Part shown: in pieces, positions 1-64,000 of the stretch
Layout of the letters: every line of letters begins with the position of its first letter
How positions within the stretch are numbered: position 1 is the stretch's first letter
Assembly (NCBI GenBank): GCA_002269645.1
Contig: NIVC01000362.1
Span: 124,001 to 188,000 of the forward strand
DNA from: Macrostomum lignano
Taxonomy: Eukaryota
DNA: 64,000 nt
Reading direction: 5' to 3'
The notes under the pieces: generated by a model
Databases searched by the model: none
What the model saw: the letters and a program-made list of their open reading frames with translations, nothing else
What the model was told of the DNA's origin: nothing
Made by a program: the position numbers and the translations under genes

Positions 1-30
1 CGTAGTAGTTCATTATTAATAAATAGATTG

Positions 31-516
31 CTAAGCCACCAATACACCGCCCCCAGATCCGCTGTCTCCATCGGGCTTGTTGCTGCCGCTGCTGCCACCG
101 CTACCGCCTGCGGCAGCCGCATCGCTAGGCCGTTCGCCAGCCAGCCGGATTCCGTGCTTCTCTTTGAATTCGTTCAATTCGCGGCCCTTGTCTTCTAGGC
201 GCTGTTTCATCTGTTCAACAAGAGCCAGCATCTGTTCCCGATTGGTAGACAGAGTTGGCAGGACTTCCCCGGCTGTGCGTTCAACTAACACGCTGCCAAC
301 CATGCGATAGCACTTCCTATCTGGTTGGACTTTCTCTAACACGTCAATAACTAGGCCGAATTCGCGGGCCTCCATCTCCATCTGGTTGATTCGCATACCA
401 ATTTGACGCTGCTCTTCGCGCAGCACGTTGAACTGATTGACAGCCTCTTGTACGTTTTTTTTGCTAGGCGCGGCACCGCTGCTGCCGCTACTGTTGCTAA
501 CCGCAGATGTTGACAT
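31..516 (-). CDS. PFDN2: Prefoldin subunit 2, single exon, 161 aa
   Basis: Helix-beta hairpin-helix pattern with the RKCYRMVGSVLVERT..EVLPTL core and C-terminal GVLVA, both typical of prefoldin beta-type subunit 2. Confidence 0.93.
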   Translation of the reverse strand: MSTSAVSNSSGSSGAAPSKKNVQEAVNQFNVLREEQRQIGMRINQMEMEAREFGLVIDVLEKVQPDRKCYRMVGSVLVERTAGEVLPTLSTNREQMLALVEQMKQRLEDKGRELNEFKEKHGIRLAGERPSDAAAAGGSGGSSGSNKPDGDSGSGGGVLVA

Positions 517-2940
517 ATTGGATATTTTTAGAGCTAGTTTAACCTCTCTGCAATTAGGGTATAGTAAAAAAATATTACAATATAAGAAATGTTGCAGTGC
601 ATGTTTTGCTACTAGTTAGTAGTATCTAGTATGAGCTGACTTATTTTATTTCTTTCACGATTCGTTTCTTTTATGGACCAAAAGCATACATGCAACATTA
701 TATTGAGAAGCAGAGGACACGCAATAAATATGGATTCAATAATTTATTCACTTATTAGCTAATTTAAATGCCATTTCAAGGCATACCCAACCCAGGATGC
801 TTTCGAAACAAATATGCCATTTTGCAAGCATCAAAGAAGTGCAACCTTCAAACTTCTTGAGTACAGTTCTAAAATGCTCAAACTTTCGGCAGGCACATCC
901 ACATATAGTATTTCTATGAAACTTTATGCATCAATAAAACAAACATAAAAGAGAATGTAGGTCAAATTTAAACTTATTTAAACAATCCTGCTGTCCACAG
1001 AGAATACAGTCTGGAAACTTTTGCAACACCCCTCATATATCAGTAACTGGGTGTTTGCTGTATAAATAAGAACAGTTACTAAAAATACCACAATTTATTC
1101 AAATTATTGCCAACATTCCTGTCCTACTTCTAAACATAGTAAACATCTTGCTTTGGCCCAGAATCAACTGAATCGATTTGGTTGTTATTGACAAGCAAAT
1201 AACATGAAAAGCTCTTCCAATCACTGTGTACTTCAGTGCAGCAAATTGTGGCAAATGCAAAGTAGCATGTGAAGGCTAATATTATATGTTTAAACAGGCC
1301 AGCTGGGCCAATAAAAAAGTAAGTTTCTGTTAATAGAAAGAGCAATATCTGGGATCATGTCTAGCCCAAATTTAATATCCAAAATGATGTTAAATTTTGA
1401 CAGCTAAACATGCACAATCATTGACCAGATGGTTCTTGATTCCAAGTTTTAGAAGCTATTAGGATGATAAGTTGGATGCCAAAAAACACCAGCAATTCAA
1501 TAGTATGAGTTCAATGGGATTATGGGAAGGCAATTGACATCCTACACTATTGATAGGAAAGGTGTGATCTTTACTAGTGGCTATGCGGAAAATACCTCCT
1601 ATCAATCTGATGACAACATGTAAGACTTGTTAATCATCCACTGAAGGATAAAGCCATATCTGACATTGACAAAGAAGACTTTGTGGCAACATTTTTAATA
1701 CTATTATATAGTGTGCAACTATTTCTGTTTGTTGCTTCTTTAAATCTATGGTCAGACCTTCACAATGAAACATGTGACTTTTAATGATATAAGTTCTAGC
1801 ATAAAACTGTTTTGCAATTAGACCCCTATAGCCTAAGCTAATACTCAAAAGGGAAAGGACTTATGGGAATATCCATCCCTTGTAAATACTACTATAAGAG
1901 TGCACTAATGGACTATCTGAATTTTCTAGCGTGGATAAATGATACATTCAGCCTTTCTAGCCTATAGTACTTTAAAGTGGCTAGTCAAGACATTCATCAA
2001 AAGCATCAAAGCTAGCTACACTTGCCAAGCTTATTACAAGATAACTAGATGAGTTTTGGCTACATAATGGTTTATATTTATATTTAGATGACACAAAAAC
2101 TATTTTTTTCTAGTAGTAAAGAAGCCTTCATAAGTAGAGTTTAATATATTTTTAAAAATATTTTTCTATTTTTTGACTTTTCATACCAAAACTTACCATT
2201 TTTTATGAAATTAAATACTAGCTAGTGCCTAGGCCCTAGGCCTAGGCGAAACTATAGTGAAATAGTAATATAATTTCAAGGCTTATAAAATAAAATTAGA
2301 TAGGAAGAGAAGCCTTTAGTTATATTAGAAATAGATATGACTTCTATATAGATAGCCAACTTAGGGAAAATGCAATTATTTATATATAATAGAGGGAACA
2401 TATATAGATAGGCCTAATAAAGTAAATAATAAGAAGCCTTGTCTATTATATCATTCTTTTAATAAAAAATATATTTATATGTATTTTTCTCTTTGTTATA
2501 GTTTTTGTTGAATTTTAATTCTATATAATTTCATTGCAAAGTGAGTCTAGATGCATTTAGGAAAAATCTACTTACCTACTTATATTAAAATCTTTCTCTA
2601 TGTATTGCATATTGGCCATTGTTATGAAAGCATCTAATAGCCCGTAGGCCTATCTACCATAAAATTGGAAATGTGACTTTGGTATATTTTCTTATAATAA
2701 TATACTATATATTTAGCAACTTAAAAAATGTCTATGGTCTAGTCCAATCCAAACTTCTATGGTCTTTAACAAGTTAATAAATAATTAATAAATAGAAATA
2801 AAGTCTTAAGTTTATCAGCTACAGTACTTAACTTTTTAATGTCATGGCTGGATGCTCTCCTGCATCATTGTTTATTGTTTTTCCTGCACAAGTGCATCCA
2901 GCATTGGCTTTGTGTGATATGGAAATAACTATGTGAGACC

Positions 2941-3878
2941 AGGTCCTAGTCATTTCATCAACTGGCGTTTCGTCAACTGGCCATTTCGTCAACTCAGTTT
3001 TAGCATTGGTCGTTTCGTCAACTAGCCAATGAAGCGGTCTCAAACCTTGGTCACTTTGTCAACTGACCAACGGGGAGTTCCCCAAAATAGGTCACTTCGT
3101 CAACTGCCAATAAACTACCCCCCCCCCCCGCGGCCGCAAAAAAACTAAAACTGAACCCTGAGATTACTAGGTCGACAGGCTATTTAATATATAGATACCC
3201 TTCTGCGCAAAATCTGCCGGCTTCGATCGATGCGTCTCTGGACTATACATTAACAAACAATAATTCACTCAGGTGTTTGAAACGTGTGCAGTATGACGCG
3301 GTTGATATCCCATGTTACACATTTGCAGGAAGGCGCACGCTGCAGTCCACTAATTTTCACGACTCCACAGGGGACTATTAGCAGTCCTCTCCATGTGTTT
3401 TGATAGTATGAATGCCCACCATGTATGTGGACGCATGTACTGTATGCAGATTGCATAAAACACAAATGCTCAAGATTCATTGACGCCCGGATGAATATGA
3501 TGGGTATGAGTGTGCATAGGTGACGCACTTGCATCTAGAATATTCGCATCGGAACATTTAACCCATCGAATACATGTATAATGGGCATGCAGTTAACATA
3601 TACTGTACACTGTAACGAAATTGCAAAGTTTGATCGTTTAAAATAAAATTAGGTACTTATTAAAACAAACTCATCGATATAACAACTATTGTAAGCTACA
3701 CAGCTGTATGAACTACATATCATTCATATAATGACAATTTTGGTCACTTCGTCAACAAGCAAATGGGGAGGACCTAGGCATTGGTCACTTCGTCAACCAC
3801 CAGTAAAGTCGCCTTAACACTTTGGTCACTTCGTCAACCGAGTTGACGAAACGCCAGTTGACGAAATGACCATCACCC
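2941..3878. mobile_element. Non-autonomous DNA transposon (TIR element with 8-bp TSD)
   Basis: GTGAGACC is duplicated at 2933-2940 and 3879-3886. Subterminal inverted repeats are GTCATTTCATCAACTGGCGTTTCGTCAACT / AGTTGACGAAACGCCAGTTGACGAAATGAC, with internal repeats of GTCACTTCGTCAAC. Confidence 0.8.
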
Positions 3879-4053
3879 GTGAGACCTTGCTATGATGACA
3901 GCTATAATATGCAATCTAATATCATCAAGGTGATCAGTTCATTGATAGTTATGCTTGGGTCTATCTTGGTTGACATGCCTAAGTCTTAATCTGGAGATTC
4001 CTTTAATGAATGGAACTTGACAATTGCCTACTTTTGTATATTGTATGCCAAAT

Positions 4054-4247
4054 CAGTAGCTCAACTAGAAATTTTTCAAGGGGGGGGTGGGGGCAGATTC
4101 TGAGGGTAAAGTCCAGGAGGGGGGCAGTGGAGGGGTGCTCTGTGCCTTTGTTTTTGGTGAAAATTCGCTTTGTCTCTCCTTTGATTTTTTTCAGTCCCCC
4201 ACCTAAGGGGGGGGCGACCACCCCCCACCCCCCTGGTTGTGCCACTG
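4054..4247. mobile_element. Short MITE with G/C-tract interior
   Basis: Imperfect TIRs CAGTAGCTCAACTAG / CTGGTTGTGCCACTG. Flanks TGCCAAAT and TGCCAACC form a 6/8 TSD match. A related copy lies at about 47630-47775. Confidence 0.65.
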
Positions 4248-5594
4248 TGCCAACCAAATACAAGTTTTTTTAGATTCAAGCATGTCAAATATGCATACCA
4301 ATGAACAATAAAAGGATAAATGCATGCTAGAAAAATTCTGGCATATAGGACAGCTCCTAGCCCTAGGTCTACTCTAGAAATAAAAATGTTTATGAATATC
4401 AACAGAGTTATAAAGAAATGCAAGACATAGGCCTAACCAAAAATGAACAATGGGTCTCCTGGACAATGAACAATGCCATAGCCTATAGCTCCCTCCTATC
4501 AAAAGCAGTAGGCCCCTACTAATTTTCATTTTTGTACCTCCTATCCTCGTTATGTATTTTTCAGTAAAACCTTGCCTCTTCAATTTTTCAGGAAACGCAG
4601 GCCTAGTTTCCTCCTTAATCACAATCACAACGCTGCAACACGCAAGTTCAAACGGCGACCACGTTTAGATAATGCTAGACTAGATAGATTAATAATGATA
4701 TGACACCTCACCTAGAGACAAAAACTCATTATTGATATGTAGGATTATTTTGCTAATATTAATAATACGACGCTTTTAATTTCGTCGATGGAAGTCGAGC
4801 TCGTGTCGCTGAGGCTCTGCCTGAGTCTGATTAATACTTATCAGGCAGTCAATTAAAAACTTGAATTTCTTAAGAATTTTTATGATGTTTCGTTAAACAC
4901 TGTTGTAATGCAAACTCTAATACTTTTGCCGAAAATTCTAACAATTAGGTCAGAAAGTGATATATGAGAACGCTTGTGGAAAATTATCTTTAATATTTCT
5001 GTAATTTTTTATTATACTGTAACTTTAAAAAAATAAAATATTTAAAATTGAAGATTGGCACAACAAATTTTATATAGCTTCTACAAAGTGTGTCAACTTA
5101 CTAACTGTAGTTTTCCTACTTTGTTGCGTCGCCTTGCCCCTGATAAAACTTTTTTAATTATTATTTGTAAAGATTAGGCCTAGACCGCCTAGGGGCCTAG
5201 TCTAACTAAGCTAAGGCTTATTTCTACATGAATAAAACGCACTTGCTATTGTGACTGTATAAATAGGAAAATGATAGTTTAGATGCTCAGTGTGTAAGAA
5301 ACTATCGAAGCATAAGCTTTTAACCTAATGTAGGCCTAAGCTGGCTAAGCATATTTATATATTTATTTATACCGCGCACCATATATATATATATAGGCCT
5401 ATATAACAAAACTATTGTTTTTATAGTTGCCATTCCATAGGCCTGCCTATGGTATGGCCAAAAATAGGCCATATGTATGGCAATGGCAACTATAGTCATA
5501 GTCAGGAAGGTGGCACAGTGTGTGCTAGAATAATTTTTGGGAAAAGATCTATGTGCCATTTATATACCATAGTTTAGATTGTATATTATTATTA

Positions 5595-5989
5595 CGAAGA
5601 GCTTGCGTGCACGGCAGCCGTTCACGTAAGCTCAGAATTGCGTGCACGGCGGCTATCTACCTAGTGCTTTATTTGCATGTATGCAGCCGTACACCTAGTG
5701 TTGTAATTGCGTGCACGGCAGCCGGCAATTGGCCGGGACTGGGGCCCTTAAATCCACGCATTGGCATTGGCAAACCTAATTAAAAAATATTTTTACTATA
5801 TTGTTTTATAATGTTTTATCCCCCGTACACCATGGACTGCAAATGTAATCTTAATTCATTGTTTTTTTTGTTAACTTGAATATTAATTCGAATAGTATAT
5901 GACTTACTGTATAAGCCTATAAGATATAGCTCTGCCGTGCACGCAATTCTGAGCTTACGTGAACGGCGGCCGTGCACGCAAGCTCTTCG
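5595..5989. mobile_element. MITE with about 55-bp TIRs
   Basis: CGAAGAGCTTGCGTGCACGGC...GCCGTGCACGCAAGCTCTTCG. Flanked on both sides by TTATTATTA (5586-5594, 5990-5998), which is either a 9-bp Mutator-like TSD or a TTA TSD within a TTA run. Confidence 0.8.
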
Positions 5990-6009
5990 TTATTATTATG
6001 TCTAATAAT

Positions 6010-6694
6010 TAGAGCTGTCACGAGATCTCGACGAGACAAGATTTGAGACAAGATCTCGACATTTTTTCTCGTCTCGAGAAATCTCGAATTTTGTCAAGAA
6101 ATTTGAGACGAGATTCAAGAATTTTTCCGATACCTTTTTTCAAAAGCTTTTAAGTGATAAAATATAAAAAGGGGAGCAAATTTTCATATAAATACAACTG
6201 TTTGTTGTAACACACTTGATAGGGCAATTTTCAAATGGTAAAATCTAGCCAATGTCAAGCAGTTATTTAATGAACGTCGTTATATACAAGTTTGCATTGC
6301 ATATGTGCTCTTTTAGTTATCATTTCAGTTCTGCAGCAAGGTGTATCATAGCAGACTTGAAGATAATCTACATAGGTCTTTTGACAAATTAGTAATAGAC
6401 ATAGTAGGGCCAAGGGCCTATATGCTACAAGCATAAATTCTTATAAATAAATAGCAAAGAATTAAAACTAGAATTAAGAAAGTATTCTGGAAAATCTAAA
6501 AAATATTTTTTTAGAATTCTATCTTATCAAGAAATTTAAGACAAGATAAGGCAAGATAAAAGCAAGACAAGATGCAATTCTGAAATATATTTTTTAGATT
6601 TACTTTGTCTTGTCTCGTCTCGAAATTCTCGACTTATAAGCCTTTCTCGTCTCGAATCCCGTCTCGAATAAAATCTCTAATTTTGACAGCTCTA
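6010..6694. mobile_element. hAT-type MITE
   Basis: TIR TAGAGCTGTCA / TGACAGCTCTA. Exact 8-bp TSD CTAATAAT at 6002-6009 and 6695-6702. Subterminal CTCGA/GAGAC repeats. Confidence 0.85.
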
Positions 6695-6819
6695 CTAATA
6701 ATATACAGTAAGAGTTTAATATTAAAAAAATAAAACCTTATTTCTAATGTCATGGCTGTCATAGTATACTAAATGACCTTTGACCTTTTATCCTTTTATC
6801 CTTTTACCTTTTAAAGCCC

Positions 6820-7399
6820 CCATAGTCAGGATGATGTATATTACGCCAGACTTTTTTTGGCGTACAGTTGGTGTAAAATATGAGACAAAATACCAGGTAT
6901 ATTTGGCGTACCTTTTGGAGTGACGCCGTAGTGTAAATACACCAAGCAGCGTATGCCAACTCCAACCTTCACACCAAAGTTAATATTTAATTAACAATTG
7001 TTGGCATAATGCCATAACCTTAGAATCTTATTATAAAACCTTAAAAACCGTAAAACTCGTAAGATGATTAAGTTCATAACTATTTGTGATTTATAAAAAT
7101 TTAAAATTCCACGCGAACTAATTGTGTAATTTTCTAAAAAAACTTTAACAAAAAATTGATTTTTGTTGGCATTATCTGTAAGCCAATTTACTTTAAATGA
7201 AAACCACACATTTGTTAAATAATTTATTTGAAAAAAAGAAATTTTTGTAACACGCAAAAAAGGTCATTTATTGTTGCAAAGCCTAGAAAACCTGGCGTAA
7301 GTTCCTAGGACCTTGGCGTATGTTTCAGTATAAAGTGGAATATAGATTTTTTAGGGGACTTTTTTTCCGGCATATACCATGACATGATCCTGACTATGG
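6820..7399. mobile_element. TIR element with CCATAGTCAGGAT ends
   Basis: CCATAGTCAGGAT at 6820 and its reverse complement ending at 7399, with internal TACGCC/GGCGTA repeats. No clear TSD. Similar termini occur near 5497 and 9428. Confidence 0.55.
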
Positions 7400-10145
7400 C
7401 TAGGCCCCTATCATAGTAGTACACATTAAAAATGCTATGTATAATATTAATATAGAAATGATGGCCCCTAAGTACATTTTTGCTTAGGCCTAACCTTTGT
7501 TGTGCATCTGCGCATTTTATACATTGAATATTGTAGGGACTAATTGGGCAATTCCATGAGTAGGTTATTACTAGATCAAAAATTAAAACTTTGTTGACTA
7601 TTAACAATTTTGTTTTTAAGTTAAGGCCTAGTTAAGCATATATATATTTTATATAGGCCTCTTTTTTATATTTCTCAATAGTTAGGCCTACTTATTTTCA
7701 TTTGAATAATTGCTCTTAATGCATATACCTATAACCATAGACCTTGATATACAAATTTTCAGGAATAAATATAATTTTATTCCCTAAACATTTGGTAAAC
7801 TGATTGATCTAGCTAGCTGGCAAAGGGTCTAGCCAAGGAACATTGCAAAAAGGCTTACCTGAAAAGAGCAAGTAATTTGCACATAGTACTAATTAGATGA
7901 CAAGGTATTAAGCCTTAATATTAAGTACAGTTATTAACTTAGTAAGTATTAAATATAGATATGTTACTAACAAGTAGCACCTCCCATTGGGATCAAAAAA
8001 TACAATACAAGTTTTATAATAAACTACATGCAAAATCTCTTTGCAATAGGCCTATACCTCAGTAGTCCCTTATAAGCTTTGGCATATCAATAATTCCTCC
8101 CACAAGCCTTAACATTAACTTCCCTCTTGATATCTCAGCAATGCTTCCTTTAAGCCTTGAAATCTAAAAAAAATCTATCAACCTTCTAACCTTAACTCTA
8201 GCCTAAACCTAACCCTTAAGTTTAGGTTTAGGAATAGATTTAGGAATAGATATTAAGTATAATAAGTAATATATAGTAAAGTAAATAGTAAATAGTATAT
8301 AGTATAATATAATATAATAGTATTTAATATAATTAATTGCCATTTACCCAAAATGCAAAATTTTAAATTCAAAAGCAGGCAGAGTCGAGAGCCCTAAACA
8401 AGTATGATCATTATAATTCAGACCATTGTCTATTGTAAGACCTGCCAATCTATCATTCTTTAGATTGATCCTAAATATGTTATGACTTGATGCAATTCAG
8501 AATGCAATTTGATATAATCAATAAACATTTAGCAACACTCCAGCAATATCTAAATAGACAATGATTAATTAAAGATGCTTATATATAGGCTATATACATA
8601 GGCTTCAGCTCCACATGGGTTGTTGCCATGATATATAGACACAGTCAGTATGGTTATATTCCAATTTTATAAACTTTATTGATCGCTCATATTTAAGGCT
8701 ACAACTGTTACACTATGACTATCACCATTAAATAAGTTGAATAAAATAATCTAGACAAGCAAATCATTCTATTCTTTGTGTTTTACAGTAGGCCTAGGTA
8801 TACATGTTATATTTTAGAAAAAAAAACATTTTAGATGCTCAGTTAAACAAAAATTTTCAGGAATTCAAAAGCATTTTTTGTCTCCATGTGGGCATGTTTC
8901 TGTGGCTACAATTGTCATACCTACTAAAATGTGCCTCATTCAATTTTAAATAAAAATATAGTTCTAAAAACCGTCTTCTATAAATTACAATGTAGACTTG
9001 TTATTTAAGGACCACAAAACTAGTACAATTTTTTTCATATTACAATTCAACATTATATTCTAAAACCTATGATCATCATACTTGTGGACATACAGTGGCC
9101 CAACCTCAAAATTTCACCCATCTGGTGCAACTTAGTTCCTCTTGATTGCGACTTAGTTCCTCCAATTTCAACTTAATGTTCATTTTGTATATAAGCTTTT
9201 TTGCCTTTTTCTCTTCTTTTCTTTTTCTCTTTCTCACCTTTCTTTTCCTTTTTTCTTTTCTCTATCCTCTCTTTTCCTTTTCTCTTCCTTTCCTTTCTTT
9301 CTTCCCCCAATTTTTAGTTTTTTTGAATTTTCAATTTTGCAACTTACCTTGGCCAATGGCCATTTTACCTATTTGGTTTAGACAAGTTAGACAGATATTA
9401 GGCATGTATGCTTATGGAATTGCCTAGTCCATAGTCAGGATAGCATATCTGTGCTAGAATGAATCCTCTGGCTAAAAAAAATGCTAACCCAAAAATATAG
9501 ATGCAGTATTGATTAGTTGAGAAGGCATTTAGCCTTAATTAGTCATAGTTACTTTTGCCATTCATCCAAAATTGCATTAACTTTTGTTTTAGTGTTTCTT
9601 TCATAGGTAAGTTGCATTTTTTGGTCAAAAAGTAGGTCACATGGCCAGTATAAATCAGAGGGACTATGCATGTATGTCTAGACTATAGCTTTTAATATAT
9701 TAAATAAGTCTACTATAAGAGGAAAAACGAATTGAAAGTACTAATTTAAAAAAGATAGCAAAAAATTATATAGTCTTCCTATGAATTTTAGGCTTATGAC
9801 TGTCTTCCGTAGGCATTATGGCAAAAGTTTAGGTTTTTTGGTATATTAGATTAGTTTTTAACAAAACTTGAATATATACTAGATAAAAAGGTAAAATGGC
9901 TTATTAGACAAATAAATTGGTTAAATAAAGAAGTTATAAAAATGTTTTATTTGGCAAAAAATAATTATAGTGCTTATTAGGCAAAATGTTGTTTATTTCA
10001 TTATAGACATTTTATTCTCATACTTTTCATGAGTAACTGGTCAATGTGCCTATTATTACACACAGCAATATACCAGAAGTCCTGTGGCTTCAGAAAATAA
10101 ATAATTCAAACAGATTTTCTTTTACAACAGCTTTTAACTAAAAAT

Positions 10146-13100
10146 ATGGAAGCAGCAACCAATGGCATTAGTCAGGCACCACCTATGCAGCAAGAACAGC
10201 AACAACAGGCGCAGTCAGTTGTTGTCAATCTATCTGGCAATAGAGTTGGCCTAGTGAAAGAAGTAGTTAGCAGTGGTGGCCAGACTATCTTCATGGAGCG
10301 TCGAGGCCCCGTGCCAGTCACTGTGTACCAATCTGCGTCTAATTTAACAGCTTCAACTCCGTCCACTAGCTTAAATGCAACAAGCCGACCATTTACTGCT
10401 ACAACAGCTACTAATATAATTGTTGTTAACAGTCGCGATTCAAAGTCCTCTTTTGCCACTACTGCTAGCAGTAGTAATATCAGCAGTGGCGGCGGAATTG
10501 TTGTATTATCAAAAGATTCTTCGTCATCTTCAGCGAAGCCGATTGTTGGCAATCAGACGCGATTGTTTAGCGTATCGGCTAGTGCAACAACTGCGGCGCC
10601 TGTTGTGCTGCCGGCTGCCGCTCATGCGCCTTCTAATGCTGGCACAGCAAAGCCTACTATCATTATTGGCGGCCAAAGGGCTGCTCAGTTTAATCTGGCT
10701 GGTACTAGGATAGTCAGTCCATCAACTGGTTACCTGCAAAGTCAACAGCAGCAGCAGAGTTCTCAGATGTTGCAACGGCTGCGACCGCCGTCTCCTCTAA
10801 AAGTACTTCAGGCTTCGTCCCAAGGAGCGGCAGCAACCGCTGGTATCGGTAATCGTTCATCCAAGGTGCAACCGTCTTACCTGCCGCCCGCACTGACGTC
10901 GTCCTTATCTGTTAATGTTGCTAATCAGCAGCAGCATCCGCCGCCGCCGCTAGCAGCAAATGAAGTTATAATTGGCGATGCCGTGGCTGCCGATTCAGTC
11001 CATTTGACTAATTCGACGAGTTCACCTTCGCAGCCAACGCAGTCTAATTTGATAACTAGTAGACGTAAACAGCGTCTATTGGAAAGCCACGGCACTGTCG
11101 CTGTTCCTAATGTCTCCACATTTACTGCTACTACTACTACTAGCAAAAGTAGTGCAGGAAGTGCAATCTCTGTTCGTTGTATTTGTCAGTACTCGCACGA
11201 CGACGGCAATTGTGTGCAGTGCGTCGCTTGTCAGTAAGTTTTACGACACTTGAATTCGCGTTCTTTGAGTAGATTAGATGAGGCTTCTCTTAAGTAGCCG
11301 AGGTTTTTTTAGTAACTGGGGTGTCCCTTGAGTAGCTCAGGCGTCCCTTGATTAGCTCAGGTGTCCCTTGAGTAGCTTAGGTGTCCCTTGAGTAGTTGAG
11401 GTGTTCCTTGAGTAGCTCAGGTGTCCCTTGAGTAGTTGAGGTGTTCCTTGAGTAGCTCAGGTGTCCCTTAAGTAGTTAAGGTGTTCCTTAAGTAGCTCAG
11501 GTGTCCCTTGAGTAGCTCAGGTGTCCCTTGAGTAGCTCAGGCGTCCCTTGATTAGCTCAGGTGTCCCTTGAGTAGCTTAGGTGTCCCTTGAGTAGTTGAG
11601 GCGTTCCTTGAGTAGCTCAGGTGTCCCTTGAGTAGTTGAGGTGTTCCTTGAGTAGTTGAGGTGTTCCTTAAGTAGCTCAGGTGTCCCTTGAGTAGCTCAG
11701 GTGTCCCTTGAGTAGCTCAGGTGTCCCTTGAGTAGCTCAGGTGTCCCTTAAGTAGTTGAGGTGTTCCTTAAGTAGCTCAGGTGTCCCTTGAGTAGCTCAG
11801 GTGTCCCTTGAGTAGCTCAGGTGTCCCTTGAGTAGCTCAGGTGTCCCTTGAGTAGCTCAGGTGTCCCTTAAGTAGTTGAGGTGTTCCTTAAGTAGCTCAG
11901 GTGTCCCTTGAGTAGCTCAGGTGTCCCTTGAGTAGCTCAGGTGTCCCTTGAGTAGCTCAGGTGTCCCTTGAGTAGTTGAGGTATTCCTTGAGTAGCTGAA
12001 GTGTTCCTTGAGTAGTTGAAGGGTTCCTTGAGTAGCTCAGGTGTCCCTTGAGTAGCTCAGGTGTCCCTTGAGTAGTTGAGGTATTCCTTGAGTAGCTGAA
12101 GTGTTCCTTGAGTAGTTGAAGGGTTCCTTGAGTAGCTCAGGTGTCCCTTGAGTAGCTCAGGTGTCCCTTGAGTAGTTGAGGTGTCCCTTGAGTAGTTGAG
12201 GTGTTCCTTGAGTAGCTCAGGTGTCCCTTGAGTAGTTGAGGTGTTCCTTGAGTAGCTCAGGTGTCCCTTGAGTAGCTCAGGTGTCCCTTAAGTAGTTGAG
12301 GTGTTCCTTAAGTAGCTCAGGTGTCCCTTGAGTAGCTCAGGCGTCCCTTGATTAGCTCAGGTGTCCCTTGAGTAGCTTAGGTGTCCCTTGAGTAGTTGAG
12401 GTGTTCCTTGAGTAGCTCAGGTGTCCCTTGAGTAGTTGAGGTGTTCCTTAAGTAGCTCAGGTGTCCCTTGAGTAGCTCAGGTGTCCCTTGAGTAGCTCAG
12501 GTGTCCCTTGAGTAGCTCAGGTGTCCCTTGAGTAGCTCAGGTGTCCCTTGAGTAGTTGAGGTATTCCTTGAGTAGCTGAAGTGTTCCTTGAGTAGTTGAA
12601 GGGTTCCTTGAGTAGCTCAGGTGTCCCTTGAGTAGCTCAAGTGTCCCTTGAGTAGTTGAGGTATTCCTTGAGTAGCTGAAGTGTTCCTTGAGTAGTTGAA
12701 GGGTTCCTTGAGTAGCTGAAGTGTTCCTTGAGTAGTTGAAGGGTTCCTTGAGTAGCTCAGGTGTTCCTTAAGTAGTTCAGGTGTCCCTTAAATAGCTGAG
12801 GTGTCCCTTGAGTAGATTAGGTGAGGTGTCTCTTGATTATCATAGATTAAATGAGGTGTATTTCGAGTAGGTGAAGTATAGTCAAGTGCAAGGTATGACT
12901 GGGCAAGGAAAAGTCTGAGGTTGGTGAGGTGTCTACTCGTATCTTTTCAGTAGTAGAGTAGCTAAAGTGTCTTCTGAAAAGGTGTGCGACTTTAAAATCG
13001 ATTAGTTAACCGCACTAAATTTGCCTGTCGCATAAAAATGTACACCCGCTGTCTTTAATCATATCTTCCTCGCAGCGTATGGCAGCACGTTGACTGCATG

Positions 13101-16100
13101 ATGTTAAGAACTGCCGAGTCGGAGTCGCTACTAAGCTATCAGTGCGAGCAATGCCAGCCAAGGCCCGTGAACGTCTCTAGGGCGATGCGACTGCAGACTA
13201 GAAAGTTGGATAAGCTGCGCGAAATTCGCAGCCAAGCTGGACTCGGTGAGTTGCCTAAGATTCTTCTTTTAGAAGAAAAGGTGCTCAAGTTTCTTCCTTA
13301 CTAAGCCAAGACCCTAGAAGCATCGCTGAGATTTCTCTGAAACTCCTTTTAAACTAATCTATAACTTATAATTTGAAGCATATTCATAAACAACCGTGAA
13401 ACGCCCTATAGACATTTACAAACAGCCCCCAAAACACCCTATAACTATTAATAAAAAGCCCCGAAAAACTATAAAATAGCTCGTCAAGATCCGCCTGAAA
13501 CACTTCAAACAGTCTGAAACACAACATAAAAACACTGAACTATCTGAAACACATCATAAGCACTCCACACAGTCTGAAACACACCATAAACACTCTATAA
13601 AATGTCTAAAACACAACATATTAAACACTAAAGACTGTCTGAAACACACCATAAGCACATTCCAAATAGTCTGACACAGCATAAACACACTAAAAGCAGC
13701 CTGAAACACTTGTCTATATTTGTCCAATTTCAAAATTCATAACATTCCAGCGCCTAAAGCTAGTCCGTCTCTTTCAACAAAGAAGACAGCAGCTCAGGCC
13801 GCTATTTGTTCAACTCGTCAGCCAATCGCGGCGGCAAAATATCGCGAAGCTCGCGAGCCAGTCTACTCTGATCAGTTTAATCGCAGATTTGCTCGCCTCA
13901 TGCTAGCATTGTACGGCTCGGCTAATGCCAGCGTGCCATTGCGGCAGCAGGATGATAGCTGCGCCAGCGACTATAGAGAGGATCCTACTGAACTGCTACT
14001 GGCACAGCGTTGTCGGGTTGTACAGCCGGGCAGATTGGAAGCCACTCTAAGCCTGTCGCCAGGCGATCCAGTTATCGAATATCGCGGCCGCGTCTGCCTA
14101 CCGGAAGAACTTCCGTCGTCGTGTCTAGGCAGTAGATTTGTACTTTATTACGCCGGTTTCGATTCGAATTGTTGGACAGCGACTCAAACTGAGTCGAACT
14201 CTGTATCCAATTTGCCATTGGTTGCTATAGACGCTAGTAGCCTTGGCAACGATGCTAGATATGTTAGACGATCGTGCAGACCGAACTGTTCGGTCCAGCA
14301 TCTGGTATTGGACGGCCGGCCGCATCTAGTACTAATAGCCAATGAAAGGCTAAGACCCGGAGACGAATTAACGTTACCATTCGATTTCGACTATCAATTG
14401 CGTAAAAGTCCAGTAGCGTGCGCCTGTTCCAGACCGCACACGTGTCCTGTTAGACTGTTCTTTCAACGATTGCAGCAACACAGCGCCGCAGCTGCTGTTG
14501 TTGAACAAGATTCTCAACCGGACGATGACGACGGTGATGAAGAGGGGGACAATCAGTCGGTGTCTTCGACAACGTCAATTTCAACTGCAAATCGTTCGTC
14601 TGCTACTGAAGCTTCCCGGTCTAGCGTTGCCGGGGCGTTTGACGATTTAATTGGCGATATACACGCGTCGGCTAGTAAGAAACGGGCTGCGGCTGGTGCC
14701 GCTTTTAAAAAGCCCGGGTCTGGAGGGAAAAGTCGGGTAAGTCATGTTATTGGATATTCCACTCATACTGCATAGACACCTGATAAGCTCACAACTTTAC
14801 TAACACCCTTCATTTCTTGAGCTTTAATCTACTCACTCAAAATGCTCAAATTGGTCATTAACCTACCCGCTCGGGATACTCAAATTGGTCATTAACCTAC
14901 TCACTCGGGATACTCAAGTTGGTAATTAATCTATTTACTCAGGATGCTCCAATAGGTCATTAACCTACTCACTCGGGATACTCAAATCGGTTATTAACCT
15001 ACCCGCTCTGAATACCCAGATTTGTCATTAACCTACCCGCTCGGGATAGTCAAGTTGGTTATTAACCTATTCACTCGGGATACTCAAATTGGTCATTAAC
15101 CTACTCACTTAAGTACTCCAGTGAGTCATACATATTTGACATATTCTATGGTCTTCGATCTTGTCCTTCTATCCATTTGTATATATTACCCTGTCAACTG
15201 TATAAATTCCCACTGACAGACTCCGCTGTTGAATATTGATTTGCAGAAGGCCAATCGCAGCATATCCTTTGATACGCCAGCCTCAACCTCAACCAAAGTG
15301 CACAATCGTCAGAATTCTCAGCCTGAGAAAAAGACAAAGAAAAGTACCTCAACAACAGCTGTAAGTCGTTATTCTTAGGTTATAGAAAGCTTTAACAAAT
15401 ATCGATGGTCTTAAGTCTGTTTGATGCGTGCAAAATTGCTCAGAAATATTCAACTACTTTGTAGTAGTATATGTAGCATTTAGTCATAGCCAAATAGGTG
15501 AGAGAACTACAGTACTTCCTACTTGTTAAACCATATTCGCATGTTCATATCAAGGCTCGCAGCATCTCAGTTGACCAAGCCAACGATGCAGCAGCAGCAG
15601 CCTCACCAACTACTGCTGATGCTCAGCAACAGGGCTCGTCTAATTTGGTGAGTTTAATGTAAATACATTAAAATATAGCTAACAATAAATTGTTACATCG
15701 CTTTTGACAACTTATTCGAATGGCGATATTGTTTGTTGGCATTTCGTCAGCAATCTCTACTGTCGCTGTTTCGCGTTTGTTTAAAAAGCAACATAAAAAG
15801 GCAAACGTGCTAAGATAGTCTTTACCAATCGTTGTTGTCCTATACGCTATAAGCTTTCATACAACAAGCGAATGACAGACTTTCACATTTTTATGCCTTT
15901 TCTGGTATCATAAACGTTTAGGTTTTCTATATGCATTGTACCTGCATTTCAATGGCCCCGATTCTTCAGTGGTTAGCTACAATCGGATGTACAGATCTAG
16001 ACTCTAATGAATAAATATGCAACCTAAAGTACAAATATGCACCCTAAAGTATATGTATAACCGTAAAAGTACAAATATGCACCCTAAAGTATATGTATAA

Positions 16101-19100
16101 CCGTAAAAGTACAAATATGCACCCTAAAGTATATGTATAACCGTAAAGTACAAATATGCACCCTAAAGTATATGTATAACCGTAAAGTACAAATATTCAC
16201 CCTAAAGTATATGTATAACCGTAAAGTACAAATATGCACCCTTAAGTATAGGTATACACCGTAAGTACAAATATGCACCCCAAAGTACAGGCATACAGCC
16301 TTAAGTACAAATGTGCTCCCTAAAGTCATGTATGCTCCCTAAAGTACAGATATACACACTAAAGTACAAACATACACAAGTATACATCCCTGAGATGCGC
16401 CCTAATGTACACTCTAACCCTAGTTGGCAACTACCGTACTAGCTTGAATCTAGCAACAATCTTACTCAGAGCAATTTTGTCAATTTTAATCCCAAATCAT
16501 TCCTCACTCAGGACCGGGAGGAGCGCTGGATGCAGGCCATGCTGAAGCGCATCGAGACCATGGAGAAGCGTCAGCGTGCAGCCAAGCGCCAACGACAGAG
16601 AAGCAGCGAGCAGAAGCAATCACAGTCTGCTTCGTCGCCTTCGGTATCTGTAGATACTGAAGAGGCCAAGGAAACTCTTGCTGCCGAAGAAGAAGAAAAT
16701 TGTTCGAATAAAGCTGCCGCAGCCGCCGACACGCAGTCGAAGCCTGAAGATGCTGCTGCAGCGGCTACGGTGCCAAAAGAGTCGCCGAAGTCGAAGACAA
16801 CGCCAACAAAGCATTCGGCTGGCAGCGGCGGTCAGCCAAGTCGCAAGCCGAAAAAAGAAGAAATCAGTTTTGACGAATTTGTTGAGAAATCTTCGCCGCA
16901 TTCTCCGGCTGATGGAGATGCAGCTGAACAAACTGAATTATCGACCATGGCAACGCCATCAAAGCGGCCGAAGAATGCTGGTGCCGCTTCATCCAATTCG
17001 TCGCCATTGAAATCGCCGCAGCCGCAGCAGCCTCAGTCGGCAACTTCAACGGCAGAATCTGCGGCTGAATCTCGGGAAGACCGCCTATTGCAGATGTACA
17101 TCAAGCGTATCGAACAGATGGAACGTCGCGCGGGCGCTTCTTCGTCGAGGAAGCGACAGAAGTCGTCAACTGGAGAAGGCGCAGCCAGTTCCACCTCGCC
17201 GTCGCCAAAGAAGCCCCGACCAACTGCTGACAATGCCCAGAATTCCCAACCTTCTCAACAGAGAAAGCAGCGCGACTCCACTAACGGAGCTGGCGACCAA
17301 GCCGATGACGACAATTCGTCTTTAAGCTCGTCGGATGACGATTCCATGAACTTTCTTGACGACGATTTGATTGCTAGAGAGAGGCGAGAACGCCGGGAGG
17401 CGAGGAAATCGCCAAGGCACCGGGTGTTCCATTCGCCGCCTCCTCAGCAGTCTCAGCAGGCGGCTAAATCTTCCATGTTGTCGTCATCAGCCATGACTGC
17501 CGCAAGCAGTAGGTCGCCTATGAAAACGCCGACTCGTTCAGCCGCTGAAGAGGCATTGGTGTCTGTAAGTTTACAAGTAGATGGAAATTATTTTCCTTGT
17601 TGCGTACTAAGATACCATTTTATATTCCAATTTAATCTTGCCAGCGAAAATCTTCACTTTAAATATCAGGGCCTGAACGCTTTAGAGTCCATTCCTGCAC
17701 GTTTAGAGTCTATTCATGCACGCTTTAGAGTCCATTCCTGCACGCTTTAGAGTCCATTCCTGCACGCTTTAGAGTCCATTCCTGCACACTTTAGAGTCCA
17801 TTCCTGCACGCTTTAGAGTCCATTCCTGCACACTTTAGAGTCCATTCCTGCACGCTTTAGAGTCCATTCCTGCACGTTTAGAGTCCATTCATGCACGTTT
17901 AGAGTCCATTCATGCACGCTTTAGAGTCCATTCCTGCACGTTTAGAGTCCATTCACGCACGTTTAGAGTCCATTCACGCACGTTTAGAGTCCATTCATGC
18001 ACACTTTAGAGATCATTCATGCACGCTTTAGAGTCCATTCATGCACACTTTAGAGATTATTCATGCACGCTTTAGAGTCCATTCATGCACACTTTAGAGA
18101 TTATTCATGCACGCTTTAGAGTCCATTCATGCACGTTTAGATTCCATTCATGCACACTTTAGAGATCATTCATGCACGCTTTAGAGTCCATTCATGCACA
18201 CTTTAGAGATTATTCATGCACGCTTTAGAGTCCATTCATGCACGTTTAGAGTCCATTCATGCACACTTTAGATTCCATTCATGCACACTTTAGAGATCAT
18301 TCATGCACGCTTTAGAGTCCATTCATGCACGTTTAGAGTCCATTCATGCACACTTTAGAGTCCATTCCTGCACGCTTTAGAGTTCATTCCTGCACACTTA
18401 GAATACATTCCTGCACTCTAAGAGTACATTCCTGCACAATTTAGAGTCCATTTATGTACACATACACGGTGTGTCCACGGTGACTGCGCACGGTAAGAGC
18501 GCAGTTTTAAAGATGATTAGACTGGTTAGTGTGCAGAAATTATTCTTTAGGTTAAGCAAAGTTGGCCGCGGTTAGTACGCGGTTAGTCACCTAATTGAAG
18601 ACAGTCACCGTGCATTTAACTAGGTAATAATGCAAACTATAATAATTTTTACAGTCATTCGCCGCGCCAGCTAAAGAGCCGTCAGCTGACGAGCCGCAGT
18701 GCGATCGGATTATCTACACAGAAGATTGCGTTGATCCATTTGCTAAGCATATGCGAAGGCAAGCGTCTGAGCCGGCCAGTAGTTCAATGGATTTGCAGAC
18801 ATCGTCATCTTCCATTGCATCCTCGGCCGCTGCCACCGCTACCACAACGTCAACATCCGCTAAGAAACGTTGGCTATCCAAAGCTATTAGAGATTATAGC
18901 GAGGAGGCTGGGGTATCTTCATCTATCAATAATAATAATACAAATACTCTGAGCTTATCTCCGACCATGCCGCCGCCTCCTCCGCCGACGCAGCCGCCTG
19001 CATTGACTTCGCCCGAAGAGATGCCGTTGAAAAAGCGACTAAGGGCTGTCCATTCTTGCGAAGAAGCTTCATCAGTGACAGCCGCGGAATCTAATCAAGT

Positions 19101-21494
19101 TCAAGCGCAGTCGGTTGTATTTTCACCAACATCTAGCGCCAACCAGTTTATTCAGAACCAACCTAGTAGCTTTGTTGACAATCAAACTGATTTGCAACTG
19201 TCAACTGGGGACAAGTCAACGGTTGCTATGGTAAGTTTTGCTTCTTTAATGTATTTGGCGGGGTTGGCCCTCATGGCTGCGAGTCGCATGACAACCCCCT
19301 AGTCCAGCTTCTCAGGCCCACCTTCAACCCTTACCTGAGATCTTACTAATACTATTCGTCATGTGTCTCTGAATGTGTATTCAAATAATCCATAATTGCG
19401 CTGACTTAAGGCCAGTTCACATTACCGCATTCTGTTATACGTCAGGTGTTCCGATGTACATCCACTGTCGTTGTAGCCCCTCTCTCTCACACACTAAATA
19501 AGCCTGACGATGCCTAGAGCTAGGCGAAGCATTCGGATGCGGCGAGGAGGCGTTGCCCCCTATTTTGCTAACCCCTAGCAACCACGGGCTGCTGATCCGA
19601 TGGTGCCAGTGTCCGCAGCGCGGACCCCCTCTGGAGAGTCCAGGAAGTGGATGGTCGCTCGCCCGGTAGCCCTTAGGTAGCGGACGAGCTGGCAGAGATT
19701 CTCGGGCCTGAGGCGAAGCATGTCGTATTATTAATAATGCTCGCTGTGTCTTTCTTTGTCATTGCCGCCAATAATCTCAAAAGCGACTTCTACTTCAATA
19801 TGCATAACTGAGGACATCAATGATTATTTTAGGACGAGAAGACCGACTCCTCTGCTCCGATTGTTGATGACCAGCCAGCGGACGTTGCTGCGGGCCAGCA
19901 GCAGCCGCCATCGCCGCCGCCACCTCCGCCCATGCCTTCGTTGCCTCCTCCGCTGCCGCCGTTGCCGCCACTGCCTGCTCTGGCTTCGCCTGGCAGCCTG
20001 CCGCCGCCGTCCTCGTTGCTGCAGTCGCCGCCGCCGCCGTCCTCGTTGCTGCAGTCGCCGCCGCTGCCTCTGCCGACACAGCCGCCGTTGCTGCCGCCGC
20101 CGCCTTCGCAGCCAACTTCGCTGCAGCTGACTGACGAAGCTGGCGAAGGTTCAGCCGGTCAGCCAACCAGCGTAGGCGGAGGCCAACCTCGAACGCCTTG
20201 CAGTTCACCGCCTCCAGCTGTTGATCCCGCTGCTACTGCTACTACTGCTGCAGATAATAAAGTAGTAGATAATGCAAACGACTCCGAAATTAAAGTTGAT
20301 AATAGTGCAAATCTAAGTAGCTGCGATAAGGAGGAACAGCTATATGAAACCGAAGTATTAGATGAAATTATTGACAAAGAAGACGAATATTACAACGTTG
20401 ATGATCGCGACGATAATTCTTGGTCGGCCAATCGGCCGAAAACGCCGGACACGGAGCCGCCCGACGATGAAGACCAATCAGCGGCAGCCGCCGAAGTCGA
20501 AGCCGCCAGCGCGTCGTCTATTAACGCTGAAGACACGGTTAGAGAGATATTGAAACGCGATCAAGAGATTCGCGATATGCAAGAATTAGCGGCTTTAGAG
20601 CGTCGGAAAACCAAGCTGATGTATCAGCTTAGGTATGTCGAACGGCAGAACAAGCCGACGCGACATCACAGCGGCAGCGGCGGCAGCGGCGAGGCCGCCT
20701 CGAGTTCAACAAGTCGACGAGTGCAAGTTGTGCAACCGCTGCAGCAGCAGCAACAGTCGGCAAAGCAGAAGCAACAACTGCCCTCCTCTTCTGCTGCTGC
20801 TGCTTCGGCGGCTGCTTCCACTACTCGAGCTAAGCAGCCTCCGTCAAATTTAGGCGACCTTCAGCAGATGCTAATGAGCACAATTAACAAGTTAAACAAA
20901 CAGCTGCACGCTGTCGTTGCTAGCGGAAGCGGTGCGGCCGCTTCGAGTCGCTCTGCTGCTTCCGGTGCCGCTACGTCCGGCACTGCTGCTGCTGCTGCTG
21001 CTTCGAATGCTCCGTCTACTAGCGAGGCTGAGAAGCCTACTGGCAGTGGCGCAGCTCAAAAATCTACTGGTGAGCTCAGTTTCAACTATTGTTTAACCAT
21101 GACTGTCTCGATTTAAAAAACCCGCTGCTTAAGCTCAGGCCAGTTGATCAGTTGCCTGACCAGCCTCCCAGATCCTCAGTTGCTTGACCAGCCTCCCAGA
21201 TCCTCAGTTGCTGGGCCAGCTTCCAGATCCTCAGTTGCTGGGCCAGCCTCCCAGATCCTCAGTTACTTGACCAGCCTCCCAGATCCTCAGTTACTTGACC
21301 AGCCTCCCAGATCCTCAGTTGCGGGGCCATCGCCGCCACCCTTCCAGACCCTATCAAATCTAACCAACAAGACTAGGCCATTCCTTTATCCAATTCCAGG
21401 CGGTCAGTCGCACAGCAAAGCCTTCCCAGTTCGCGGCTACTCAGGCATCAGTCGCGACGAAACGAAGGCTCGGCCTCGTATGCCGCCGCAGTGA
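10146..21494 (+). CDS. PHD finger + catalytically atypical SET domain protein (KMT2E/MLL5-SETD5-UpSET family), 9 coding exons
   Basis: Exons with GT-AG and consistent phase: 10146-11233, 13076-13245, 13751-14736, 15247-15360, 15555-15647, 16512-17564, 18655-19230, 19833-21069, 21400-21494. Splicing rebuilds the PHD (RCICQYSHDDGNCVQCVACHVWQHVDC..YQCEQCQPR). SET core GNDARYVRRSCRPN...ELTLPFDFDY is typical of this family. AATAAA at about 21558. Confidence 0.88.
11321..12810. repeat. 20-bp minisatellite (GTGTCCCTTGAGTAGCTCAG)n in intron 1 of the SET gene
   Basis: About 74 contiguous units with recurring variants. Confidence 0.97.
13500..13710. repeat. Degenerate tandem repeat (CTGAAACACACCATAAACA-like)
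   Basis: Several diverged units in intron 2. Confidence 0.6.
14830..15120. repeat. About 41-bp minisatellite (..CTCGGGATACTCAAATTGGTCATTAACCTAC..)
   Basis: About 7 units in intron 3. Confidence 0.85.
16025..16370. repeat. 39-40-bp minisatellite (AAAGTACAAATATGCACCCTAAAGTATATGTATAACCGT)
   Basis: Tandem units in intron 5, degenerating at the 3' end. Confidence 0.9.
17680..18450. repeat. 21-22-bp minisatellite (TTTAGAGTCCATTCATGCACGC)
   Basis: About 35 units in intron 6. Confidence 0.95.
21145..21320. repeat. 28-bp minisatellite (GTTGCTGGGCCAGCCTCCCAGATCCTCA)
   Basis: About 6 units in the last intron of the SET gene. Same family as 24425-25070. Confidence 0.9.
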
Positions 21495-22204
21495 GCGAAA
21501 TCCCTGTGCGTCATTGCCCACCCGTTGTGAAGCCATTATTGTTCGAGTATGTAGAGTAAATAAAAATACTATTTGCGTTTTTATTGTGCTGCTTATGGTT
21601 AAAACATGACTTCGCGGTAGCGCTTGAATGCAGCATACGCCTCGCCTGTACAATGTACATTCTGGTTTTGATCCTCTGTCCCTCCGTCTCACACTACTGT
21701 TTATTTCGCGTGAAACTACATGTACAGTTATATAAGTTATAATTAATTCTTTTGAATCATTCTCCATAACAAGCTTCATTAATTAGCATTAACTATGAGT
21801 GAATCCCGTGTACCAGATGTACGTATAAATTCAATAAATTTATTTACACATTTGCTAGGATGCACAGTAAATATATAGTGGCAGCTATGCGAGCGGTTTG
21901 TTTTCAACAATTGTATAATTAATATGTAATGAATAAATAAATTTTATAGTAAGGATATTAATCGGTTAAACCACACCAGCTGTTTCTAATAGGGAATTTT
22001 TTTAGTTTTCTGTTGCGAACATAACATATTTATGATTATATTTATAAACTTACCACACGTAACTCACTGCTTTGTAATTACTTAATTAATTAAATAAACT
22101 AATTGTAAAATTTAATTTGTTTCCTTATTTGTAAATTGTCCTCATTTGTCCTCATCCTGTGCTTTCTTTTTGCATTTTTATACATCTGCTTAGCTAGTTA
22201 TATC

Positions 22205-22690
22205 TTATTCAGTGTCTATCTGTCTACTGGTTATGTCTCTCACCCAGTGTCTATCTGTCTACTGGTTATATCTCTCACCCAGTGTCAATCTCTACTAGTT
22301 ATATCTCACCCGTGTCTGTCTTTCTTTACTGGTTATATCTGTCACTCAGTGTCTATCTCTACTAGTTATATCTCTCACTCAGTGTCTATCTCTACTAGTT
22401 ATATCTCTCACTCAGTGTCTATCTCTACTAGTTATATCTCTCACTCAGTGTCTATCTCTATTGGTTACATCTCACCCAGTGTCTATCTGTCTACTGGTTA
22501 TATCTCTCACCCAGTGTCTATCTGTCTACTGGTTATATCTCTCACCCAGTGTCTATCTGTCTACTGGTTATATCTCTCACCCAGTAGCTATCTCTACTGG
22601 TTATATCTCTCACCCAGTGTCTATCTGTCTACTGGTTATATCTCTCACTCAGTTCCTCTGTCTCTACTGGTTATATCTCTCACCCAGTGT
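22205..22690. repeat. Minisatellite (CTACTGGTTATATCTCTCACCCAGTGTCTATCTGT, 31-35 bp)
   Basis: Tandem units between the SET gene and the MAPEG-like gene. Confidence 0.9.
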
Positions 22691-23123
22691 AATTAGGACT
22701 GTATGTAGTTTCTTTTCAATGTTGTTTTAACTAACTACTCAAGGTAGTTTATATATATATTTGTGCAGTGCAGTGCACAGTTGAGACTCTTGATAGGTCA
22801 TTGCTCAGCCACTCCCCTCCCCCCCCATCCGACTCATTCATCTTTCTATTTGACGCGAGTCAGCCCTTTCATGGCATTTCTCTTACCCAATTTCGTAGGG
22901 GTATAGCTATTCCATTCTTCTTCTTGTTATCTGCGTTCTTTTTATTTTTTAAAAAGCAGCCTTTCGTTTGCACGTACAAGCTACGTTTCTCTGAGGAAAA
23001 TAGGGTGTGTCAGTTGATCAATTCAACGTCAACTATTTGTCATCCATACTACTGCGATTCTATGTACTATAACTAGGAGCGTATTATTTTAATTTTCATA
23101 TTTACATGTCTTAGCCTGACGCA

Positions 23124-24322
23124 ATGATTGGCCTACCGCGTCACTACGGCTGCGTGATTGCAGTTGGTAGCGCTGGTGTCCTGGTTAATATCGGGCTAGC
23201 AGCTGCTGTTGTTGCCGCTAGGTGAGTTAATAGTATAGAGTACATTTTTATTTGCTATATTTAGTTCAAGTCTTATAATGCATTTCATTTTGGACATCCC
23301 TTAATTGTGGGTGGATCGCGTGTGCAGCTTTCTTCCAGACCTTTTCTTTGATTCCCAGATCCTCATGTTGACCTCATGTTTCATTGGTTCCCAGATCCTC
23401 ATAATGACCCATTGATTCTTAGATCCTCGTGTTGACCTCATGTTTCATTGGTTCCCAGATCCTCACAATGATCCATTGATTCCCAGATCCTCATGTTGAC
23501 CCTTCCATTGGTTCCCAGATCCTCATAATGACCGTTCCATTGGTTCCCAGATCCTCATAATGATCCATTGATTCCTAGATCCTCATGTTGACCTTTTCAT
23601 TGGTTCCCAGATCCTCATAATGACCCATTGATTCCCAGATCCTCATGTTGACTTCATGTTTCATTGGTTCCCAGATCCTCATAATGACCGTTCCATTGGT
23701 TCCCAGATCCTCATATTGACCCATTGATTCCCAGATCCTCATGTTGACCTTTCCATTGGTTCCCAGATCCTCATAATGACCGTTCCATTGGTTCCAAGAT
23801 CCTCATATTGACCCATTGATTCCCAGATCCTCATGTTAACCTCATGTTTCATTGGTTCCCAGATCCTCATGTTGACCTTTCCATTGGTTCCCAGAATCCC
23901 AGATCCTCATGTTGACGTTATTATCATTAGTACTTTGTTTGCATTTCAGACGCAGACACCAAATAAAATTCCCCAATATGCACCAGCCGGATGCTCCCGA
24001 CTTCAACTGGGCTGTTCAGGTGCACCTGGACTATTCTAGCGAGGCGGCATTTTTCTATTTCACTTTGCTGACTGGCGGCCTCGACTCTCCTCGACTGGCT
24101 GCTTTGGCTGGGCTGGCATTTCTACTAAGTCGGTCTGTTGCTAGGCAGCAGGCTGCTGCTCGCGCCCGTACCGCACAGGCCGTTGGCAAGAGAGAACAAG
24201 TTTTTTCTCAAAATTTTTCAGCCGAGTTAGGCACTGGCGAATGGTCGCAGTTTAGCTGGATTACATTTGGGATTATGCTGTATACTTCCTGCGCCTCTGC
24301 CGTGTCCCTGCTGCGCCAGTAA
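23124..24322 (+). CDS. Divergent MAPEG (MGST3-like) paralog, 2 exons (23124-23221, 23950-24322), 156 aa
   Basis: Spliced protein MIGLPRHYGCVIAVG...AAR/RRHQIKFPNMHQPDAPDFNWAVQVHLDYSSEAAFFYFTLLTGG aligns with the neighbouring MGST3-like gene (LPKDYGWVV...[13 protein letters not shown]...[26 protein letters not shown]). Phase-2 GT-AG intron. Confidence 0.75.
23350..23915. repeat. Minisatellite (CATTGGTTCCCAGATCCTCATGTTGACC-like)
   Basis: About 19 variant units filling the intron of the divergent MAPEG gene. Confidence 0.9.
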
Positions 24323-24424
24323 CCACTTGCTTACTGCATGACCAGCTTCGCTTTTAGCGCGGCTACGTCTATGGATATCCATGGCTCAGTGTTGTGTGGC
24401 ATTATCTGCGCCATTTGGAAGTCG

Positions 24425-25070
24425 CTGGGCCAGCCTCCCATATCCTCAGTTTCTGGGCCAGCCTCCCATATTCTCAGTTGCTGAGCCAGCCTCCCAGAGT
24501 GTCAGTCGCTGGGCCAGCCTCCCAGATCTCCAGTGGCTGAGCCAGCCTCCCAGATCTCCAGTTGCTGGGCCAGCCTCCCAGATCTCCAGTTGCTGAGCCA
24601 GCCTAGCAGATCTCCAGTGGCTGAGCCAGCCTCCCAGATCTCCAGTTGCTGAGCCAGCCTAGCAGATCTCCAGTTGCTGAGCCAGCCTCCCAGATCCCCA
24701 GTTGCTGAGCCAGCCTTCCAGAGTTGTTGGGCCAGCCTCCCAGATCCTCAGTTGCTGTTGCTGGGCCAGCCTCCCAGATCTTCAGTTGCTGTTGCTGGGC
24801 CAGCCTCCCAGATCCTCAGTTGCTGTTGCTGGGCCAGCCTCCCAGATCCTCAGTTGCTGTTGCTGGGCCAGCCTCCCAGATCCTCAGTTGCTGTTGCTGG
24901 GCCAGCCTCCCAGATCCTCAGTTGCTGTTGCTGGGCCAGCCTCCCAGATCCTCAGTTGCTGTTGCTGGGCCAGCCTCCCAGATCCTCAGTTGCTGTTGCT
25001 GGGCCAGCCTCCCAGATCCTCAGTTGCTGTTGCTGGGCCAGCCTCCCAGATCCTCAGTTGCTGGGCCAGC
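24425..25070. repeat. 28/34-bp minisatellite (GTTGCT[GTTGCT]GGGCCAGCCTCCCAGATCCTCA)
   Basis: 28-bp units change to homogeneous 34-bp units after about 24730. The ORFs here are repeat artefacts. Confidence 0.95.
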
Positions 25071-25569
25071 GCTACACTTTGATAGGCTTTGATAAAATTG
25101 TCATGCAGGCAATGCTTCTCAAATGACCAAAATATTACTAACTCATCATACGCGTGTTAGCCTAGATTACAAGAACTGAACTCAGTGAAACAATGTTTTT
25201 CTTACAGATGCTTTGTTTAGCTAGCTTTTGAAATGAAAACAGTACGTAGTCTTGAGGTTTTTGCCCAAACCAATAATTCTAGTCTTAAATTTTCTCATTT
25301 CACTCTTGATGCCCAAATTCGTATTCCTAATTTGCTACTGCGTTACGGTGTCTTAAGTAGTATTACCAGCTTTTAAACTGAATTTATTTTGTTAAACTAG
25401 CTTGAATATTATTTGCTAAGTCATTGATGCTGTTGTTAATCAGACTAAAATTCTTTTGATAATGTTATCTTTATACCAAGCTTTTCTACTATGTTGTAAG
25501 TTCTTGCCTATTTAACTTACCCTACCTTAATTACTTTCAGCTTTTTCATAAGCTGTTAATAAAGCCCAG

Positions 25570-26520
25570 GAAATCGCCATAAACAGCTCATAGAATCGCC
25601 ATAAACCACCCATAGAATCGCCATAAACAGTTCATAGAATCGCCATAAACCACCCATAGAATCGCCATAAACAGCTCATAGAATCGCCATAAACCACCCA
25701 TAGAATCGCCATAAACAGCTCATAGAATCGCCATAAACCACCCATAGAATCGCCATAAACAGCCCATAGAATCGCCATAAACAGCCCATAGAATCGCCAT
25801 AAACAGCCAATAGAATCGCCATAAAACACCCATAGAATCGCCATAAACAGCTCATAGAATCGCCATAAACAGCTCATAGAATCGCCATAAACCACCCATA
25901 GAATCGCCATAAAACACCCATAGAATCGCCATAAAACACCCATAGAATCGTCATAAAACACCCATAGAATCGCCATAAAACACCCATAGAATCGTCATAA
26001 AACACCCATAGAATCGCCATAAACAGCCCATAGAATCGCCTCAGACCACCTATAGAATCGCCATAAACAGCCAATAGAATCGCCATAAAACACCCATAGA
26101 ATCGCCATAAACAGCTCATAGAATCGCCATAAACAGCTCATAGAATCGCCATAAACAGCTCATAGAATCGCCATAAAACACCCATAGAATCGCCATAAAA
26201 CACCCATAGAATCGCCATAAACAGCCCATAGAATCGCCTCAGACCACCTATAGAATCGCCATAAACAGCCAATAGAATCGCCATAAAACACCCATAGAAT
26301 CGCCATAAACAGCTCATAGAATCGCCATAAACAGCTCATAGAATCGCCATAAACCACCCATAGAATCGCCATAAAACACCCATAGAATCGCCATAAAACA
26401 CCCATAGAATCGTCATAAAACACTCATAGAATCGTCATAAACAGCCCATAGAATCGTCATAAACAGCCCATAGAATCGCCTCAGACCACCTATAGAATCG
26501 TCATAAACAGCCCATAGAAC
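25570..26520. repeat. 22-bp minisatellite (CCATAGAATCGCCATAAACAGC)
   Basis: About 43 units ending about 45 nt upstream of the MGST3-like ATG. Confidence 0.96.
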
Positions 26521-26564
26521 CCCCATAACCAAAATTCGCACATTGCTGCCAATCTAAATTCGCC

Positions 26565-27700
26565 ATGCGCTTCCTGGACGCAATCAACGCGGTGAACCCG
26601 CATCTGCAGAATGGCCTGCCCAAAGACTACGGCTGGGTTGTGCTGGCCGGCACGGGCGGCTTCGTTGTGAACATGCACCTGGCTAGGCAGGTCGGCCTGG
26701 CTAGGAAGAAGTTCGGCGTCGAATATCCCACAATGTATAGCGACAGTTCTAAGGAGTTCAACTGCGTGCAACGATCGCACCAGAACTATTTGGAGAACGC
26801 GCCTTTCTTCTACTTCCTGCTGGCTTTCGGTGGCCTGCAGGTAAATTTTGTGCCAATTTTCACCTTGAAATGTTCACCCTTCCATGCCAGTAAGGTGTTC
26901 TGCACTGTCTTAGTTTTCAGTGTCCGTCTCAGCTTTCGTGTGTCCCTCCGCATTAGTGTGTCCATCTCAGCATTAGTGTGTCCACTTCATCATTAGTGTG
27001 TACACCTCAGGATTAGTGTGTCCACCTCAGCATTAGTGTTTCCACTTCATCATTAGTGTGTCCACTTCATCATTAGTGTGTCCACTTCAGCATTAGTGTG
27101 TACACCTCAGCATTAGTGTGTACACCTCAGGATTAGTGTGTCCACCTCAGCATTAGTGTGTCCACTTCAGCATTAGTGTGTACACCTCAGGATTAGTGTG
27201 TCCACCTCAGCATTAGTGTGTCCACTTCAGGATTAGTGTGTCCACCTCAGCATTAGTGTGTCCACTTCAGCATTAGTGTGTACACCTCAGGATTAGTGTG
27301 TCCACCTCAGCATTAGTGTGTCCACTTCAGCATTAGTGTGTCCACTTCAGCATTAGTGTGTCCACTTCAGCATTAGTGTGTCCACTTCAGCATTAGTGTG
27401 TCCCTCTCAGAATTCATTAGGTACCAATTGGTCGTGCAATTCGCGCTTAATCAGAGCGATTAGCTGTTAATAAATTAATAAAACTACTGTGTGTATGACT
27501 CACCAATGCAGGCCCCCCGCTGCTCGGCCGCCTGCGGCGCTCTCTACCTACTCGGTCGGATCGCGTACGCTCGCGGCTACTCAAGCGGCGATCCTAAGAA
27601 ACGCATGCGCGGCGCTTTCGGCTATATTGGCCTGCTGGGCCTCCTAATCAACACCCTGCTGCTTGGCGGCCGCATGATCCGGGCCGGCTGCGGTAAATGA
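26565..27700 (+). CDS. MGST3: Microsomal glutathione S-transferase 3-like (MAPEG), 2 exons (26565-26840, 27512-27700), 154 aa
   Basis: Motifs [26 protein letters not shown] and [23 protein letters not shown]. Phase-0 GT-AG intron. Confidence 0.92.
26945..27410. repeat. 20-bp minisatellite (CATTAGTGTGTCCACYTCAG)
   Basis: About 23 units in the MGST3-like intron. Confidence 0.95.
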
Positions 27701-29530
27701 GAGTTGCCATTACGAATAGATCTTATTCATTCATCCATTCACGCTATCCAACTTTGAAATGGTTATCTCTGACTAATAATAATTGGTTGTCAAATGCTTA
27801 GAAAAATATAATCATATATATGTAGATTTACAGCTGTGAAGAGAAGTGTGAATTTGCCATAGGATAACAGAAATTGTAGAATAGAATTGTTCTTTGCTAA
27901 AACAAAAATACGCAAGATCATGTGCGCTGCAGCCTACTCTCTTGAAGCAAAATATAAACAGTAGCCAAGTACGGCAAGTATTGAATTTTTGTTCAAAAAT
28001 TGTATTGTTGTTTAGAAAGAGTGTAGCAAAATATACTTCAGCTAAAATATTAAAAAAATATTTTTTTCTTACACTTCGTTATAAAAATTCGCTACTTGGC
28101 TACTCTTTGTATTTGCCATACGAGTAGACTATAACGAAAATAACGTATTTTTGCAAGAAAGTTCAAATTAACATTCTGTGGTGTTCTGCGCTCCCGTGAA
28201 GCTGACTTGAGTTTGCAACTCAGTAGGATTTCTGAATACCACCAGTTATCTACGCAACTTTAACAACTCTTATTTTTATTACAACTTCCTAAATTTAGTA
28301 GAACCTATCATTTTCACTGTCACTATCGGATCCAATACAATAAATAAATAATCATCCAGACACATGTCTGACAAACCAACTGTTGAGTAAAAGAACAATA
28401 TAAATACGTTTGATTTCAACTTTTTACTTTTAATTGGCTTTTAATAATACACGCCTGGGGATGCTTTTTAAATCACACTTTCAAATCAAAATGATTGAAT
28501 ATTACCAGTATATTCCACAAGATTTAATGTCCAATCAATTCAGAGTATATAAATAATCGATAAATTACTCGATCGGTCGATAAATACTTGGATTGGCTAT
28601 TAACTGTAGCAAATATTACACTATTGTGTAACAGTTTATTGAACACATTACATTGAAAGGGTGAGTATTTATTAAGTACTCGTACTAATTACTCGATCCT
28701 GAATAAAAATTATGTTCATACGAGCTTAAAGCGAGTTAATTTCTGGACATATTGTGCTGAAATAATACGGTAATTAAATTGCACAATTAGTTGTGAAAGC
28801 TGAATAAAAAACAAAACTAGTAGCATATCGGATTGTAGCACATAAATTACTTTGATTACGAGGATTTAAAATACGAGCTACGTCAGGGCACGTGAAAAAT
28901 GGCAAACAAGCCAGTATGCTATAGGTTTTAATAAGTTGTACTGATCGAAATTGTTAAATAAGATAATTAGGAGTGGATCAAAATAACTTTAAAACTTAAT
29001 CCAATAAGATTAGGCTCTAGGCTAGGCACTCCGTAGCATACATACTAGTCTATTAGGACACTCGTCTAGTTCTTGACAGTGTTTCGTATATAGTTATATA
29101 ATAACAAGTCTCCCATTTGAGAAGATCATGATTAAAAAAGAACGTTCAACCGTGAACTATTTCCAAGTTCATATAATTTCGATCATGCCATACTAGCATG
29201 GGTTCTGATTTTGCTATATAAGACAGCAATTCCTCGCGTAATCCTTAACTTCTTAACAATTTTCCCAGTAAGCCTTTGACCTCTCAGCAATTCACCCCGT
29301 AAGCCTGATCGACATATCAGCATTTTCCCCTAGCAAGCATCCCCCGATAGCAAGCATGCATGCCACTGATTGCTAGCACCCCCCAAATAGTAAGCATAAC
29401 CAGATAGCAATCTAGTGTAATACACTGGAAAATAGATTAGAGACTTTAGAGTGATGCACGATGTCGCAAGTTTTTTCGTTTTTTCTAATATCAATAACAC
29501 CGACATAATTTAAAAAAACAAATTCAGAGT

Positions 29531-32500
29531 TTAACGAAACTTGCTAGACATCCAGTTATGGAATTGATGTATCTTCTTTTTAACAGCTGAAACAATCGGC
29601 TTGTTAATGTACTTCTGGTAGCGCTCGTACACCCGTTTCTCATTGTCTACGATGCTGTTCAGTATGGTGTCGTCACGCAGGCTACCTGTGCAGGCGGCCA
29701 GTTCACGGATGTCCTGCAGCTGCTGCATCCTTTTCGCATAGCCTGGGCGCCGGTTCATCCTCTCTGACTCGATCAGCTTGTCGATGTAGTCGACTTCACT
29801 TAGCGGGTCCGGTTTCAAGGCGATTTCTTTCAGCTTGTCGATGCACTCCTTGCACTCCACTATCAGTCCAACTAAGGTTGACTTTTTAGCCAAATAATCC
29901 TCGTAAACCTGCTGGACCAGCTGTTTGGCTGTAATCATCTTGCCTGAAGCGTCTTGGTAGCGAGCCTTCAGTTCCTGTGAAGTTTTAGTTACCACCTGGC
30001 TCTGGATCTCAATTCGGTAAGGCATGTTGCGGTGCATGGTCCAGTCACATGCGCCGGGACACACGTGGCACTTGCCGTCTGTCATGGCTGCGCACTTTGA
30101 TTTGTCCTTGTCCTCCGGAATTTTACACGGATAATGGCAGGTCCTGTTGCAAGTCAAACAATTCGTGATGTAGGTACCAGCTGGTATGTCTACATGAACG
30201 GCCTTTTCTTCTTCGACGGAGTAAGTGAAGTCTTTGTTGCGTTTGATGTCAGCTGAGTGTCTCTTAATCACGTCGATCTCAGCCTCTAGGCGGTTTAGTA
30301 CTCCTAGACTCAGGTCTATTTGAGTTTTTATTGCTACAATTTTCACCTGTAGTCGCTCGCGCGCTTGAAGAACATCTTTTGTCAGAGTCAGGCTTTTAGC
30401 TTGCATGCCCTGCACATGCTGAAAGAAGTCCTTGAAGCTTTCCATGCCCATATCCCAGAACAACTTATTGAAACTGCCAGCCATACTGCCACCTTGCGAC
30501 TTCTTGGCGAACACAGCCGAGTTGTTGAACTTGATGTGCATATTGTAGGGAATTTTGGCTTCCTTAAGTGACTCTAAGACCGGTGGTTCATTGGCATCCG
30601 CGAAGGTCACAAGAATATAGATGCTACCGCCGACGTCTCGTCCGAACAGAGACAGAATCGAGTCAAAGACGTACCGCTGAGTCGGCGTCAAACGAGAGAC
30701 ACTAGACGGCACTACAAAGCCGACCGCATCCAAGTGATCGATTCCACCGGGAGCGGAGAAGAATGCTCTAATTCTGTCCACAATCTTCTGGTCGTTCACG
30801 ATGCCCTCGGTGTCGCCAAACCCGGGCGTGTCTACCAAAGTAAACGTGAATGGATGGCGAGAACCTTCGTGCCGGTGAAACGTGTAGGAAGTGACCCACT
30901 GAGTCTGGCTAGCTGACTGAGATTGGCTGAGCTCCTTCTCTTTCGGATCAGCGACAATTCGCATTCGGAATTCGTCATCGTAATTCACGCCGAACAAGTA
31001 ATTCACCATTGAGTTGATCAGAGTGGTCTTGCCAGACCCCGTCTCTCCAACGATCATAATGACTTTTTCTTCCGACTGCTGACAAGCGTAATAGTCAGAG
31101 CAGCCTCTGTACTCCATTCCGCGCACTTGATTTGCGACATCGTTCATCGTTCGGTCCATTTGCAGTTCGTACACGGCTGGCACACTTTTGGAATCTTGGT
31201 CGGCTACTTGAGAGAACTGCAATGCTGTGTACTTTGCAACTTCTTGAGTCGAGTAGTCAGCCTTGACTGCGTAAGGGTCACTTGGTTTGCCTGCTGTCTT
31301 GTCCGAGTACAGTGAAGCTGCCGTTACGAGGTAGTCTCCATTGCCATATATAGGAACAGCAACAACTGTGTCAGTTGATTCGAAGTTTCTGTCGCAGATG
31401 AGAGCTCCTGATACTCCATCCGTAACTCTAACTTGATACCCAACGTGATCGGAACTTTGACCTGAGGATTTGCCTTTCTGTAGTTTAACTTGAATAGCGA
31501 ACGGTGAAATTGCTTTAGCTGAGCTGATTGTGGGCGCGTCAGTCTCCAAAGTCTCAACTGGCTCTAGGTTAACCAATTCGCCATAGCCGAGCTCACGAAC
31601 GGTTGAATAGCTGACGGAGTACTTCGTTTTTGGCAGAAGAGCTTTCAAATTTAGCATTATCATTTGGCTATCGTCAAAGTTGCATTCAATCTCGTCAATG
31701 CGATTTGATGTAGCACAGCGCCAAGTTACAAGCACGCCTATTACAGGGTTGTCCGCACTGTCAACAGAGGGCTTGCGAAATAGTAATTCAATACAGTCGC
31801 TCGATACACTGCCTACTTCAACTGTAACTGGAATCAGGAATGAATCAATGCTAGATAGAACAGCGCGTTGGTCTTTTAGAATGCAAAAGCGGCAATCAAA
31901 GTGTTCCATTTCTTCGTGAATTACTTTCCAAGAAAAGATGAAATCTTTACGTCGCTGATTAGCAATTTGAAAATTGTGTAACGTCGACAGCTTGCTGCTT
32001 AGCATTTTCAGCATTAGTTGCATATCGAACTGTTCTAGAAAAGCTTCGACAGCTAGAGGCTTGGGCGCATGCTTTGGAAATAGTAGTCTGACTTGGCACT
32101 CAAGCCGACAATCTGTGCATTCAATTGATTTCCCAACGCCATCGATGTGACGTAAAACTGACAAAAATGCCCTCAATTCAGGCAGCCAATCGATGGACGC
32201 CTGTCGAAGGACAAGCTTGCTCAGCTTCTCTGCATCACGATAGCTTGACTTCAGCAACTGGTGGTTGATTATATACTTGTTCTCAGTAACTTGCATGACA
32301 GCTGTTAAAATGTTACACAAGAAAATAGCATCCTTGAGCAGCTCATCAGCAATTATCGTTACAAGGATACGTAAAGTGGCTCGAGTTTCGTACAATGCTG
32401 CCAGAACGCTACTAATCTGCTGGTTAAGATGAGTCTGCTTCTGGTTCGCGATGTTGTTTAGCCTAAACAAAGCTGTTGTGCGGCTGTCACTGTTGGTAGC

Positions 32501-32607
32501 TTCGGCTTGTACAAGACGCTTAAATTCGTCCCAGTTGCAATCTTTTGTTTGACCATTCGAAGCGAATGCCGTGATGCTTGTGGATTGCGCCTGTGACGGG
32601 TCAGCAT
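29531..32607 (-). CDS. Large helical + 2xFN3 + septin/AIG1-like TRAFAC GTPase + coiled-coil/Cys-rich protein (main exon)
   Basis: Open frame from the acceptor TTTTCAG at 32608 to the stop at 29531. G1 GETGSGKT, G3 DTPGFGDT, G4-like TFAD and KFNNS. FN3 signatures (LKALLPKTKYSVSY; GYQVRV..DYLVTAASL). C-terminal CxxCxxxCHxxC module. The first exon is uncertain. Confidence 0.85.
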
Positions 32608-33841
32608 CTGAAAATTTTCAAACATTTAAATGATTACTTGTTGCTGGGAACAAGAAATTGTTTTATTTGATACGCCGGTACTAGACTGACTGTCACAGGG
32701 GCATTGGGTTTTAATTAACCAATGGAGTTTTTGTGTTTGTATCTATTTTATCATTCTTACCTGACTGTATAACACTACGTGTAACAGGGTAACAGAGATG
32801 ATTAAAAAATTATTAAAACCAAAGAGTCGAGCTGTGACATGCATTTTTACGAGTTTTAGGTACTTGGAATGTACATAGAATAAAAACTTTATACACAATC
32901 CTAATTTTCTCAACGGAAAGCTTTATAAATGAGCATTGGCTTTGCCTCCTATCAAAAGCAATAACAATTTTTGTGCTGAAATAATGAAAACTTCCTATCT
33001 CTGTAGTATATTTTATCAAAAAACCCGCCTCCTAAAATTTTCAAGAAGCTTAGTTTCCCGTCCTACTTAAGTTGTCCTTGAAAAAATGCCTAACCATGTT
33101 GTGATTCAGATAGATTAATATACAGGTTTCGTGGGTCACTTTTAGTCACTAAAAACCTAATTGTGTTTTTAATTTCCTACATTGGTGCGGCCCAACACCA
33201 GAAAAAGCAGAAAAAACTTTACAGGCTTACAGTTCTGTCCTTGATTGAGTTACAGAATTTACGACTTTAGGAGTTACAAACATTACGTTTGGACAGAGAA
33301 AATAAGTAACTGATCAAGAATTGAGCCAAGTTTGAAGTCAATCGCTTCACGTGGAATGGCAGCCGAAGGTCAGTCAGTTTTAAAACACATTTTATAATCT
33401 GGCCAGATAAAAGAAGGGAAGCGAGGCGGAGGTTGGGGTGGTTGCCTCGCTGAATAAAACAAAACTATAAAAGTGCACAGCGACGTTCAGGATTAACATT
33501 AAAACACAAAATTTTACACGATTGTGTCATAATAGCTGAATATTGTTGCGTCAAAGTTGAATAGCATTGGTAAAAGTGGAGCAACGCTATGGAGGATTTA
33601 GCGAAAAGTGTACTTTTAGCAACTTCCTGCACTTTTAGGTACAAGTACTTGAAATCAGGAAATTTTTAAAAGCTGAAAGCCTTCTTCATGGTGAGTTTTA
33701 GGTAGGTCTAAACTTTGGTATAATTAATTTGTTTGAGCCGTTTGGGACTCCATAGCGATGTAATTTGTACACAGACAGATTAGAGAGTTTTAATTTTATA
33801 TTTATAGACTTGATAGGCAAACTAGGTAGAAAAGAACTCAC

Positions 33842-34283
33842 CATCGTTTGTAAAACCATAGACCACAAAGCCTTCGAAAACCTCAACAATAGTGTCTGGA
33901 GCAATGGTCTCATGCTCTTCACCATCAATTTGAAGCAGACTTCCATTCCTGCATAAAGCTCCAATGACAATGTACTTTGGAAATTCATTTCTTTCCCAAA
34001 GAACTTGTAGAATAGCAGACACAGTATATGATTTAGGAAACAGGCTATATATAAGATTGATAGCCTGGAAAGGTGATAGTCCAATGGCTGCAATGTCTTC
34101 AAGAAAAGTAGTAGTTCTTTGAATGCATAGCACTAGTTTTTGATTTAACTTTTCCATTGCAAACTTTGTTTTGCTTGATGGCTTTGGAAATGTGTCATCC
34201 CAAAAACTATACTTTAGTCCAATAGATGGTATTTGTTTGCTCAATGTTTGAATCAATTTGAATGATTTTTCAGCCAGAGCCAT
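33842..34283 (-). CDS. Probable upstream coding exon of the GTPase gene (147 aa, unrecognised domain)
   Basis: Acceptor TTTCTGCTAG 17 nt before the ATG at 34283. Strong donor G/GTGAGT after 33842 in phase 1, which joins in frame to the phase-1 acceptor at 32607 (predicted 1172 aa). Confidence 0.45.
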
Positions 34284-35294
34284 GGTAGCATTCAAAGATG
34301 CTAGCAGAAATATTATATTTATGTTTAGATTTTATGATTCAAATGATGGATATAGCTTATATTAAGAGAAAAAAAAATAAAATATCAATAAATAATTTTA
34401 GATTTAAAGTACTTCATTTCATAAAATAATATCTAGCTATTTACATTATTGCTATGCAACATTTATATTGACTAATTAATGGATATAAACAAAATGGGCT
34501 CTTGGACTATATTTTAAGCTATATAACTAAAAGCCATTTCAATTAGCTAGAATGTGTTAATATGAGCTTTATAAATTTTATAGTCTTAACTACATTAAAA
34601 ATTTCTGCAAGCAAGGATCTATTGTTTAAAAAAAGTATCAACTTGTTGATTTGCTCCTTTTAATTAATAATTGAATTTTATCATATCAAAAAATTCCCTA
34701 ATATACAATTTAAAAAAATTCTCAAGATGGTAATTAGTATGGTATAGCTAGAAGCAAGCCATTATTGAGATTATAAAAATAACTTAAATATGTATTGACA
34801 CGCTGTTTCGTTCATAAACTGACAGTTTTTCACTGAATTAACATAATCATAAAGTGCAACTATGCGTCTGTTGATCATTCAACTTGACTCAGATGAGCCA
34901 AAAGTCAAAAACGCGACTACATGTATTAAAATTAATAAAATCATGTCTCCCAATATATTTGCCAGAAAGCAAAAAATAAGATTAGAAAACACGCTACATA
35001 ATATGGTAATAATGCAGAAAGAGCAAGACTTTAAACATGGTAAATTACGTTAAGTACCTGATCAATGGCTCGATAACTATAGTACTGTCGATCAGCTTGA
35101 CGATATTTAAAAAATGAAAACGAAAATCGAAAAATTTTGAAGTTATTATAAACTATGAAAATATAAGATTCATTTTCTTCTTGAGCGTTTTAAAAAGGAT
35201 TATTATACAGGGTAAGACTTTGTATCAAAGAACTAGCCTATTTTAGCATATCATTTGTTTAACTTAAAAAACGTAAAATTTTCCTTTTTTAACA

Positions 35295-35380
35295 TGTTAT
35301 ACATCTCTTATTCCTGTCTGCCACTCGGGAGCCAATTCCCAGTGCATAGCGAATCAAGACTTCGTTCTCGAGTCATTACA
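35295..35380 (+). mobile_element. Short (86-bp) LTR-like segment, TGTTAT...ATTACA, followed by a PBS
   Basis: TG...CA imperfect inverted termini. An 18-nt tRNA-complementary PBS starts 1 nt downstream. No partner LTR seen in the window. Confidence 0.55.
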
Positions 35381-35381
35381 A

Positions 35382-35432
35382 TGGCGACGAGGATGGGATG
35401 CGAACCCACGCGGGGAAACCCCAAATGGATTA
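35382..35432 (-). other. Copy of the 3' 51 nt of mature tRNA-Ser(GCT), including CCA (extended primer-binding site)
   Basis: The minus strand reads TAATCCATTTGGGGTTTCCCCGCGTGGGTTCGCATCCCATCCTCGTCGCCA: anticodon 3' stem, type II variable arm, T arm, acceptor strand and CCA. The 5' half of the tRNA is absent. Confidence 0.75.
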
Positions 35433-35559
35433 ATCCAGCGCTGTGGCACGATGCATGGAACGCGCGTACGAATGGTGCATACGTAGCATGGGGGAAGTGT
35501 TCAGAAGGGGTGACTCCGGTGAGTCAGTGAGGGGAACAAACAGAGTGCAAACAAACATA

Positions 35560-38500
35560 GTCAGTGGGAGCGGCAGACCATATGGCCAGGACTGCGGAGC
35601 GATCCCCAGCCCAGGCCATCACATCGGATGCCGCCGGCGGCCGAGTGTCCGTCGTCCGAGTCGTCCTGCGGCTGGGCCACTGGTGGGGCTGTGGCCGCGA
35701 TCTCGGCAGCGGCAGCGGCAGCGGCAGCGGCAGCGGCAGCGGCAGCGGCAGCGGCAGCGGCAGCGGCAGCGGCAGCGGCAGCGGCAGCGGCAGCGGCAGG
35801 CAGGTGCACCGGTGTCTCGGAGCCGCGGGCTGGCAGCGATAGCAGCTGATCAGTGTGCCGCCGCATGAGAGTGCCGTCTGCACTCACGGTGCAGTTTCGG
35901 GCCCCGCCAGACTCGACAGTGCCCTCTTGCCAACGGTTGCTAGTGGTGGTGCTGTAATCTCGCAACAGCACTCGGTCTCCAGGTCGGAACATCCTGGCTT
36001 GCCTGGGCGACTGTTGAAGCGCTGACTGCTGCTGCTGCTGCCGGTTGCTGACGAGCGAGGGCGTTAGCAGATCAAGCCGGGATTGAAGTCGGCGCCCGAA
36101 GAGCAGCTGGCTGGGAGCCGAGCTCGTGGCTGAATGCGGCGTATTGCGATAGGCGAGCAGAAATTGCTGCAGAGCTTTCTCAGACGGTCCTGATTTCTTC
36201 AGGTACTGTTTTAACACTTTCACGAACCGTTCAGCTTGTCCGTTTGTCGCCGGATGGAATGGCGCTGAAGTCACGTGCTCGATGCCGTTGATCCTCAAGA
36301 ACTCGGCGAATTCTGACGACGTGAACTGGGCTCCGTTGTCCGATACCAGAGTCCGCGGCAGGCCCTGGCACGCAAAGATCTCGCGAAGACAGTTGATCGT
36401 CTTGGCTGACGTCATGCTGGTCAGCTGCTTCACCTCCGGCCACTTGCTGTGCGCGTCGATAAGCACCACGTCCGTTCACTGGCCCAGCAAAGTCGATGTG
36501 CAGTCTGGACCACGGCTCGGACGGGAAGGGCCATGGGTGCACTGGCGCCTTGGGCGGATCAGCCTGGTTGAGCCGACAGGTTTCGCATGCCTTGACGGAG
36601 GTCTCCACGTCCTTGTCCAGGCCGGGCCACCACACGTAGCTGCGCGCGAGCGCTCTCATGCGGCTGGCACCGGGGTGAGCTTGGTGCAGTTCGCCGAGGA
36701 CCATAGGGCGGAGTGCCGACGGAACGATGACCCTGGATCCCCACAGCAAGCAGCCTTGTTCGATTGAGAGCTCGTGCTGTCGGCCAGAGAAAGCTTCGAG
36801 ACCGTCTGCAGCTGCAGGATCCGGGAGCCAGACTGCAGACACAGCAGCACCCTGCCGAGCTGCGCATCAGTCCGCGTCTTCTGTGCGATCACCTTGGCAG
36901 TCAGAGCCGAGCCGACCTCTACGTCGATGAACGGGGAGTTCACGGCTGTCTCCTCGATTAACTGATCACCGAGGGGAAGGCGAGAGAGCGAGTCGCAGTT
37001 GCCATGCCTCGCCGTCGGTCTGAACTCCAGGCTGTAGTCGTAGTTGGAAAGCCGAATGGCCCAGCGCTGCATGCGGGCTGCAGCCTGTGCCGGAATGGCC
37101 TTGCGCTCTCCCAGTAGACCAAGGAATGGCTGGTGGTCAGTGACGATGGTGAAGCGTCTCCCGTACAGGAACTGGTGAAATCTGTGCAAGCCGAACATAA
37201 TGGCCAGAGCCTCTTTGTCCAGTTGAGAGTAGTTACGCTGTGCGGGGGTCAGGCTGCGGCTTGCGAAGGCGATAGCTTGACCTTGGCCGCCGATCCTGTG
37301 AGACAGAACCACCCCCAGTCAATATGGCGAGGCGTCGCACTCCAAGTACAGTGGCAGCTCTGGGTTGTAGTGCACGAGCGCACTCGAGGACAGCAGCAGT
37401 CGCTTGGACTCGTTAAAGGCCTGTTGCTGCGCATCTCCCGGCCCATGCCCACTTGGTGTTCTTGGTCAGCAGCTGGTTCATCGGCGCCACGACGGTTGAC
37501 AAGTGCGGCATGAACTTCGAGTAATGGGTTAGCATGCCCAGGTAGGCGCGCAGCTGGCTGACATCCTTTGGAGCAGGTGCGTTCTGCACGGCTGTGACCT
37601 TGTCAGGCAGAGGTTTCAGCCCGTGTGCGTCGATTCGATGACCGAGATACTCCACCGAGTCTTGAAAGAACAGGCACTTGGCCCTGTTCAGTCGAAGGCC
37701 AGCGTCCTGAAAACGCTGCAGCACTCTAGTCAGGTTCTGTTTGTGCTGCGCCTGAGTCTTGCCTGTGAGGAGAATATCGTCAACGAACACCTGGACACCG
37801 TCGAGATCGCCCAATAGCGTTTCCAGAGTGCGCTGGAAGATGGCGCTGGCCGAGTTAATGCCAAAGGGCAGTCTGTTGAGTTGAAACAGGCCTCTCGACG
37901 TGTTGATGACTAGGTAGGTACGGCTCTCCTCGGACAGTGGCAGCTGCAAGAACGCGTTCGACAAGTCGAGTTTTGTTCATTTGCATCCTCCGCCGAGCTT
38001 GGCGAAGATGTCCTCAATCCGCGGCAACGGATAGTGCTCAGGCTTGGCCGCGGCGTTGAAGGTCACCTTATAATCGCCGCAGATGCGAATCTCGCCATTC
38101 GCTTTCACCACTGGGACGATCGGAGGAGCCCAGTTTGAGTGTTTGATCGGCGTGATGATGCCCTCGGCCTCGAGTCGTCTCAGCTCCTCGTCCACACGCT
38201 CCCTCAGCGCGTAAGGCACTGGCCTGGCCTTAAAAAATCGTGACGTGGCCTGCTCGTCCACCTGCAGCTTGACTTCGCCGTGGCGATAACACCCAAGTCC
38301 GTCAGCGAAGACTTCAGAGAACTGCTGCATCAGGTCGGTGGTTGCGGAGCTGGAGCTGACCGAGTTGACCTGAGCCACGATTGCTTGCCAGTCCAACCTT
38401 AGTCGAGCCATCCAGTCTCGTCCAAGAAGAGCGACATTGCCCTGGGAAACCACGAGCAGTGGAAGAATTTCGTTCTGGCCATTATAGCTCACTGAGACTT

Positions 38501-39200
38501 TGGCTTCGCCCAGTGGTTGGAATTGCTCGTTGGTGTACGTGCGCAGCACCATCGTGGTGGGCTGTAGGCGCAGTCCTGGAAGTCTCTCATCCACCATCCG
38601 CTTTGGAATAAACGTGACGGCTGACCCGGTGTCTAGCTCAAACGGGCAACTACGACCATCAATATCTAGCGTTACCGTCAGGGATCGGCGTGATCGTGGT
38701 CCAACGTAAAAAATTGAGCCTTGGGTGTCCTGCTCCGGTGCCGGTGCAGTGGACTCCAGCTTCTTGACCCTGGCTGACCTGCAGACTTTCTGGATGTGAC
38801 CCATTTTACCGCAAGCATGACACTTGGCGTCGCGGAACTTGCAGCTTTGCCGATCATGACGTCCACCGCATCCGGCGCAAGGTTGCTGCTGAGGCGCGTG
38901 CACTGAGGCAGAGTGGCGGATCGGTTGCTGCGGATGGGCATTGCCGTCGCTGGCACCCCTGCTGATAGCTGCGACCGTCTCGGAAGTTCTTGGCGCGATT
39001 TCGCTAGCCTCCATGGCTGACACCGTTGTGACCATCAGCGCGTACGTCAACTTCGAGATTTCTAGCAGTTTTGAGCGAAAAGCATCGCTCCGAAGGCCGA
39101 AAACAGCTTGATCGCGCAGTCTCTCCTGCAGCGTGTTGCCGAAGTTGCAGTGCAGAGTGGCTGCTTTGAGCCCGGCCAGGAAAGTAGCGAAGTCTTCCCC
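35560..39200 (-). mobile_element. Ty3/Gypsy (Mag/K02A2.6-like) retrotransposon internal region, frameshifted, gag 5'-truncated
   Basis: Gag zinc knuckles (CHACGKMGHIQKVC), protease FELDTGS, RT FVDDILL, RNase H (YSQLDKEALAI), integrase (HQAHPG..C..C, DAHSKWPEV, DNGAQF, NGQAERFV), split over several frames. Confidence 0.93.
35705..35800. repeat. (GCAGCG)n hexamer run
   Basis: About 15 perfect units. Encodes poly-Ala in the integrase frame. Confidence 0.95.
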
Positions 39201-39659
39201 CGGCAAGACTTATTCCCCCGGAAATCCCCCGGCAATCCAACTAAATTATTCGAACCATGTAAATTTTAACATCTCAAGCTTTACTTACTTTTCAAATTTA
39301 AATACCTCCAAAGAAATGCGTATTTCCTTTGGTTGTTAGATTGCTGCGAAGACCGCAGTGGATACACGAGTATTCCTCTCAGGGCTGCCAATTGACAAAA
39401 AAGATGACGTGATCAAAGCAGTTAGCAAACGGCCGACGAAATAAAACAACCATGAGAGTACTCGTACTACATCCCAAAGACTTGCTTCCGTCGACAGACT
39501 TTTACCTCATGATCAACGACCAGATAAAGAATCCAGCTCATGGCTGCAGGCTGGATGAGACAGAGTGGAAAGGAAAGAAAATGACGATTAGAAAAGGGAA
39601 GAATGGCGAGATAGGGGATGACAGAAAGGATATAAAAGATAAAAGCAGAGAGGAGCGCC

Positions 39660-40140
39660 GAGAGAGAGAGTGAGAGGAGAGGGGAAAGAGAAGTGAGAGG
39701 AGAGGGGAAAGAGAAGTGAGAGGAGAGGGGAAAGAGAAGTGAGAGGAGAGGGGAAAGAGAAGTGAGAAGAGAGGGGAAAGAGAAGTGAGAGAATAAGAGA
39801 GAAGAGACGAGAGAGACGAGAGACAAAGGGAGAGAAAAGTGTAGTGAGGATAGAGGAGAGAACAGGGGAGAGAGAAACGCGATGAGGAGAGAGGGGTAAG
39901 GAAGAGCGAGGAAAGAGGAGAGAACAGAGGGGAGAGAGAAAAGAGGAGATCGAGGGGAGAGAGAGTAGATAGAGGAAAAGAGAGATGAAAGAGCAGAAAG
40001 ACGACAGTAGAGATGAGAGAGTAAAAAAGAGAAAATAGAGAGGAGGGAGAATGGAGAAGAGATGTGAGAGTTGATAGAAGAGACAAGAGACGAGAGATGA
40101 TATAAATCGCTAGGAGAGTACAGATTAAAGGTGAGAGAAA
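39660..40140. repeat. Purine-rich (GA/GGAGA) low-complexity tract with 29-bp subrepeats
   Basis: Nearly all purines on the + strand. GAGGGGAAAGAGAAGTGAGA is repeated. Confidence 0.9.
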
Positions 40141-40589
40141 AGATGATACACGAGAGCAGCCGTAATTAAGAGTGCAAGCTAATTAAGTGCTGGCAGCCCA
40201 TAGCAGCGACAGCAGCAATGTGCCAACGCAGGCTGAGGCGGAGGATGATGCAACGTACAGCACTAAACCCAGGTGGCATCGACCGTGGCGCACTGAGATG
40301 CCCCAACAAAGACAGCTGTCACCAAGATGCGCTACGAGAGTAAAGTTCAAAAGCACGGTCGATTACAGCTGTCAAAACGCGTTGCGGTCCTCGGCGAGCG
40401 CTATATGTTCATCATTGTGCGCCAGGACGGGACCACTGCCAAAAAGCGACGCAGCATCAAACGTACGGCAAGACGGAGTCGCACCTGATCTACTGGGTCG
40501 GCCCAGTACAAGAAGTACTCGGTCAGCACGATCTCGGCGCATCACAGCTGGCATCTCTGCTCGCCGACATTACAGCAGGCCTTACAAAA

Positions 40590-40740
40590 ATTCAATAAAA
40601 TATTTGGATAACTTCTATCGGAACGGCAACGACAAAATTGGATGGCATGCCAACAGCGAACCCAAGCCAACAATGACAGCGAGCTTAAGCTTAATATCAA
40701 GCACTCTCTAGTATGCGGATCAATCTGACCTACAGTATCC
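40590..40740 (+). pseudogene. Decayed ALKBH2/3-like 2OG-Fe(II) dioxygenase fragment
   Basis: NFYRNGNDKIGWHANSEP..TASLSL followed by RINLTY. These match the AlkB N-x-Y-R-x-x-x-D-x-x-x-W-H-x-D-x-E-P..ASLS and RINLTFR motifs. The HxD motif is mutated and the middle part is missing. Confidence 0.55.
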
Positions 40741-41679
40741 CGCATGAGTTGCCATCCAAGACATGATGCGACATGATGCGACCCCGGCCAAACATCTGAC
40801 GAGTGCGACTACACTGTACACCGGTGGTGACCCTGCAGGTGAGAAAAACTGCAACTGCAGTGGCCTCCGTAGTGGAGATTGAAGCAGACACAGGCGGCGA
40901 CGCCCACAAAACTGGCGACCCTTGTGAAGACGACTATGCCAACGGCGTCCTCAAGGAATAAGAGCTAGGCTAACTGGGCAATTAGCATCATCGGCGAGCT
41001 GAAAAGACACTGGGTCACGCCAGTCCAGTACAACGTCCACCCAGACGACACCGACCCCGTAGAACTCACAATATTCCTGCAGCAGAGATCCGCGACCATC
41101 AGCATCTGCTTCACGACCACGACGAAATGCTCGACTTCAGAGGCAAAGTCATCATCGGGTTGCTCCAGAGTTTCTCCGACCACCTTATTGGTGACAACGT
41201 GCCCGCCTGACCGTCGTCCAAGGCTCTTGCGTTCGTCATCTGGGAATGTCGCTTGAAACAAATCCGGAAATTCTCTGAAGCACCTCTAGGACGACAAGCA
41301 AATGGCCATCAAAGGGCTGCACAGCATCACGGTGCGTGGCCAGGGCCACCTGTCAACCGACAAAGCTGGTACGAGACTCGACAAATGCGTCTGCGAGTGG
41401 ATCACCATCACCATACACAAGCTATCGCTAGGAGGTCAGCAAGAATATAGCCCACGGCCAGAGCTATCTACAATGCGGGAACTGCCAAGCCTCCAATTAT
41501 CCCACAAGCCGATGGCTATCCCACAAGCAGTCTCCAAGTAGCTCGTATACAAGCGCTGCGCACATACAATCACCAGAGCAGCGAGTGCCCCAATATGGAG
41601 ATCCATCGATCGTTGCTGCAACTGCGGCCAGCACCATCGAGCATCAGGATTTAGGATTAGTGTCGTGACGTGTTAGTGA

Positions 41680-41800
41680 CGAGGGTTAGTGTGTACACCT
41701 CAGTATTAGCATGTCCACCTCAGGATTAGTGTGTCCACGTCAAGGAATAGTGTATCCACCTCAGGATTAGTGTGTTCAGCTCAAGATTAATGTCCGTTCA
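41680..41800. repeat. Degenerate copies of the 20-bp ATTAGTGTGTCCACCTCAG repeat
   Basis: 5-6 diverged units of the MGST3-intron repeat family. Confidence 0.75.
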
Positions 41801-41959
41801 AGATTGTTTCAATCTGAGGATATTTACGTTTAATTTCCTCAATGAAATAATTTATGAATGTCTGCGGTTGTTTCGGATCGGGGTAACTGCGTGATCCGTG
41901 TCAGTGAGTGATCAGTTTCTCTATTTTGCTGTAAATAGTTAAGGAAGTTCCGGTCGAAT

Positions 41960-42860
41960 CGTTGCGGTTCCGCTGTGTGGCCTCCCAGGTCACAGGCGTC
42001 ATGAACCGCGTGCTCGCCGTTCACCGAGTGGACCGTCGCGCACATCGTGCCGATCCCGAAGGAGGCAGGGACAACGCGGAAAGACCACAACGGGATCTCC
42101 TGATGTTATGCACCGCGGAGCTCTTCAACCGACTGCTGCTCGATCGCCTGCAGTCGGTGCTGGACCCGTAAGAGCAGAACTCCCCTCGGCTGACGACGAC
42201 TTCCTGCTGCGCAGACGCATCGGTCGCCGCCACAGCGAAAAGCACCTGAGCGTGCTTGGCCACGTACGTACTTCCTTCCTCGTCCGTTGAAGGCGCCAGC
42301 GCCAGATCGATATGCTGGTCTAGGTGGCATCGAGTGTTGCTCTGGTTGTCAACACGCTGAAGACCCAGGTGCTGACCGACATCCCAGCGGACCTGACGTG
42401 CCGCGGCGCAGACGGGCAGACGGCGACGAGCGGTTTACCTACCTCAGCGGTCTGGTGCCTCACATGGAGGAAAACCTCCGGCGGCGCAGAGGACTTGCCT
42501 GGGCGGCCTTCCGTTCGATCCGAGCTGTCCTCCAGTCCGAAGCGCTGTCCGCGACCACCAGAGATTTCGGCTGTGGCAGGCGGTGGTCGAAACCGTCCTG
42601 ATAAATACAACGCCGAGACGTGGACGCTGACAGCTACGCTAGAGGGGAAGGTTGACTCAGAGCTTCTCTGTGCGGCCTTTCGAGCTGACGAGAGCAGCGG
42701 GACGGAGACCCTGTACGATCGGTCCACCATGCTGTGCCGGCGGCGACTTCAACTGTCGGGCTACGTGATCGGGGCCTAGGACTACTTCCCCCAACCTGTT
42801 CAGGTCCTTCTAGTCACCTTGCAGGGCCCGTTCAGGCGGGGTCAGGCCCGAACCCGTCGA
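41960..42860 (+). mobile_element. Degraded non-LTR retrotransposon (RTE-like) RT fragment
   Basis: LLMLCTAELFNRLLLDRLQSVLDP, FTYLSG..LRRRRGLAWAAFRSIRAVL and AETWTLTATLE occur in shifted frames with large deletions. Confidence 0.7.
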
Positions 42861-42869
42861 TACGTGGAC

Positions 42870-43105
42870 TAACCCTAAGGCACCAGTACCCTAGCCTAAC
42901 CCTGAACCATAACCCTAACCCCAACCCTAACCTAACCCTAAACCCTAACTTAAAGGCACTAGTTCTAACCCCGACCCTAACCCTAAACCCTAACCCTAAG
43001 GCACAAGTTCAACCCCAACCAAAATTAACCCTAAGCCCTAACCCTTATAGGCACCCTAAATAACCCTAATAAAACCCTGTATAGGCACAAGCTCTAACCC
43101 TAACC
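42870..43105. repeat. Degenerate telomere-like (CCCTAA)n tract
   Basis: AACCCTAACC/AACCCTAAAC units interrupted by AAGGCAC spacers. Confidence 0.7.
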
Positions 43106-43109
43106 CTAT

Positions 43110-43415
43110 TCAAGCTTATGATGGTGGTTGCTAGACTTTTCGACGATGTGATTTTTCGAGCTTATGACTTTTCGAGCTTGTGATGGTGGTTGCTAAACTT
43201 TTCGACGATGTGATTTTTCGAGCTTATGATTTTTCGAGCTTGTGATGGTGGCTGCTAAATCAGTTTTCGACGATGTGATTTTTCGAGCTTGTGAGTTTTC
43301 GAGCTTGTGATGGTGGTTGCTAAACTTTTCGACGATGTGATTTTTCGAGCTTATGACTTTTCGAGCTTGTGATGGTGGATGCTTTTCGACGATGTGATTT
43401 TTCGAGCTTGTGATG
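43110..43415. repeat. About 60-bp tandem repeat (AGCTTGTGATGGTGGTTGCTAAACTTTTCGACGATGTGATTTTTCG..)
   Basis: About 5 units. Confidence 0.9.
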
Positions 43416-44049
43416 GGCCCCCCTTAAAAGTAGCTTATATAGTCTTAACAACAGCTTAAGCTTACTGCGCTTCGGTAAATAACGCGCATTTAAATATGTA
43501 AAACTTCAGCACTTGGTTTATTATGTGATTTGTTAGACGCCTAACGCAAGCAAGTTAAAATAAATAAGCACTGAAGTAGCTTCAGACGGGTTAGGAGTTG
43601 GTCAGACTCCTAAAAATGGTTCTCATGAACCTGAGGAAAGAGCGTTTTTCGCAAAAGAAGAAACCGTTTCACCGGGTGGTAACTAACGACTAAACACCGG
43701 GTGCAAACCAATTCGAAATACATAAAAACAAAAGTAAAATGGCCGGTAGGGAACCCACAGTTGCACTAATGGCAAAAGGGACTTCCTCACAGGAAAGTAG
43801 TATTGACTTCAGTACACGTAGTAAGAAGAGTTGCACTAAAAGAAAAAAATACTTCAAGGGAAAAAATTTACCGTGCGGGAAAATGGGAGGCTTCGCCCTA
43901 CCACAGTTCTTCTATGAATATATGCAAAATTTAAGCACAAAAAAATTGAAACGTATATGGGGAACAAGAATGGCTAATATAACGGTTCAGATACAGTAGA
44001 TGACACCATGCAGAAAGCAAAAATTAAATTGCTACGATCTTTTCAGTTA

Positions 44050-46530
44050 TGATCGAAATTACATCGAGCTAAATCTATTTAAGAGGCTTCAGAGCAACCT
44101 GAGAAGGCTGCGCCGTGAACCCGCACTGCTGCAGGAGTACCACCGCTTTCCGATGAGCCAGAAAGAAGCTGGAATAGTGGAGGAGGTTCCCGACGGAACG
44201 CACCATCTTGTCCACTACTTGCCTCAGCGAGCAGTGATTCGTCCTGAAGCAGAGTCGACGAAGGTCAGAGTAGTTTTCGATGCCAGTGCTAAGCAAGATC
44301 GGTGGAGCTCGTCCTTAAATGAGTGCCTGGAGACTGGATCGTGTTCGTTGGTCGAGATTCCTCGTCTTCTTCAAGCATTCCAGTTTCATCCGATCGCTCT
44401 TACAGCTGATATTGGGAAGGCGTTTCTTCAGATTCACATTGCTGAAGAAGATCGGGATGCACTCGGTTTCTCTGGCCACAGGATCCAAGGCGAGCTGAAT
44501 CGCCACTCGTTGTTCTTAATGACGCCGCTTTGGTATTCGGACTCACCAGCTCACCTGCGATTCTGGAGACGGTCATTCAACACCATTTAGCATCTCATCG
44601 GGACCAGGATGCGCAGTTCGTGGACAAAGTATCGAAAGAGATCTATGTGGACAATCTAATCTCTGGGTGTGCAAGCGAACGGCAAGCCATGGAACTCATC
44701 CAAAAATCCCGTCACGTCTTCAGCCAGGCGGGAATGAATCTACGCCATTGGCAGTCCAACAGTAAAGCGGGTTTTGGTCGCAGTTCGAGCTAGCGCTACA
44801 GACCAGGACATTCTGGCTCCAGCCCTGTCAGTAGAGACTCACAGAATGACGGAAGACCACGCGGGAGCTATTCCTCCGCCTCATTGGGTGAGGAGGGCGT
44901 GTTGTCGAAGGTCCTTGGGTTGCACTGGGAAACCGGATCGGACGTGTTCGTGCTTCGGTTCTCACCACCTGAGGAGTTACTCAGAGCTACGCAATCCAAG
45001 CGAGTCATGCTAAAGCTTCTGGCACGTGTCTATGATCCTCTCGGCTTCCTAGTTCCACTGCTGACTTGGCCGAAAACTATGTATCAGATGCTCTGTCTTT
45101 GCAAAGTTGCTTGGGATTGCCCGCTGGATGAGCCGACTGAACAGCTGTGGCAGAAGTGGCTGCTGGACATGCTGAAAGCACGATTCCAGGTACCGCGGCT
45201 GGTGCTTTTCGCGACACGGGTGGTCCAAGAGATGCAGCTGCATGACTTCTGTGACGCATCCGCAAAGTGCTACGCGGCTTGTCGTCTCTACCTACGAGTT
45301 CAGTACACTGACGGTTCTGTCAGCTGTACCCTGGTGGCGGCGAAGGCCAGAGTGGCTCCACTATCGGCCCTGTCGATTCCTCGGCTGGAACTATTAGGTG
45401 CCCTGATACTGGCCAGACGAATGATTTCAGCCCTGAGTCAACATCCTCAAGTCCGCCAAGTTTTCTGCTGGACAGATAGTGCCGATACTCTGTACTGGAT
45501 CCGACAGCACAAGCCCTGGAAGCTCTTTTTACACAACCGAGTCTCTAAGATCCACCGGCTGCTTCCGGAGGAATCATGGCGACACTCGCCAGGCAATGAG
45601 AACCCTGCCGATGTTGCATCTCGCGGCACTTCGGTCGACAAGCTGAAGACTGATACCAGCTGGTGGTATGGTCCTGATTGGCTGATTCGACCTCCAGAAT
45701 GCTAGCCTGACCAAATCCTCTCTCAATCTAATCTCAGCAACGGCAGACGAGGAGCAGAAGCTATCAGCAGACAAATCATTCGTCCTACTCACTGATGTTG
45801 TTCCGGACATGGGACTGCATCGAGTTATACCAGATTCGGATTTCTCCTCCTGGACCAAGCTCATTAGGGTGACGGCTTACGTCTTTCGATTTGTCAAGAA
45901 TCTGCAAGTTCGAACTTCCGCAGCGGGGGAGGAGCGAGCAGGAACTTTGACAGCTGCAGAAGTGTCAGAAGCAGAGGAGCGTTGGCTGAAAGAGGTAAAA
46001 CGAATGAGTTTCCCTGCTGAGATTGCTCACTTTGAAAGGTCGACAGCATCTATACGGACCTCGCAAAGCAGCTGAATCTCTTCCTCGACACCAAAGGTCT
46101 GCTCCGAAGTCGCGGTCGATTGAGAGAATCAAACGTTGGTGCAGCTGCTGATTGCCCCACCCTCATCCCGAACAAGACTCATCTAAAAGTTCTCCTCATC
46201 CGAGACGCGCACAGCAAAGTTTTGCACGGGGGAGTTCCAAGCACCCTGTGCAAACTTTTGGCTGATCCGTGGCAGGCAGCGAGTGAAGGCAATTCTTGGA
46301 AAATGCGTCGTCTGCAGGTGTCTTCAGGGACTCCTGTTCGCTGTGAAGCAAGTTCCTGCGTTGCCAGAATCTCGCGTGAAAGCAATAAGAGCGTTCGAGT
46401 GGAGCGGGCTCGACTACTGTGGTCCGGTCAAGCTAGGAGAGAAGACACTGCACTGTCGAGAAGGGCTACATCTTGGTGTTCACCTGCGCAGCAACGCGAA
46501 CGCTTCATCTAGAACTAGTGAAAGACCTAA
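44050..46530 (+). mobile_element. BEL/Pao LTR retrotransposon pol fragment, frameshifted
   Basis: KVRVVFDASAK, ADIGKAFLQI, FGLTSSPAIL, IYVDNLISG, YDPLGFL, HDFCDAS, IPRLELLGAL, NPADVASRG, WWYGPDWL, and integrase GLDYCGP. Confidence 0.92.
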
Positions 46531-47629
46531 CTACTGCACTGAGACCTTCTTAAGAGCCCATCAGCATAAGATAATGCTGATGCGCGCTTTGTACAGTATA
46601 AAAGCTAGTATAGCCGTCACTCCATGTACAGTTCAGGATGGAAGTAACAGCAGCATGTAACTGAAAAATTCATTTTAAAGTAATTCAAAAAAATCTATCC
46701 TTTATACTTATTAGACTAAACTTGTTGAGTTTGCTGCACTTAAGTACGAGTACGAGCTAATTGGCTGATGAAAGCTAATCAGCCAATAGATTCCTAGGGG
46801 GGGGATTTCAAGTTTCAAATGAGCAATCCATCATTCGTTCATCCATGAAAAGGACCATTGTATTGCGTCTTTAGCTGCCGTTCCTGCCAGCCAGCAGTGA
46901 GCTCCATATATTTCTCTATTGATTGTACAAAATCTCTGGTCTCGATAGCAGGCTCCAGAGCTGAATCAAGGACGTAGAGGCAGTGCTTCCAGCAGTTGTA
47001 TATGCCTGTTTTTCAAGATTACACGAGGTTTTTATAGTTAGCATATTTCTACTGTGCTATGACTGACTGCATGGATGATTTTGCTATAAGTTAGGCCTAC
47101 CCATTATTTAGATCTGTAGGTCTAAGAACTTACAGCTTTGTTTTTCGATCTTTGGCAACTTTGTATAATTATTTGATTTTAAATATTCTAGGAAACATTA
47201 TGCCAAGAATTATTATTATCGGTTGGGCCACTGTTGCAGAATCATTTCATGAATCAAACAATTACGTGGTCGGAATCCAGCATGCTAAAAGAATTTTTTG
47301 CTACAGGCATACTCTTCCTCTTTTGTCCTGAAATTTGTGCCCAAACTTTGCTTATTTACATAATACTAAAAGTCTAGTATATAACAATTGTGTTTCAAGG
47401 CCTATCAATTGAAATGAGAATCATCATATGGTTAGGCCTATGCCTATGATGGAATATTTGATAGGTAGATCAAAAGTTAAAAAATAACTATGATAAGTCT
47501 AATAATGCTATGCTGGAAGACGTATGCAAGCTACAATTTTTTTCTAATTTAAAAGTTGCAACTTACAATTTGCAATTACTAAAAACAGCACTAATAAAAA
47601 TGAGTAATGCCTATTATTGCACTGAGTAC

Positions 47630-47775
47630 AATAGTGCAACCAGATATTTGTTGGGGGGGGGGGTAGATTCTGGAAGGTAAAGACCAAGTGACGGGTGGAG
47701 GGGTGGCTCTGTTTTTGGCAAAAATTTGTTTGGTCTCCCCTTTGATTTTTTCAGGTCTCCACCTAAGGGAGGCAA
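47630..47775. mobile_element. Truncated copy of the 4054-4247 MITE family
   Basis: Shares the G-tract-AGATTCTG..GGTAAAG and CCTTTGATTTTTT(T)CAG..CCACCTAAGGG blocks. Confidence 0.6.
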
Positions 47776-50477
47776 TAGTTAGGCCTATAGGCATAGTCAG
47801 TCATAGTCAATAGTCATTTTCATACATAACATAGTTAGCTTATTATATTAATGCCTATTTAAAGTTCTAAGTTTACTTATTTAATCATTTATTTTTAGGC
47901 CTTAGGCCTTAAAACTTTAGGCCTTAGGCCTAAAAATTATATTATTATTCTATTTATTATATTATTTATATAGTAAGCCTATGTCTTTATTTGTCTTATT
48001 AGATCCTAACTATTGACACCAGCTATGCTATGGTAAGCCTTTTGCCTCTGTCTTTATAAGCTAGGCATAGTCTAAAACTATAAGCTACCATCAAAGTTGT
48101 TTTAGTGCTGTTAATACAGGCCTATTTACCTTTTACTTTGAATCAATTTATGAATTACTTATTTAGTATATTTCTAGCATTTGCTTATTATGATTTTATG
48201 GAGTGTCCCATATATAATAATGTTCTAGACCTAGTAATGTTCTAGTAGCATTCTCAATAATGTTATCGTAGTAATTTTATTGTATTAATGTTCTAGTAGC
48301 ATTCTCAATAATGTTATTGTATCATTCTAGGTAGGGGGCCTAGTGTTCATGGTAATCTTGGCCTAAGTGGTTTTATTAGTATATGTACTTTTCTAGTCTA
48401 GGCATTACTAGGATCAAAGGATCATGGTGCAACTTTTAGTATTTCTCTCAGGATAACTCCCTAATTCCCTCTCTTAGCAAATGTATCCAAACTGTTTCTC
48501 TACTTTGAAAATGAATAACTAGGCCTAGCTCTGAACTAGAAAACTCAAGGAATATATAGGTTGAACTATTATTAAGTTGCTAAAGCAATTCCTCAATTTA
48601 TTTCATATATTAAAGCAAATCTATTTTTTAGCATTTTGTATAAATTTGATATCTAAAAAAATACAATATTATTCAAGTATTACTATTATATTGATTCAAA
48701 GGTAAAATATTTGAATAGTACTAATACACTTAACAACAATTTATAAATAGCTCACTTGAGCTCAGCTATCCCAGATCCCTTCTGCCTACCTCATTTGGGT
48801 CTGGGTTACTTACCTTTTAAAATGTGCCCCTTCCTTAACAAATTTCTAATTGTAGGCTACCATTGCATTGTTTAATAATATGCTTAAAATAATTGATACT
48901 GATTTATTTGATTGTATAGCCTAGAACCAAGATTCATGTTAGAATACAAACAATAATTGATATAAATTATAACTATTATGGTTCTTTAAAAACTTAATCT
49001 TAGTTTTTTATTCCATTTGATAAATTTCACTTGCCTAAATAAAAAGAGACCTTAGAAAATTGGCCATATAATAAAAAAGTTACAAAACTTTTTTATTTCT
49101 TAATTTTCTAGTAAAATAGCTAGAACCTTTGGCCTAACAAAATATTTCTAGAGGTTTGCCTAGCCATAAGCTTGGCAAAAGCCAAAATATATAAAAAATA
49201 TATAAGAAAAATAGCAAATAGGTGATTTTTCATTTTCTCTATAGCAAATATAATATTATAGTTATATTATTGCTTTTTAAAAATTAGAAAAAACCAGCAA
49301 TAAATTATTTTAGAAACTTTTCTTTTTTGGTTAGAAATTATCCCTGGTATCTACCAAAAATTGATTACCAAGGATTGACATTGTACATATATAAAAATTC
49401 AGACAGCCTGATTGCTTAACAAAATATTTTACTATTAACCCTATTGATAGTTATTGATTTTCTTATATGATTATCAGTTTCCCCTGTCTTTTACAATCTT
49501 TAATTGCTGATACTAAGACTATTGCAGGCCTTTAATTTATTATTACCTTTGAGCCACCAAGTTGTAATAGGGCTAAACTTTTTCTTTGGTTTTAACAAAG
49601 TTGTACTAAACTATAACTAACTTCTGTGCATTGATATTAGAATAGGGTCTGAGTATTAATCTAATTATGATTCTAAGTATAGGTCTGAGTAGCTATATAA
49701 TAGATCTAAGAATAATTCTAAGATTAGTGGGCCATGGCCTTCTTAGTACTGTATATGTATTCCCAAGATCTATTTTGTTTCACTTTGATCTCCTTGGTAT
49801 TCTGCATATCAGTAGTATCTTTGGTATGATTAGCTTCCATCTCACTCTTCAAAAAAATTACTAAGTCTTGAAAAGATTTCCAAGTTTTTAAGTTATTTAA
49901 TAGCAGTTAAAAACTGAACAAGTTGATAAGTAACAAGACTGGAAATTAGTTCTAAGTAAGTATGAAACAAGGTTAGTTGGCTCACTGGCCAGACTGCATT
50001 TATTTATACTATTTGAAAGATATAATCAATGATAATTTTGAAGCACAAGCAATTTAAACAAATAAGCATAGTAAAGGCAAAATATTTTCAAAGAGTACAT
50101 GAATTAAATGGGAAATTTGCTATCAAACATAAAAAATTAAAATAATAATACTATATGAATATTATTATTGACTGTATAGAAAATACTCAATATTATTTTT
50201 TGAGAACATAATTTATTTATAAAGAACTATTATTACTACTATTAGTAACATTATAAATGCTCGCACACTTATTTGAAATGACATTATTGATAATGGTCAG
50301 ACTATTTTAGCAAGAGTGAAACTTAGTCCATATGTAGCTTATTATATTCTATTCTCATGCTACATATTTATATTTTATATACTATCAATGCACCTTAATA
50401 AAGCACATACTCATACTATTTTCTTGGAAATCATTCATGCTTCAGACTAGAATTAATTTCATAATCACAGCATAGAA

Positions 50478-52331
50478 ATGGGCAATCCAGTGTCAAAAAT
50501 AATGGACAGTTTTTCTAAGAAGAACCAAGAAACCATGGCTGAAATGCAAAAGCTAACAGTAAGTTCTTGTTGTAATTCTGTGTTCAGTAGTTAGTTATTA
50601 AGTGATTAATAATTGGCTGTCATGAAAAATCTTTTAAAATATAAACAAGTTGCAATTATAAATTTGTTGACTATAGTCTACACTTGTTTGATTGCTAAAT
50701 TAAGAGCAAAAGTACAAACTGTACAATTACTGTAGATACAATTTTCAATATATTTTACTTACAGTAGAAACATCAGAATATTACACCTAAAATTGATAAG
50801 TAAGTCTGTTATTTAAAAAGTGCCTGAAAAGGGCCGTTTTATTGACTCAATGTTGTATACCAAATTCAATCAGTTGTGCCGTCAATTGGAGATGCAAAAC
50901 GCTATGCGAGAGCGCATGATGGCCGCCCAGATTGCCCGAGGCCGCGAGCTGTTCAATTGGACGGCCAGTTTTTATGCGCTGGCTTTTGCTGGCGCCGCCG
51001 CAGCAGCCAGGCATGGCAAGAAAGTCGCCATGGCCCCAATCGTGCCGTTCACCTTTATCATTGCCTACCAGTATGACCTGTGCTACGGGTCTAAGATGCA
51101 GCGAATTCGACGTGAGTTGCTTGTAAAAATATCCTGGAGTTATTGTTTATGCATAGCGTACATGTCATTGTATGCGTGCTGCATGGGCCTACAAGACATG
51201 GTAAAAAGGCATTCTGTTGGAGATCGAATTTTATATAGGCCTAATAATGATGACTCAGTTGAGTCATTTTATCATTATCATTACTCAAGCGCTAATTCAT
51301 TATTTCAATCATCACTTAGACGCCGATTCACTATTCTGTCGTTAATTAGGCACCGATTCACCATTTCATCATTGATTAGGCGCCGATTTACTATTTCATC
51401 ATTGCTTAGGCCTCGATTCACCATTTTATCAATAATTAGGCCCCGATTCACCATTTCATCATTGATTAGGCGCCGATTTACTATTTCATCATTGCTTAGG
51501 CCTCGATTCACCATTTTATCAATAATTAGGCCTCGATTCACCATTTTATCAATAATTAGGCCCCGATTCACCATTTCATTGATTAGGCGCCGATTTACTA
51601 TTTCATCGTTTCTTAGGCGCCGATTCACTATTTCATCATTGCTTAGGCCCCGATTCACCATTTTATCAATAATTAGGCCCCGATTCACCATTTTATTATT
51701 AATTAGGCCCCGATTCACCATTTTATCATTAATTAGGCCCCGATTCATCATTTTATCAATAATTAGGCCCCGATTCACCATTTTATCATTAATTAGGCGC
51801 CGATTCACCATTTTATCATTAATTAGGCCCCGATTCACCATTTTATCATTAATTAGGCCCCGATTCACCATATTATCATTAATTAGGCGCCGATTCACCA
51901 TTTTATCATTAAGTAGGCCCCGATTCACCATATTATCATTAATTAGGCGCCGATTCACCATTTTATCATCAGTCAGGCGCCGGTTCACAATTTATCATCA
52001 GTTAGGCGTCAATTTACCATTTCATAATTAATTAGGCACCGATTCACCATTTCATCATTTGGGCTCCCGTTCACCATATTTAATAGGTCCTAGTTTAGAC
52101 TTTTATCAATATGTGCCCAGGCGCCTTTTCACCAATCCATAATGATTGCCGAAATCATTAGGCATCGTTTCACTACAAAAATCAATTTGCTTTTGTTAAA
52201 ATTGTCCAACTCAAGGCATGGCGGAGAATATTCTGGCTGACGAGTTCGACCTGACTAGCATGCCGAACGGCATGGTGACTCTTGACGAAATCGACCGCAG
52301 GCGTTTGGCTAGCCAATCTCCGGCCAAATAA
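50478..52331 (+). CDS. PLGRKT: Plasminogen receptor KT (C9orf46) homolog, 3 exons (50478-50558, 50874-51111, 52216-52331), 144 aa
   Basis: Spliced MGNPVSK...RQLEMQNAMRERMMAAQIARGRE...PIVPFTFIIAYQYDLCYG..RIR/RMAENIL...PNGMVTLDEID. Matches the PLGRKT motifs I recall (RQLIMQSEMRERQMAMQIA, PIVPLSFILTYQYDLGYG, EAEDIL, PRGMITF). Confidence 0.88.
51310..52050. repeat. 30-bp minisatellite (AGGCCCCGATTCACCATTTTATCATTAATT)
   Basis: About 24 units in PLGRKT intron 2. The unit is stop-free in one frame on each strand, giving spurious long ORFs. Confidence 0.95.
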
Positions 52332-52454
52332 ATGTCCATTGTTGATTTGAAGCCGACAACTTCTGTGTCTGCTTGCCATTGATTCGTGTGTAGTATTAAG
52401 AATGTCCACGATTTTTAAGAGAATATGACGAAGAAATTTAATGGTAATGATGGT

Positions 52455-52856
52455 AAGATAGATAGATAGATTGATTGATAGATTGATAGATTGATTGATA
52501 GATTGATACATAGATTGATAGATTGATTGATAGATTGATAGATAGATAGATAGATAGATTGATTGATAGATTGATAGATTGATAGATTGATTGATAGATA
52601 GATAGATAGATTGATTGATTGATTGATAGATTGATAGATTGATAGATTGATAGATTGATTGATAGATTGATAGATAGATAGATTGATTGATAGATTGATA
52701 GATAGATAGATAGATTGATAGATAGATAGATAGATAGATTGATAGATAGATAGATAGATTGATAGATTGATAGATAGATTGATTGATCGATAGCTTGATT
52801 GATAGATTGATAGATAGATTGATTGATAGATTGATAAATTGATAGATAGATAGATA

Positions 52857-52891
<35 letters not shown>

Positions 52892-53115
52892 AGATTGATA
52901 GATAGATAGATAGAAGATAGATTGATAGATAGATTGATAGATAGATTGATTGATAGATTGATAAATTGATAGATAGATAGATAGATAGATAGATTGATTG
53001 ATTGATTGATTGATAGATTGATAGATAGATAGATCGATAGAAGATAGATTGATAGATAGATTGATAGATTGATTGAGAGATAGATTGATTAATTGATTAA
53101 TGAATAGATAGACAG
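52455..53115. repeat. Compound (GATA)n/(GATT)n microsatellite
   Basis: About 650 bp of interleaved GATA and GATT units. Confidence 0.97.
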
Positions 53116-53844
53116 ACAGTTCTGAGTCATTCTTAGTTCTCTAGTAGCGATCATTCTTAATTACGAGTTATCCTAGTAAGCATTCTGTACCTTCTTGGAA
53201 AAAAGAATTTTTCGTATAGACTTTGTTAACATGTTTTACGAGTACTTGGAATAATCAGGCTTTGCTTTGTGTACAAGTTTTGTGTAGCAAGAGAATATAT
53301 ACTCATAGAGCTATACACTTTCTTAACCTATTAGGGAAACTCTTAATTGTATCTATATAAATTATTTCATTAAACTTTCATAGTTTAATATCCTAATCAT
53401 TTAATGGTATTCTTTTGTTTAAATAAAAAAGTTTCAATGAAAATAAATAGCGTTGCTAAAAATCATGATGTATATTTTATATCACTAGACATCTTAGATA
53501 CTCGTAACTTAATTTCAAGCCTCTTTGACAGTGTTATTTTTGTATATTACACGCCATAGGCGACAGAAGCTTCAGTTTATACCATTAGTTGCAATTATTT
53601 ATAGCGTTCTGAAGCTACATTTATGACGTCACCAGTGAAACAAAAGTTAACATATGCTACTAGCCAGTAGTGTGTCAACTGGTAAAGATCTATTTTGAGC
53701 GAAATTAATTAATTTAAAATTAGATAACCGATCCGCACAGTACAGTTTTCTTGCCTTGCATGAGACAGTGGCTACACTCGTACGTATCAACTATTCGCTT
53801 CCTCGAGTTAATTAATAGCATTTATATCTGTACCTCTAGCTGTG

Positions 53845-54330
53845 TCCTCCATACCCATGTGACCCCTCCCCCATAACCCCCCTCCATACCCATGGGACCC
53901 CTCCTCCCATAGGCCTCCCCATACCCATGTGACCCCTCCCCCATAACCCCCCTCCATACCCATGTGACCCCCCATAACCCCCCTCATACCCATGTGACCC
54001 GCTCATAACCCTTCTCCTCCATATCCATATGACCCCCATACCCCTCGTTCATACCCATGTGACCCCTATACCCCTCGTCCATATCCATGCGGCCCCCACA
54101 CCTCCATATCCATGTGACCCCCCATTAACCCCCCCTCCTCCACATCTATCTGACCTCCCTCAATACCCATGTGACCTCTCCCCAATATATCTATGTGATC
54201 AGCTATCCTCATATCCCTGTACTTCCCCATTGCCCATATGACCTCCCCCATACCCCCGTGCCCTCCTTCACCGCTGCGCTCTCTGACCTCTCCCAAATGC
54301 CCCTGTGCCCTCACCGATGGGCTCTCCCCC
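53845..54330. repeat. C-rich degenerate minisatellite (CCATACCCATGTGACCC..)
   Basis: Repeated CATACCCATGTGACCC cores with C-runs. Confidence 0.85.
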
Positions 54331-56741
54331 ATAGTGCCCCCATGTACCCCCTTTCACGTGATGTGCTGGCGCCGTACCTCACACCTGCCAGTTACTCTAG
54401 CCTATCGAGCTCACCAATATTTGAGTTCGTCCTAGCTCTGCCCGTCGGAGAGCAGCTGAGTACACGCGTTCGTCCGCACAGAGACAATCGAATTACATCT
54501 GGGCCAGTCATGCTGGGATGTTGCAAGTACACCAGTAGGTTATAGCGATCACTAGTCATATGCTTACAGTGGATTGCAGGAATCAATGTCTGACGCGTCT
54601 TCCCCGAGTGCTTGAACAGAGTAAAAAGCCAATTTTATACGAGGCATATGGCACCAATAAGCTGGGCGAGCCTCTTACCTCTAGTTGTCAGAGCACGGTG
54701 CACCAAATGAGGCAGTCACCTGACTTTGGTCGCTAACAGCTGACAAACAATATGGTAGAGACTGCGCTCTCTGTACTTTGCACAATGCATGGGCTTAAAG
54801 GCAGCAAAAATAAAATTTGAAAAGCTACAGTTTGTCGAACAAAATTCTATTCGAAGTGACTCTTCCTAACCTATAAATGACTGTTTTGCTTTTTTCCTTG
54901 ACTCAAGCGATGCACTATGGAGAAGCAATTGAATTTTTCAGTAAGCTGCACAGAATATATTCTGTGGCCTTTAGGTTTAAGTGACTTTAAGGGGCAATTA
55001 GCAACTCTCAAGATGGTCATTGGTTTCATTGCTGGATGAGGAGGAGCTGATGAGTCTGAAGTGCAGAGAAACGCCGCATCTTTTCTGAAGGATGTGGAAG
55101 AAATTACATCCGCTGGTTGCAAAAAGCTAAAATTTTAATGGAAACCAATTACTGCCAACAAGTGGATCGAGTTCATCAGCAAGCTTTGAATTTGAATTAC
55201 GAATTGTCCTAGCGAGGTTACCGCTCCGGCCGGACTACTGTAGGAGACAGTATAGTCAGTAGCTGGAGCTGTTGGGGCTGATGATGGCACCGGCGACGCC
55301 GTTGAAGGTGTCGCACTTGTTGGTTGATCCGTTCGTACATGTGCTAGATCGGTGCTAATTGGCTGTTTCGAAAAATGTCAATCCCAGTGTCTGGCTGCAC
55401 CAGTCACTGGGAAAGGCGGCAGCCGCCGTCTCGACGCTGCATGGTGCATGTACAACGGAGAGCTGTGATATGTTGTGCATGTTCATTGATCAGTGTTACA
55501 GTTCAGTTCATCCATGTACTGAATTTATATTATAACTAAAAATTATTCTCAGGCAAGCAAATTAGGTTCGCAATTAGTCTATGCTCTATGGCTCATGCTG
55601 CTGGGGTCCTATGGGACATGGGGAATAGGCCGAGGCATAACTTTCCGCTGACAAATAAAATCACTTGCAGTTTTGGCAATACATAAGATCACTTCGGCGA
55701 AGTGTTCTCAGCGGTTGGTGAATCGGTTTATCGAAATCGCGGCACGCTACGATGTCTGCTGCATTCAAGAGAGCGACAGACCATGCAGCTTCGGCTATAG
55801 GAAGGTGTGAATTAGCGTCGATGATAGAGATTCCTGCGGTCGTGCTCTTATAGACTGTCTTCTGCTATGAGCGACAGCAGTCGCGGAGGCTGTTTTCATC
55901 CTGGCGATGGCTTTAAAGATCTATCAACCCGATGTGATTGTGATGGATCCGTCTAAATGAAGGGTGTAATAAATCTTGTCTTTTTTCGTTCGTTTTTAGT
56001 AAATAGTACAGTGACAGTGTGCTTATTCTGTCTCGACAAAAAGTGCCCAGTCTGCACCAATCAGAATGTTGGGTCGCGCTTGCATGCAGCTCTTCAGCAC
56101 GTGCTCAACTCCTCGAGCTCTGCTTTTCCGGTTTTCTTAGCAAAGCGACTTCTGCAAGAAATGGTCCAATCTTTTGGTAAGTTAATAAGCCAGGTAAACT
56201 GCTAAATCATGTGTCGATCATGCGGATGCGAAACACTTAAAATCGGGAGAATGTATTATATGTAACTGAATAAGTACGCTTAAAAAACCACATCAAATTA
56301 TACACGGCAGAGTTCATATTTTGTACAAATCGGGTCGAATGGTAAATTAGCGTGGAATCAAATATAATTTTATCTATCGTTGATCTCATTAACATTTGCT
56401 AGTGAAATGACCACTTTAGAAATCCAAATTCCGGAAGGGTCGGTTACCAAACTGTGATTATTCAATGTATCGTAACTGAAGTAAGAAATAGCGTAAGATG
56501 CAAACAAGCTACTTTCAGCAATATGCACTTGTACTACGTGAGGTTACTACAAGTTGAGCTGGTTTTGTTCGATTCTAGCTATAGTTCGCATGCACTTAGC
56601 TAGGACTCGGAAGTTACGCCAAGTTTTGTTGCCTTGTGCTTCATTTACAACTTAATATATATACTCGTAATTTTAACGGAAATTATACGACATGTACAGG
56701 ACAGGATCTCGTACATGTACGGGAATAAATGTATTTAAAAT

Positions 56742-58766
56742 TCAACTAATAACGCACTCCGAATCAGACTGAGGATTTGAATCCCGATTTTGTCGCCTGG
56801 TGGGCCTTTCGTGCCAAGCAGAACCGAATGCACCGACACCAGGAAAACCTGCAGAGAGGCGTCCATGTACATCACCGGCGACTACTCCTACTGCACCAAA
56901 TGTCGGCGGCGTTGTCGGAGGTTCCTGCCTTCGTGACTGCCATGCAAACCTAGTATAATCGGTTCTATCCTCCACTCGTGCATCGATAGCTTTTGTCAGC
57001 TCAGTCAACTTGAAGGAATCTTCCGGATCGAGCCGCTTGGACCCAAGCTTGTCTGTAATGAACTGATCCAAGTCGACGCTCTGGTGCAGGCCTTTCAAGC
57101 ACCTGTGCGCTTTCACGAGTTCGTAGGCCGTTTTCTGCAAAGCCATCTTCGCGTCCATTCCAAGGTGATACTTGAGACGCCTCACAGCACCGCGCTGGTT
57201 CGGATTTTCTCCATACTTCTTGCTCACTCTGTCAATGGGAACAGATTCGTAGTATTCAAACTCCCTCTGTTCGGTGCTGGTGTTTCGGTGAAGTCTCCAG
57301 TGGCAGGCGCACTCTTTACAATACCCATCACTGTTCATGGCACAACACTTGGCTTTATCCTCGTTATTGGGATAGCCACAGTCTGCATGGCACGTTCTTC
57401 GACACCTGATGCACCAAGTGATGCAGGACCGATCATCCCGACTTCTTTCTTCGATTCTGGTGCGCTTAATTCTAAAGTGGCTCTGTCCTGGGCACATTTG
57501 CTCTTGAAGCTGCTTGTTTGAGTCGTGTATGCTGAACAGGTCTTCGATTTCCTTTGCCAATCTTTCTGCTTTTGTCTCAAGTTCTTCCGCGCTTGTAGCG
57601 TCAATTCCTTGTCGAAGCTTTGCATTTAACTCACAGAGGTCGGTAGTTTGGCGACCAAACATGTTCAAAGAGGTGTCCATGCTGCTGTAGGTGAAGACGC
57701 TGTCTAAACTGCCGGCGTGATGAGCTTCAGCAAACTCGTCCGAAGTGCGATGATTCACAAAACTTTGTTGCATCCGCTGTGTGTACTCGCTTTCATGAGT
57801 CTCCAGCTCTCTCTTGTAGCCACGCAGTGTCTCTCCGATTGAAATGTCCAACTCTGCCTCCCGGCTGATCTTGTTCAAAAGGTCCTTGGACTGTTCAAGG
57901 CCGGCCTTCAACGCTTGAAGATACTGGCAGGCATCTTCCAGATGCTGCGTTTTTGCCATTGGGACTGAAGTTGGAACCGACGGGCAAAAGTAGCGCAATG
58001 GAGTGAGATGAATTTCCATTGCTTTGTTTGCATCCCTTGAATCTAACGATTTAAAATACTCTAAAACATCTGGTGGCTCTCTCATTGTCTTCCTTGGCTG
58101 CTTGAAGTCGGTGTGACATTCGATCTGATAACTGCCAGAACTTGAGCGGTTCGACAAGTCAAATTTAGCGAATGATCTGGCAGACTGCCCAGCATCTCTG
58201 ATCCACTGTTCCACCTTCCAATCTACCAGTTCATGACAGTCAGATGTTGCTCGCTCGAAGAAGCTGGACGCATTGGACCAGCCTTTGCAGACAATGAACG
58301 CCTTGCCTCCGTACCGGATTCCTGTCACAACGTGTGTTGCACCAGTGCTTAGTAACTTCTTCTCATTGTCTACAAGCTCGTTGCAGCACTGAAGCTCCTC
58401 AAACGCACCCTTCACGTCGTACTGCAAAGTGACGCTTCCACCGGTCTCGGTGGAGCTTGCCTCGGTGACGTATTTTGCTGATCCTGTCATTGACTTCTCG
58501 CCGAGTTTCCACCAGGCCAATTTGAACTCAATGCAAAACCTCAGCTGGGCGTTCAGCCCCAGCTGTTCCGCTCGGCGCTTCGAGCTGTACTCGTAGTCCA
58601 GAGAAAATCTCACGCTGGGTGCATCATCCAGCCGAGTCGTCATTCGCCGAATTCGATCAGATGGCCAGGCCGACTGTGCAATGATCCGGTGCTGTCGGAT
58701 GTCATACATCTGTCCGAGCTGAAAGGCCCGGCCCAGAGACGGGATGCACTCCGGTTGAGTCTGCAT
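56742..58766 (-). CDS. Stonustoxin-like MACPF/CDC-domain protein with Cys-rich module and C-terminal CaaX, 674 aa, intronless CDS
   Basis: N-terminus PSLGRAFQLGQMYDIR..., GSAKYV, VTLQY and ATHVVTGIRYGGKAF match the stonustoxin/neoverrucotoxin motifs (PALGRPFTLGMLYD, GSAKYL, ATHVVTSILYGANAF). Cys module CIRCRRTCHADC..C..CKECACHW..H. Ends in CVIS. Confidence 0.8.
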   Translation of the reverse strand: MQTQPECIPSLGRAFQLGQMYDIRQHRIIAQSAWPSDRIRRMTTRLDDAPSVRFSLDYEYSSKRRAEQLGLNAQLRFCIEFKLAWWKLGEKSMTGSAKYVTEASSTETGGSVTLQYDVKGAFEELQCCNELVDNEKKLLSTGATHVVTGIRYGGKAFIVCKGWSNASSFFERATSDCHELVDWKVEQWIRDAGQSARSFAKFDLSNRSSSGSYQIECHTDFKQPRKTMREPPDVLEYFKSLDSRDANKAMEIHLTPLRYFCPSVPTSVPMAKTQHLEDACQYLQALKAGLEQSKDLLNKISREAELDISIGETLRGYKRELETHESEYTQRMQQSFVNHRTSDEFAEAHHAGSLDSVFTYSSMDTSLNMFGRQTTDLCELNAKLRQGIDATSAEELETKAERLAKEIEDLFSIHDSNKQLQEQMCPGQSHFRIKRTRIEERSRDDRSCITWCIRCRRTCHADCGYPNNEDKAKCCAMNSDGYCKECACHWRLHRNTSTEQREFEYYESVPIDRVSKKYGENPNQRGAVRRLKYHLGMDAKMALQKTAYELVKAHRCLKGLHQSVDLDQFITDKLGSKRLDPEDSFKLTELTKAIDARVEDRTDYTRFAWQSRRQEPPTTPPTFGAVGVVAGDVHGRLSAGFPGVGAFGSAWHERPTRRQNRDSNPQSDSECVIS

Positions 58767-59732
58767 GTTGAAGTCGTTCGTCAGAATTGCACTGAAATGT
58801 TCGGCAAATGATTGTTAGTGCGAGAAAAGGGTTTGCATCTTTTGAAAATGTAAAATTATAAAGTAATAGGAATAAAATCCTTTTTAAGGTTCTACCGTTT
58901 AACTTGCCCACTAGCGATTTCTCCAGGAAGGGTCGATGTTGTGTCTTGGGTTAAGGGAACTAAAAGTCTACTACAACAAAGGAGATACCAACTATTCTTC
59001 TCTCGCTGATATAATTCCTACTGCACTAATCAAAAGTAAAAAAAAACATAGAAAACAAATTTTGTTTAACAATCCTTATTTTTAATAGCATTTTTTCTGC
59101 AAGCAAATCTTTTGCTAAAAATCTGGATTACATGCTCGAAGTTTAGTGACAGCGAAAAAATGTACCTGTTAAAAATTTAGAATACCAAACACACATCACA
59201 CATCTAGTTAAATATAAATGAAAGTGTATTGTCCTCACAATAAGGAAATTCATGTTTGTTAGTTTTTTACCGATTTGTTCAAGTTAAAACTCAATTATAG
59301 AGCGCAATTTACTGAATAAGATCCACATGAGTGGTAAAAAAGTATACAGCAAGAATTGTATCTGATCTGAATAATTCGTAAAAACAAAAAACACTTATTC
59401 ATAGGTGCGAAAAAAACAAATTATATTAATTTAACAACTAAATAACGCGCTGGGTGGGTTATTATCGCTAAGCAGCAGTATGATATGCGTACGAACCGCG
59501 ACCTATTCTGTTTAACATGCTGTCGCAAGAAAACTGGTGCAAAAAATCCACGGCAAATCAAGTATAGTTGAAAAATTAACGAACTGTATAGAAATTTGTT
59601 GAAATTCCAAGGCAAAAAATCAACGTCTCCTCTACAATTTTGTCTGTTAGAAATAGCAAAATTTCGGCAGTTCACGATTTTACAATCGAATATTGTCGAT
59701 ACTCACAAACAAGGGTGCCGTCAATCTATAAT

Positions 59733-61187
59733 TCAGGAATCCGATGAGAGGTTCCGGAAGGTCACCTGCACTCCGGATGCGTCAGAATCAGGAACCTCGG
59801 ATTGCTCAACAGCTACTAGAGGTTGCACCAATTTGAGCTTTTGATTCCCTGGCGTGGGGCAATATTCTACTAACGTTTTGTAAAATTTCTTCTCGAGCTG
59901 TTTGTTGTTCCAGAGTTTCAATTCAACTTGGTGCTCGAACTTTTGCAGTTCAAACAATTTCATCGGGCAAGACAGGCAGTACATCTTTTGGTTTGGTTCT
60001 GTCATGCTCCTCATGATGAATTCGGCTCTCTGGGCCTGGCTTTTTATTATCTGGGCGCCAGCCTCCCGGAACTTATTGGAAATCACAACCAGAACGTCAC
60101 CGGCATCGGCGACTGCGGTGGCCCATTCCTGCAGGTGAGCGTACTTTTTTCCGGCGTCAAAAAGACCCGTTTTCAACTCAATTTTTCTCACACGATTGGC
60201 AGGCTCAGCCGTGTGATCTAGAACAGCTTCCCTCACAGCATCATCAAGGGAAGACTTGAATGATTCGAGCTCCTGAACTTCCGCTTCCAGCTTCTTCACC
60301 ACGTGAGTCCACGCTGTCGGTCTCAGCTTGTAAATAATTTCCTCCAGAGTAGTCAGAGCTTCTTTCAGCACATCGTAGCAGCGAACAGTTTTGCAGATGC
60401 ACGTGGGCGGTAGTGGCAGGGGCGCTGGTGGAGTGTCTTCAACCAGCAGTGACAGAGGAAGCAGGTTGACCGTCAGTGGCGATCTAGCTTCAGCAGCTTG
60501 GATTGTTTGAATGCACTTCATGGCTTCAATGAAGTTGGTCGGTGGGCTGGCCAGGTGGAAGTCTCCCTTGTAGGCAACTCGGATCTTCTGCATGACTTTC
60601 GTTTCCTCCGACGTCATGTCAAGCGAGGCAGCTCCAGAGATGCTGACCAACGATGCAAACTTGCCAATCTGAGCTTGCAAATTGCCTCCGGTTTTGTCGC
60701 TCGTTGCGGAGTCTTCTTTGTCCCGCTCGAAAAAGAACAGAGCGGCTCCGCCATACTGAATTCCCATTACTACGTGAGTCGCATCTTTGTAGCTCGCTGA
60801 GCTCTTCAGCTTCAAACCCGGTGGGACAACAAGTTCCCAATACTTTCCTTGAACTTGCAGTCGATATATGGCGCTCTCCGTCTCTTTCTTCTCTTTTAAG
60901 GTAGTCTGGTAGTTCCCGGAGCCGCTAGCGGACACTAGTCCCGATAGAATTGACAGCGACAGATTTCCGGTCACTTTTGTGCTCAGGTTTTTGCTGTTCG
61001 CTGACGTTTCTGTGACGATATCGGTCTCCATGCTGATGTTCTTAGTTTCGGTCAGCATAATCTGCATCTGCTCAGCGGTGAATAACTTGACTCCGGGGAT
61101 GATTTGGCTGGTCCTGCTGTTGTACAGTGCACCAAGGGTGAATGGATGGCCCACCGCAGGAATGGTGAGAGAGCTCGATGTTGTCAT
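59733..61187 (-). CDS. Stonustoxin-like MACPF/CDC-domain protein (second subunit), 484 aa from the ATG at 61187, intronless CDS
   Basis: IPAVGHPFTLGALYNSR..IIPG, LSLSILSGLVSASGSGNY, ATHVVMGIQYGGAALFFF and YKGDFHLASPPTNF align with the SNTX alpha/beta N-terminal domain. A helical region follows. No PRYSPRY domain is recognisable. Confidence 0.85.
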   Translation of the reverse strand: MTTSSSLTIPAVGHPFTLGALYNSRTSQIIPGVKLFTAEQMQIMLTETKNISMETDIVTETSANSKNLSTKVTGNLSLSILSGLVSASGSGNYQTTLKEKKETESAIYRLQVQGKYWELVVPPGLKLKSSASYKDATHVVMGIQYGGAALFFFERDKEDSATSDKTGGNLQAQIGKFASLVSISGAASLDMTSEETKVMQKIRVAYKGDFHLASPPTNFIEAMKCIQTIQAAEARSPLTVNLLPLSLLVEDTPPAPLPLPPTCICKTVRCYDVLKEALTTLEEIIYKLRPTAWTHVVKKLEAEVQELESFKSSLDDAVREAVLDHTAEPANRVRKIELKTGLFDAGKKYAHLQEWATAVADAGDVLVVISNKFREAGAQIIKSQAQRAEFIMRSMTEPNQKMYCLSCPMKLFELQKFEHQVELKLWNNKQLEKKFYKTLVEYCPTPGNQKLKLVQPLVAVEQSEVPDSDASGVQVTFRNLSSDS

Positions 61188-64000
61188 CTTTGTTTCCAAA
61201 CCGATTTGTAAGCTGAAATTGTTTACATTTTGTTTTTTTTGAAAGTACGAATTTTAGTTTTTCTTTGTAGCAATGAAATCATGGTGCTTTTAAAGTCTAA
61301 TGTTCTACATCATCACGCAACTGATGTGCAAAATGAAGAGTGTACAAGTTGTGTGGTTATGAAAAATTTGACTTTGATTGAGCCTGAATAAATGACCATA
61401 CAAGCATGAATTTAATACACCTCTTCCATTCAATTTTAATAAAACTCGCTTTATATTTCAACAAGCGGCATTCAATTTCGGCAATTCGGCCATCTCGTGG
61501 ATATCCTATCGCATGCCATATTAAAGGCGTTAATTCTGTTTATGGACAAAACTTGTTCCTGCATGCAGATTTCCTATTCAATTTTAATCCTTTTTGGTTG
61601 CACTCTTTTATAGTGTACGGTGCGAGTTATCAATCTTCAACAGCCCCCTCTCAAGCCAACAACTAATACTTTAGGTGTCTGTGGCTCTCTATAGCATCCC
61701 TCAAAACTGACTGCTCTTCTTTAAGTTCGCTTCTAGAAGACAGAAGTTTCATGTACGATAGCATACACTGAACGCGAAAAGATGCGTATTTTACAAATAA
61801 GAATAATGAGCGACGAGAAGATACTCGAAGAAGCAGGAGATGAAGCAGAAGAAGAAATCGGTGATGAAGACGATGAGGTTGAACCCTGCACTCTGGGGAC
61901 GAGTGTCTGACAGAGACAGAGCCCCCTTCTTAATGCACACGAGAACGGGCAGGATATGTCCATCTAGCGCAACTCATAAAGCCGCTTCTGCTGCTGCCCT
62001 CGTACCTTCATTTTTAAATTAAATGCTGCACGCCGAAATTGAATGGGAAATCTGGATGCAGAGCAGTTTTTGTCCATAGACATGCAGAATGAACGCCGTT
62101 ACTATGGTATGAAATAGAATATCCATGCAATTGGCGAAATTGAATGCTGCTTGACGAATTGGAATGACCGTTGAAGTATTGCAAAAACTAAATATAGGAT
62201 TCAATACTTGGTTTTTCTTGCTTAAATGTGTATGGCACTCGTGCGCTTCGCTGGCACTCGGTCACAAAGGTCATGGTACAATACTTGGTTTTAAGTGCTT
62301 AAATGTCTAGGTTGCCAATAGAAACGGCCGGGTGATTCCCAAGGTTGCGCATGTATGACAGGATATATATTTCTCGTGCATTAAATGACTCCAGCCAATA
62401 CGCGATCACGAGCCATTTAAGCACGCTTTTAGCGTTTAATGCACGCTTTTACACATTTATATCGTGTTACAATATACTCGTAGAATGATGAAATTGAATG
62501 TCAGCTTGCCAAAATAGAATGTGAGTTTTGTTGAAATTGAATGAAAAAAGATGTAATTAAAAATATTGTTTTGTCATGCTACATGTATGTGGAACAGTGA
62601 ACATCCGAAACGGAACGGCGCATAGACAGACCAAGCGTTTGAATTAAACTCGTGAAAGTAAGCTATAGACAACTCAATTTCTCATGCTGGAACGATGTGC
62701 CAAAATAGAAGGAACGATTTGAGTTTTTATTTGCAGAAATTATATAAACAGGTGATGAGGACGCACTTTTTTCCAAACCCCGCGCTAGCACATGGGCTCT
62801 AAACTTACTAGCCTACTAACAGTGAGCGATGGGCATTTTTATCCTTTTTCTGCGAATTGTCATAGAATCTATACTAGATATAATGTTTGGTTATACTAGT
62901 AGTCATAATAACATAGGCGCTGCTTTTGGGTCATAAATCATCGCTTTCGAAGCTGGTCTGACAGCCACCTGCGCCTCACTCAGTGTTGAGGCGGGCGCCA
63001 GATGGTCTGAGAGGATGCGGGCGGTAGCTTTTTTCTCATCATTTTGACAGGCCATCAAGATTTATGAGGTCAGAGCCTATTGTTCGTGTTCACTCAAGCG
63101 TGTGACAGCTTTGACAGCTATGCGTTTTACCCCTAAAAGTACGTTGGGATTAGCGATTAGCGATTTCTCTTCATTATCTTCACTTTCTATTTAATAAGAG
63201 CTTTCTAATGTATATTTGTTCATTAATTTTTGTCAATCCTACGCGATAAGTCATAAATCATTTTGTTGCGATTTTGATTGATTTATGGCCACACCTGTCA
63301 TCTTTTTACGATCCTGTGGGAACTGATAGGATCTCCCGGTCACGTGATTCTGGGTGGCAACAAGTTCAGCCAATCAGAAAATTCGGCGCTCATTTTAACA
63401 AATCGGCTCAGCCAATCAGAATCGACATGTTCCATTATAACAAACTGCGGTCCAGTTGGCGGCTATTTAAACCGGTGTTTTTGGCCCGCTCGGACTCCAA
63501 CTTGCTCGGGCCCAGCACGCAACTTCTGGTTCCCGGAGCGCGACCGCCGTTTCTTGATCCCCGGATTGCGACTTCCCCCCATCATCATCAAGGACGAATT
63601 CCCCGGTCATCAGCAGCGAACATCAAACGAAGAGCATCACCTGCTAGCTATCTGCGAAGACTGTGACAGCATCATCCCGGGTCTACAGCTACAGAGCATC
63701 AAGCCGATTCGGTCACTGTGGATTACCTGGTCTCCGGCTGTTGAGTTTCTGATTGGTTGGGTGAGAGGCTACCTGGACTTGCTTGATTGAGTGATCCCTT
63801 ATCTGTCCCCTGTTTCAGTAGCTGGATTAGGCGCACACTTTTGCTCTTTTTGTTCAGTAGTGCTGTAATCGAGGCAGAAGTCATTCAATAATACTGCTAG
63901 TAGTCTGAAACTCCAATTCAATCTGAAGTGTGAAGTGATCTAAGGAGCAGGTTAAATCTAATAGTTATTCTCATCGGTTTTATTTCTTTGTTCGCCGATG

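Follow-up and report, generated by a model that had tools for sequence, protein, structure and literature searches.

A Macrostomum lignano locus with apparent domain-loss paralogues of a MACPF-FN3-GTPase-Cys fusion family, including a recurrent tandem pair of stonustoxin-type MACPF genes

Septins and AIG1/GIMAP proteins (paraseptin clade, TRAFAC) are nucleotide-dependent dimerising or oligomerising scaffolds, GIMAPs being immune-associated, and guanylate-binding protein 1, which acts in cell-autonomous immunity, is farnesylated at a CaaX box, CTIS. In stonustoxin, whose domain order has been described, the PRYSPRY domain is reported to make the first contact with the surface of the target cell (PMC8704401), and the alpha and beta subunits are ~50% identical (PMC10566576). 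In bacteroidotal CDCL short/long pairs, two MACPF/CDC-fold proteins encoded together form one pore that one component initiates (PMC11169675).

Here, a 64,000-nt window of Macrostomum lignano contig NIVC01000362.1 was analyzed, in which three long ORFs, all on the minus strand, represent genes a, b and c. Consistent with the sequence-only reading of this DNA, the three same-strand genes were recovered, and a is parted from b and c by transposable element remnants (a broken Ty3/gypsy element at 35561-39206 and a Pao/BEL fragment at 44884-45705) as well as by a DUF2368/PLGRKT ORF that starts from 50820 on the opposite strand, the a-to-b distance being 22.5 kb. That reading had also assigned a single exon to every gene, which applies to b and c (each one ORF) and fails for a, a two-exon gene. 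Its claim that none carries an obvious signal peptide was reproduced, as a crude Kyte-Doolittle scan revealed no hydrophobic N-terminal or transmembrane segment in a, b or c, so that all three proteins probably act inside the cell. Judged by domain content, the locus groups a few domain-loss paralogues from one large animal family. We are confident in this description of the locus, comprising the family cluster, its fusion ancestry and the c-b pair, and lean towards the whole explanation, in which it is combined with a farnesyl-anchored c-b pore.

In the full-length form of the family, an N-terminal SNTX-type MACPF/CDC domain is followed by a FAT-like helical domain and then, where stonustoxin has its target-binding PRYSPRY, by a block made up of FN3 repeats, septin/AIG1-like GTPase, coiled coil and Cys8His2 module. 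A proteome search for single-chain MACPF-FN3-GTPase-Cys proteins, proposed earlier as a check, found such fusions in M. lignano itself (P0004, P0016 and P0044; P0004 is above the Pfam cut-offs for MACPF_SNTX, Stonustoxin_helical, fn3, AIG1 and Septin), in the crustaceans Cherax and Daphnia, and in three lineages of ray-finned fishes (Gouania, Amia and Erpetoichthys). In the fish and crayfish fusions, Stonustoxin_helical and Thioredoxin_11 precede FN3 and GTPase; no thioredoxin-like domain was seen in the M. lignano proteins examined. The family numbers 5768 library relatives, and ~65 of the 146 best other cluster representatives are MACPF-...-GTPase-Cys single chains. Named members, such as M. 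lignano PAA80612.1, Cherax XP_053648736.1, Gouania XP_028328301.1 and Daphnia XP_057377823.1, are all labelled "uncharacterized", and a literature search found no paper on this fusion architecture or family. Two MACPF units precede one GTPase in the single chains P0024, P0035 and P0089, an arrangement that would fit MACPF pairs as a recurrent working unit. Family genes occur in tandem arrays elsewhere, for example at a Daphnia locus (L009), and in M. lignano P0002 and P0182 share one contig while P0004 and P0022 share another. Truncated or fragmentary members are common in this species (P0022, 485 aa; P0180, 447 aa; P0005 and P0003, with internal gaps).

Gene a (979-codon ORF at 29531-32470, minus strand) corresponds to the annotated protein P0001 (1179 aa, 100% identical), which adds an upstream exon at 33842-34283, and residues 1-154 of P0001 align to the window with 100% identity. 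Exon 1 (33842..34283, minus) begins at ATG 34283 in the context ACCATGG and encodes MALAEK...GFTND, equivalent to P0001 aa 8-154 plus the first base of codon 155. The donor G|GTGAGT opens a 1,234-nt GT...AG intron (32608..33841, minus), across which the split codon G|AT gives the ...TNDDADP... of P0001, and the a-paralogue P0002 has an intron at the identical position. Exon 2 (29531..32607, stop included, minus) covers the remainder of the N-terminal region and all that follows it: FN3-FN3, GTPase, coiled coil, Cys8His2 and a helical C-terminus. The proposed domain order of a was borne out from FN3 onwards, but not for its N-terminal "helical" domain: the first ~413 aa contain no recognizable domain, are modeled by AF2 with pLDDT <50 and match M. 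lignano paralogues only. MACPF is absent from gene a, and the exon-1 region gave an hhalign probability of 0.09% against a MACPF+helix profile.

The FN3-FN3 region of a (31256..31831, minus; P0001 aa 414-605) is weak by itself in Pfam (fn3, E 0.03), and its AF2 model comprises two beta modules of seven strands each (pLDDT 65-84), for which the best Foldseek matches were tandem FN3 pairs (E 2e-9, prob 1.00). The septin/AIG1-like G domain (30401..31078, minus; P0001 aa 665-890) exceeded the Pfam cut-offs for Septin (35 bits; cut-off 26.2), AIG1 (28.3; cut-off 27) and MMR_HSR1, has a P-loop (GETGSGKT, from 31048) and a G3 motif (DTPG), and lies in the region over which the family profile matched septins in the PDB (E 1.5e-8). 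The long coiled-coil helix, Cys8His2 module and helical C-terminal region that follow (29681..30388, minus; P0001 aa 895-1130; AF2 pLDDT 65-88) had no Pfam or PDB match and are kept across the 5768 library proteins found with P0004. A motif search placed the Cys8His2 core, a beta-rich and presumably zinc-binding module, at 30032-30160 (C-x2-C-x3-CH-x2-C...C-x2-C...C-x-W-x2-H). Over GTPase-Cys, a shares 63% identity with the fusion P0004 along its last 546 aa. From these alignments, a has retained FN3-GTPase-coiled coil-Cys and swapped MACPF for a lineage-specific N-terminus.

Gene b (56742..58766, minus) is a single ORF of 674 aa plus stop; the GenBank annotation lacks this exact ORF, and an annotated paralogue, P0011, is 87% identical to it. 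Comparison of b and c with the stonustoxin structure (4WVM), also put forward previously, produced matches for both. The divergent stonustoxin-type MACPF/CDC domain of b (57987..58757, minus; aa 4-260) matched 4WVM_B with E 5e-11 over aa 8-344 and the fusion-family profile with an hhalign probability of 99.2% (E 1.3e-19), while Pfam MACPF_SNTX reached 21 bits, under its cut-off of 27. ATHVVTGIRYGG is retained in this domain, which has short insertions relative to the family, is modeled by AF2 with pLDDT <50 and forms a long, unplaced branch in a rough NJ tree; it may be without any pore-forming ability. The SNTX-MACPF, Cys module and CaaX box expected in b were all present, and of the helical segment between them only the first ~80 aa past MACPF align with the stonustoxin/fusion helical domain. 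The coiled coil, Cys8His2 and helical region (56967..57590, minus; aa 393-600; Cys8His2 core 57288-57413; AF2 pLDDT 65-81) aligned with P0004 at 29% identity over 119 aa, and the homology claimed between the Cys/His modules of a and b was confirmed at 53% identity over 49 aa (E 1.5e-11). The C-terminal end is a CaaX box, CVIS (56745..56756, minus), which is CTIS in the paralogue; prenylation is predicted, the motif alone being no proof of it. GTPase is absent; the two ends of b are collinear with those of the fusion, and the middle is missing. By this collinearity, an internal deletion removed FN3 and GTPase from b and left MACPF and the coiled-coil/Cys module in place, the protein ending in CaaX. 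Among the proteins examined, none outside M. lignano has the architecture of MACPF, Cys module and CaaX without GTPase.

Gene c (59733..61187, ORF to 61199, minus) is a single ORF of 484 aa plus stop with a probable ATG at 61187. Its canonical stonustoxin-type MACPF/CDC domain (60435..61187, minus; ORF aa 5-255) matched stonustoxin alpha 4WVM_A (E 2.5e-33), P0004 aa 2-244 (34% identity, E 9e-42) and the fusion-family profile (hhalign 100%, E 3e-40), and groups with the M. lignano fusions in the rough NJ tree. The SNTX-MACPF assignment of c thus stands; its tail (59736..60434, minus; aa 256-488, ~230 aa), earlier taken as helical, had no Pfam match and no hhalign match past aa 255. On this evidence, c has retained MACPF only and its tail is new. 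No gene model for c exists in the transcript-based GenBank annotation (0/5 copies) and two copies contain frameshifts, so c may be weakly expressed, or decaying in some copies. Overall, the descent of a, b and c by fission or deletion from a MACPF-FN3-GTPase-Cys fusion, as first proposed, is supported by homology: the fusion is present in the same genome, b is collinear with it minus the middle, a resembles P0004, and the MACPF of c groups with the fusions.

A second c-then-b locus with identical order and orientation was found on four contigs (L001, L005-L007; mutual identity 97-99.6%). At the nucleotide level, the two c-b loci are homologous only in the two coding sequences, which differ by ~9% between copies and still form long open reading frames; c of the second locus has an intact 481-codon copy (L005/L007) that stops at the same codon. 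Over whole genes, dN/dS was 0.33 for c (p 4e-8) and 0.40-0.44 for b, falling to 0.24 (c) and 0.27 (b) in MACPF and reaching 0.40-0.43 in the helical and Cys parts of b and the c tail (b Cys part 0.40; c tail 0.43, p 0.002). The 70-aa b tail ahead of CaaX is neutral (0.93), with the CaaX itself still kept (CVIS/CTIS). Genes c and b are therefore a conserved tandem unit under purifying selection, so that the suggested b/c pair holds as a recurrent, selected tandem and its pairing as a pore is supported in part.

As a tentative mechanism, c and b would probably cooperate like stonustoxin alpha and beta, as the two subunits of a pore former: b, anchored through farnesylation to the cytosolic side of a membrane, would recruit the canonical MACPF of c there or nucleate its assembly, likely in the context of defence or regulated lysis. 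Gene a would probably be a GTP-dependent oligomerizing scaffold in its own right, and not an obligate third part. It is possible, if rather doubtful, that a, b and c are instead functionally independent, perhaps partly decaying paralogues, with truncation a by-product of duplication or deletion and c-b adjacency a matter of co-duplicated neighbours. The many truncated M. lignano members (P0022, P0180, P0005, P0003), the unannotated and in some copies frameshifted c, and the moderate constraint (dN/dS 0.33-0.44) point in that direction. However, dN/dS is significantly <1 in every domain of b and c, the novel c tail included, the long ORFs are open despite the nucleotide divergence, CaaX is retained after an otherwise neutral tail, and the inter-locus homology covers just the two coding sequences in an identical arrangement.

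A three-part split system, in which b and c form the pore and a provides an FN3 sensor and GTPase switch in trans, docked through the coiled-coil/Cys module common with b, appears improbable. The domain sets of a, b and c are complementary and sum to the full-length fusion, and their minus-strand order (c, b, a) is collinear with the MACPF-helical-MACPF-helical-FN3-GTPase-Cys chains P0024, P0035 and P0089, a Rosetta-stone type of hint. In addition, an a-type gene within 25 kb of c-b would be rare by chance according to a rough estimate that counts a few dozen family loci and takes the genome to be, as we assume, several hundred Mb. Conversely, the 7-10 kb covered on each side of the second c-b locus contain no a-type gene, although one may lie farther away, and the 10 kb around P0002 (the a-paralogue), P0004 and P0016 (both intact fusions) are likewise free of c- and b-type genes. 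The inclusion of a in the b/c unit by the sequence-only reading is thus not supported. The two retroelement remnants, the opposite-strand PLGRKT gene and the 22.5 kb they span also part a from b, and a is a member of an established subfamily whose genes have two exons and an N-terminal region of their own. Since intact fusions are kept in M. lignano, complementation in trans is not evidently needed, and since tandem clustering is usual in the family, the proximity of a follows from local duplication. A three-part assembly in trans appears weakly supported, and a is most simply a neighbouring paralogue. Finally, it is very improbable that b and c make up a stonustoxin-like toxin secreted against prey or predators, as proposed for nemertean and cnidarian SNTX-like genes: c is strongly homologous to stonustoxin, two genes lie in tandem like those of the alpha/beta subunits, stonustoxin too lacks a signal peptide, and SNTX-like transcripts are listed among candidate toxins of nemerteans and cerianthids (PMC4986456, PMC7460484), but b and c have neither PRYSPRY nor a secretion signal, and the conserved CaaX of b, with a module elsewhere joined to a cytosolic-type GTPase, indicates an intracellular membrane.

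Set against known systems, the preferred reading of c and b as a tandem MACPF pair is closest to stonustoxin, whose MACPF/CDC domain is homologous to both and whose alpha and beta subunits are likewise a divergent paralogue pair in tandem without signal peptide; its helical and thioredoxin-like domains are common with the full-length fish and crayfish fusions. In contrast, PRYSPRY is missing in c and b, and the C-terminal end of stonustoxin gives way to FN3-GTPase-coiled coil-Cys in the family as a whole, to coiled coil-Cys-CaaX in b and to the new tail in c. The c-b pair is also far more divergent (~22% identity between c and b, as opposed to ~50% for alpha and beta). The MACPF_SNTX-helical-(THX)-FN3-GTPase-Cys8His2 fusions are the direct parent family, some of whose domains are missing from every one of the window genes.

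Septins and AIG1/GIMAP are the best Pfam and PDB matches of the G domain of a, which has the P-loop and DxxG. These matches cover mainly G1-G3 (~85-160 residues), a has no canonical G4 (TFAD, not N/TKxD or AKAD), and it differs further by its own coiled-coil/Cys8His2 extension and FN3 repeats; a is not a septin orthologue. With guanylate-binding protein 1, b and its paralogue have in common a C-terminal CaaX ending in S on a cytosolic protein, within a family containing an oligomerizing GTPase, and the notion of assembling on a target membrane by means of a lipid anchor. This is an analogy and not homology, as b has no GTPase, a has no CaaX, and the GTPase is septin/AIG1-like, not dynamin-like. 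CDCL pairs and the complement MAC are secreted, extracellular and without a CaaX-type lipid anchor or GTPase relatives, yet for the mechanism suggested by analogy for c-b they offer a precedent for different MACPF/CDC-fold proteins in one pore.

Searched in full with HMMER, the library yielded 5768 proteins that match the M. lignano fusion protein P0004 (PAA80612.1) at E <= 0.001, 1620 of them at E <= 1e-30. P0004 itself exceeds the cut-off of five Pfam models: MACPF_SNTX, Stonustoxin_helical, fn3, AIG1 and Septin. When five domain seeds derived from it were mapped on proteins P0001-P0012, 146 other best representatives and genes b and c, about 65 proved to be single chains in which an N-terminal SNTX-type MACPF is followed by the GTPase-Cys module, and 66 carried the GTPase and coiled-coil/Cys parts only. 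Within this set, MACPF plus Cys module without a GTPase was confined to gene b and its annotated paralogue P0011, and MACPF alone to gene c. The single-chain MACPF-FN3-GTPase-Cys fusions envisaged by the sequence-only reading therefore do exist, in M. lignano (P0004, P0016 and P0044), crustaceans (the crayfish Cherax quadricarinatus and Daphnia carinata) and fishes (Gouania, Amia and Erpetoichthys), all of them labeled either 'uncharacterized' or 'FN3 domain-containing'. In the M. lignano genome the P0016 fusion is encoded by a single exon. Since the fish and crayfish members (P0033 from Gouania and P0025 from Cherax) have a stonustoxin thioredoxin-like domain after the helical domain and ahead of FN3, the family can be read as the stonustoxin MACPF-FAT-THX trunk with PRYSPRY swapped for FN3-FN3-GTPase-coiled coil-Cys; no match to the thioredoxin-like domain was found in the M. 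lignano members. Three single chains (P0024, P0035 and P0089) hold two MACPF-helical(-THX-FN3) units before one GTPase-Cys module, and the double-MACPF gene of D. carinata (10001-16362 of its locus L009) is almost intronless and is one of three family members arrayed there in tandem. The GTPase-Cys half alone ranges as far as a coral and a foraminiferan: the P0013 cluster (Porites) repeats GTPase, coiled coil and Cys module as three tandem copies in one protein, and P0007, from the EukProt foraminiferan data set for Bolivina argentea, where contamination is possible, has the same parts without a MACPF. A literature search that included full text found no description of a MACPF/SNTX-GTPase fusion. 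Judged from its sequences, the family unites a stonustoxin-type pore-forming domain with a septin-like GTPase and is both widespread and unstudied.

The three open reading frames from which the sequence-only reading set out are all present on the minus strand (gene a, 29531-34283; gene b, 56742-58766; gene c, 59733-61187), and its account was largely correct, most domain calls included. It erred in describing gene a as a single exon: the annotated product (P0001, 1179 aa) aligns to the window in two blocks and thus two exons. The ATG lies at 34283, the donor at 33842/33841 reads G|GTGAGT, the acceptor at 32608/32607 reads ...TTTTCAG|, and the intron recurs at the same place in the paralogue P0002. 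The 979-codon open reading frame at 29531-32470 on the minus strand is 100% identical to part of M. lignano PAA84769.1 (BOX15_Mlig027469g1), whose gene maps to contig NIVC01000362.1 of assembly GCA_002269645.1. The layout FN3-FN3-GTPase-Cys holds for gene a, as AlphaFold 2 placed two seven-stranded beta modules at residues 414-605, ahead of the G domain, and the best Foldseek matches in the PDB were tandem FN3 pairs (E 2e-9). The model then runs through a single long helix (residues 895-937) and a Cys module rich in beta structure (949-1030) to a helical end. The G domain exceeds the Pfam cut-offs for Septin (35.4 bits against 26.2) and AIG1 (28.3 against 27), and Pfam and PDB matches to it end after ~85-160 residues. 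A G1 P-loop (GETGSGKT) and a G3 motif (DTPG) are present, following the patterns GxxxxGK[ST] and DxxG, and the aligned G4 position reads TFAD in place of a canonical G4.

AlphaFold 2 was confident for protein a from residue 414 onward only. The first ~413 residues were left unmodeled and matched M. lignano paralogues only. The start of a paralogue (...SFDRQVNLGQQY), reminiscent of LGRPFxLGxLYD, had raised the idea of a hidden MACPF, but a degenerate MACPF or helical domain was rejected when hhalign gave a probability of 0.09% against the MACPF and helical region. Gene a is indeed MACPF-less, as first described, and tblastn at E <= 1e-3 found no MACPF-like sequence or pseudo-exon elsewhere in the window. 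Pfam searches of the N-terminus of a, the middle of b and the tail of c yielded noise only (EAD9, mitofusin and ThiD2, E > 0.1).

Gene c is a clear stonustoxin relative. Its residues 8-236 matched stonustoxin alpha (4WVM_A) at E 2.5e-33 by phmmer, and hhalign against a profile of eight fusion-family N-termini gave 100% and E 3e-40 over residues 5-255. The core motif ATHVVMGIQYGG aligns with the family's invariant A-T-H-x-V-T-G...G; the Pfam model PF24674 found no match on c. Of the SNTX-MACPF-helical layout ascribed to c, the stonustoxin-type MACPF stands; residues 256-488, taken for the helical part, matched nothing in Pfam or in the family profile by hhalign. Everything past the MACPF of the fusion family is absent from c, including GTPase, coiled coil, Cys8His2 and helical module. 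A word-indexed search with c was empty, which marks a limit of sensitivity and not orphan status because direct matches to P0004, to the fish SNTX-like protein P0012 and to 4WVM are strong.

Gene b is more divergent. Residues 8-344 matched stonustoxin beta (4WVM_B) at E 5e-11, and hhalign against the same eight-member profile gave 99.2% and E 1.3e-19 over residues 4-340; the MACPF_SNTX model PF24674 reached 21 bits, under its cut-off of 27. The core motif ATHVVTGIRYGG aligns with the same invariant positions, which are the SNTX form of the MACPF signature (ATHVVTGIxYG[AG]), and is followed closely by a 10-aa insertion; an ATHVV.GI.YGG core is kept in both b and c. An AlphaFold 2 model of b built on an eight-sequence alignment had a mean pLDDT of 47, with the MACPF part below 50, and Foldseek with this low-confidence model gave no match at E <= 0.001 and noise only (TolC, E 0.03). 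The MACPF assignment of b consequently rests on sequence and profile homology. Past this region b, which has neither FN3 nor GTPase, rejoins the family at the coiled coil ahead of the Cys8His2 module. It is 53% identical to a across the 49-residue Cys8His2 core and, of the GTPase-to-C-terminus part of the fusion family, matches the Cys module and its flanks only (E 1e-12); a PDB profile search with the Cys module found no match. The C-termini of b (CVIS) and its paralogue (CTIS) follow the Cys-aliphatic-aliphatic-X pattern, and from this motif b is a putative prenylated CaaX protein. The order SNTX-MACPF-helical-Cys module-CaaX first proposed for b is thus borne out by homology for the MACPF, by the Cys module and by CVIS. 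No CaaX-tailed MACPF protein of the b/paralogue type was seen among the other proteins examined here.

Four other contigs (L001, L005, L006 and L007) carry c followed by b in the same orientation, ~1 kb apart; the contigs are 97-99.6% identical to each other and were therefore counted as one second locus. This locus adjoins a giant Ig/FN3/kinase gene, and its alignment with window positions 56735-61193 covers only the two coding sequences (91%) and 260 bp of spacer (72%). Between the loci, dN/dS for c was 0.33 overall, 0.24 in the MACPF and 0.43 in the tail, and for b 0.44 overall, 0.27 in the MACPF, 0.43 in the helical part and 0.40 in the Cys module, all significantly below 1. Only the last 70 residues of b are neutral (0.93), yet the terminal CaaX box is kept. 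Because the tandem recurs at a second locus and both genes are constrained, c and b behave like two genes conserved as a unit. Divergence between the loci is much higher in flanks and spacer than at coding synonymous sites (dS ~0.16-0.17); possible causes are gene conversion restricted to the coding regions, transposition of the whole unit combined with fast turnover of the spacer, or synonymous-site constraint. In L005 and L007 the c-like open reading frame runs unbroken for 481 codons, and it has one frameshift in L001 (7437-8893) and two or more in L006 (1472-2893). Errors of sequencing or assembly may account for these frameshifts, or decay of the gene. The GenBank annotation has no c-type gene model at any copy; b-type models exist (Mlig004669g1/g2/g4). 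The idea that c and b are two exons of a single gene was rejected, as each begins with the family's N-terminal motif and the c stop, followed by a ~970 bp AT-rich spacer, is conserved at the second locus.

Several lines bear out, at the level of sequence, the inference that the three genes descend from a MACPF-FN3-GTPase-Cys fusion, which is correct and well supported. Such a fusion is present in the same genome; both ends of b align with it collinearly; over 546 aa spanning GTPase, coiled coil, Cys8His2 and the C-terminal helical module, a shares 63% identity with P0004; and the c MACPF clusters with the fusions of M. lignano in a rough NJ tree of the MACPF domains, which has no support values, puts b on a very long branch and gives a weak hint for c only. 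None of the three genes holds all the domains in one chain: a has no MACPF, b no FN3 or GTPase, and c a MACPF only.

Gene a lies 22.5 kb from b. The interval contains a broken Ty3/gypsy element on the minus strand (35561-39206; integrase, RNase H, RT and protease as separate open reading frames), which includes a microsatellite coding for poly-Ala/(Leu-Pro)n at ~35600-35850, and, on the plus strand, a Pao/BEL peptidase fragment (44884-45705) and a 403-codon DUF2368/PLGRKT open reading frame (50820-52031). G+C is raised throughout the 36-46 kb stretch (0.50-0.59). The DUF2368/PLGRKT match is limited to the first ~100 residues; the remainder is probably intron or read-through, and the true gene model is likely spliced. 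Unrelated to the three genes are a prefoldin-like open reading frame noted by eye (31-516, minus strand) and an annotated SET-domain gene (10146-21116, plus strand) with a Ser/Ala/Gln-rich product of 1803 aa. Two MAPEG genes also lie in the window, and beside or between them are plus-strand tandem peptide-repeat open reading frames (22136-22696 and 24674-25126; ...SHSVSISTSYI... and a ~33-aa unit ...LLLLGQPPRSSVAVAGPASQILSCCCWASLPDPQ...), which are probably minisatellite DNA and not genes.

Our tentative reading is that c and b form a two-subunit, farnesyl-anchored pore. What the sequences show is homology and architecture, a conserved pair under constraint, a CaaX box and no secretion signal. 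The a, b and c proteins would be cytosolic, with farnesylated b on the cytosolic face of a membrane. The MACPFs of c (canonical) and b (divergent) would join in the manner of stonustoxin alpha and beta, giving a prepore-like pair that could then grow to a ring. Oligomerisation or docking may be mediated by the coiled-coil/Cys module of b, which follows the GTPase in full-length relatives. That the genes are instead functionally independent paralogues is rather unlikely.

A three-part system, in which a would be a trans-acting switch for c and b, is improbable. The best arguments for it, and for bolder readings, come from the single chains with two MACPFs and from the collinear order of c, b and a; both are hints only. 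Against it, no a-type gene was found in the 7-10 kb flanking each side of the second c-b locus, and no c- or b-type neighbor within 10 kb of the a-paralogue P0002 or the fusions P0004 and P0016. Family members cluster in tandem elsewhere too (three in the Daphnia array, pairs on M. lignano contigs), so that local duplication suffices to explain the nearness of a to b. A split system assembling in trans is unproven, and for gene a unlikely as far as synteny shows. Its most specific form is a long shot: a farnesyl-anchored c-b MACPF pore on the cytosolic side of a host organelle or pathogen vacuole, its assembly gated by the septin-like GTPase a through homotypic coiled-coil/Cys8His2 contact with b. 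If true, it would be a naturally 'unbundled' single-chain SNTX-GTPase protein and the first handle on the function of a whole uncharacterised animal family. A secreted b and c toxin is hardly credible, as a crude hydropathy scan of a, b and c showed no signal-peptide-like or transmembrane segment.

The family itself is a more valuable result than the split model. Stonustoxin-type MACPF proteins are best known as cytolysins of fish venom. Here their pore-forming module is seen widely fused, in flatworms, crustaceans and fishes, to a septin/AIG1-like GTPase and a cysteine-rich module, in proteins that lack a secretion signal. This architecture suggests nucleotide-controlled intracellular pore formation, a mechanism that, if real, would be as interesting as gasdermins or the coats that GBPs form in cell-autonomous immunity. 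The genes of the M. lignano locus are naturally 'dissected' versions, namely MACPF only, MACPF with Cys module and putative lipid anchor, and GTPase without MACPF. As RNAi and transgenesis are workable in this species, it is a practical entry point to the contribution of each part.

Stonustoxin has four domains, MACPF-FAT-THX-PRYSPRY, of which the last, PRYSPRY, is reported to make first contact with the cell surface (PMC8704401). Genes b and c share its MACPF/CDC homology but not this four-domain architecture; neither has a Thioredoxin_11, PRY or SPRY match, all three of which are found in P0012. Stonustoxin alpha and beta are the paralogous subunits of a heterodimeric fish cytolysin, and the likeness of c-b to them, known here from the genes, is the tandem arrangement kept at the second locus. 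With septin and AIG1 (GIMAP) GTPases, gene a shares an above-cut-off G domain, G1 and G3, and it differs from them in the TFAD at G4.

Follow-up and report, generated by a model that had tools for sequence, protein, structure and literature searches.

The locus described here raises the question of why a protein whose first half resembles a stonustoxin should end in a farnesylation-type CaaX box, and whether this box could be a working signal that brings the protein to membranes from inside the cell. The locus lies in the window, by which we mean the whole stretch of 64,000 nucleotides that was analysed. On the minus strand, 56742..58766 is one uninterrupted open reading frame of 674 codons plus stop, and the tail of the protein reads ...SDSE-CVIS-stop. 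Read on the minus strand, the plus-strand letters tca act aat aac gca of 56742-56756 give TGC GTT ATT AGT TGA with GAG before it, and the original prediction of a stop preceded by GAG TGC GTT ATT AGT (ECVIS) was thereby borne out. The ends of the gene are defined by two features.

56742..58766, minus strand: complete single-exon coding sequence, 674 aa plus stop, with the TGA at 56742-56744 and colinear with BOX15_Mlig004669g4
58767..58824, minus strand: conserved leader of ~58 nt upstream of the ATG, at the start of the nucleotide homology between the window and M. lignano contig L001

The coding sequence is 87% identical in protein and 91% in nucleotides to the transcript-based M. lignano gene BOX15_Mlig004669g4, with which it is colinear, and an in-frame stop is found 16 codons upstream of the ATG. 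The leader spans a TTTCAG whose end lies ~28 nt before the ATG, and the M. lignano 'partial' gene model starts right after this AG. The TTTCAG is a possible splice acceptor, in cis or in trans. At the 3' side, nucleotide conservation between the window and contig L001 halts abruptly ~8 nt past the stop codon, and the compared flanks show no further conserved block downstream of it. The GenBank annotation of the M. lignano copies ending in CTIS was built from RNA-seq transcripts, and these models are unspliced over the 3' region and stop at the homologous TGA. The end of conservation so soon after the stop, together with the CTIS of the transcript-based copies, argues against a different last exon. 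Neither AATAAA nor ATTAAA was found in the 250 nt 3' of the stop, which hold only weak variants, and this result is uninformative. The exact window protein was not found in the searched collections, the nearest being the M. lignano copy at a dS of ~0.18. Intergenic DNA of the window and of the M. lignano contig could not be aligned; the window could accordingly be a homeologue or derive from a congener.

Two other interpretations of the open reading frame were tried and set aside. A pseudogene was rejected, since the frame is intact in both genomes with a dN/dS of 0.2-0.4; the neighbouring paralogue is frameshifted in the M. lignano contig. A tRNA-like or other RNA element in the conserved last ~50 nt, where GGGATTCAAATCC is T-arm-like, was dropped when ARAGORN returned zero tRNAs across the window.

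The anatomy of the protein, from N- to C-terminus, is as follows up to the final tail segment.

57981..58766, minus strand: SNTX-type MACPF/CDC-like domain, aa 1-262 (phmmer, Foldseek, AF2 pLDDT ~85-93)
58452..58595, minus strand: predicted TMH1 region, aa 58-105 (AF2 helices 62-101, alternating hydrophobic/polar pattern)
58134..58277, minus strand: predicted TMH2 region, aa 164-211 (AF2 helices 170-199 of low pLDDT, flanking the central sheet)
57501..57950, minus strand: helical (FAT-like) domain and coiled coil, aa 273-422 (phmmer to aa 344, Foldseek, AF2)
57267..57434, minus strand: Cys/His-rich module, aa 445-500, presumed metal-binding (conserved ligands, AF2 pLDDT 92-98)
56931..57236, minus strand: C-terminal helical domain, aa 511-612 (AF2 helices 525-612, aligning to the post-module region of the family)
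56757..56930, minus strand: disordered Gly/Pro/Ser/Arg-rich linker, aa 613-670 (pLDDT ~30, composition)

The name stonustoxin-like, which was given to this protein at the outset, holds for its first ~385 residues and fails for the rest. A phmmer search of the PDB matches 4wvm_B with an E-value of 5e-11 across aa 8-344, and Foldseek matches the same chain (4WVM) at 1.5e-14 across 384 columns, with many MACPF/CDC structures next. The Pfam model MACPF_SNTX (PF24674) matches with an E-value of 2e-4, which is below its gathering score. In the MACPF signature, T144 and G153 are invariant and H145 and Y152 nearly invariant across a 40-sequence alignment. The domain starts at about residue 5, and no other part of the protein is so constrained, with a dN/dS against the M. 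lignano copy of 0.21 compared to 0.40 overall. Within the predicted TMH1 region, aa 67-86 have the strongest beta-type hydrophobic moment of the whole protein (0.92, where the mean is 0.30 and the SD 0.17). The position of TMH2 is assigned by analogy with the MACPF fold, and its amphipathic signal is weaker than that of TMH1. Long helices are modeled by AF2 over aa 273-422, including a helix bundle at 273-386; Pfam PF21109, the helical domain, gave no match at E<=0.1, and the assignment is made from structure and pairwise alignment only. Neither the thioredoxin-like domain (PF18078) nor PRYSPRY/B30.2 (PF13765, PF00622) has a Pfam match in the protein, whose C-terminal half is a different module. 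Given the absence of these two domains, it is not a canonical stonustoxin.

A second part of the original prediction was that the protein has no N-terminal signal peptide and ends in a disordered Pro/Gly/Ser-rich tail, and both points stood. We found no signal peptide or transmembrane segment in the protein, the highest 19-residue Kyte-Doolittle mean being 0.93 and the MACPF domain beginning almost at the N-terminus. Stonustoxin has no signal peptide either, so its absence here does not by itself discriminate between a toxin and an intracellular protein. The tail, aa 613-674 (62 residues), has the G/P/S/R-rich composition G8 P7 R6 V6 S6 A5 and an AlphaFold pLDDT of ~30.

The C-terminal half of the protein carries the Cys/His module. 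Its ligands C452, C455, C459, H460, C463, C474, C483, C486, C488 and H493 are invariant or nearly so in alignments A1 and A2, and the module is presumed to bind metal. It has no match in Pfam, and the A2 profile found nothing for it in the PDB, where the hits were weak Toc34/septin/GIMAP matches from partial GTPase segments of some rows as well as coiled-coil noise. Foldseek likewise gave no fold match for it in the PDB (best E 3.5) or in BFVD (best E 0.35).

An exhaustive HMMER search returned 597 homologues, among them many proteins of ~1200 aa in which the N-terminal domain and the Cys module are both matched. The architecture of these proteins in Pfam terms is MACPF_SNTX, Stonustoxin_helical, Thioredoxin_11, fn3 and Septin/AIG1, to which the Cys/His module is added, and the GTPase is of the septin/AIG1/Toc34 class. 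The hosts are sponge, corals, molluscs, prawn, sharks, teleosts, amphibians and reptiles. The Cys/His module defines a large and unnamed animal family of which the window protein is a member. When the full-length A1 profile was run against an index of 5.8 billion proteins, proteins sharing FN3 dominated the candidates, with at least 5 matches. In 76 of 81 representatives no more than 30 residues separate Met1 from the start of the MACPF domain, a hydrophobic N-terminus occurs in only 3, and almost the whole family is leaderless. Additionally, the GTPase domain carried by most members is a feature of cytosolic type.

Compared to its full-length relatives the window protein is much shorter. The alignment breaks off near residue 390 and resumes near residue 900, so that ~500 residues are missing, comprising most of the thioredoxin domain, FN3 and the whole GTPase, and the protein has neither a GTPase match in Pfam nor the P-loop motif G-x4-GK[ST]. 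We take it to be a lineage-specific short form from which the thioredoxin, FN3 and GTPase parts have been lost. Between the module and the C-terminus lie 174 aa, compared to 120-220 aa across the family. A paralogue and a further family member are encoded elsewhere in the window.

59733..61199, minus strand: adjacent paralogue of 488 aa, SNTX-type MACPF and helical domains, with no Cys module and no CaaX (tblastn E 3e-8)
29531..32470, minus strand: 979-aa open reading frame with a septin/AIG1-like GTPase, the Cys/His module and an aromatic/basic tail (Pfam Septin/AIG1), 24 kb away

The product of the adjacent paralogue is 34% identical to the N-terminus of P0003, a full-length family member of M. 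lignano, and its syntenic copy in contig L001 is split by a frameshift. The 979-aa protein has no MACPF domain and is 63% identical to aa 625-1163 of P0003; its module is 53% identical to that of the 674-aa protein. The parts of the full-length architecture are in this way held by the window as separate genes, one with MACPF, module and CaaX, one with MACPF only and one with GTPase and module.

The putative lipid signal lies in the last residues of the protein, which contain two features.

56745..56795, minus strand: conserved terminal 17 codons, RQNRDSNPQSD-SE-CVIS here and RQNRDSNPQSD-PD-CTIS in M. lignano
56745..56756, minus strand: CaaX box C671-V-I-S674, predicted farnesylation site (fits the FTase rule; CTIS in 4 M. 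lignano accessions)

A CaaX box with Ser at X is of the farnesyltransferase (FTase) substrate type, as in the CTIS of human GBP1, and CVIS fits the FTase rule with Cys at -4, Ile at a2 and Ser at X. It sits behind the disordered linker, and in the structural model the end of some 60 disordered residues should be highly accessible. Four M. lignano accessions, representing three distinct sequences, end in ...DCTIS with the preceding ~45 residues scrambled. Residues 613-657 are essentially unalignable to the M. lignano copy and saturated (dS 0.65, dN 0.67), and the last 17 codons carry 5 nucleotide changes (4 nonsynonymous and 1 synonymous, dS 0.09). These fall at positions -2, -1 and a1, where a CaaX box is tolerant, and leave the codons of Cys, a2 (Ile) and X (Ser) untouched. 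This comparison has too few sites, the chance that 5 random changes miss the 3 critical codons being ~0.4, and the pattern is compatible with constraint on the sequence while giving no standalone proof of it. The original prediction had named conservation of the CaaX in orthologs and paralogs as a check. Every available close homologue keeps it, as CTIS in the 4 M. lignano accessions, with the close homologues in the searched databases coming from one lineage only, M. lignano. The wider family is considered below. A single CaaX occurrence is not significant alone, and the excess over chance comes from the retention in M. lignano together with the recurrence in the family.

This recurrence becomes apparent when the C-termini of the remote relatives are compared to what would be expected from their composition. 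A strict CaaX-type ending should arise in ~0.2-0.3% of proteins, as calculated from the composition of the homologues, and 7 of the 149 remote representatives have one against 0.24-0.50 expected (P 6e-9 to 1e-6), which is a 14- to 30-fold enrichment. Tails that are aromatic and basic are found in 35 of the 149 against 8 expected (P 1e-13), and about 90% of family members have no CaaX. For P0018, one of the CaaX-bearing proteins, all 9 of the closest relatives end in CIIQ, CVIQ, CTMQ, CVLQ or CALM behind variable basic linkers. Among further members of its cluster, including Pocillopora meandrina CAH3115956.1, 25 of 29 have a CaaX-type end and the other four are truncated fragments. The 10 coral-type CaaX proteins form one monophyletic clade with pairwise identity down to 51%, whose sister clade ends in the Trp/Phe/Lys tails ...WYHRFKFW or ...FKYWLFKG. 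Elsewhere, P0035 ends in CVIM after KRRHQEK, with its stop codon verified, Pelodiscus sinensis has CLLQ and Mytilus edulis has CNIL. Many of the family proteins in the databases are automatic gene calls on metagenome contigs, and some of these termini could be wrong. The box recurs in the wider family above chance and is kept through the 10-protein clade, and the C-terminus of the family appears, from these sequences, to be specialised for membranes by either a CaaX or a Trp/Phe/Lys tail.

The coral-type proteins and P0035 have basic linkers before the box, and the window protein does not. The residues before its Cys are acidic (D-S-E-C), and a second membrane signal is absent: there is no polybasic stretch, and no other Cys is found within 115 residues, the nearest being C556. 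A single farnesyl with acidic neighbours and no second signal should have low membrane affinity, which predicts a weak or regulated association with endomembranes and not a stable anchor.

Taken together, we consider it probable that the gene encodes a leaderless cytosolic protein of the SNTX branch of MACPF/CDC, with FAT-like, Cys/His and helical domains, a linker and a functional CaaX, and that it is a lineage-specific short form which is farnesylated and acts on membranes. Farnesylation, membrane localisation, pore formation and biological role are each things that we infer, and for the farnesylation and the targeting to the cytosolic face of membranes the sequence supports the inference well. 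The original prediction had read the protein as lipid-anchored on that face, in the manner of an intracellular effector and not of a secreted venom toxin, and this reading is supported with the refinements given above. In the mechanism that we propose, farnesyltransferase would attach a farnesyl to Cys671, after which -VIS would be removed and the new C-terminus methylated at the ER. The lipid, on its long flexible tether, would then draw the protein onto the cytosolic face of a membrane, probably in a weak or regulated manner as the second signal is absent. There the MACPF domain could oligomerise and the helical clusters TMH1 and TMH2 insert into or remodel the membrane. The protein might in this way be an effector in defence or cell death inside the cell, perhaps together with its GTPase-bearing paralogues. 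We know of no demonstration of pore formation by members of the family other than the fish toxins.

The reading with a membrane-acting perforin-like domain has to be weighed against several others. The protein could be prenylated and membrane-targeted and still be non-lytic, with a MACPF domain that is a scaffold or a membrane-binding/recognition module. The short form would then act as adaptor or regulator, and perhaps as decoy or partner, for the GTPase-bearing paralogues, by way of the Cys/His and C-terminal helical modules that both have. The encoding of the full-length parts as separate genes in the window (56742-58766, 59733-61199 and 29531-32470) would suit such a role, as would the low model confidence and weak amphipathic periodicity of TMH2, and several MACPF proteins, namely astrotactins, BRINPs and Torso-like, are without demonstrated pore activity. 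However, the MACPF signature is conserved in what is the most constrained domain (dN/dS 0.21), TMH1 shows a textbook amphipathic hairpin pattern and the closest solved structure is that of a lytic toxin, and we regard a non-lytic role as unlikely while taking it seriously. We find it harder still to believe that CVIS is fortuitous or non-functional, in a soluble cytosolic protein whose Cys stays unlipidated, for instance because it is hidden by the acidic residues or by the fold. Taken alone, the pairwise comparison of the last 17 codons reaches no significance, the Cys has acidic residues beside it and no second signal, and ~90% of the family does without a CaaX. Against this, C, a2 and X are kept in M. 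lignano though the linker before them is scrambled, strict CaaX endings are enriched in the family, the box is kept through a clade of only 51% identity, and here it ends 60 disordered residues where it would be highly accessible.

A secretory explanation is very improbable in our view. It would make the protein a leaderless toxin or defensive protein, released from specialised gland cells by a non-classical or holocrine route, for which a C-terminal motif is irrelevant once extracellular. Its attraction is that the best match in both structure and sequence is stonustoxin, which is likewise leaderless, and that invertebrate venom transcriptomics routinely lists SNTX-like transcripts as putative toxins. 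But the protein is without the thioredoxin and PRYSPRY domains that the toxins have, its C-terminal half is common to proteins with a GTPase domain and carries a free Cys/His ligand cluster, both of cytosolic type, and the CaaX is conserved. The stonefish genome paper also notes that SNTX-like genes of non-venomous species are probably not venom toxins (PMC10566576). Finally, the true mRNA might use a splice donor upstream of the CaaX and another last exon, giving a mature protein that does not end in CVIS. That the 250 nt after the stop hold no canonical AATAAA would allow for this, but the unspliced transcript-derived models with their homologous TGA, the drop in conservation ~8 nt after the stop with no conserved block in the compared downstream flanks, and a module-to-C-terminus distance that fits the family norm make it hardly credible.

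With these alternatives weighed, the probable reading remains that of a farnesylated, cytosolic, membrane-acting MACPF protein, and its interest lies in the topology. To our knowledge, every animal MACPF/CDC protein characterised so far acts from outside the cell or from a lumen, and a perforin-type fold with a cytosolic prenylation signal would reverse this. It would also give a testable handle on the role of the many "stonustoxin-like" genes in non-venomous animals, which has been a question since the stonustoxin structure. The sequences suggest an animal family, vertebrate members included, that has so far gone undescribed and whose pore-former-like proteins act on membranes from within the cell; at its C-terminus CaaX boxes and Trp/Phe/Lys tails interchange. 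If farnesylation is borne out, cell-autonomous defence or cell-death biology could gain a new branch. A broader proposal, which we hold only tentatively and think rather doubtful, is an unrecognised metazoan-wide system of cytosolic perforin-like effectors, recruited to the cytosolic face of membranes by CaaX or aromatic-basic tails and switched by a GTPase, that permeabilise or remodel intracellular membranes. Their targets would then be pathogen vacuoles, organelles or the plasma membrane, reached from its inner side. In function each such protein would be the one-chain counterpart of GBP together with gasdermin, serving cell-autonomous immunity or regulated cell death. Our literature search found no account of a CaaX in stonustoxin, of a relevant farnesylated MACPF protein or of a stonustoxin with a GTPase domain, nor anything on stonustoxin in Macrostomum lignano, on Mlig004669 or on a MACPF/AIG1/GIMAP fusion family. 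Macrostomum lignano has working transgenesis (PMC5730564), which makes localisation in vivo feasible.

Looking at known systems can help to place the protein. Stonustoxin alpha/beta (4WVM) and the fish SNTX/neoverrucotoxin share with it the N-terminal MACPF/CDC-like and FAT-like helical domains and are equally leaderless. The identity is only ~15-18%, the window protein is from a non-venomous flatworm, and in place of the thioredoxin-like and PRYSPRY/B30.2 domains that it lacks it has a coiled coil, the Cys/His module, a helical domain, the linker and the CaaX. Members of the unnamed family (M. lignano PAA60539.1, Pocillopora meandrina CAH3115956.1, Gouania willdenowi XP_028328301.1) share with it the MACPF_SNTX N-terminus, the helical domain, all 10 ligands and a C-terminal helical domain of equal length, at an identity of only 20-35%. 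Human GBP1 is a cytosolic effector whose FTase-type CaaX likewise has Ser at X; its CTIS is the very tetrapeptide found in the M. lignano copies, and the full-length relatives, like GBP1, join a GTPase to a lipid signal. There is no homology between them, however; GBP1 is a dynamin-like immune GTPase, with a domain absent here, the GTPase of the relatives is of the septin/AIG1/Toc34 and not the dynamin class, and GBP1 has a polybasic patch beside its CaaX where the window protein has none. The gasdermins are alike in concept only, as leaderless cytosolic proteins with a pore-forming fold that a Cys lipid helps to membranes, but their fold is unrelated, the lipid is S-palmitoyl and not farnesyl, and activation is proteolytic. 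MPEG1/perforin-2 and other animal MACPF proteins have the same MACPF/CDC fold (Foldseek E ~1e-3) and a membrane-tethered MACPF domain. These proteins differ in having signal peptides, passage through the secretory pathway and lumen-facing TM anchors, whereas the tether of the window protein would be a cytosolic isoprenoid.

The genes of the MACPF-GTPase family that lie in the window, together with the Cys/His module of the focal protein, are as follows.

56742..58766, minus strand: focal ORF, uninterrupted, 674 codons; MACPF, module and CaaX, part of the full-length family architecture as a separate gene
57267..57434, minus strand: Cys/His module of the focal protein, compact and beta-rich, modelled at pLDDT 92-98
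59733..61199, minus strand: tandem SNTX-type MACPF and helical paralogue, 488 aa, without Cys module or CaaX
29531..32470, minus strand: GTPase and module gene, 979-aa ORF with a septin/AIG1-like GTPase

The focal ORF closes with GAG TGC GTT ATT AGT TGA (E-C-V-I-S-stop), so that the reported ECVIS ending stands directly before the stop codon. The last 62 residues have a high content of Gly, Pro, Ser, Arg and Val and are predicted to be disordered (pLDDT about 30 in two AlphaFold runs), in agreement with the disordered Pro/Gly/Ser-rich tail of the original prediction. The protein has neither a hydrophobic N-terminus nor a TM-like stretch (highest 19-residue Kyte-Doolittle mean 0.93), which bears out the claimed lack of a signal peptide, and the reading frame meets a stop 16 codons 5' of the ATG. 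The ~58 nt 5' of this ATG (58767..58824, minus strand) are kept between the window and the M. lignano homologue. A TTTCAG in this block ends ~28 nt 5' of the ATG, the 'partial' M. lignano gene model begins immediately 3' of its AG, and the motif may be a candidate spliced-leader trans-splice acceptor.

The description of the protein as stonustoxin-like holds for its N-terminal part by both sequence and fold. A phmmer search of PDB sequences matched aa 8-344 to stonustoxin beta (4wvm_B, E 5e-11) and also recovered the alpha chain. The AlphaFold model (pLDDT 85-93 over aa 1-262) has 4wvm_B and 4wvm_A as its best structural matches (E 1.5e-14, 384 aligned columns), followed by many MACPF/CDC structures. 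The Pfam MACPF_SNTX match is sub-threshold (E 2e-4). Of the MACPF signature positions, T144 and G153 do not vary across a 40-sequence alignment of the family, and H145 and Y152 hardly vary. Beta-type amphipathic periodicity is expected in segments that refold into a membrane hairpin, and its strongest occurrence in the whole protein falls in TMH1, the first helical cluster. The description does not extend to a canonical stonustoxin, since Pfam finds neither a thioredoxin-like nor a PRYSPRY domain. The C-terminal half instead consists of a coiled coil, the Cys/His module, a helical domain and the disordered tail. The ten conserved ligands of the module (C452, C455, C459, H460, C463, C474, C483, C486, C488, H493) form the pattern CxxCxxxCHxxC...C...CxxCxC....H, which is conserved from sponge to vertebrate homologues. 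The Pfam copy searched has no model for it, PDB yielded no match by sequence, and neither PDB nor BFVD yielded one by fold; some database matches bear the newer Pfam accession PF28033, and the module may be an undescribed metal-binding domain. Relative to the M. lignano copy the gene is under purifying selection, its dN/dS being 0.40 overall and 0.21 for the MACPF domain.

When 1.84 billion representative proteins were scanned exhaustively with HMMER, 597 homologues were recovered. Many of them, with lengths of 1150-1300 aa, show two separate matches to the query, at the N-terminal domain and at the module. In Pfam terms they consist of MACPF_SNTX, Stonustoxin_helical, Thioredoxin_11, fn3 and a Septin/AIG1-like GTPase, and the unannotated Cys/His module and a helical C-terminus come after these. 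The focal protein aligns to residues 1 to ~390 of these relatives and again from ~900, and therefore lacks most of the thioredoxin domain, FN3 and the entire GTPase. GTPase-less forms occur elsewhere, such as an 865-aa sea-turtle protein annotated 'stonustoxin subunit alpha'. Named members come from M. lignano, the corals Pocillopora, Oculina, Stylophora and Desmophyllum, the sponge Geodia, bivalves, a prawn, an ostracod, sharks and rays, teleosts, amphibians, turtles and lizards; the label 'uncharacterized protein' is attached to nearly all of them. Our literature searches found no description of this family; longer 'sntx-like' genes are mentioned in passing in a stonefish genome paper (PMC10566576).

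The window holds an intact copy of the 488-aa paralogue, which lies directly upstream of the focal gene; its syntenic copy on the compared M. lignano contig L001 (7455-8902) is unannotated and split by a frameshift into two ORFs. The 979-aa ORF carries a P-loop at aa 475, the same module at aa 767-816 and an aromatic/basic tail, ...HQFHNWMSSKFR; over residues 431-976 it shares 63% identity with aa 625-1163 of PAA60539.1, a full-length family member from M. lignano. No MACPF similarity was found in its first ~430 residues, and given the LTR-retrotransposon upstream this part may have been replaced or lost. With the full-length architecture split among separate genes, co-operation of the focal protein with GTPase-bearing paralogues is plausible.

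Retrotransposon remnants with fragmented reading frames lie at 35561..39206 (minus) and 44884..45705 (plus), one set with an integrase core (rve), RT-RNase H and an aspartyl-protease/gag-like ORF, the other a separate Pao-type peptidase A17 ORF. Between these two retroelement fragments is an interstitial telomere-like (CCTAAC)n array of ~17 degenerate copies (42895..43020). Long minisatellites with 20-35-bp units are dense over 11320..27414 (for example 75 copies at 11320-12823, 36 at 17677-18456 and 43 at 25572-26528). They alternate with low-complexity ORFs and a SET-domain ORF (13720-14775), and probably lie within introns of one large gene. At 50820..52059 and 52456..53089 a DUF2368-domain ORF continues into 25 copies of a 30-bp tandem repeat, followed by an (AGAT)159 microsatellite; as the repeat is open in both strands, this long ORF is probably a repeat artefact.

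In the collections searched, the sole close relatives come from M. lignano: four accessions that represent three distinct sequences, with 87% protein identity. All four end ...RQNRDSNPQSDPD-CTIS, so that the CaaX is conserved among close homologues. GenBank annotates this genome with ORFs called on transcripts derived from RNA-seq (PMC5730564), and the homologous stop is therefore transcript-supported. Window and L001 are 91% identical across the CDS, with homology from ~58 nt before the ATG to ~8 nt after the stop, a pattern in keeping with a coding 3' end. In the tail, codons 613-657 have been all but randomised (dS 0.65, dN 0.67), and the last 17 codons are retained (dS 0.09). Their five nucleotide changes affect positions -2, -1 and a1 (V to T via two substitutions), leaving Cys, a2 = Ile and X = Ser unchanged. 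Cys, a2 and X are the positions that determine CaaX specificity. Such a distribution of changes is what a CaaX under constraint should show, in a sample too small for significance alone.

The wider family points the same way. Strict CaaX endings (CVIQ, CVIM, CIIV, CNIL twice, CDLL, CQLC) occur in 7 of 149 remote representatives, when 0.24-0.50 would be expected from their own composition (P 6e-9 to 1e-6). All nine closest relatives of P0018, a CaaX-bearing remote homologue, are 50-62% identical to it and end CIIQ, CVIQ, CTMQ, CVLQ or CALM; the same holds for 25 of another 29 cluster members, among them a protein from the named species Pocillopora meandrina, and the remaining four are truncated fragments. 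In a neighbour-joining tree P0018 and the nine form one coral-type clade with pairwise identity down to 51%. We regard this family-level evidence as statistically significant. The CaaX of the clade follows a variable Lys/Arg/Ser-rich linker, matching the classic arrangement of a hypervariable region plus CaaX. The sister coral clade ends instead in Trp/Phe and Lys/Arg tails such as ...WYHRFKFW. Such tails (...RWYHRFKFW, ...KWWQFWC, ...RGWFGFF; P0180-P0201, P0013, P0037, P0038, P0078, P0092 and other remote homologues) end 35 of 149 representatives, about a quarter, with 8 expected (P 1e-13), and look like an alternative amphipathic membrane anchor in the CaaX position. With either ending in place, the family C-terminus has the look of an exchangeable membrane-association device. 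No prenylated MACPF/SNTX protein came up in the literature searches.

In 76 of 81 representatives no more than 30 residues separate Met1 from the start of the MACPF domain, only 3 of 81 have a hydrophobic N-terminus, and the GTPase and the cluster of free Cys/His ligands fit the cytosol; judged from sequence, the family topology is cytosolic. The original reading of a CaaX-anchored effector on the cytosolic face, rather than a secreted toxin, is thus supported and can be extended to the family. C671 would be farnesylated by farnesyltransferase, with subsequent -VIS removal and carboxymethylation. A ~60-residue flexible linker would tether the protein to the cytosolic leaflet, where MACPF oligomerisation could lead to membrane insertion or remodelling. 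Acidic residues adjoin C671, and neither a polybasic patch nor a second Cys lies near the CaaX, so we expect a weak, endomembrane-biased or regulated association. The basic linkers of the coral-type proteins, unlike the focal tail, suggest the plasma membrane.

Other explanations deserve weighing. The protein could be prenylated and yet act as a non-lytic adaptor, which we consider doubtful in view of the TMH1 periodicity, though well worth keeping in mind. That CVIS is fortuitous or unmodified would suit the small number of informative terminal codons; weighed with the CTIS endings and the family-wide recurrence, it is unlikely. A toxin released non-classically, like that of the stonefish, would accord with the N-terminal fold and the missing signal peptide, and seems very improbable beside the cytosolic family features. 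To a true mRNA ending in a different last exon we give hardly any weight, the homologous stop being transcript-supported.

By homology the focal protein belongs with the stonustoxin branch of MACPF/CDC and with the unnamed MACPF-GTPase family. Of the four domains that define stonustoxins proper it lacks two, and it is also without the GTPase of the larger family; for these reasons we do not file it as a member of either. By analogy its mode of action would be most like that of a lipid-tethered cytosolic effector, resembling GBP1 in its CaaX logic and gasdermin in the idea of a lipidated cytosolic pore-former.
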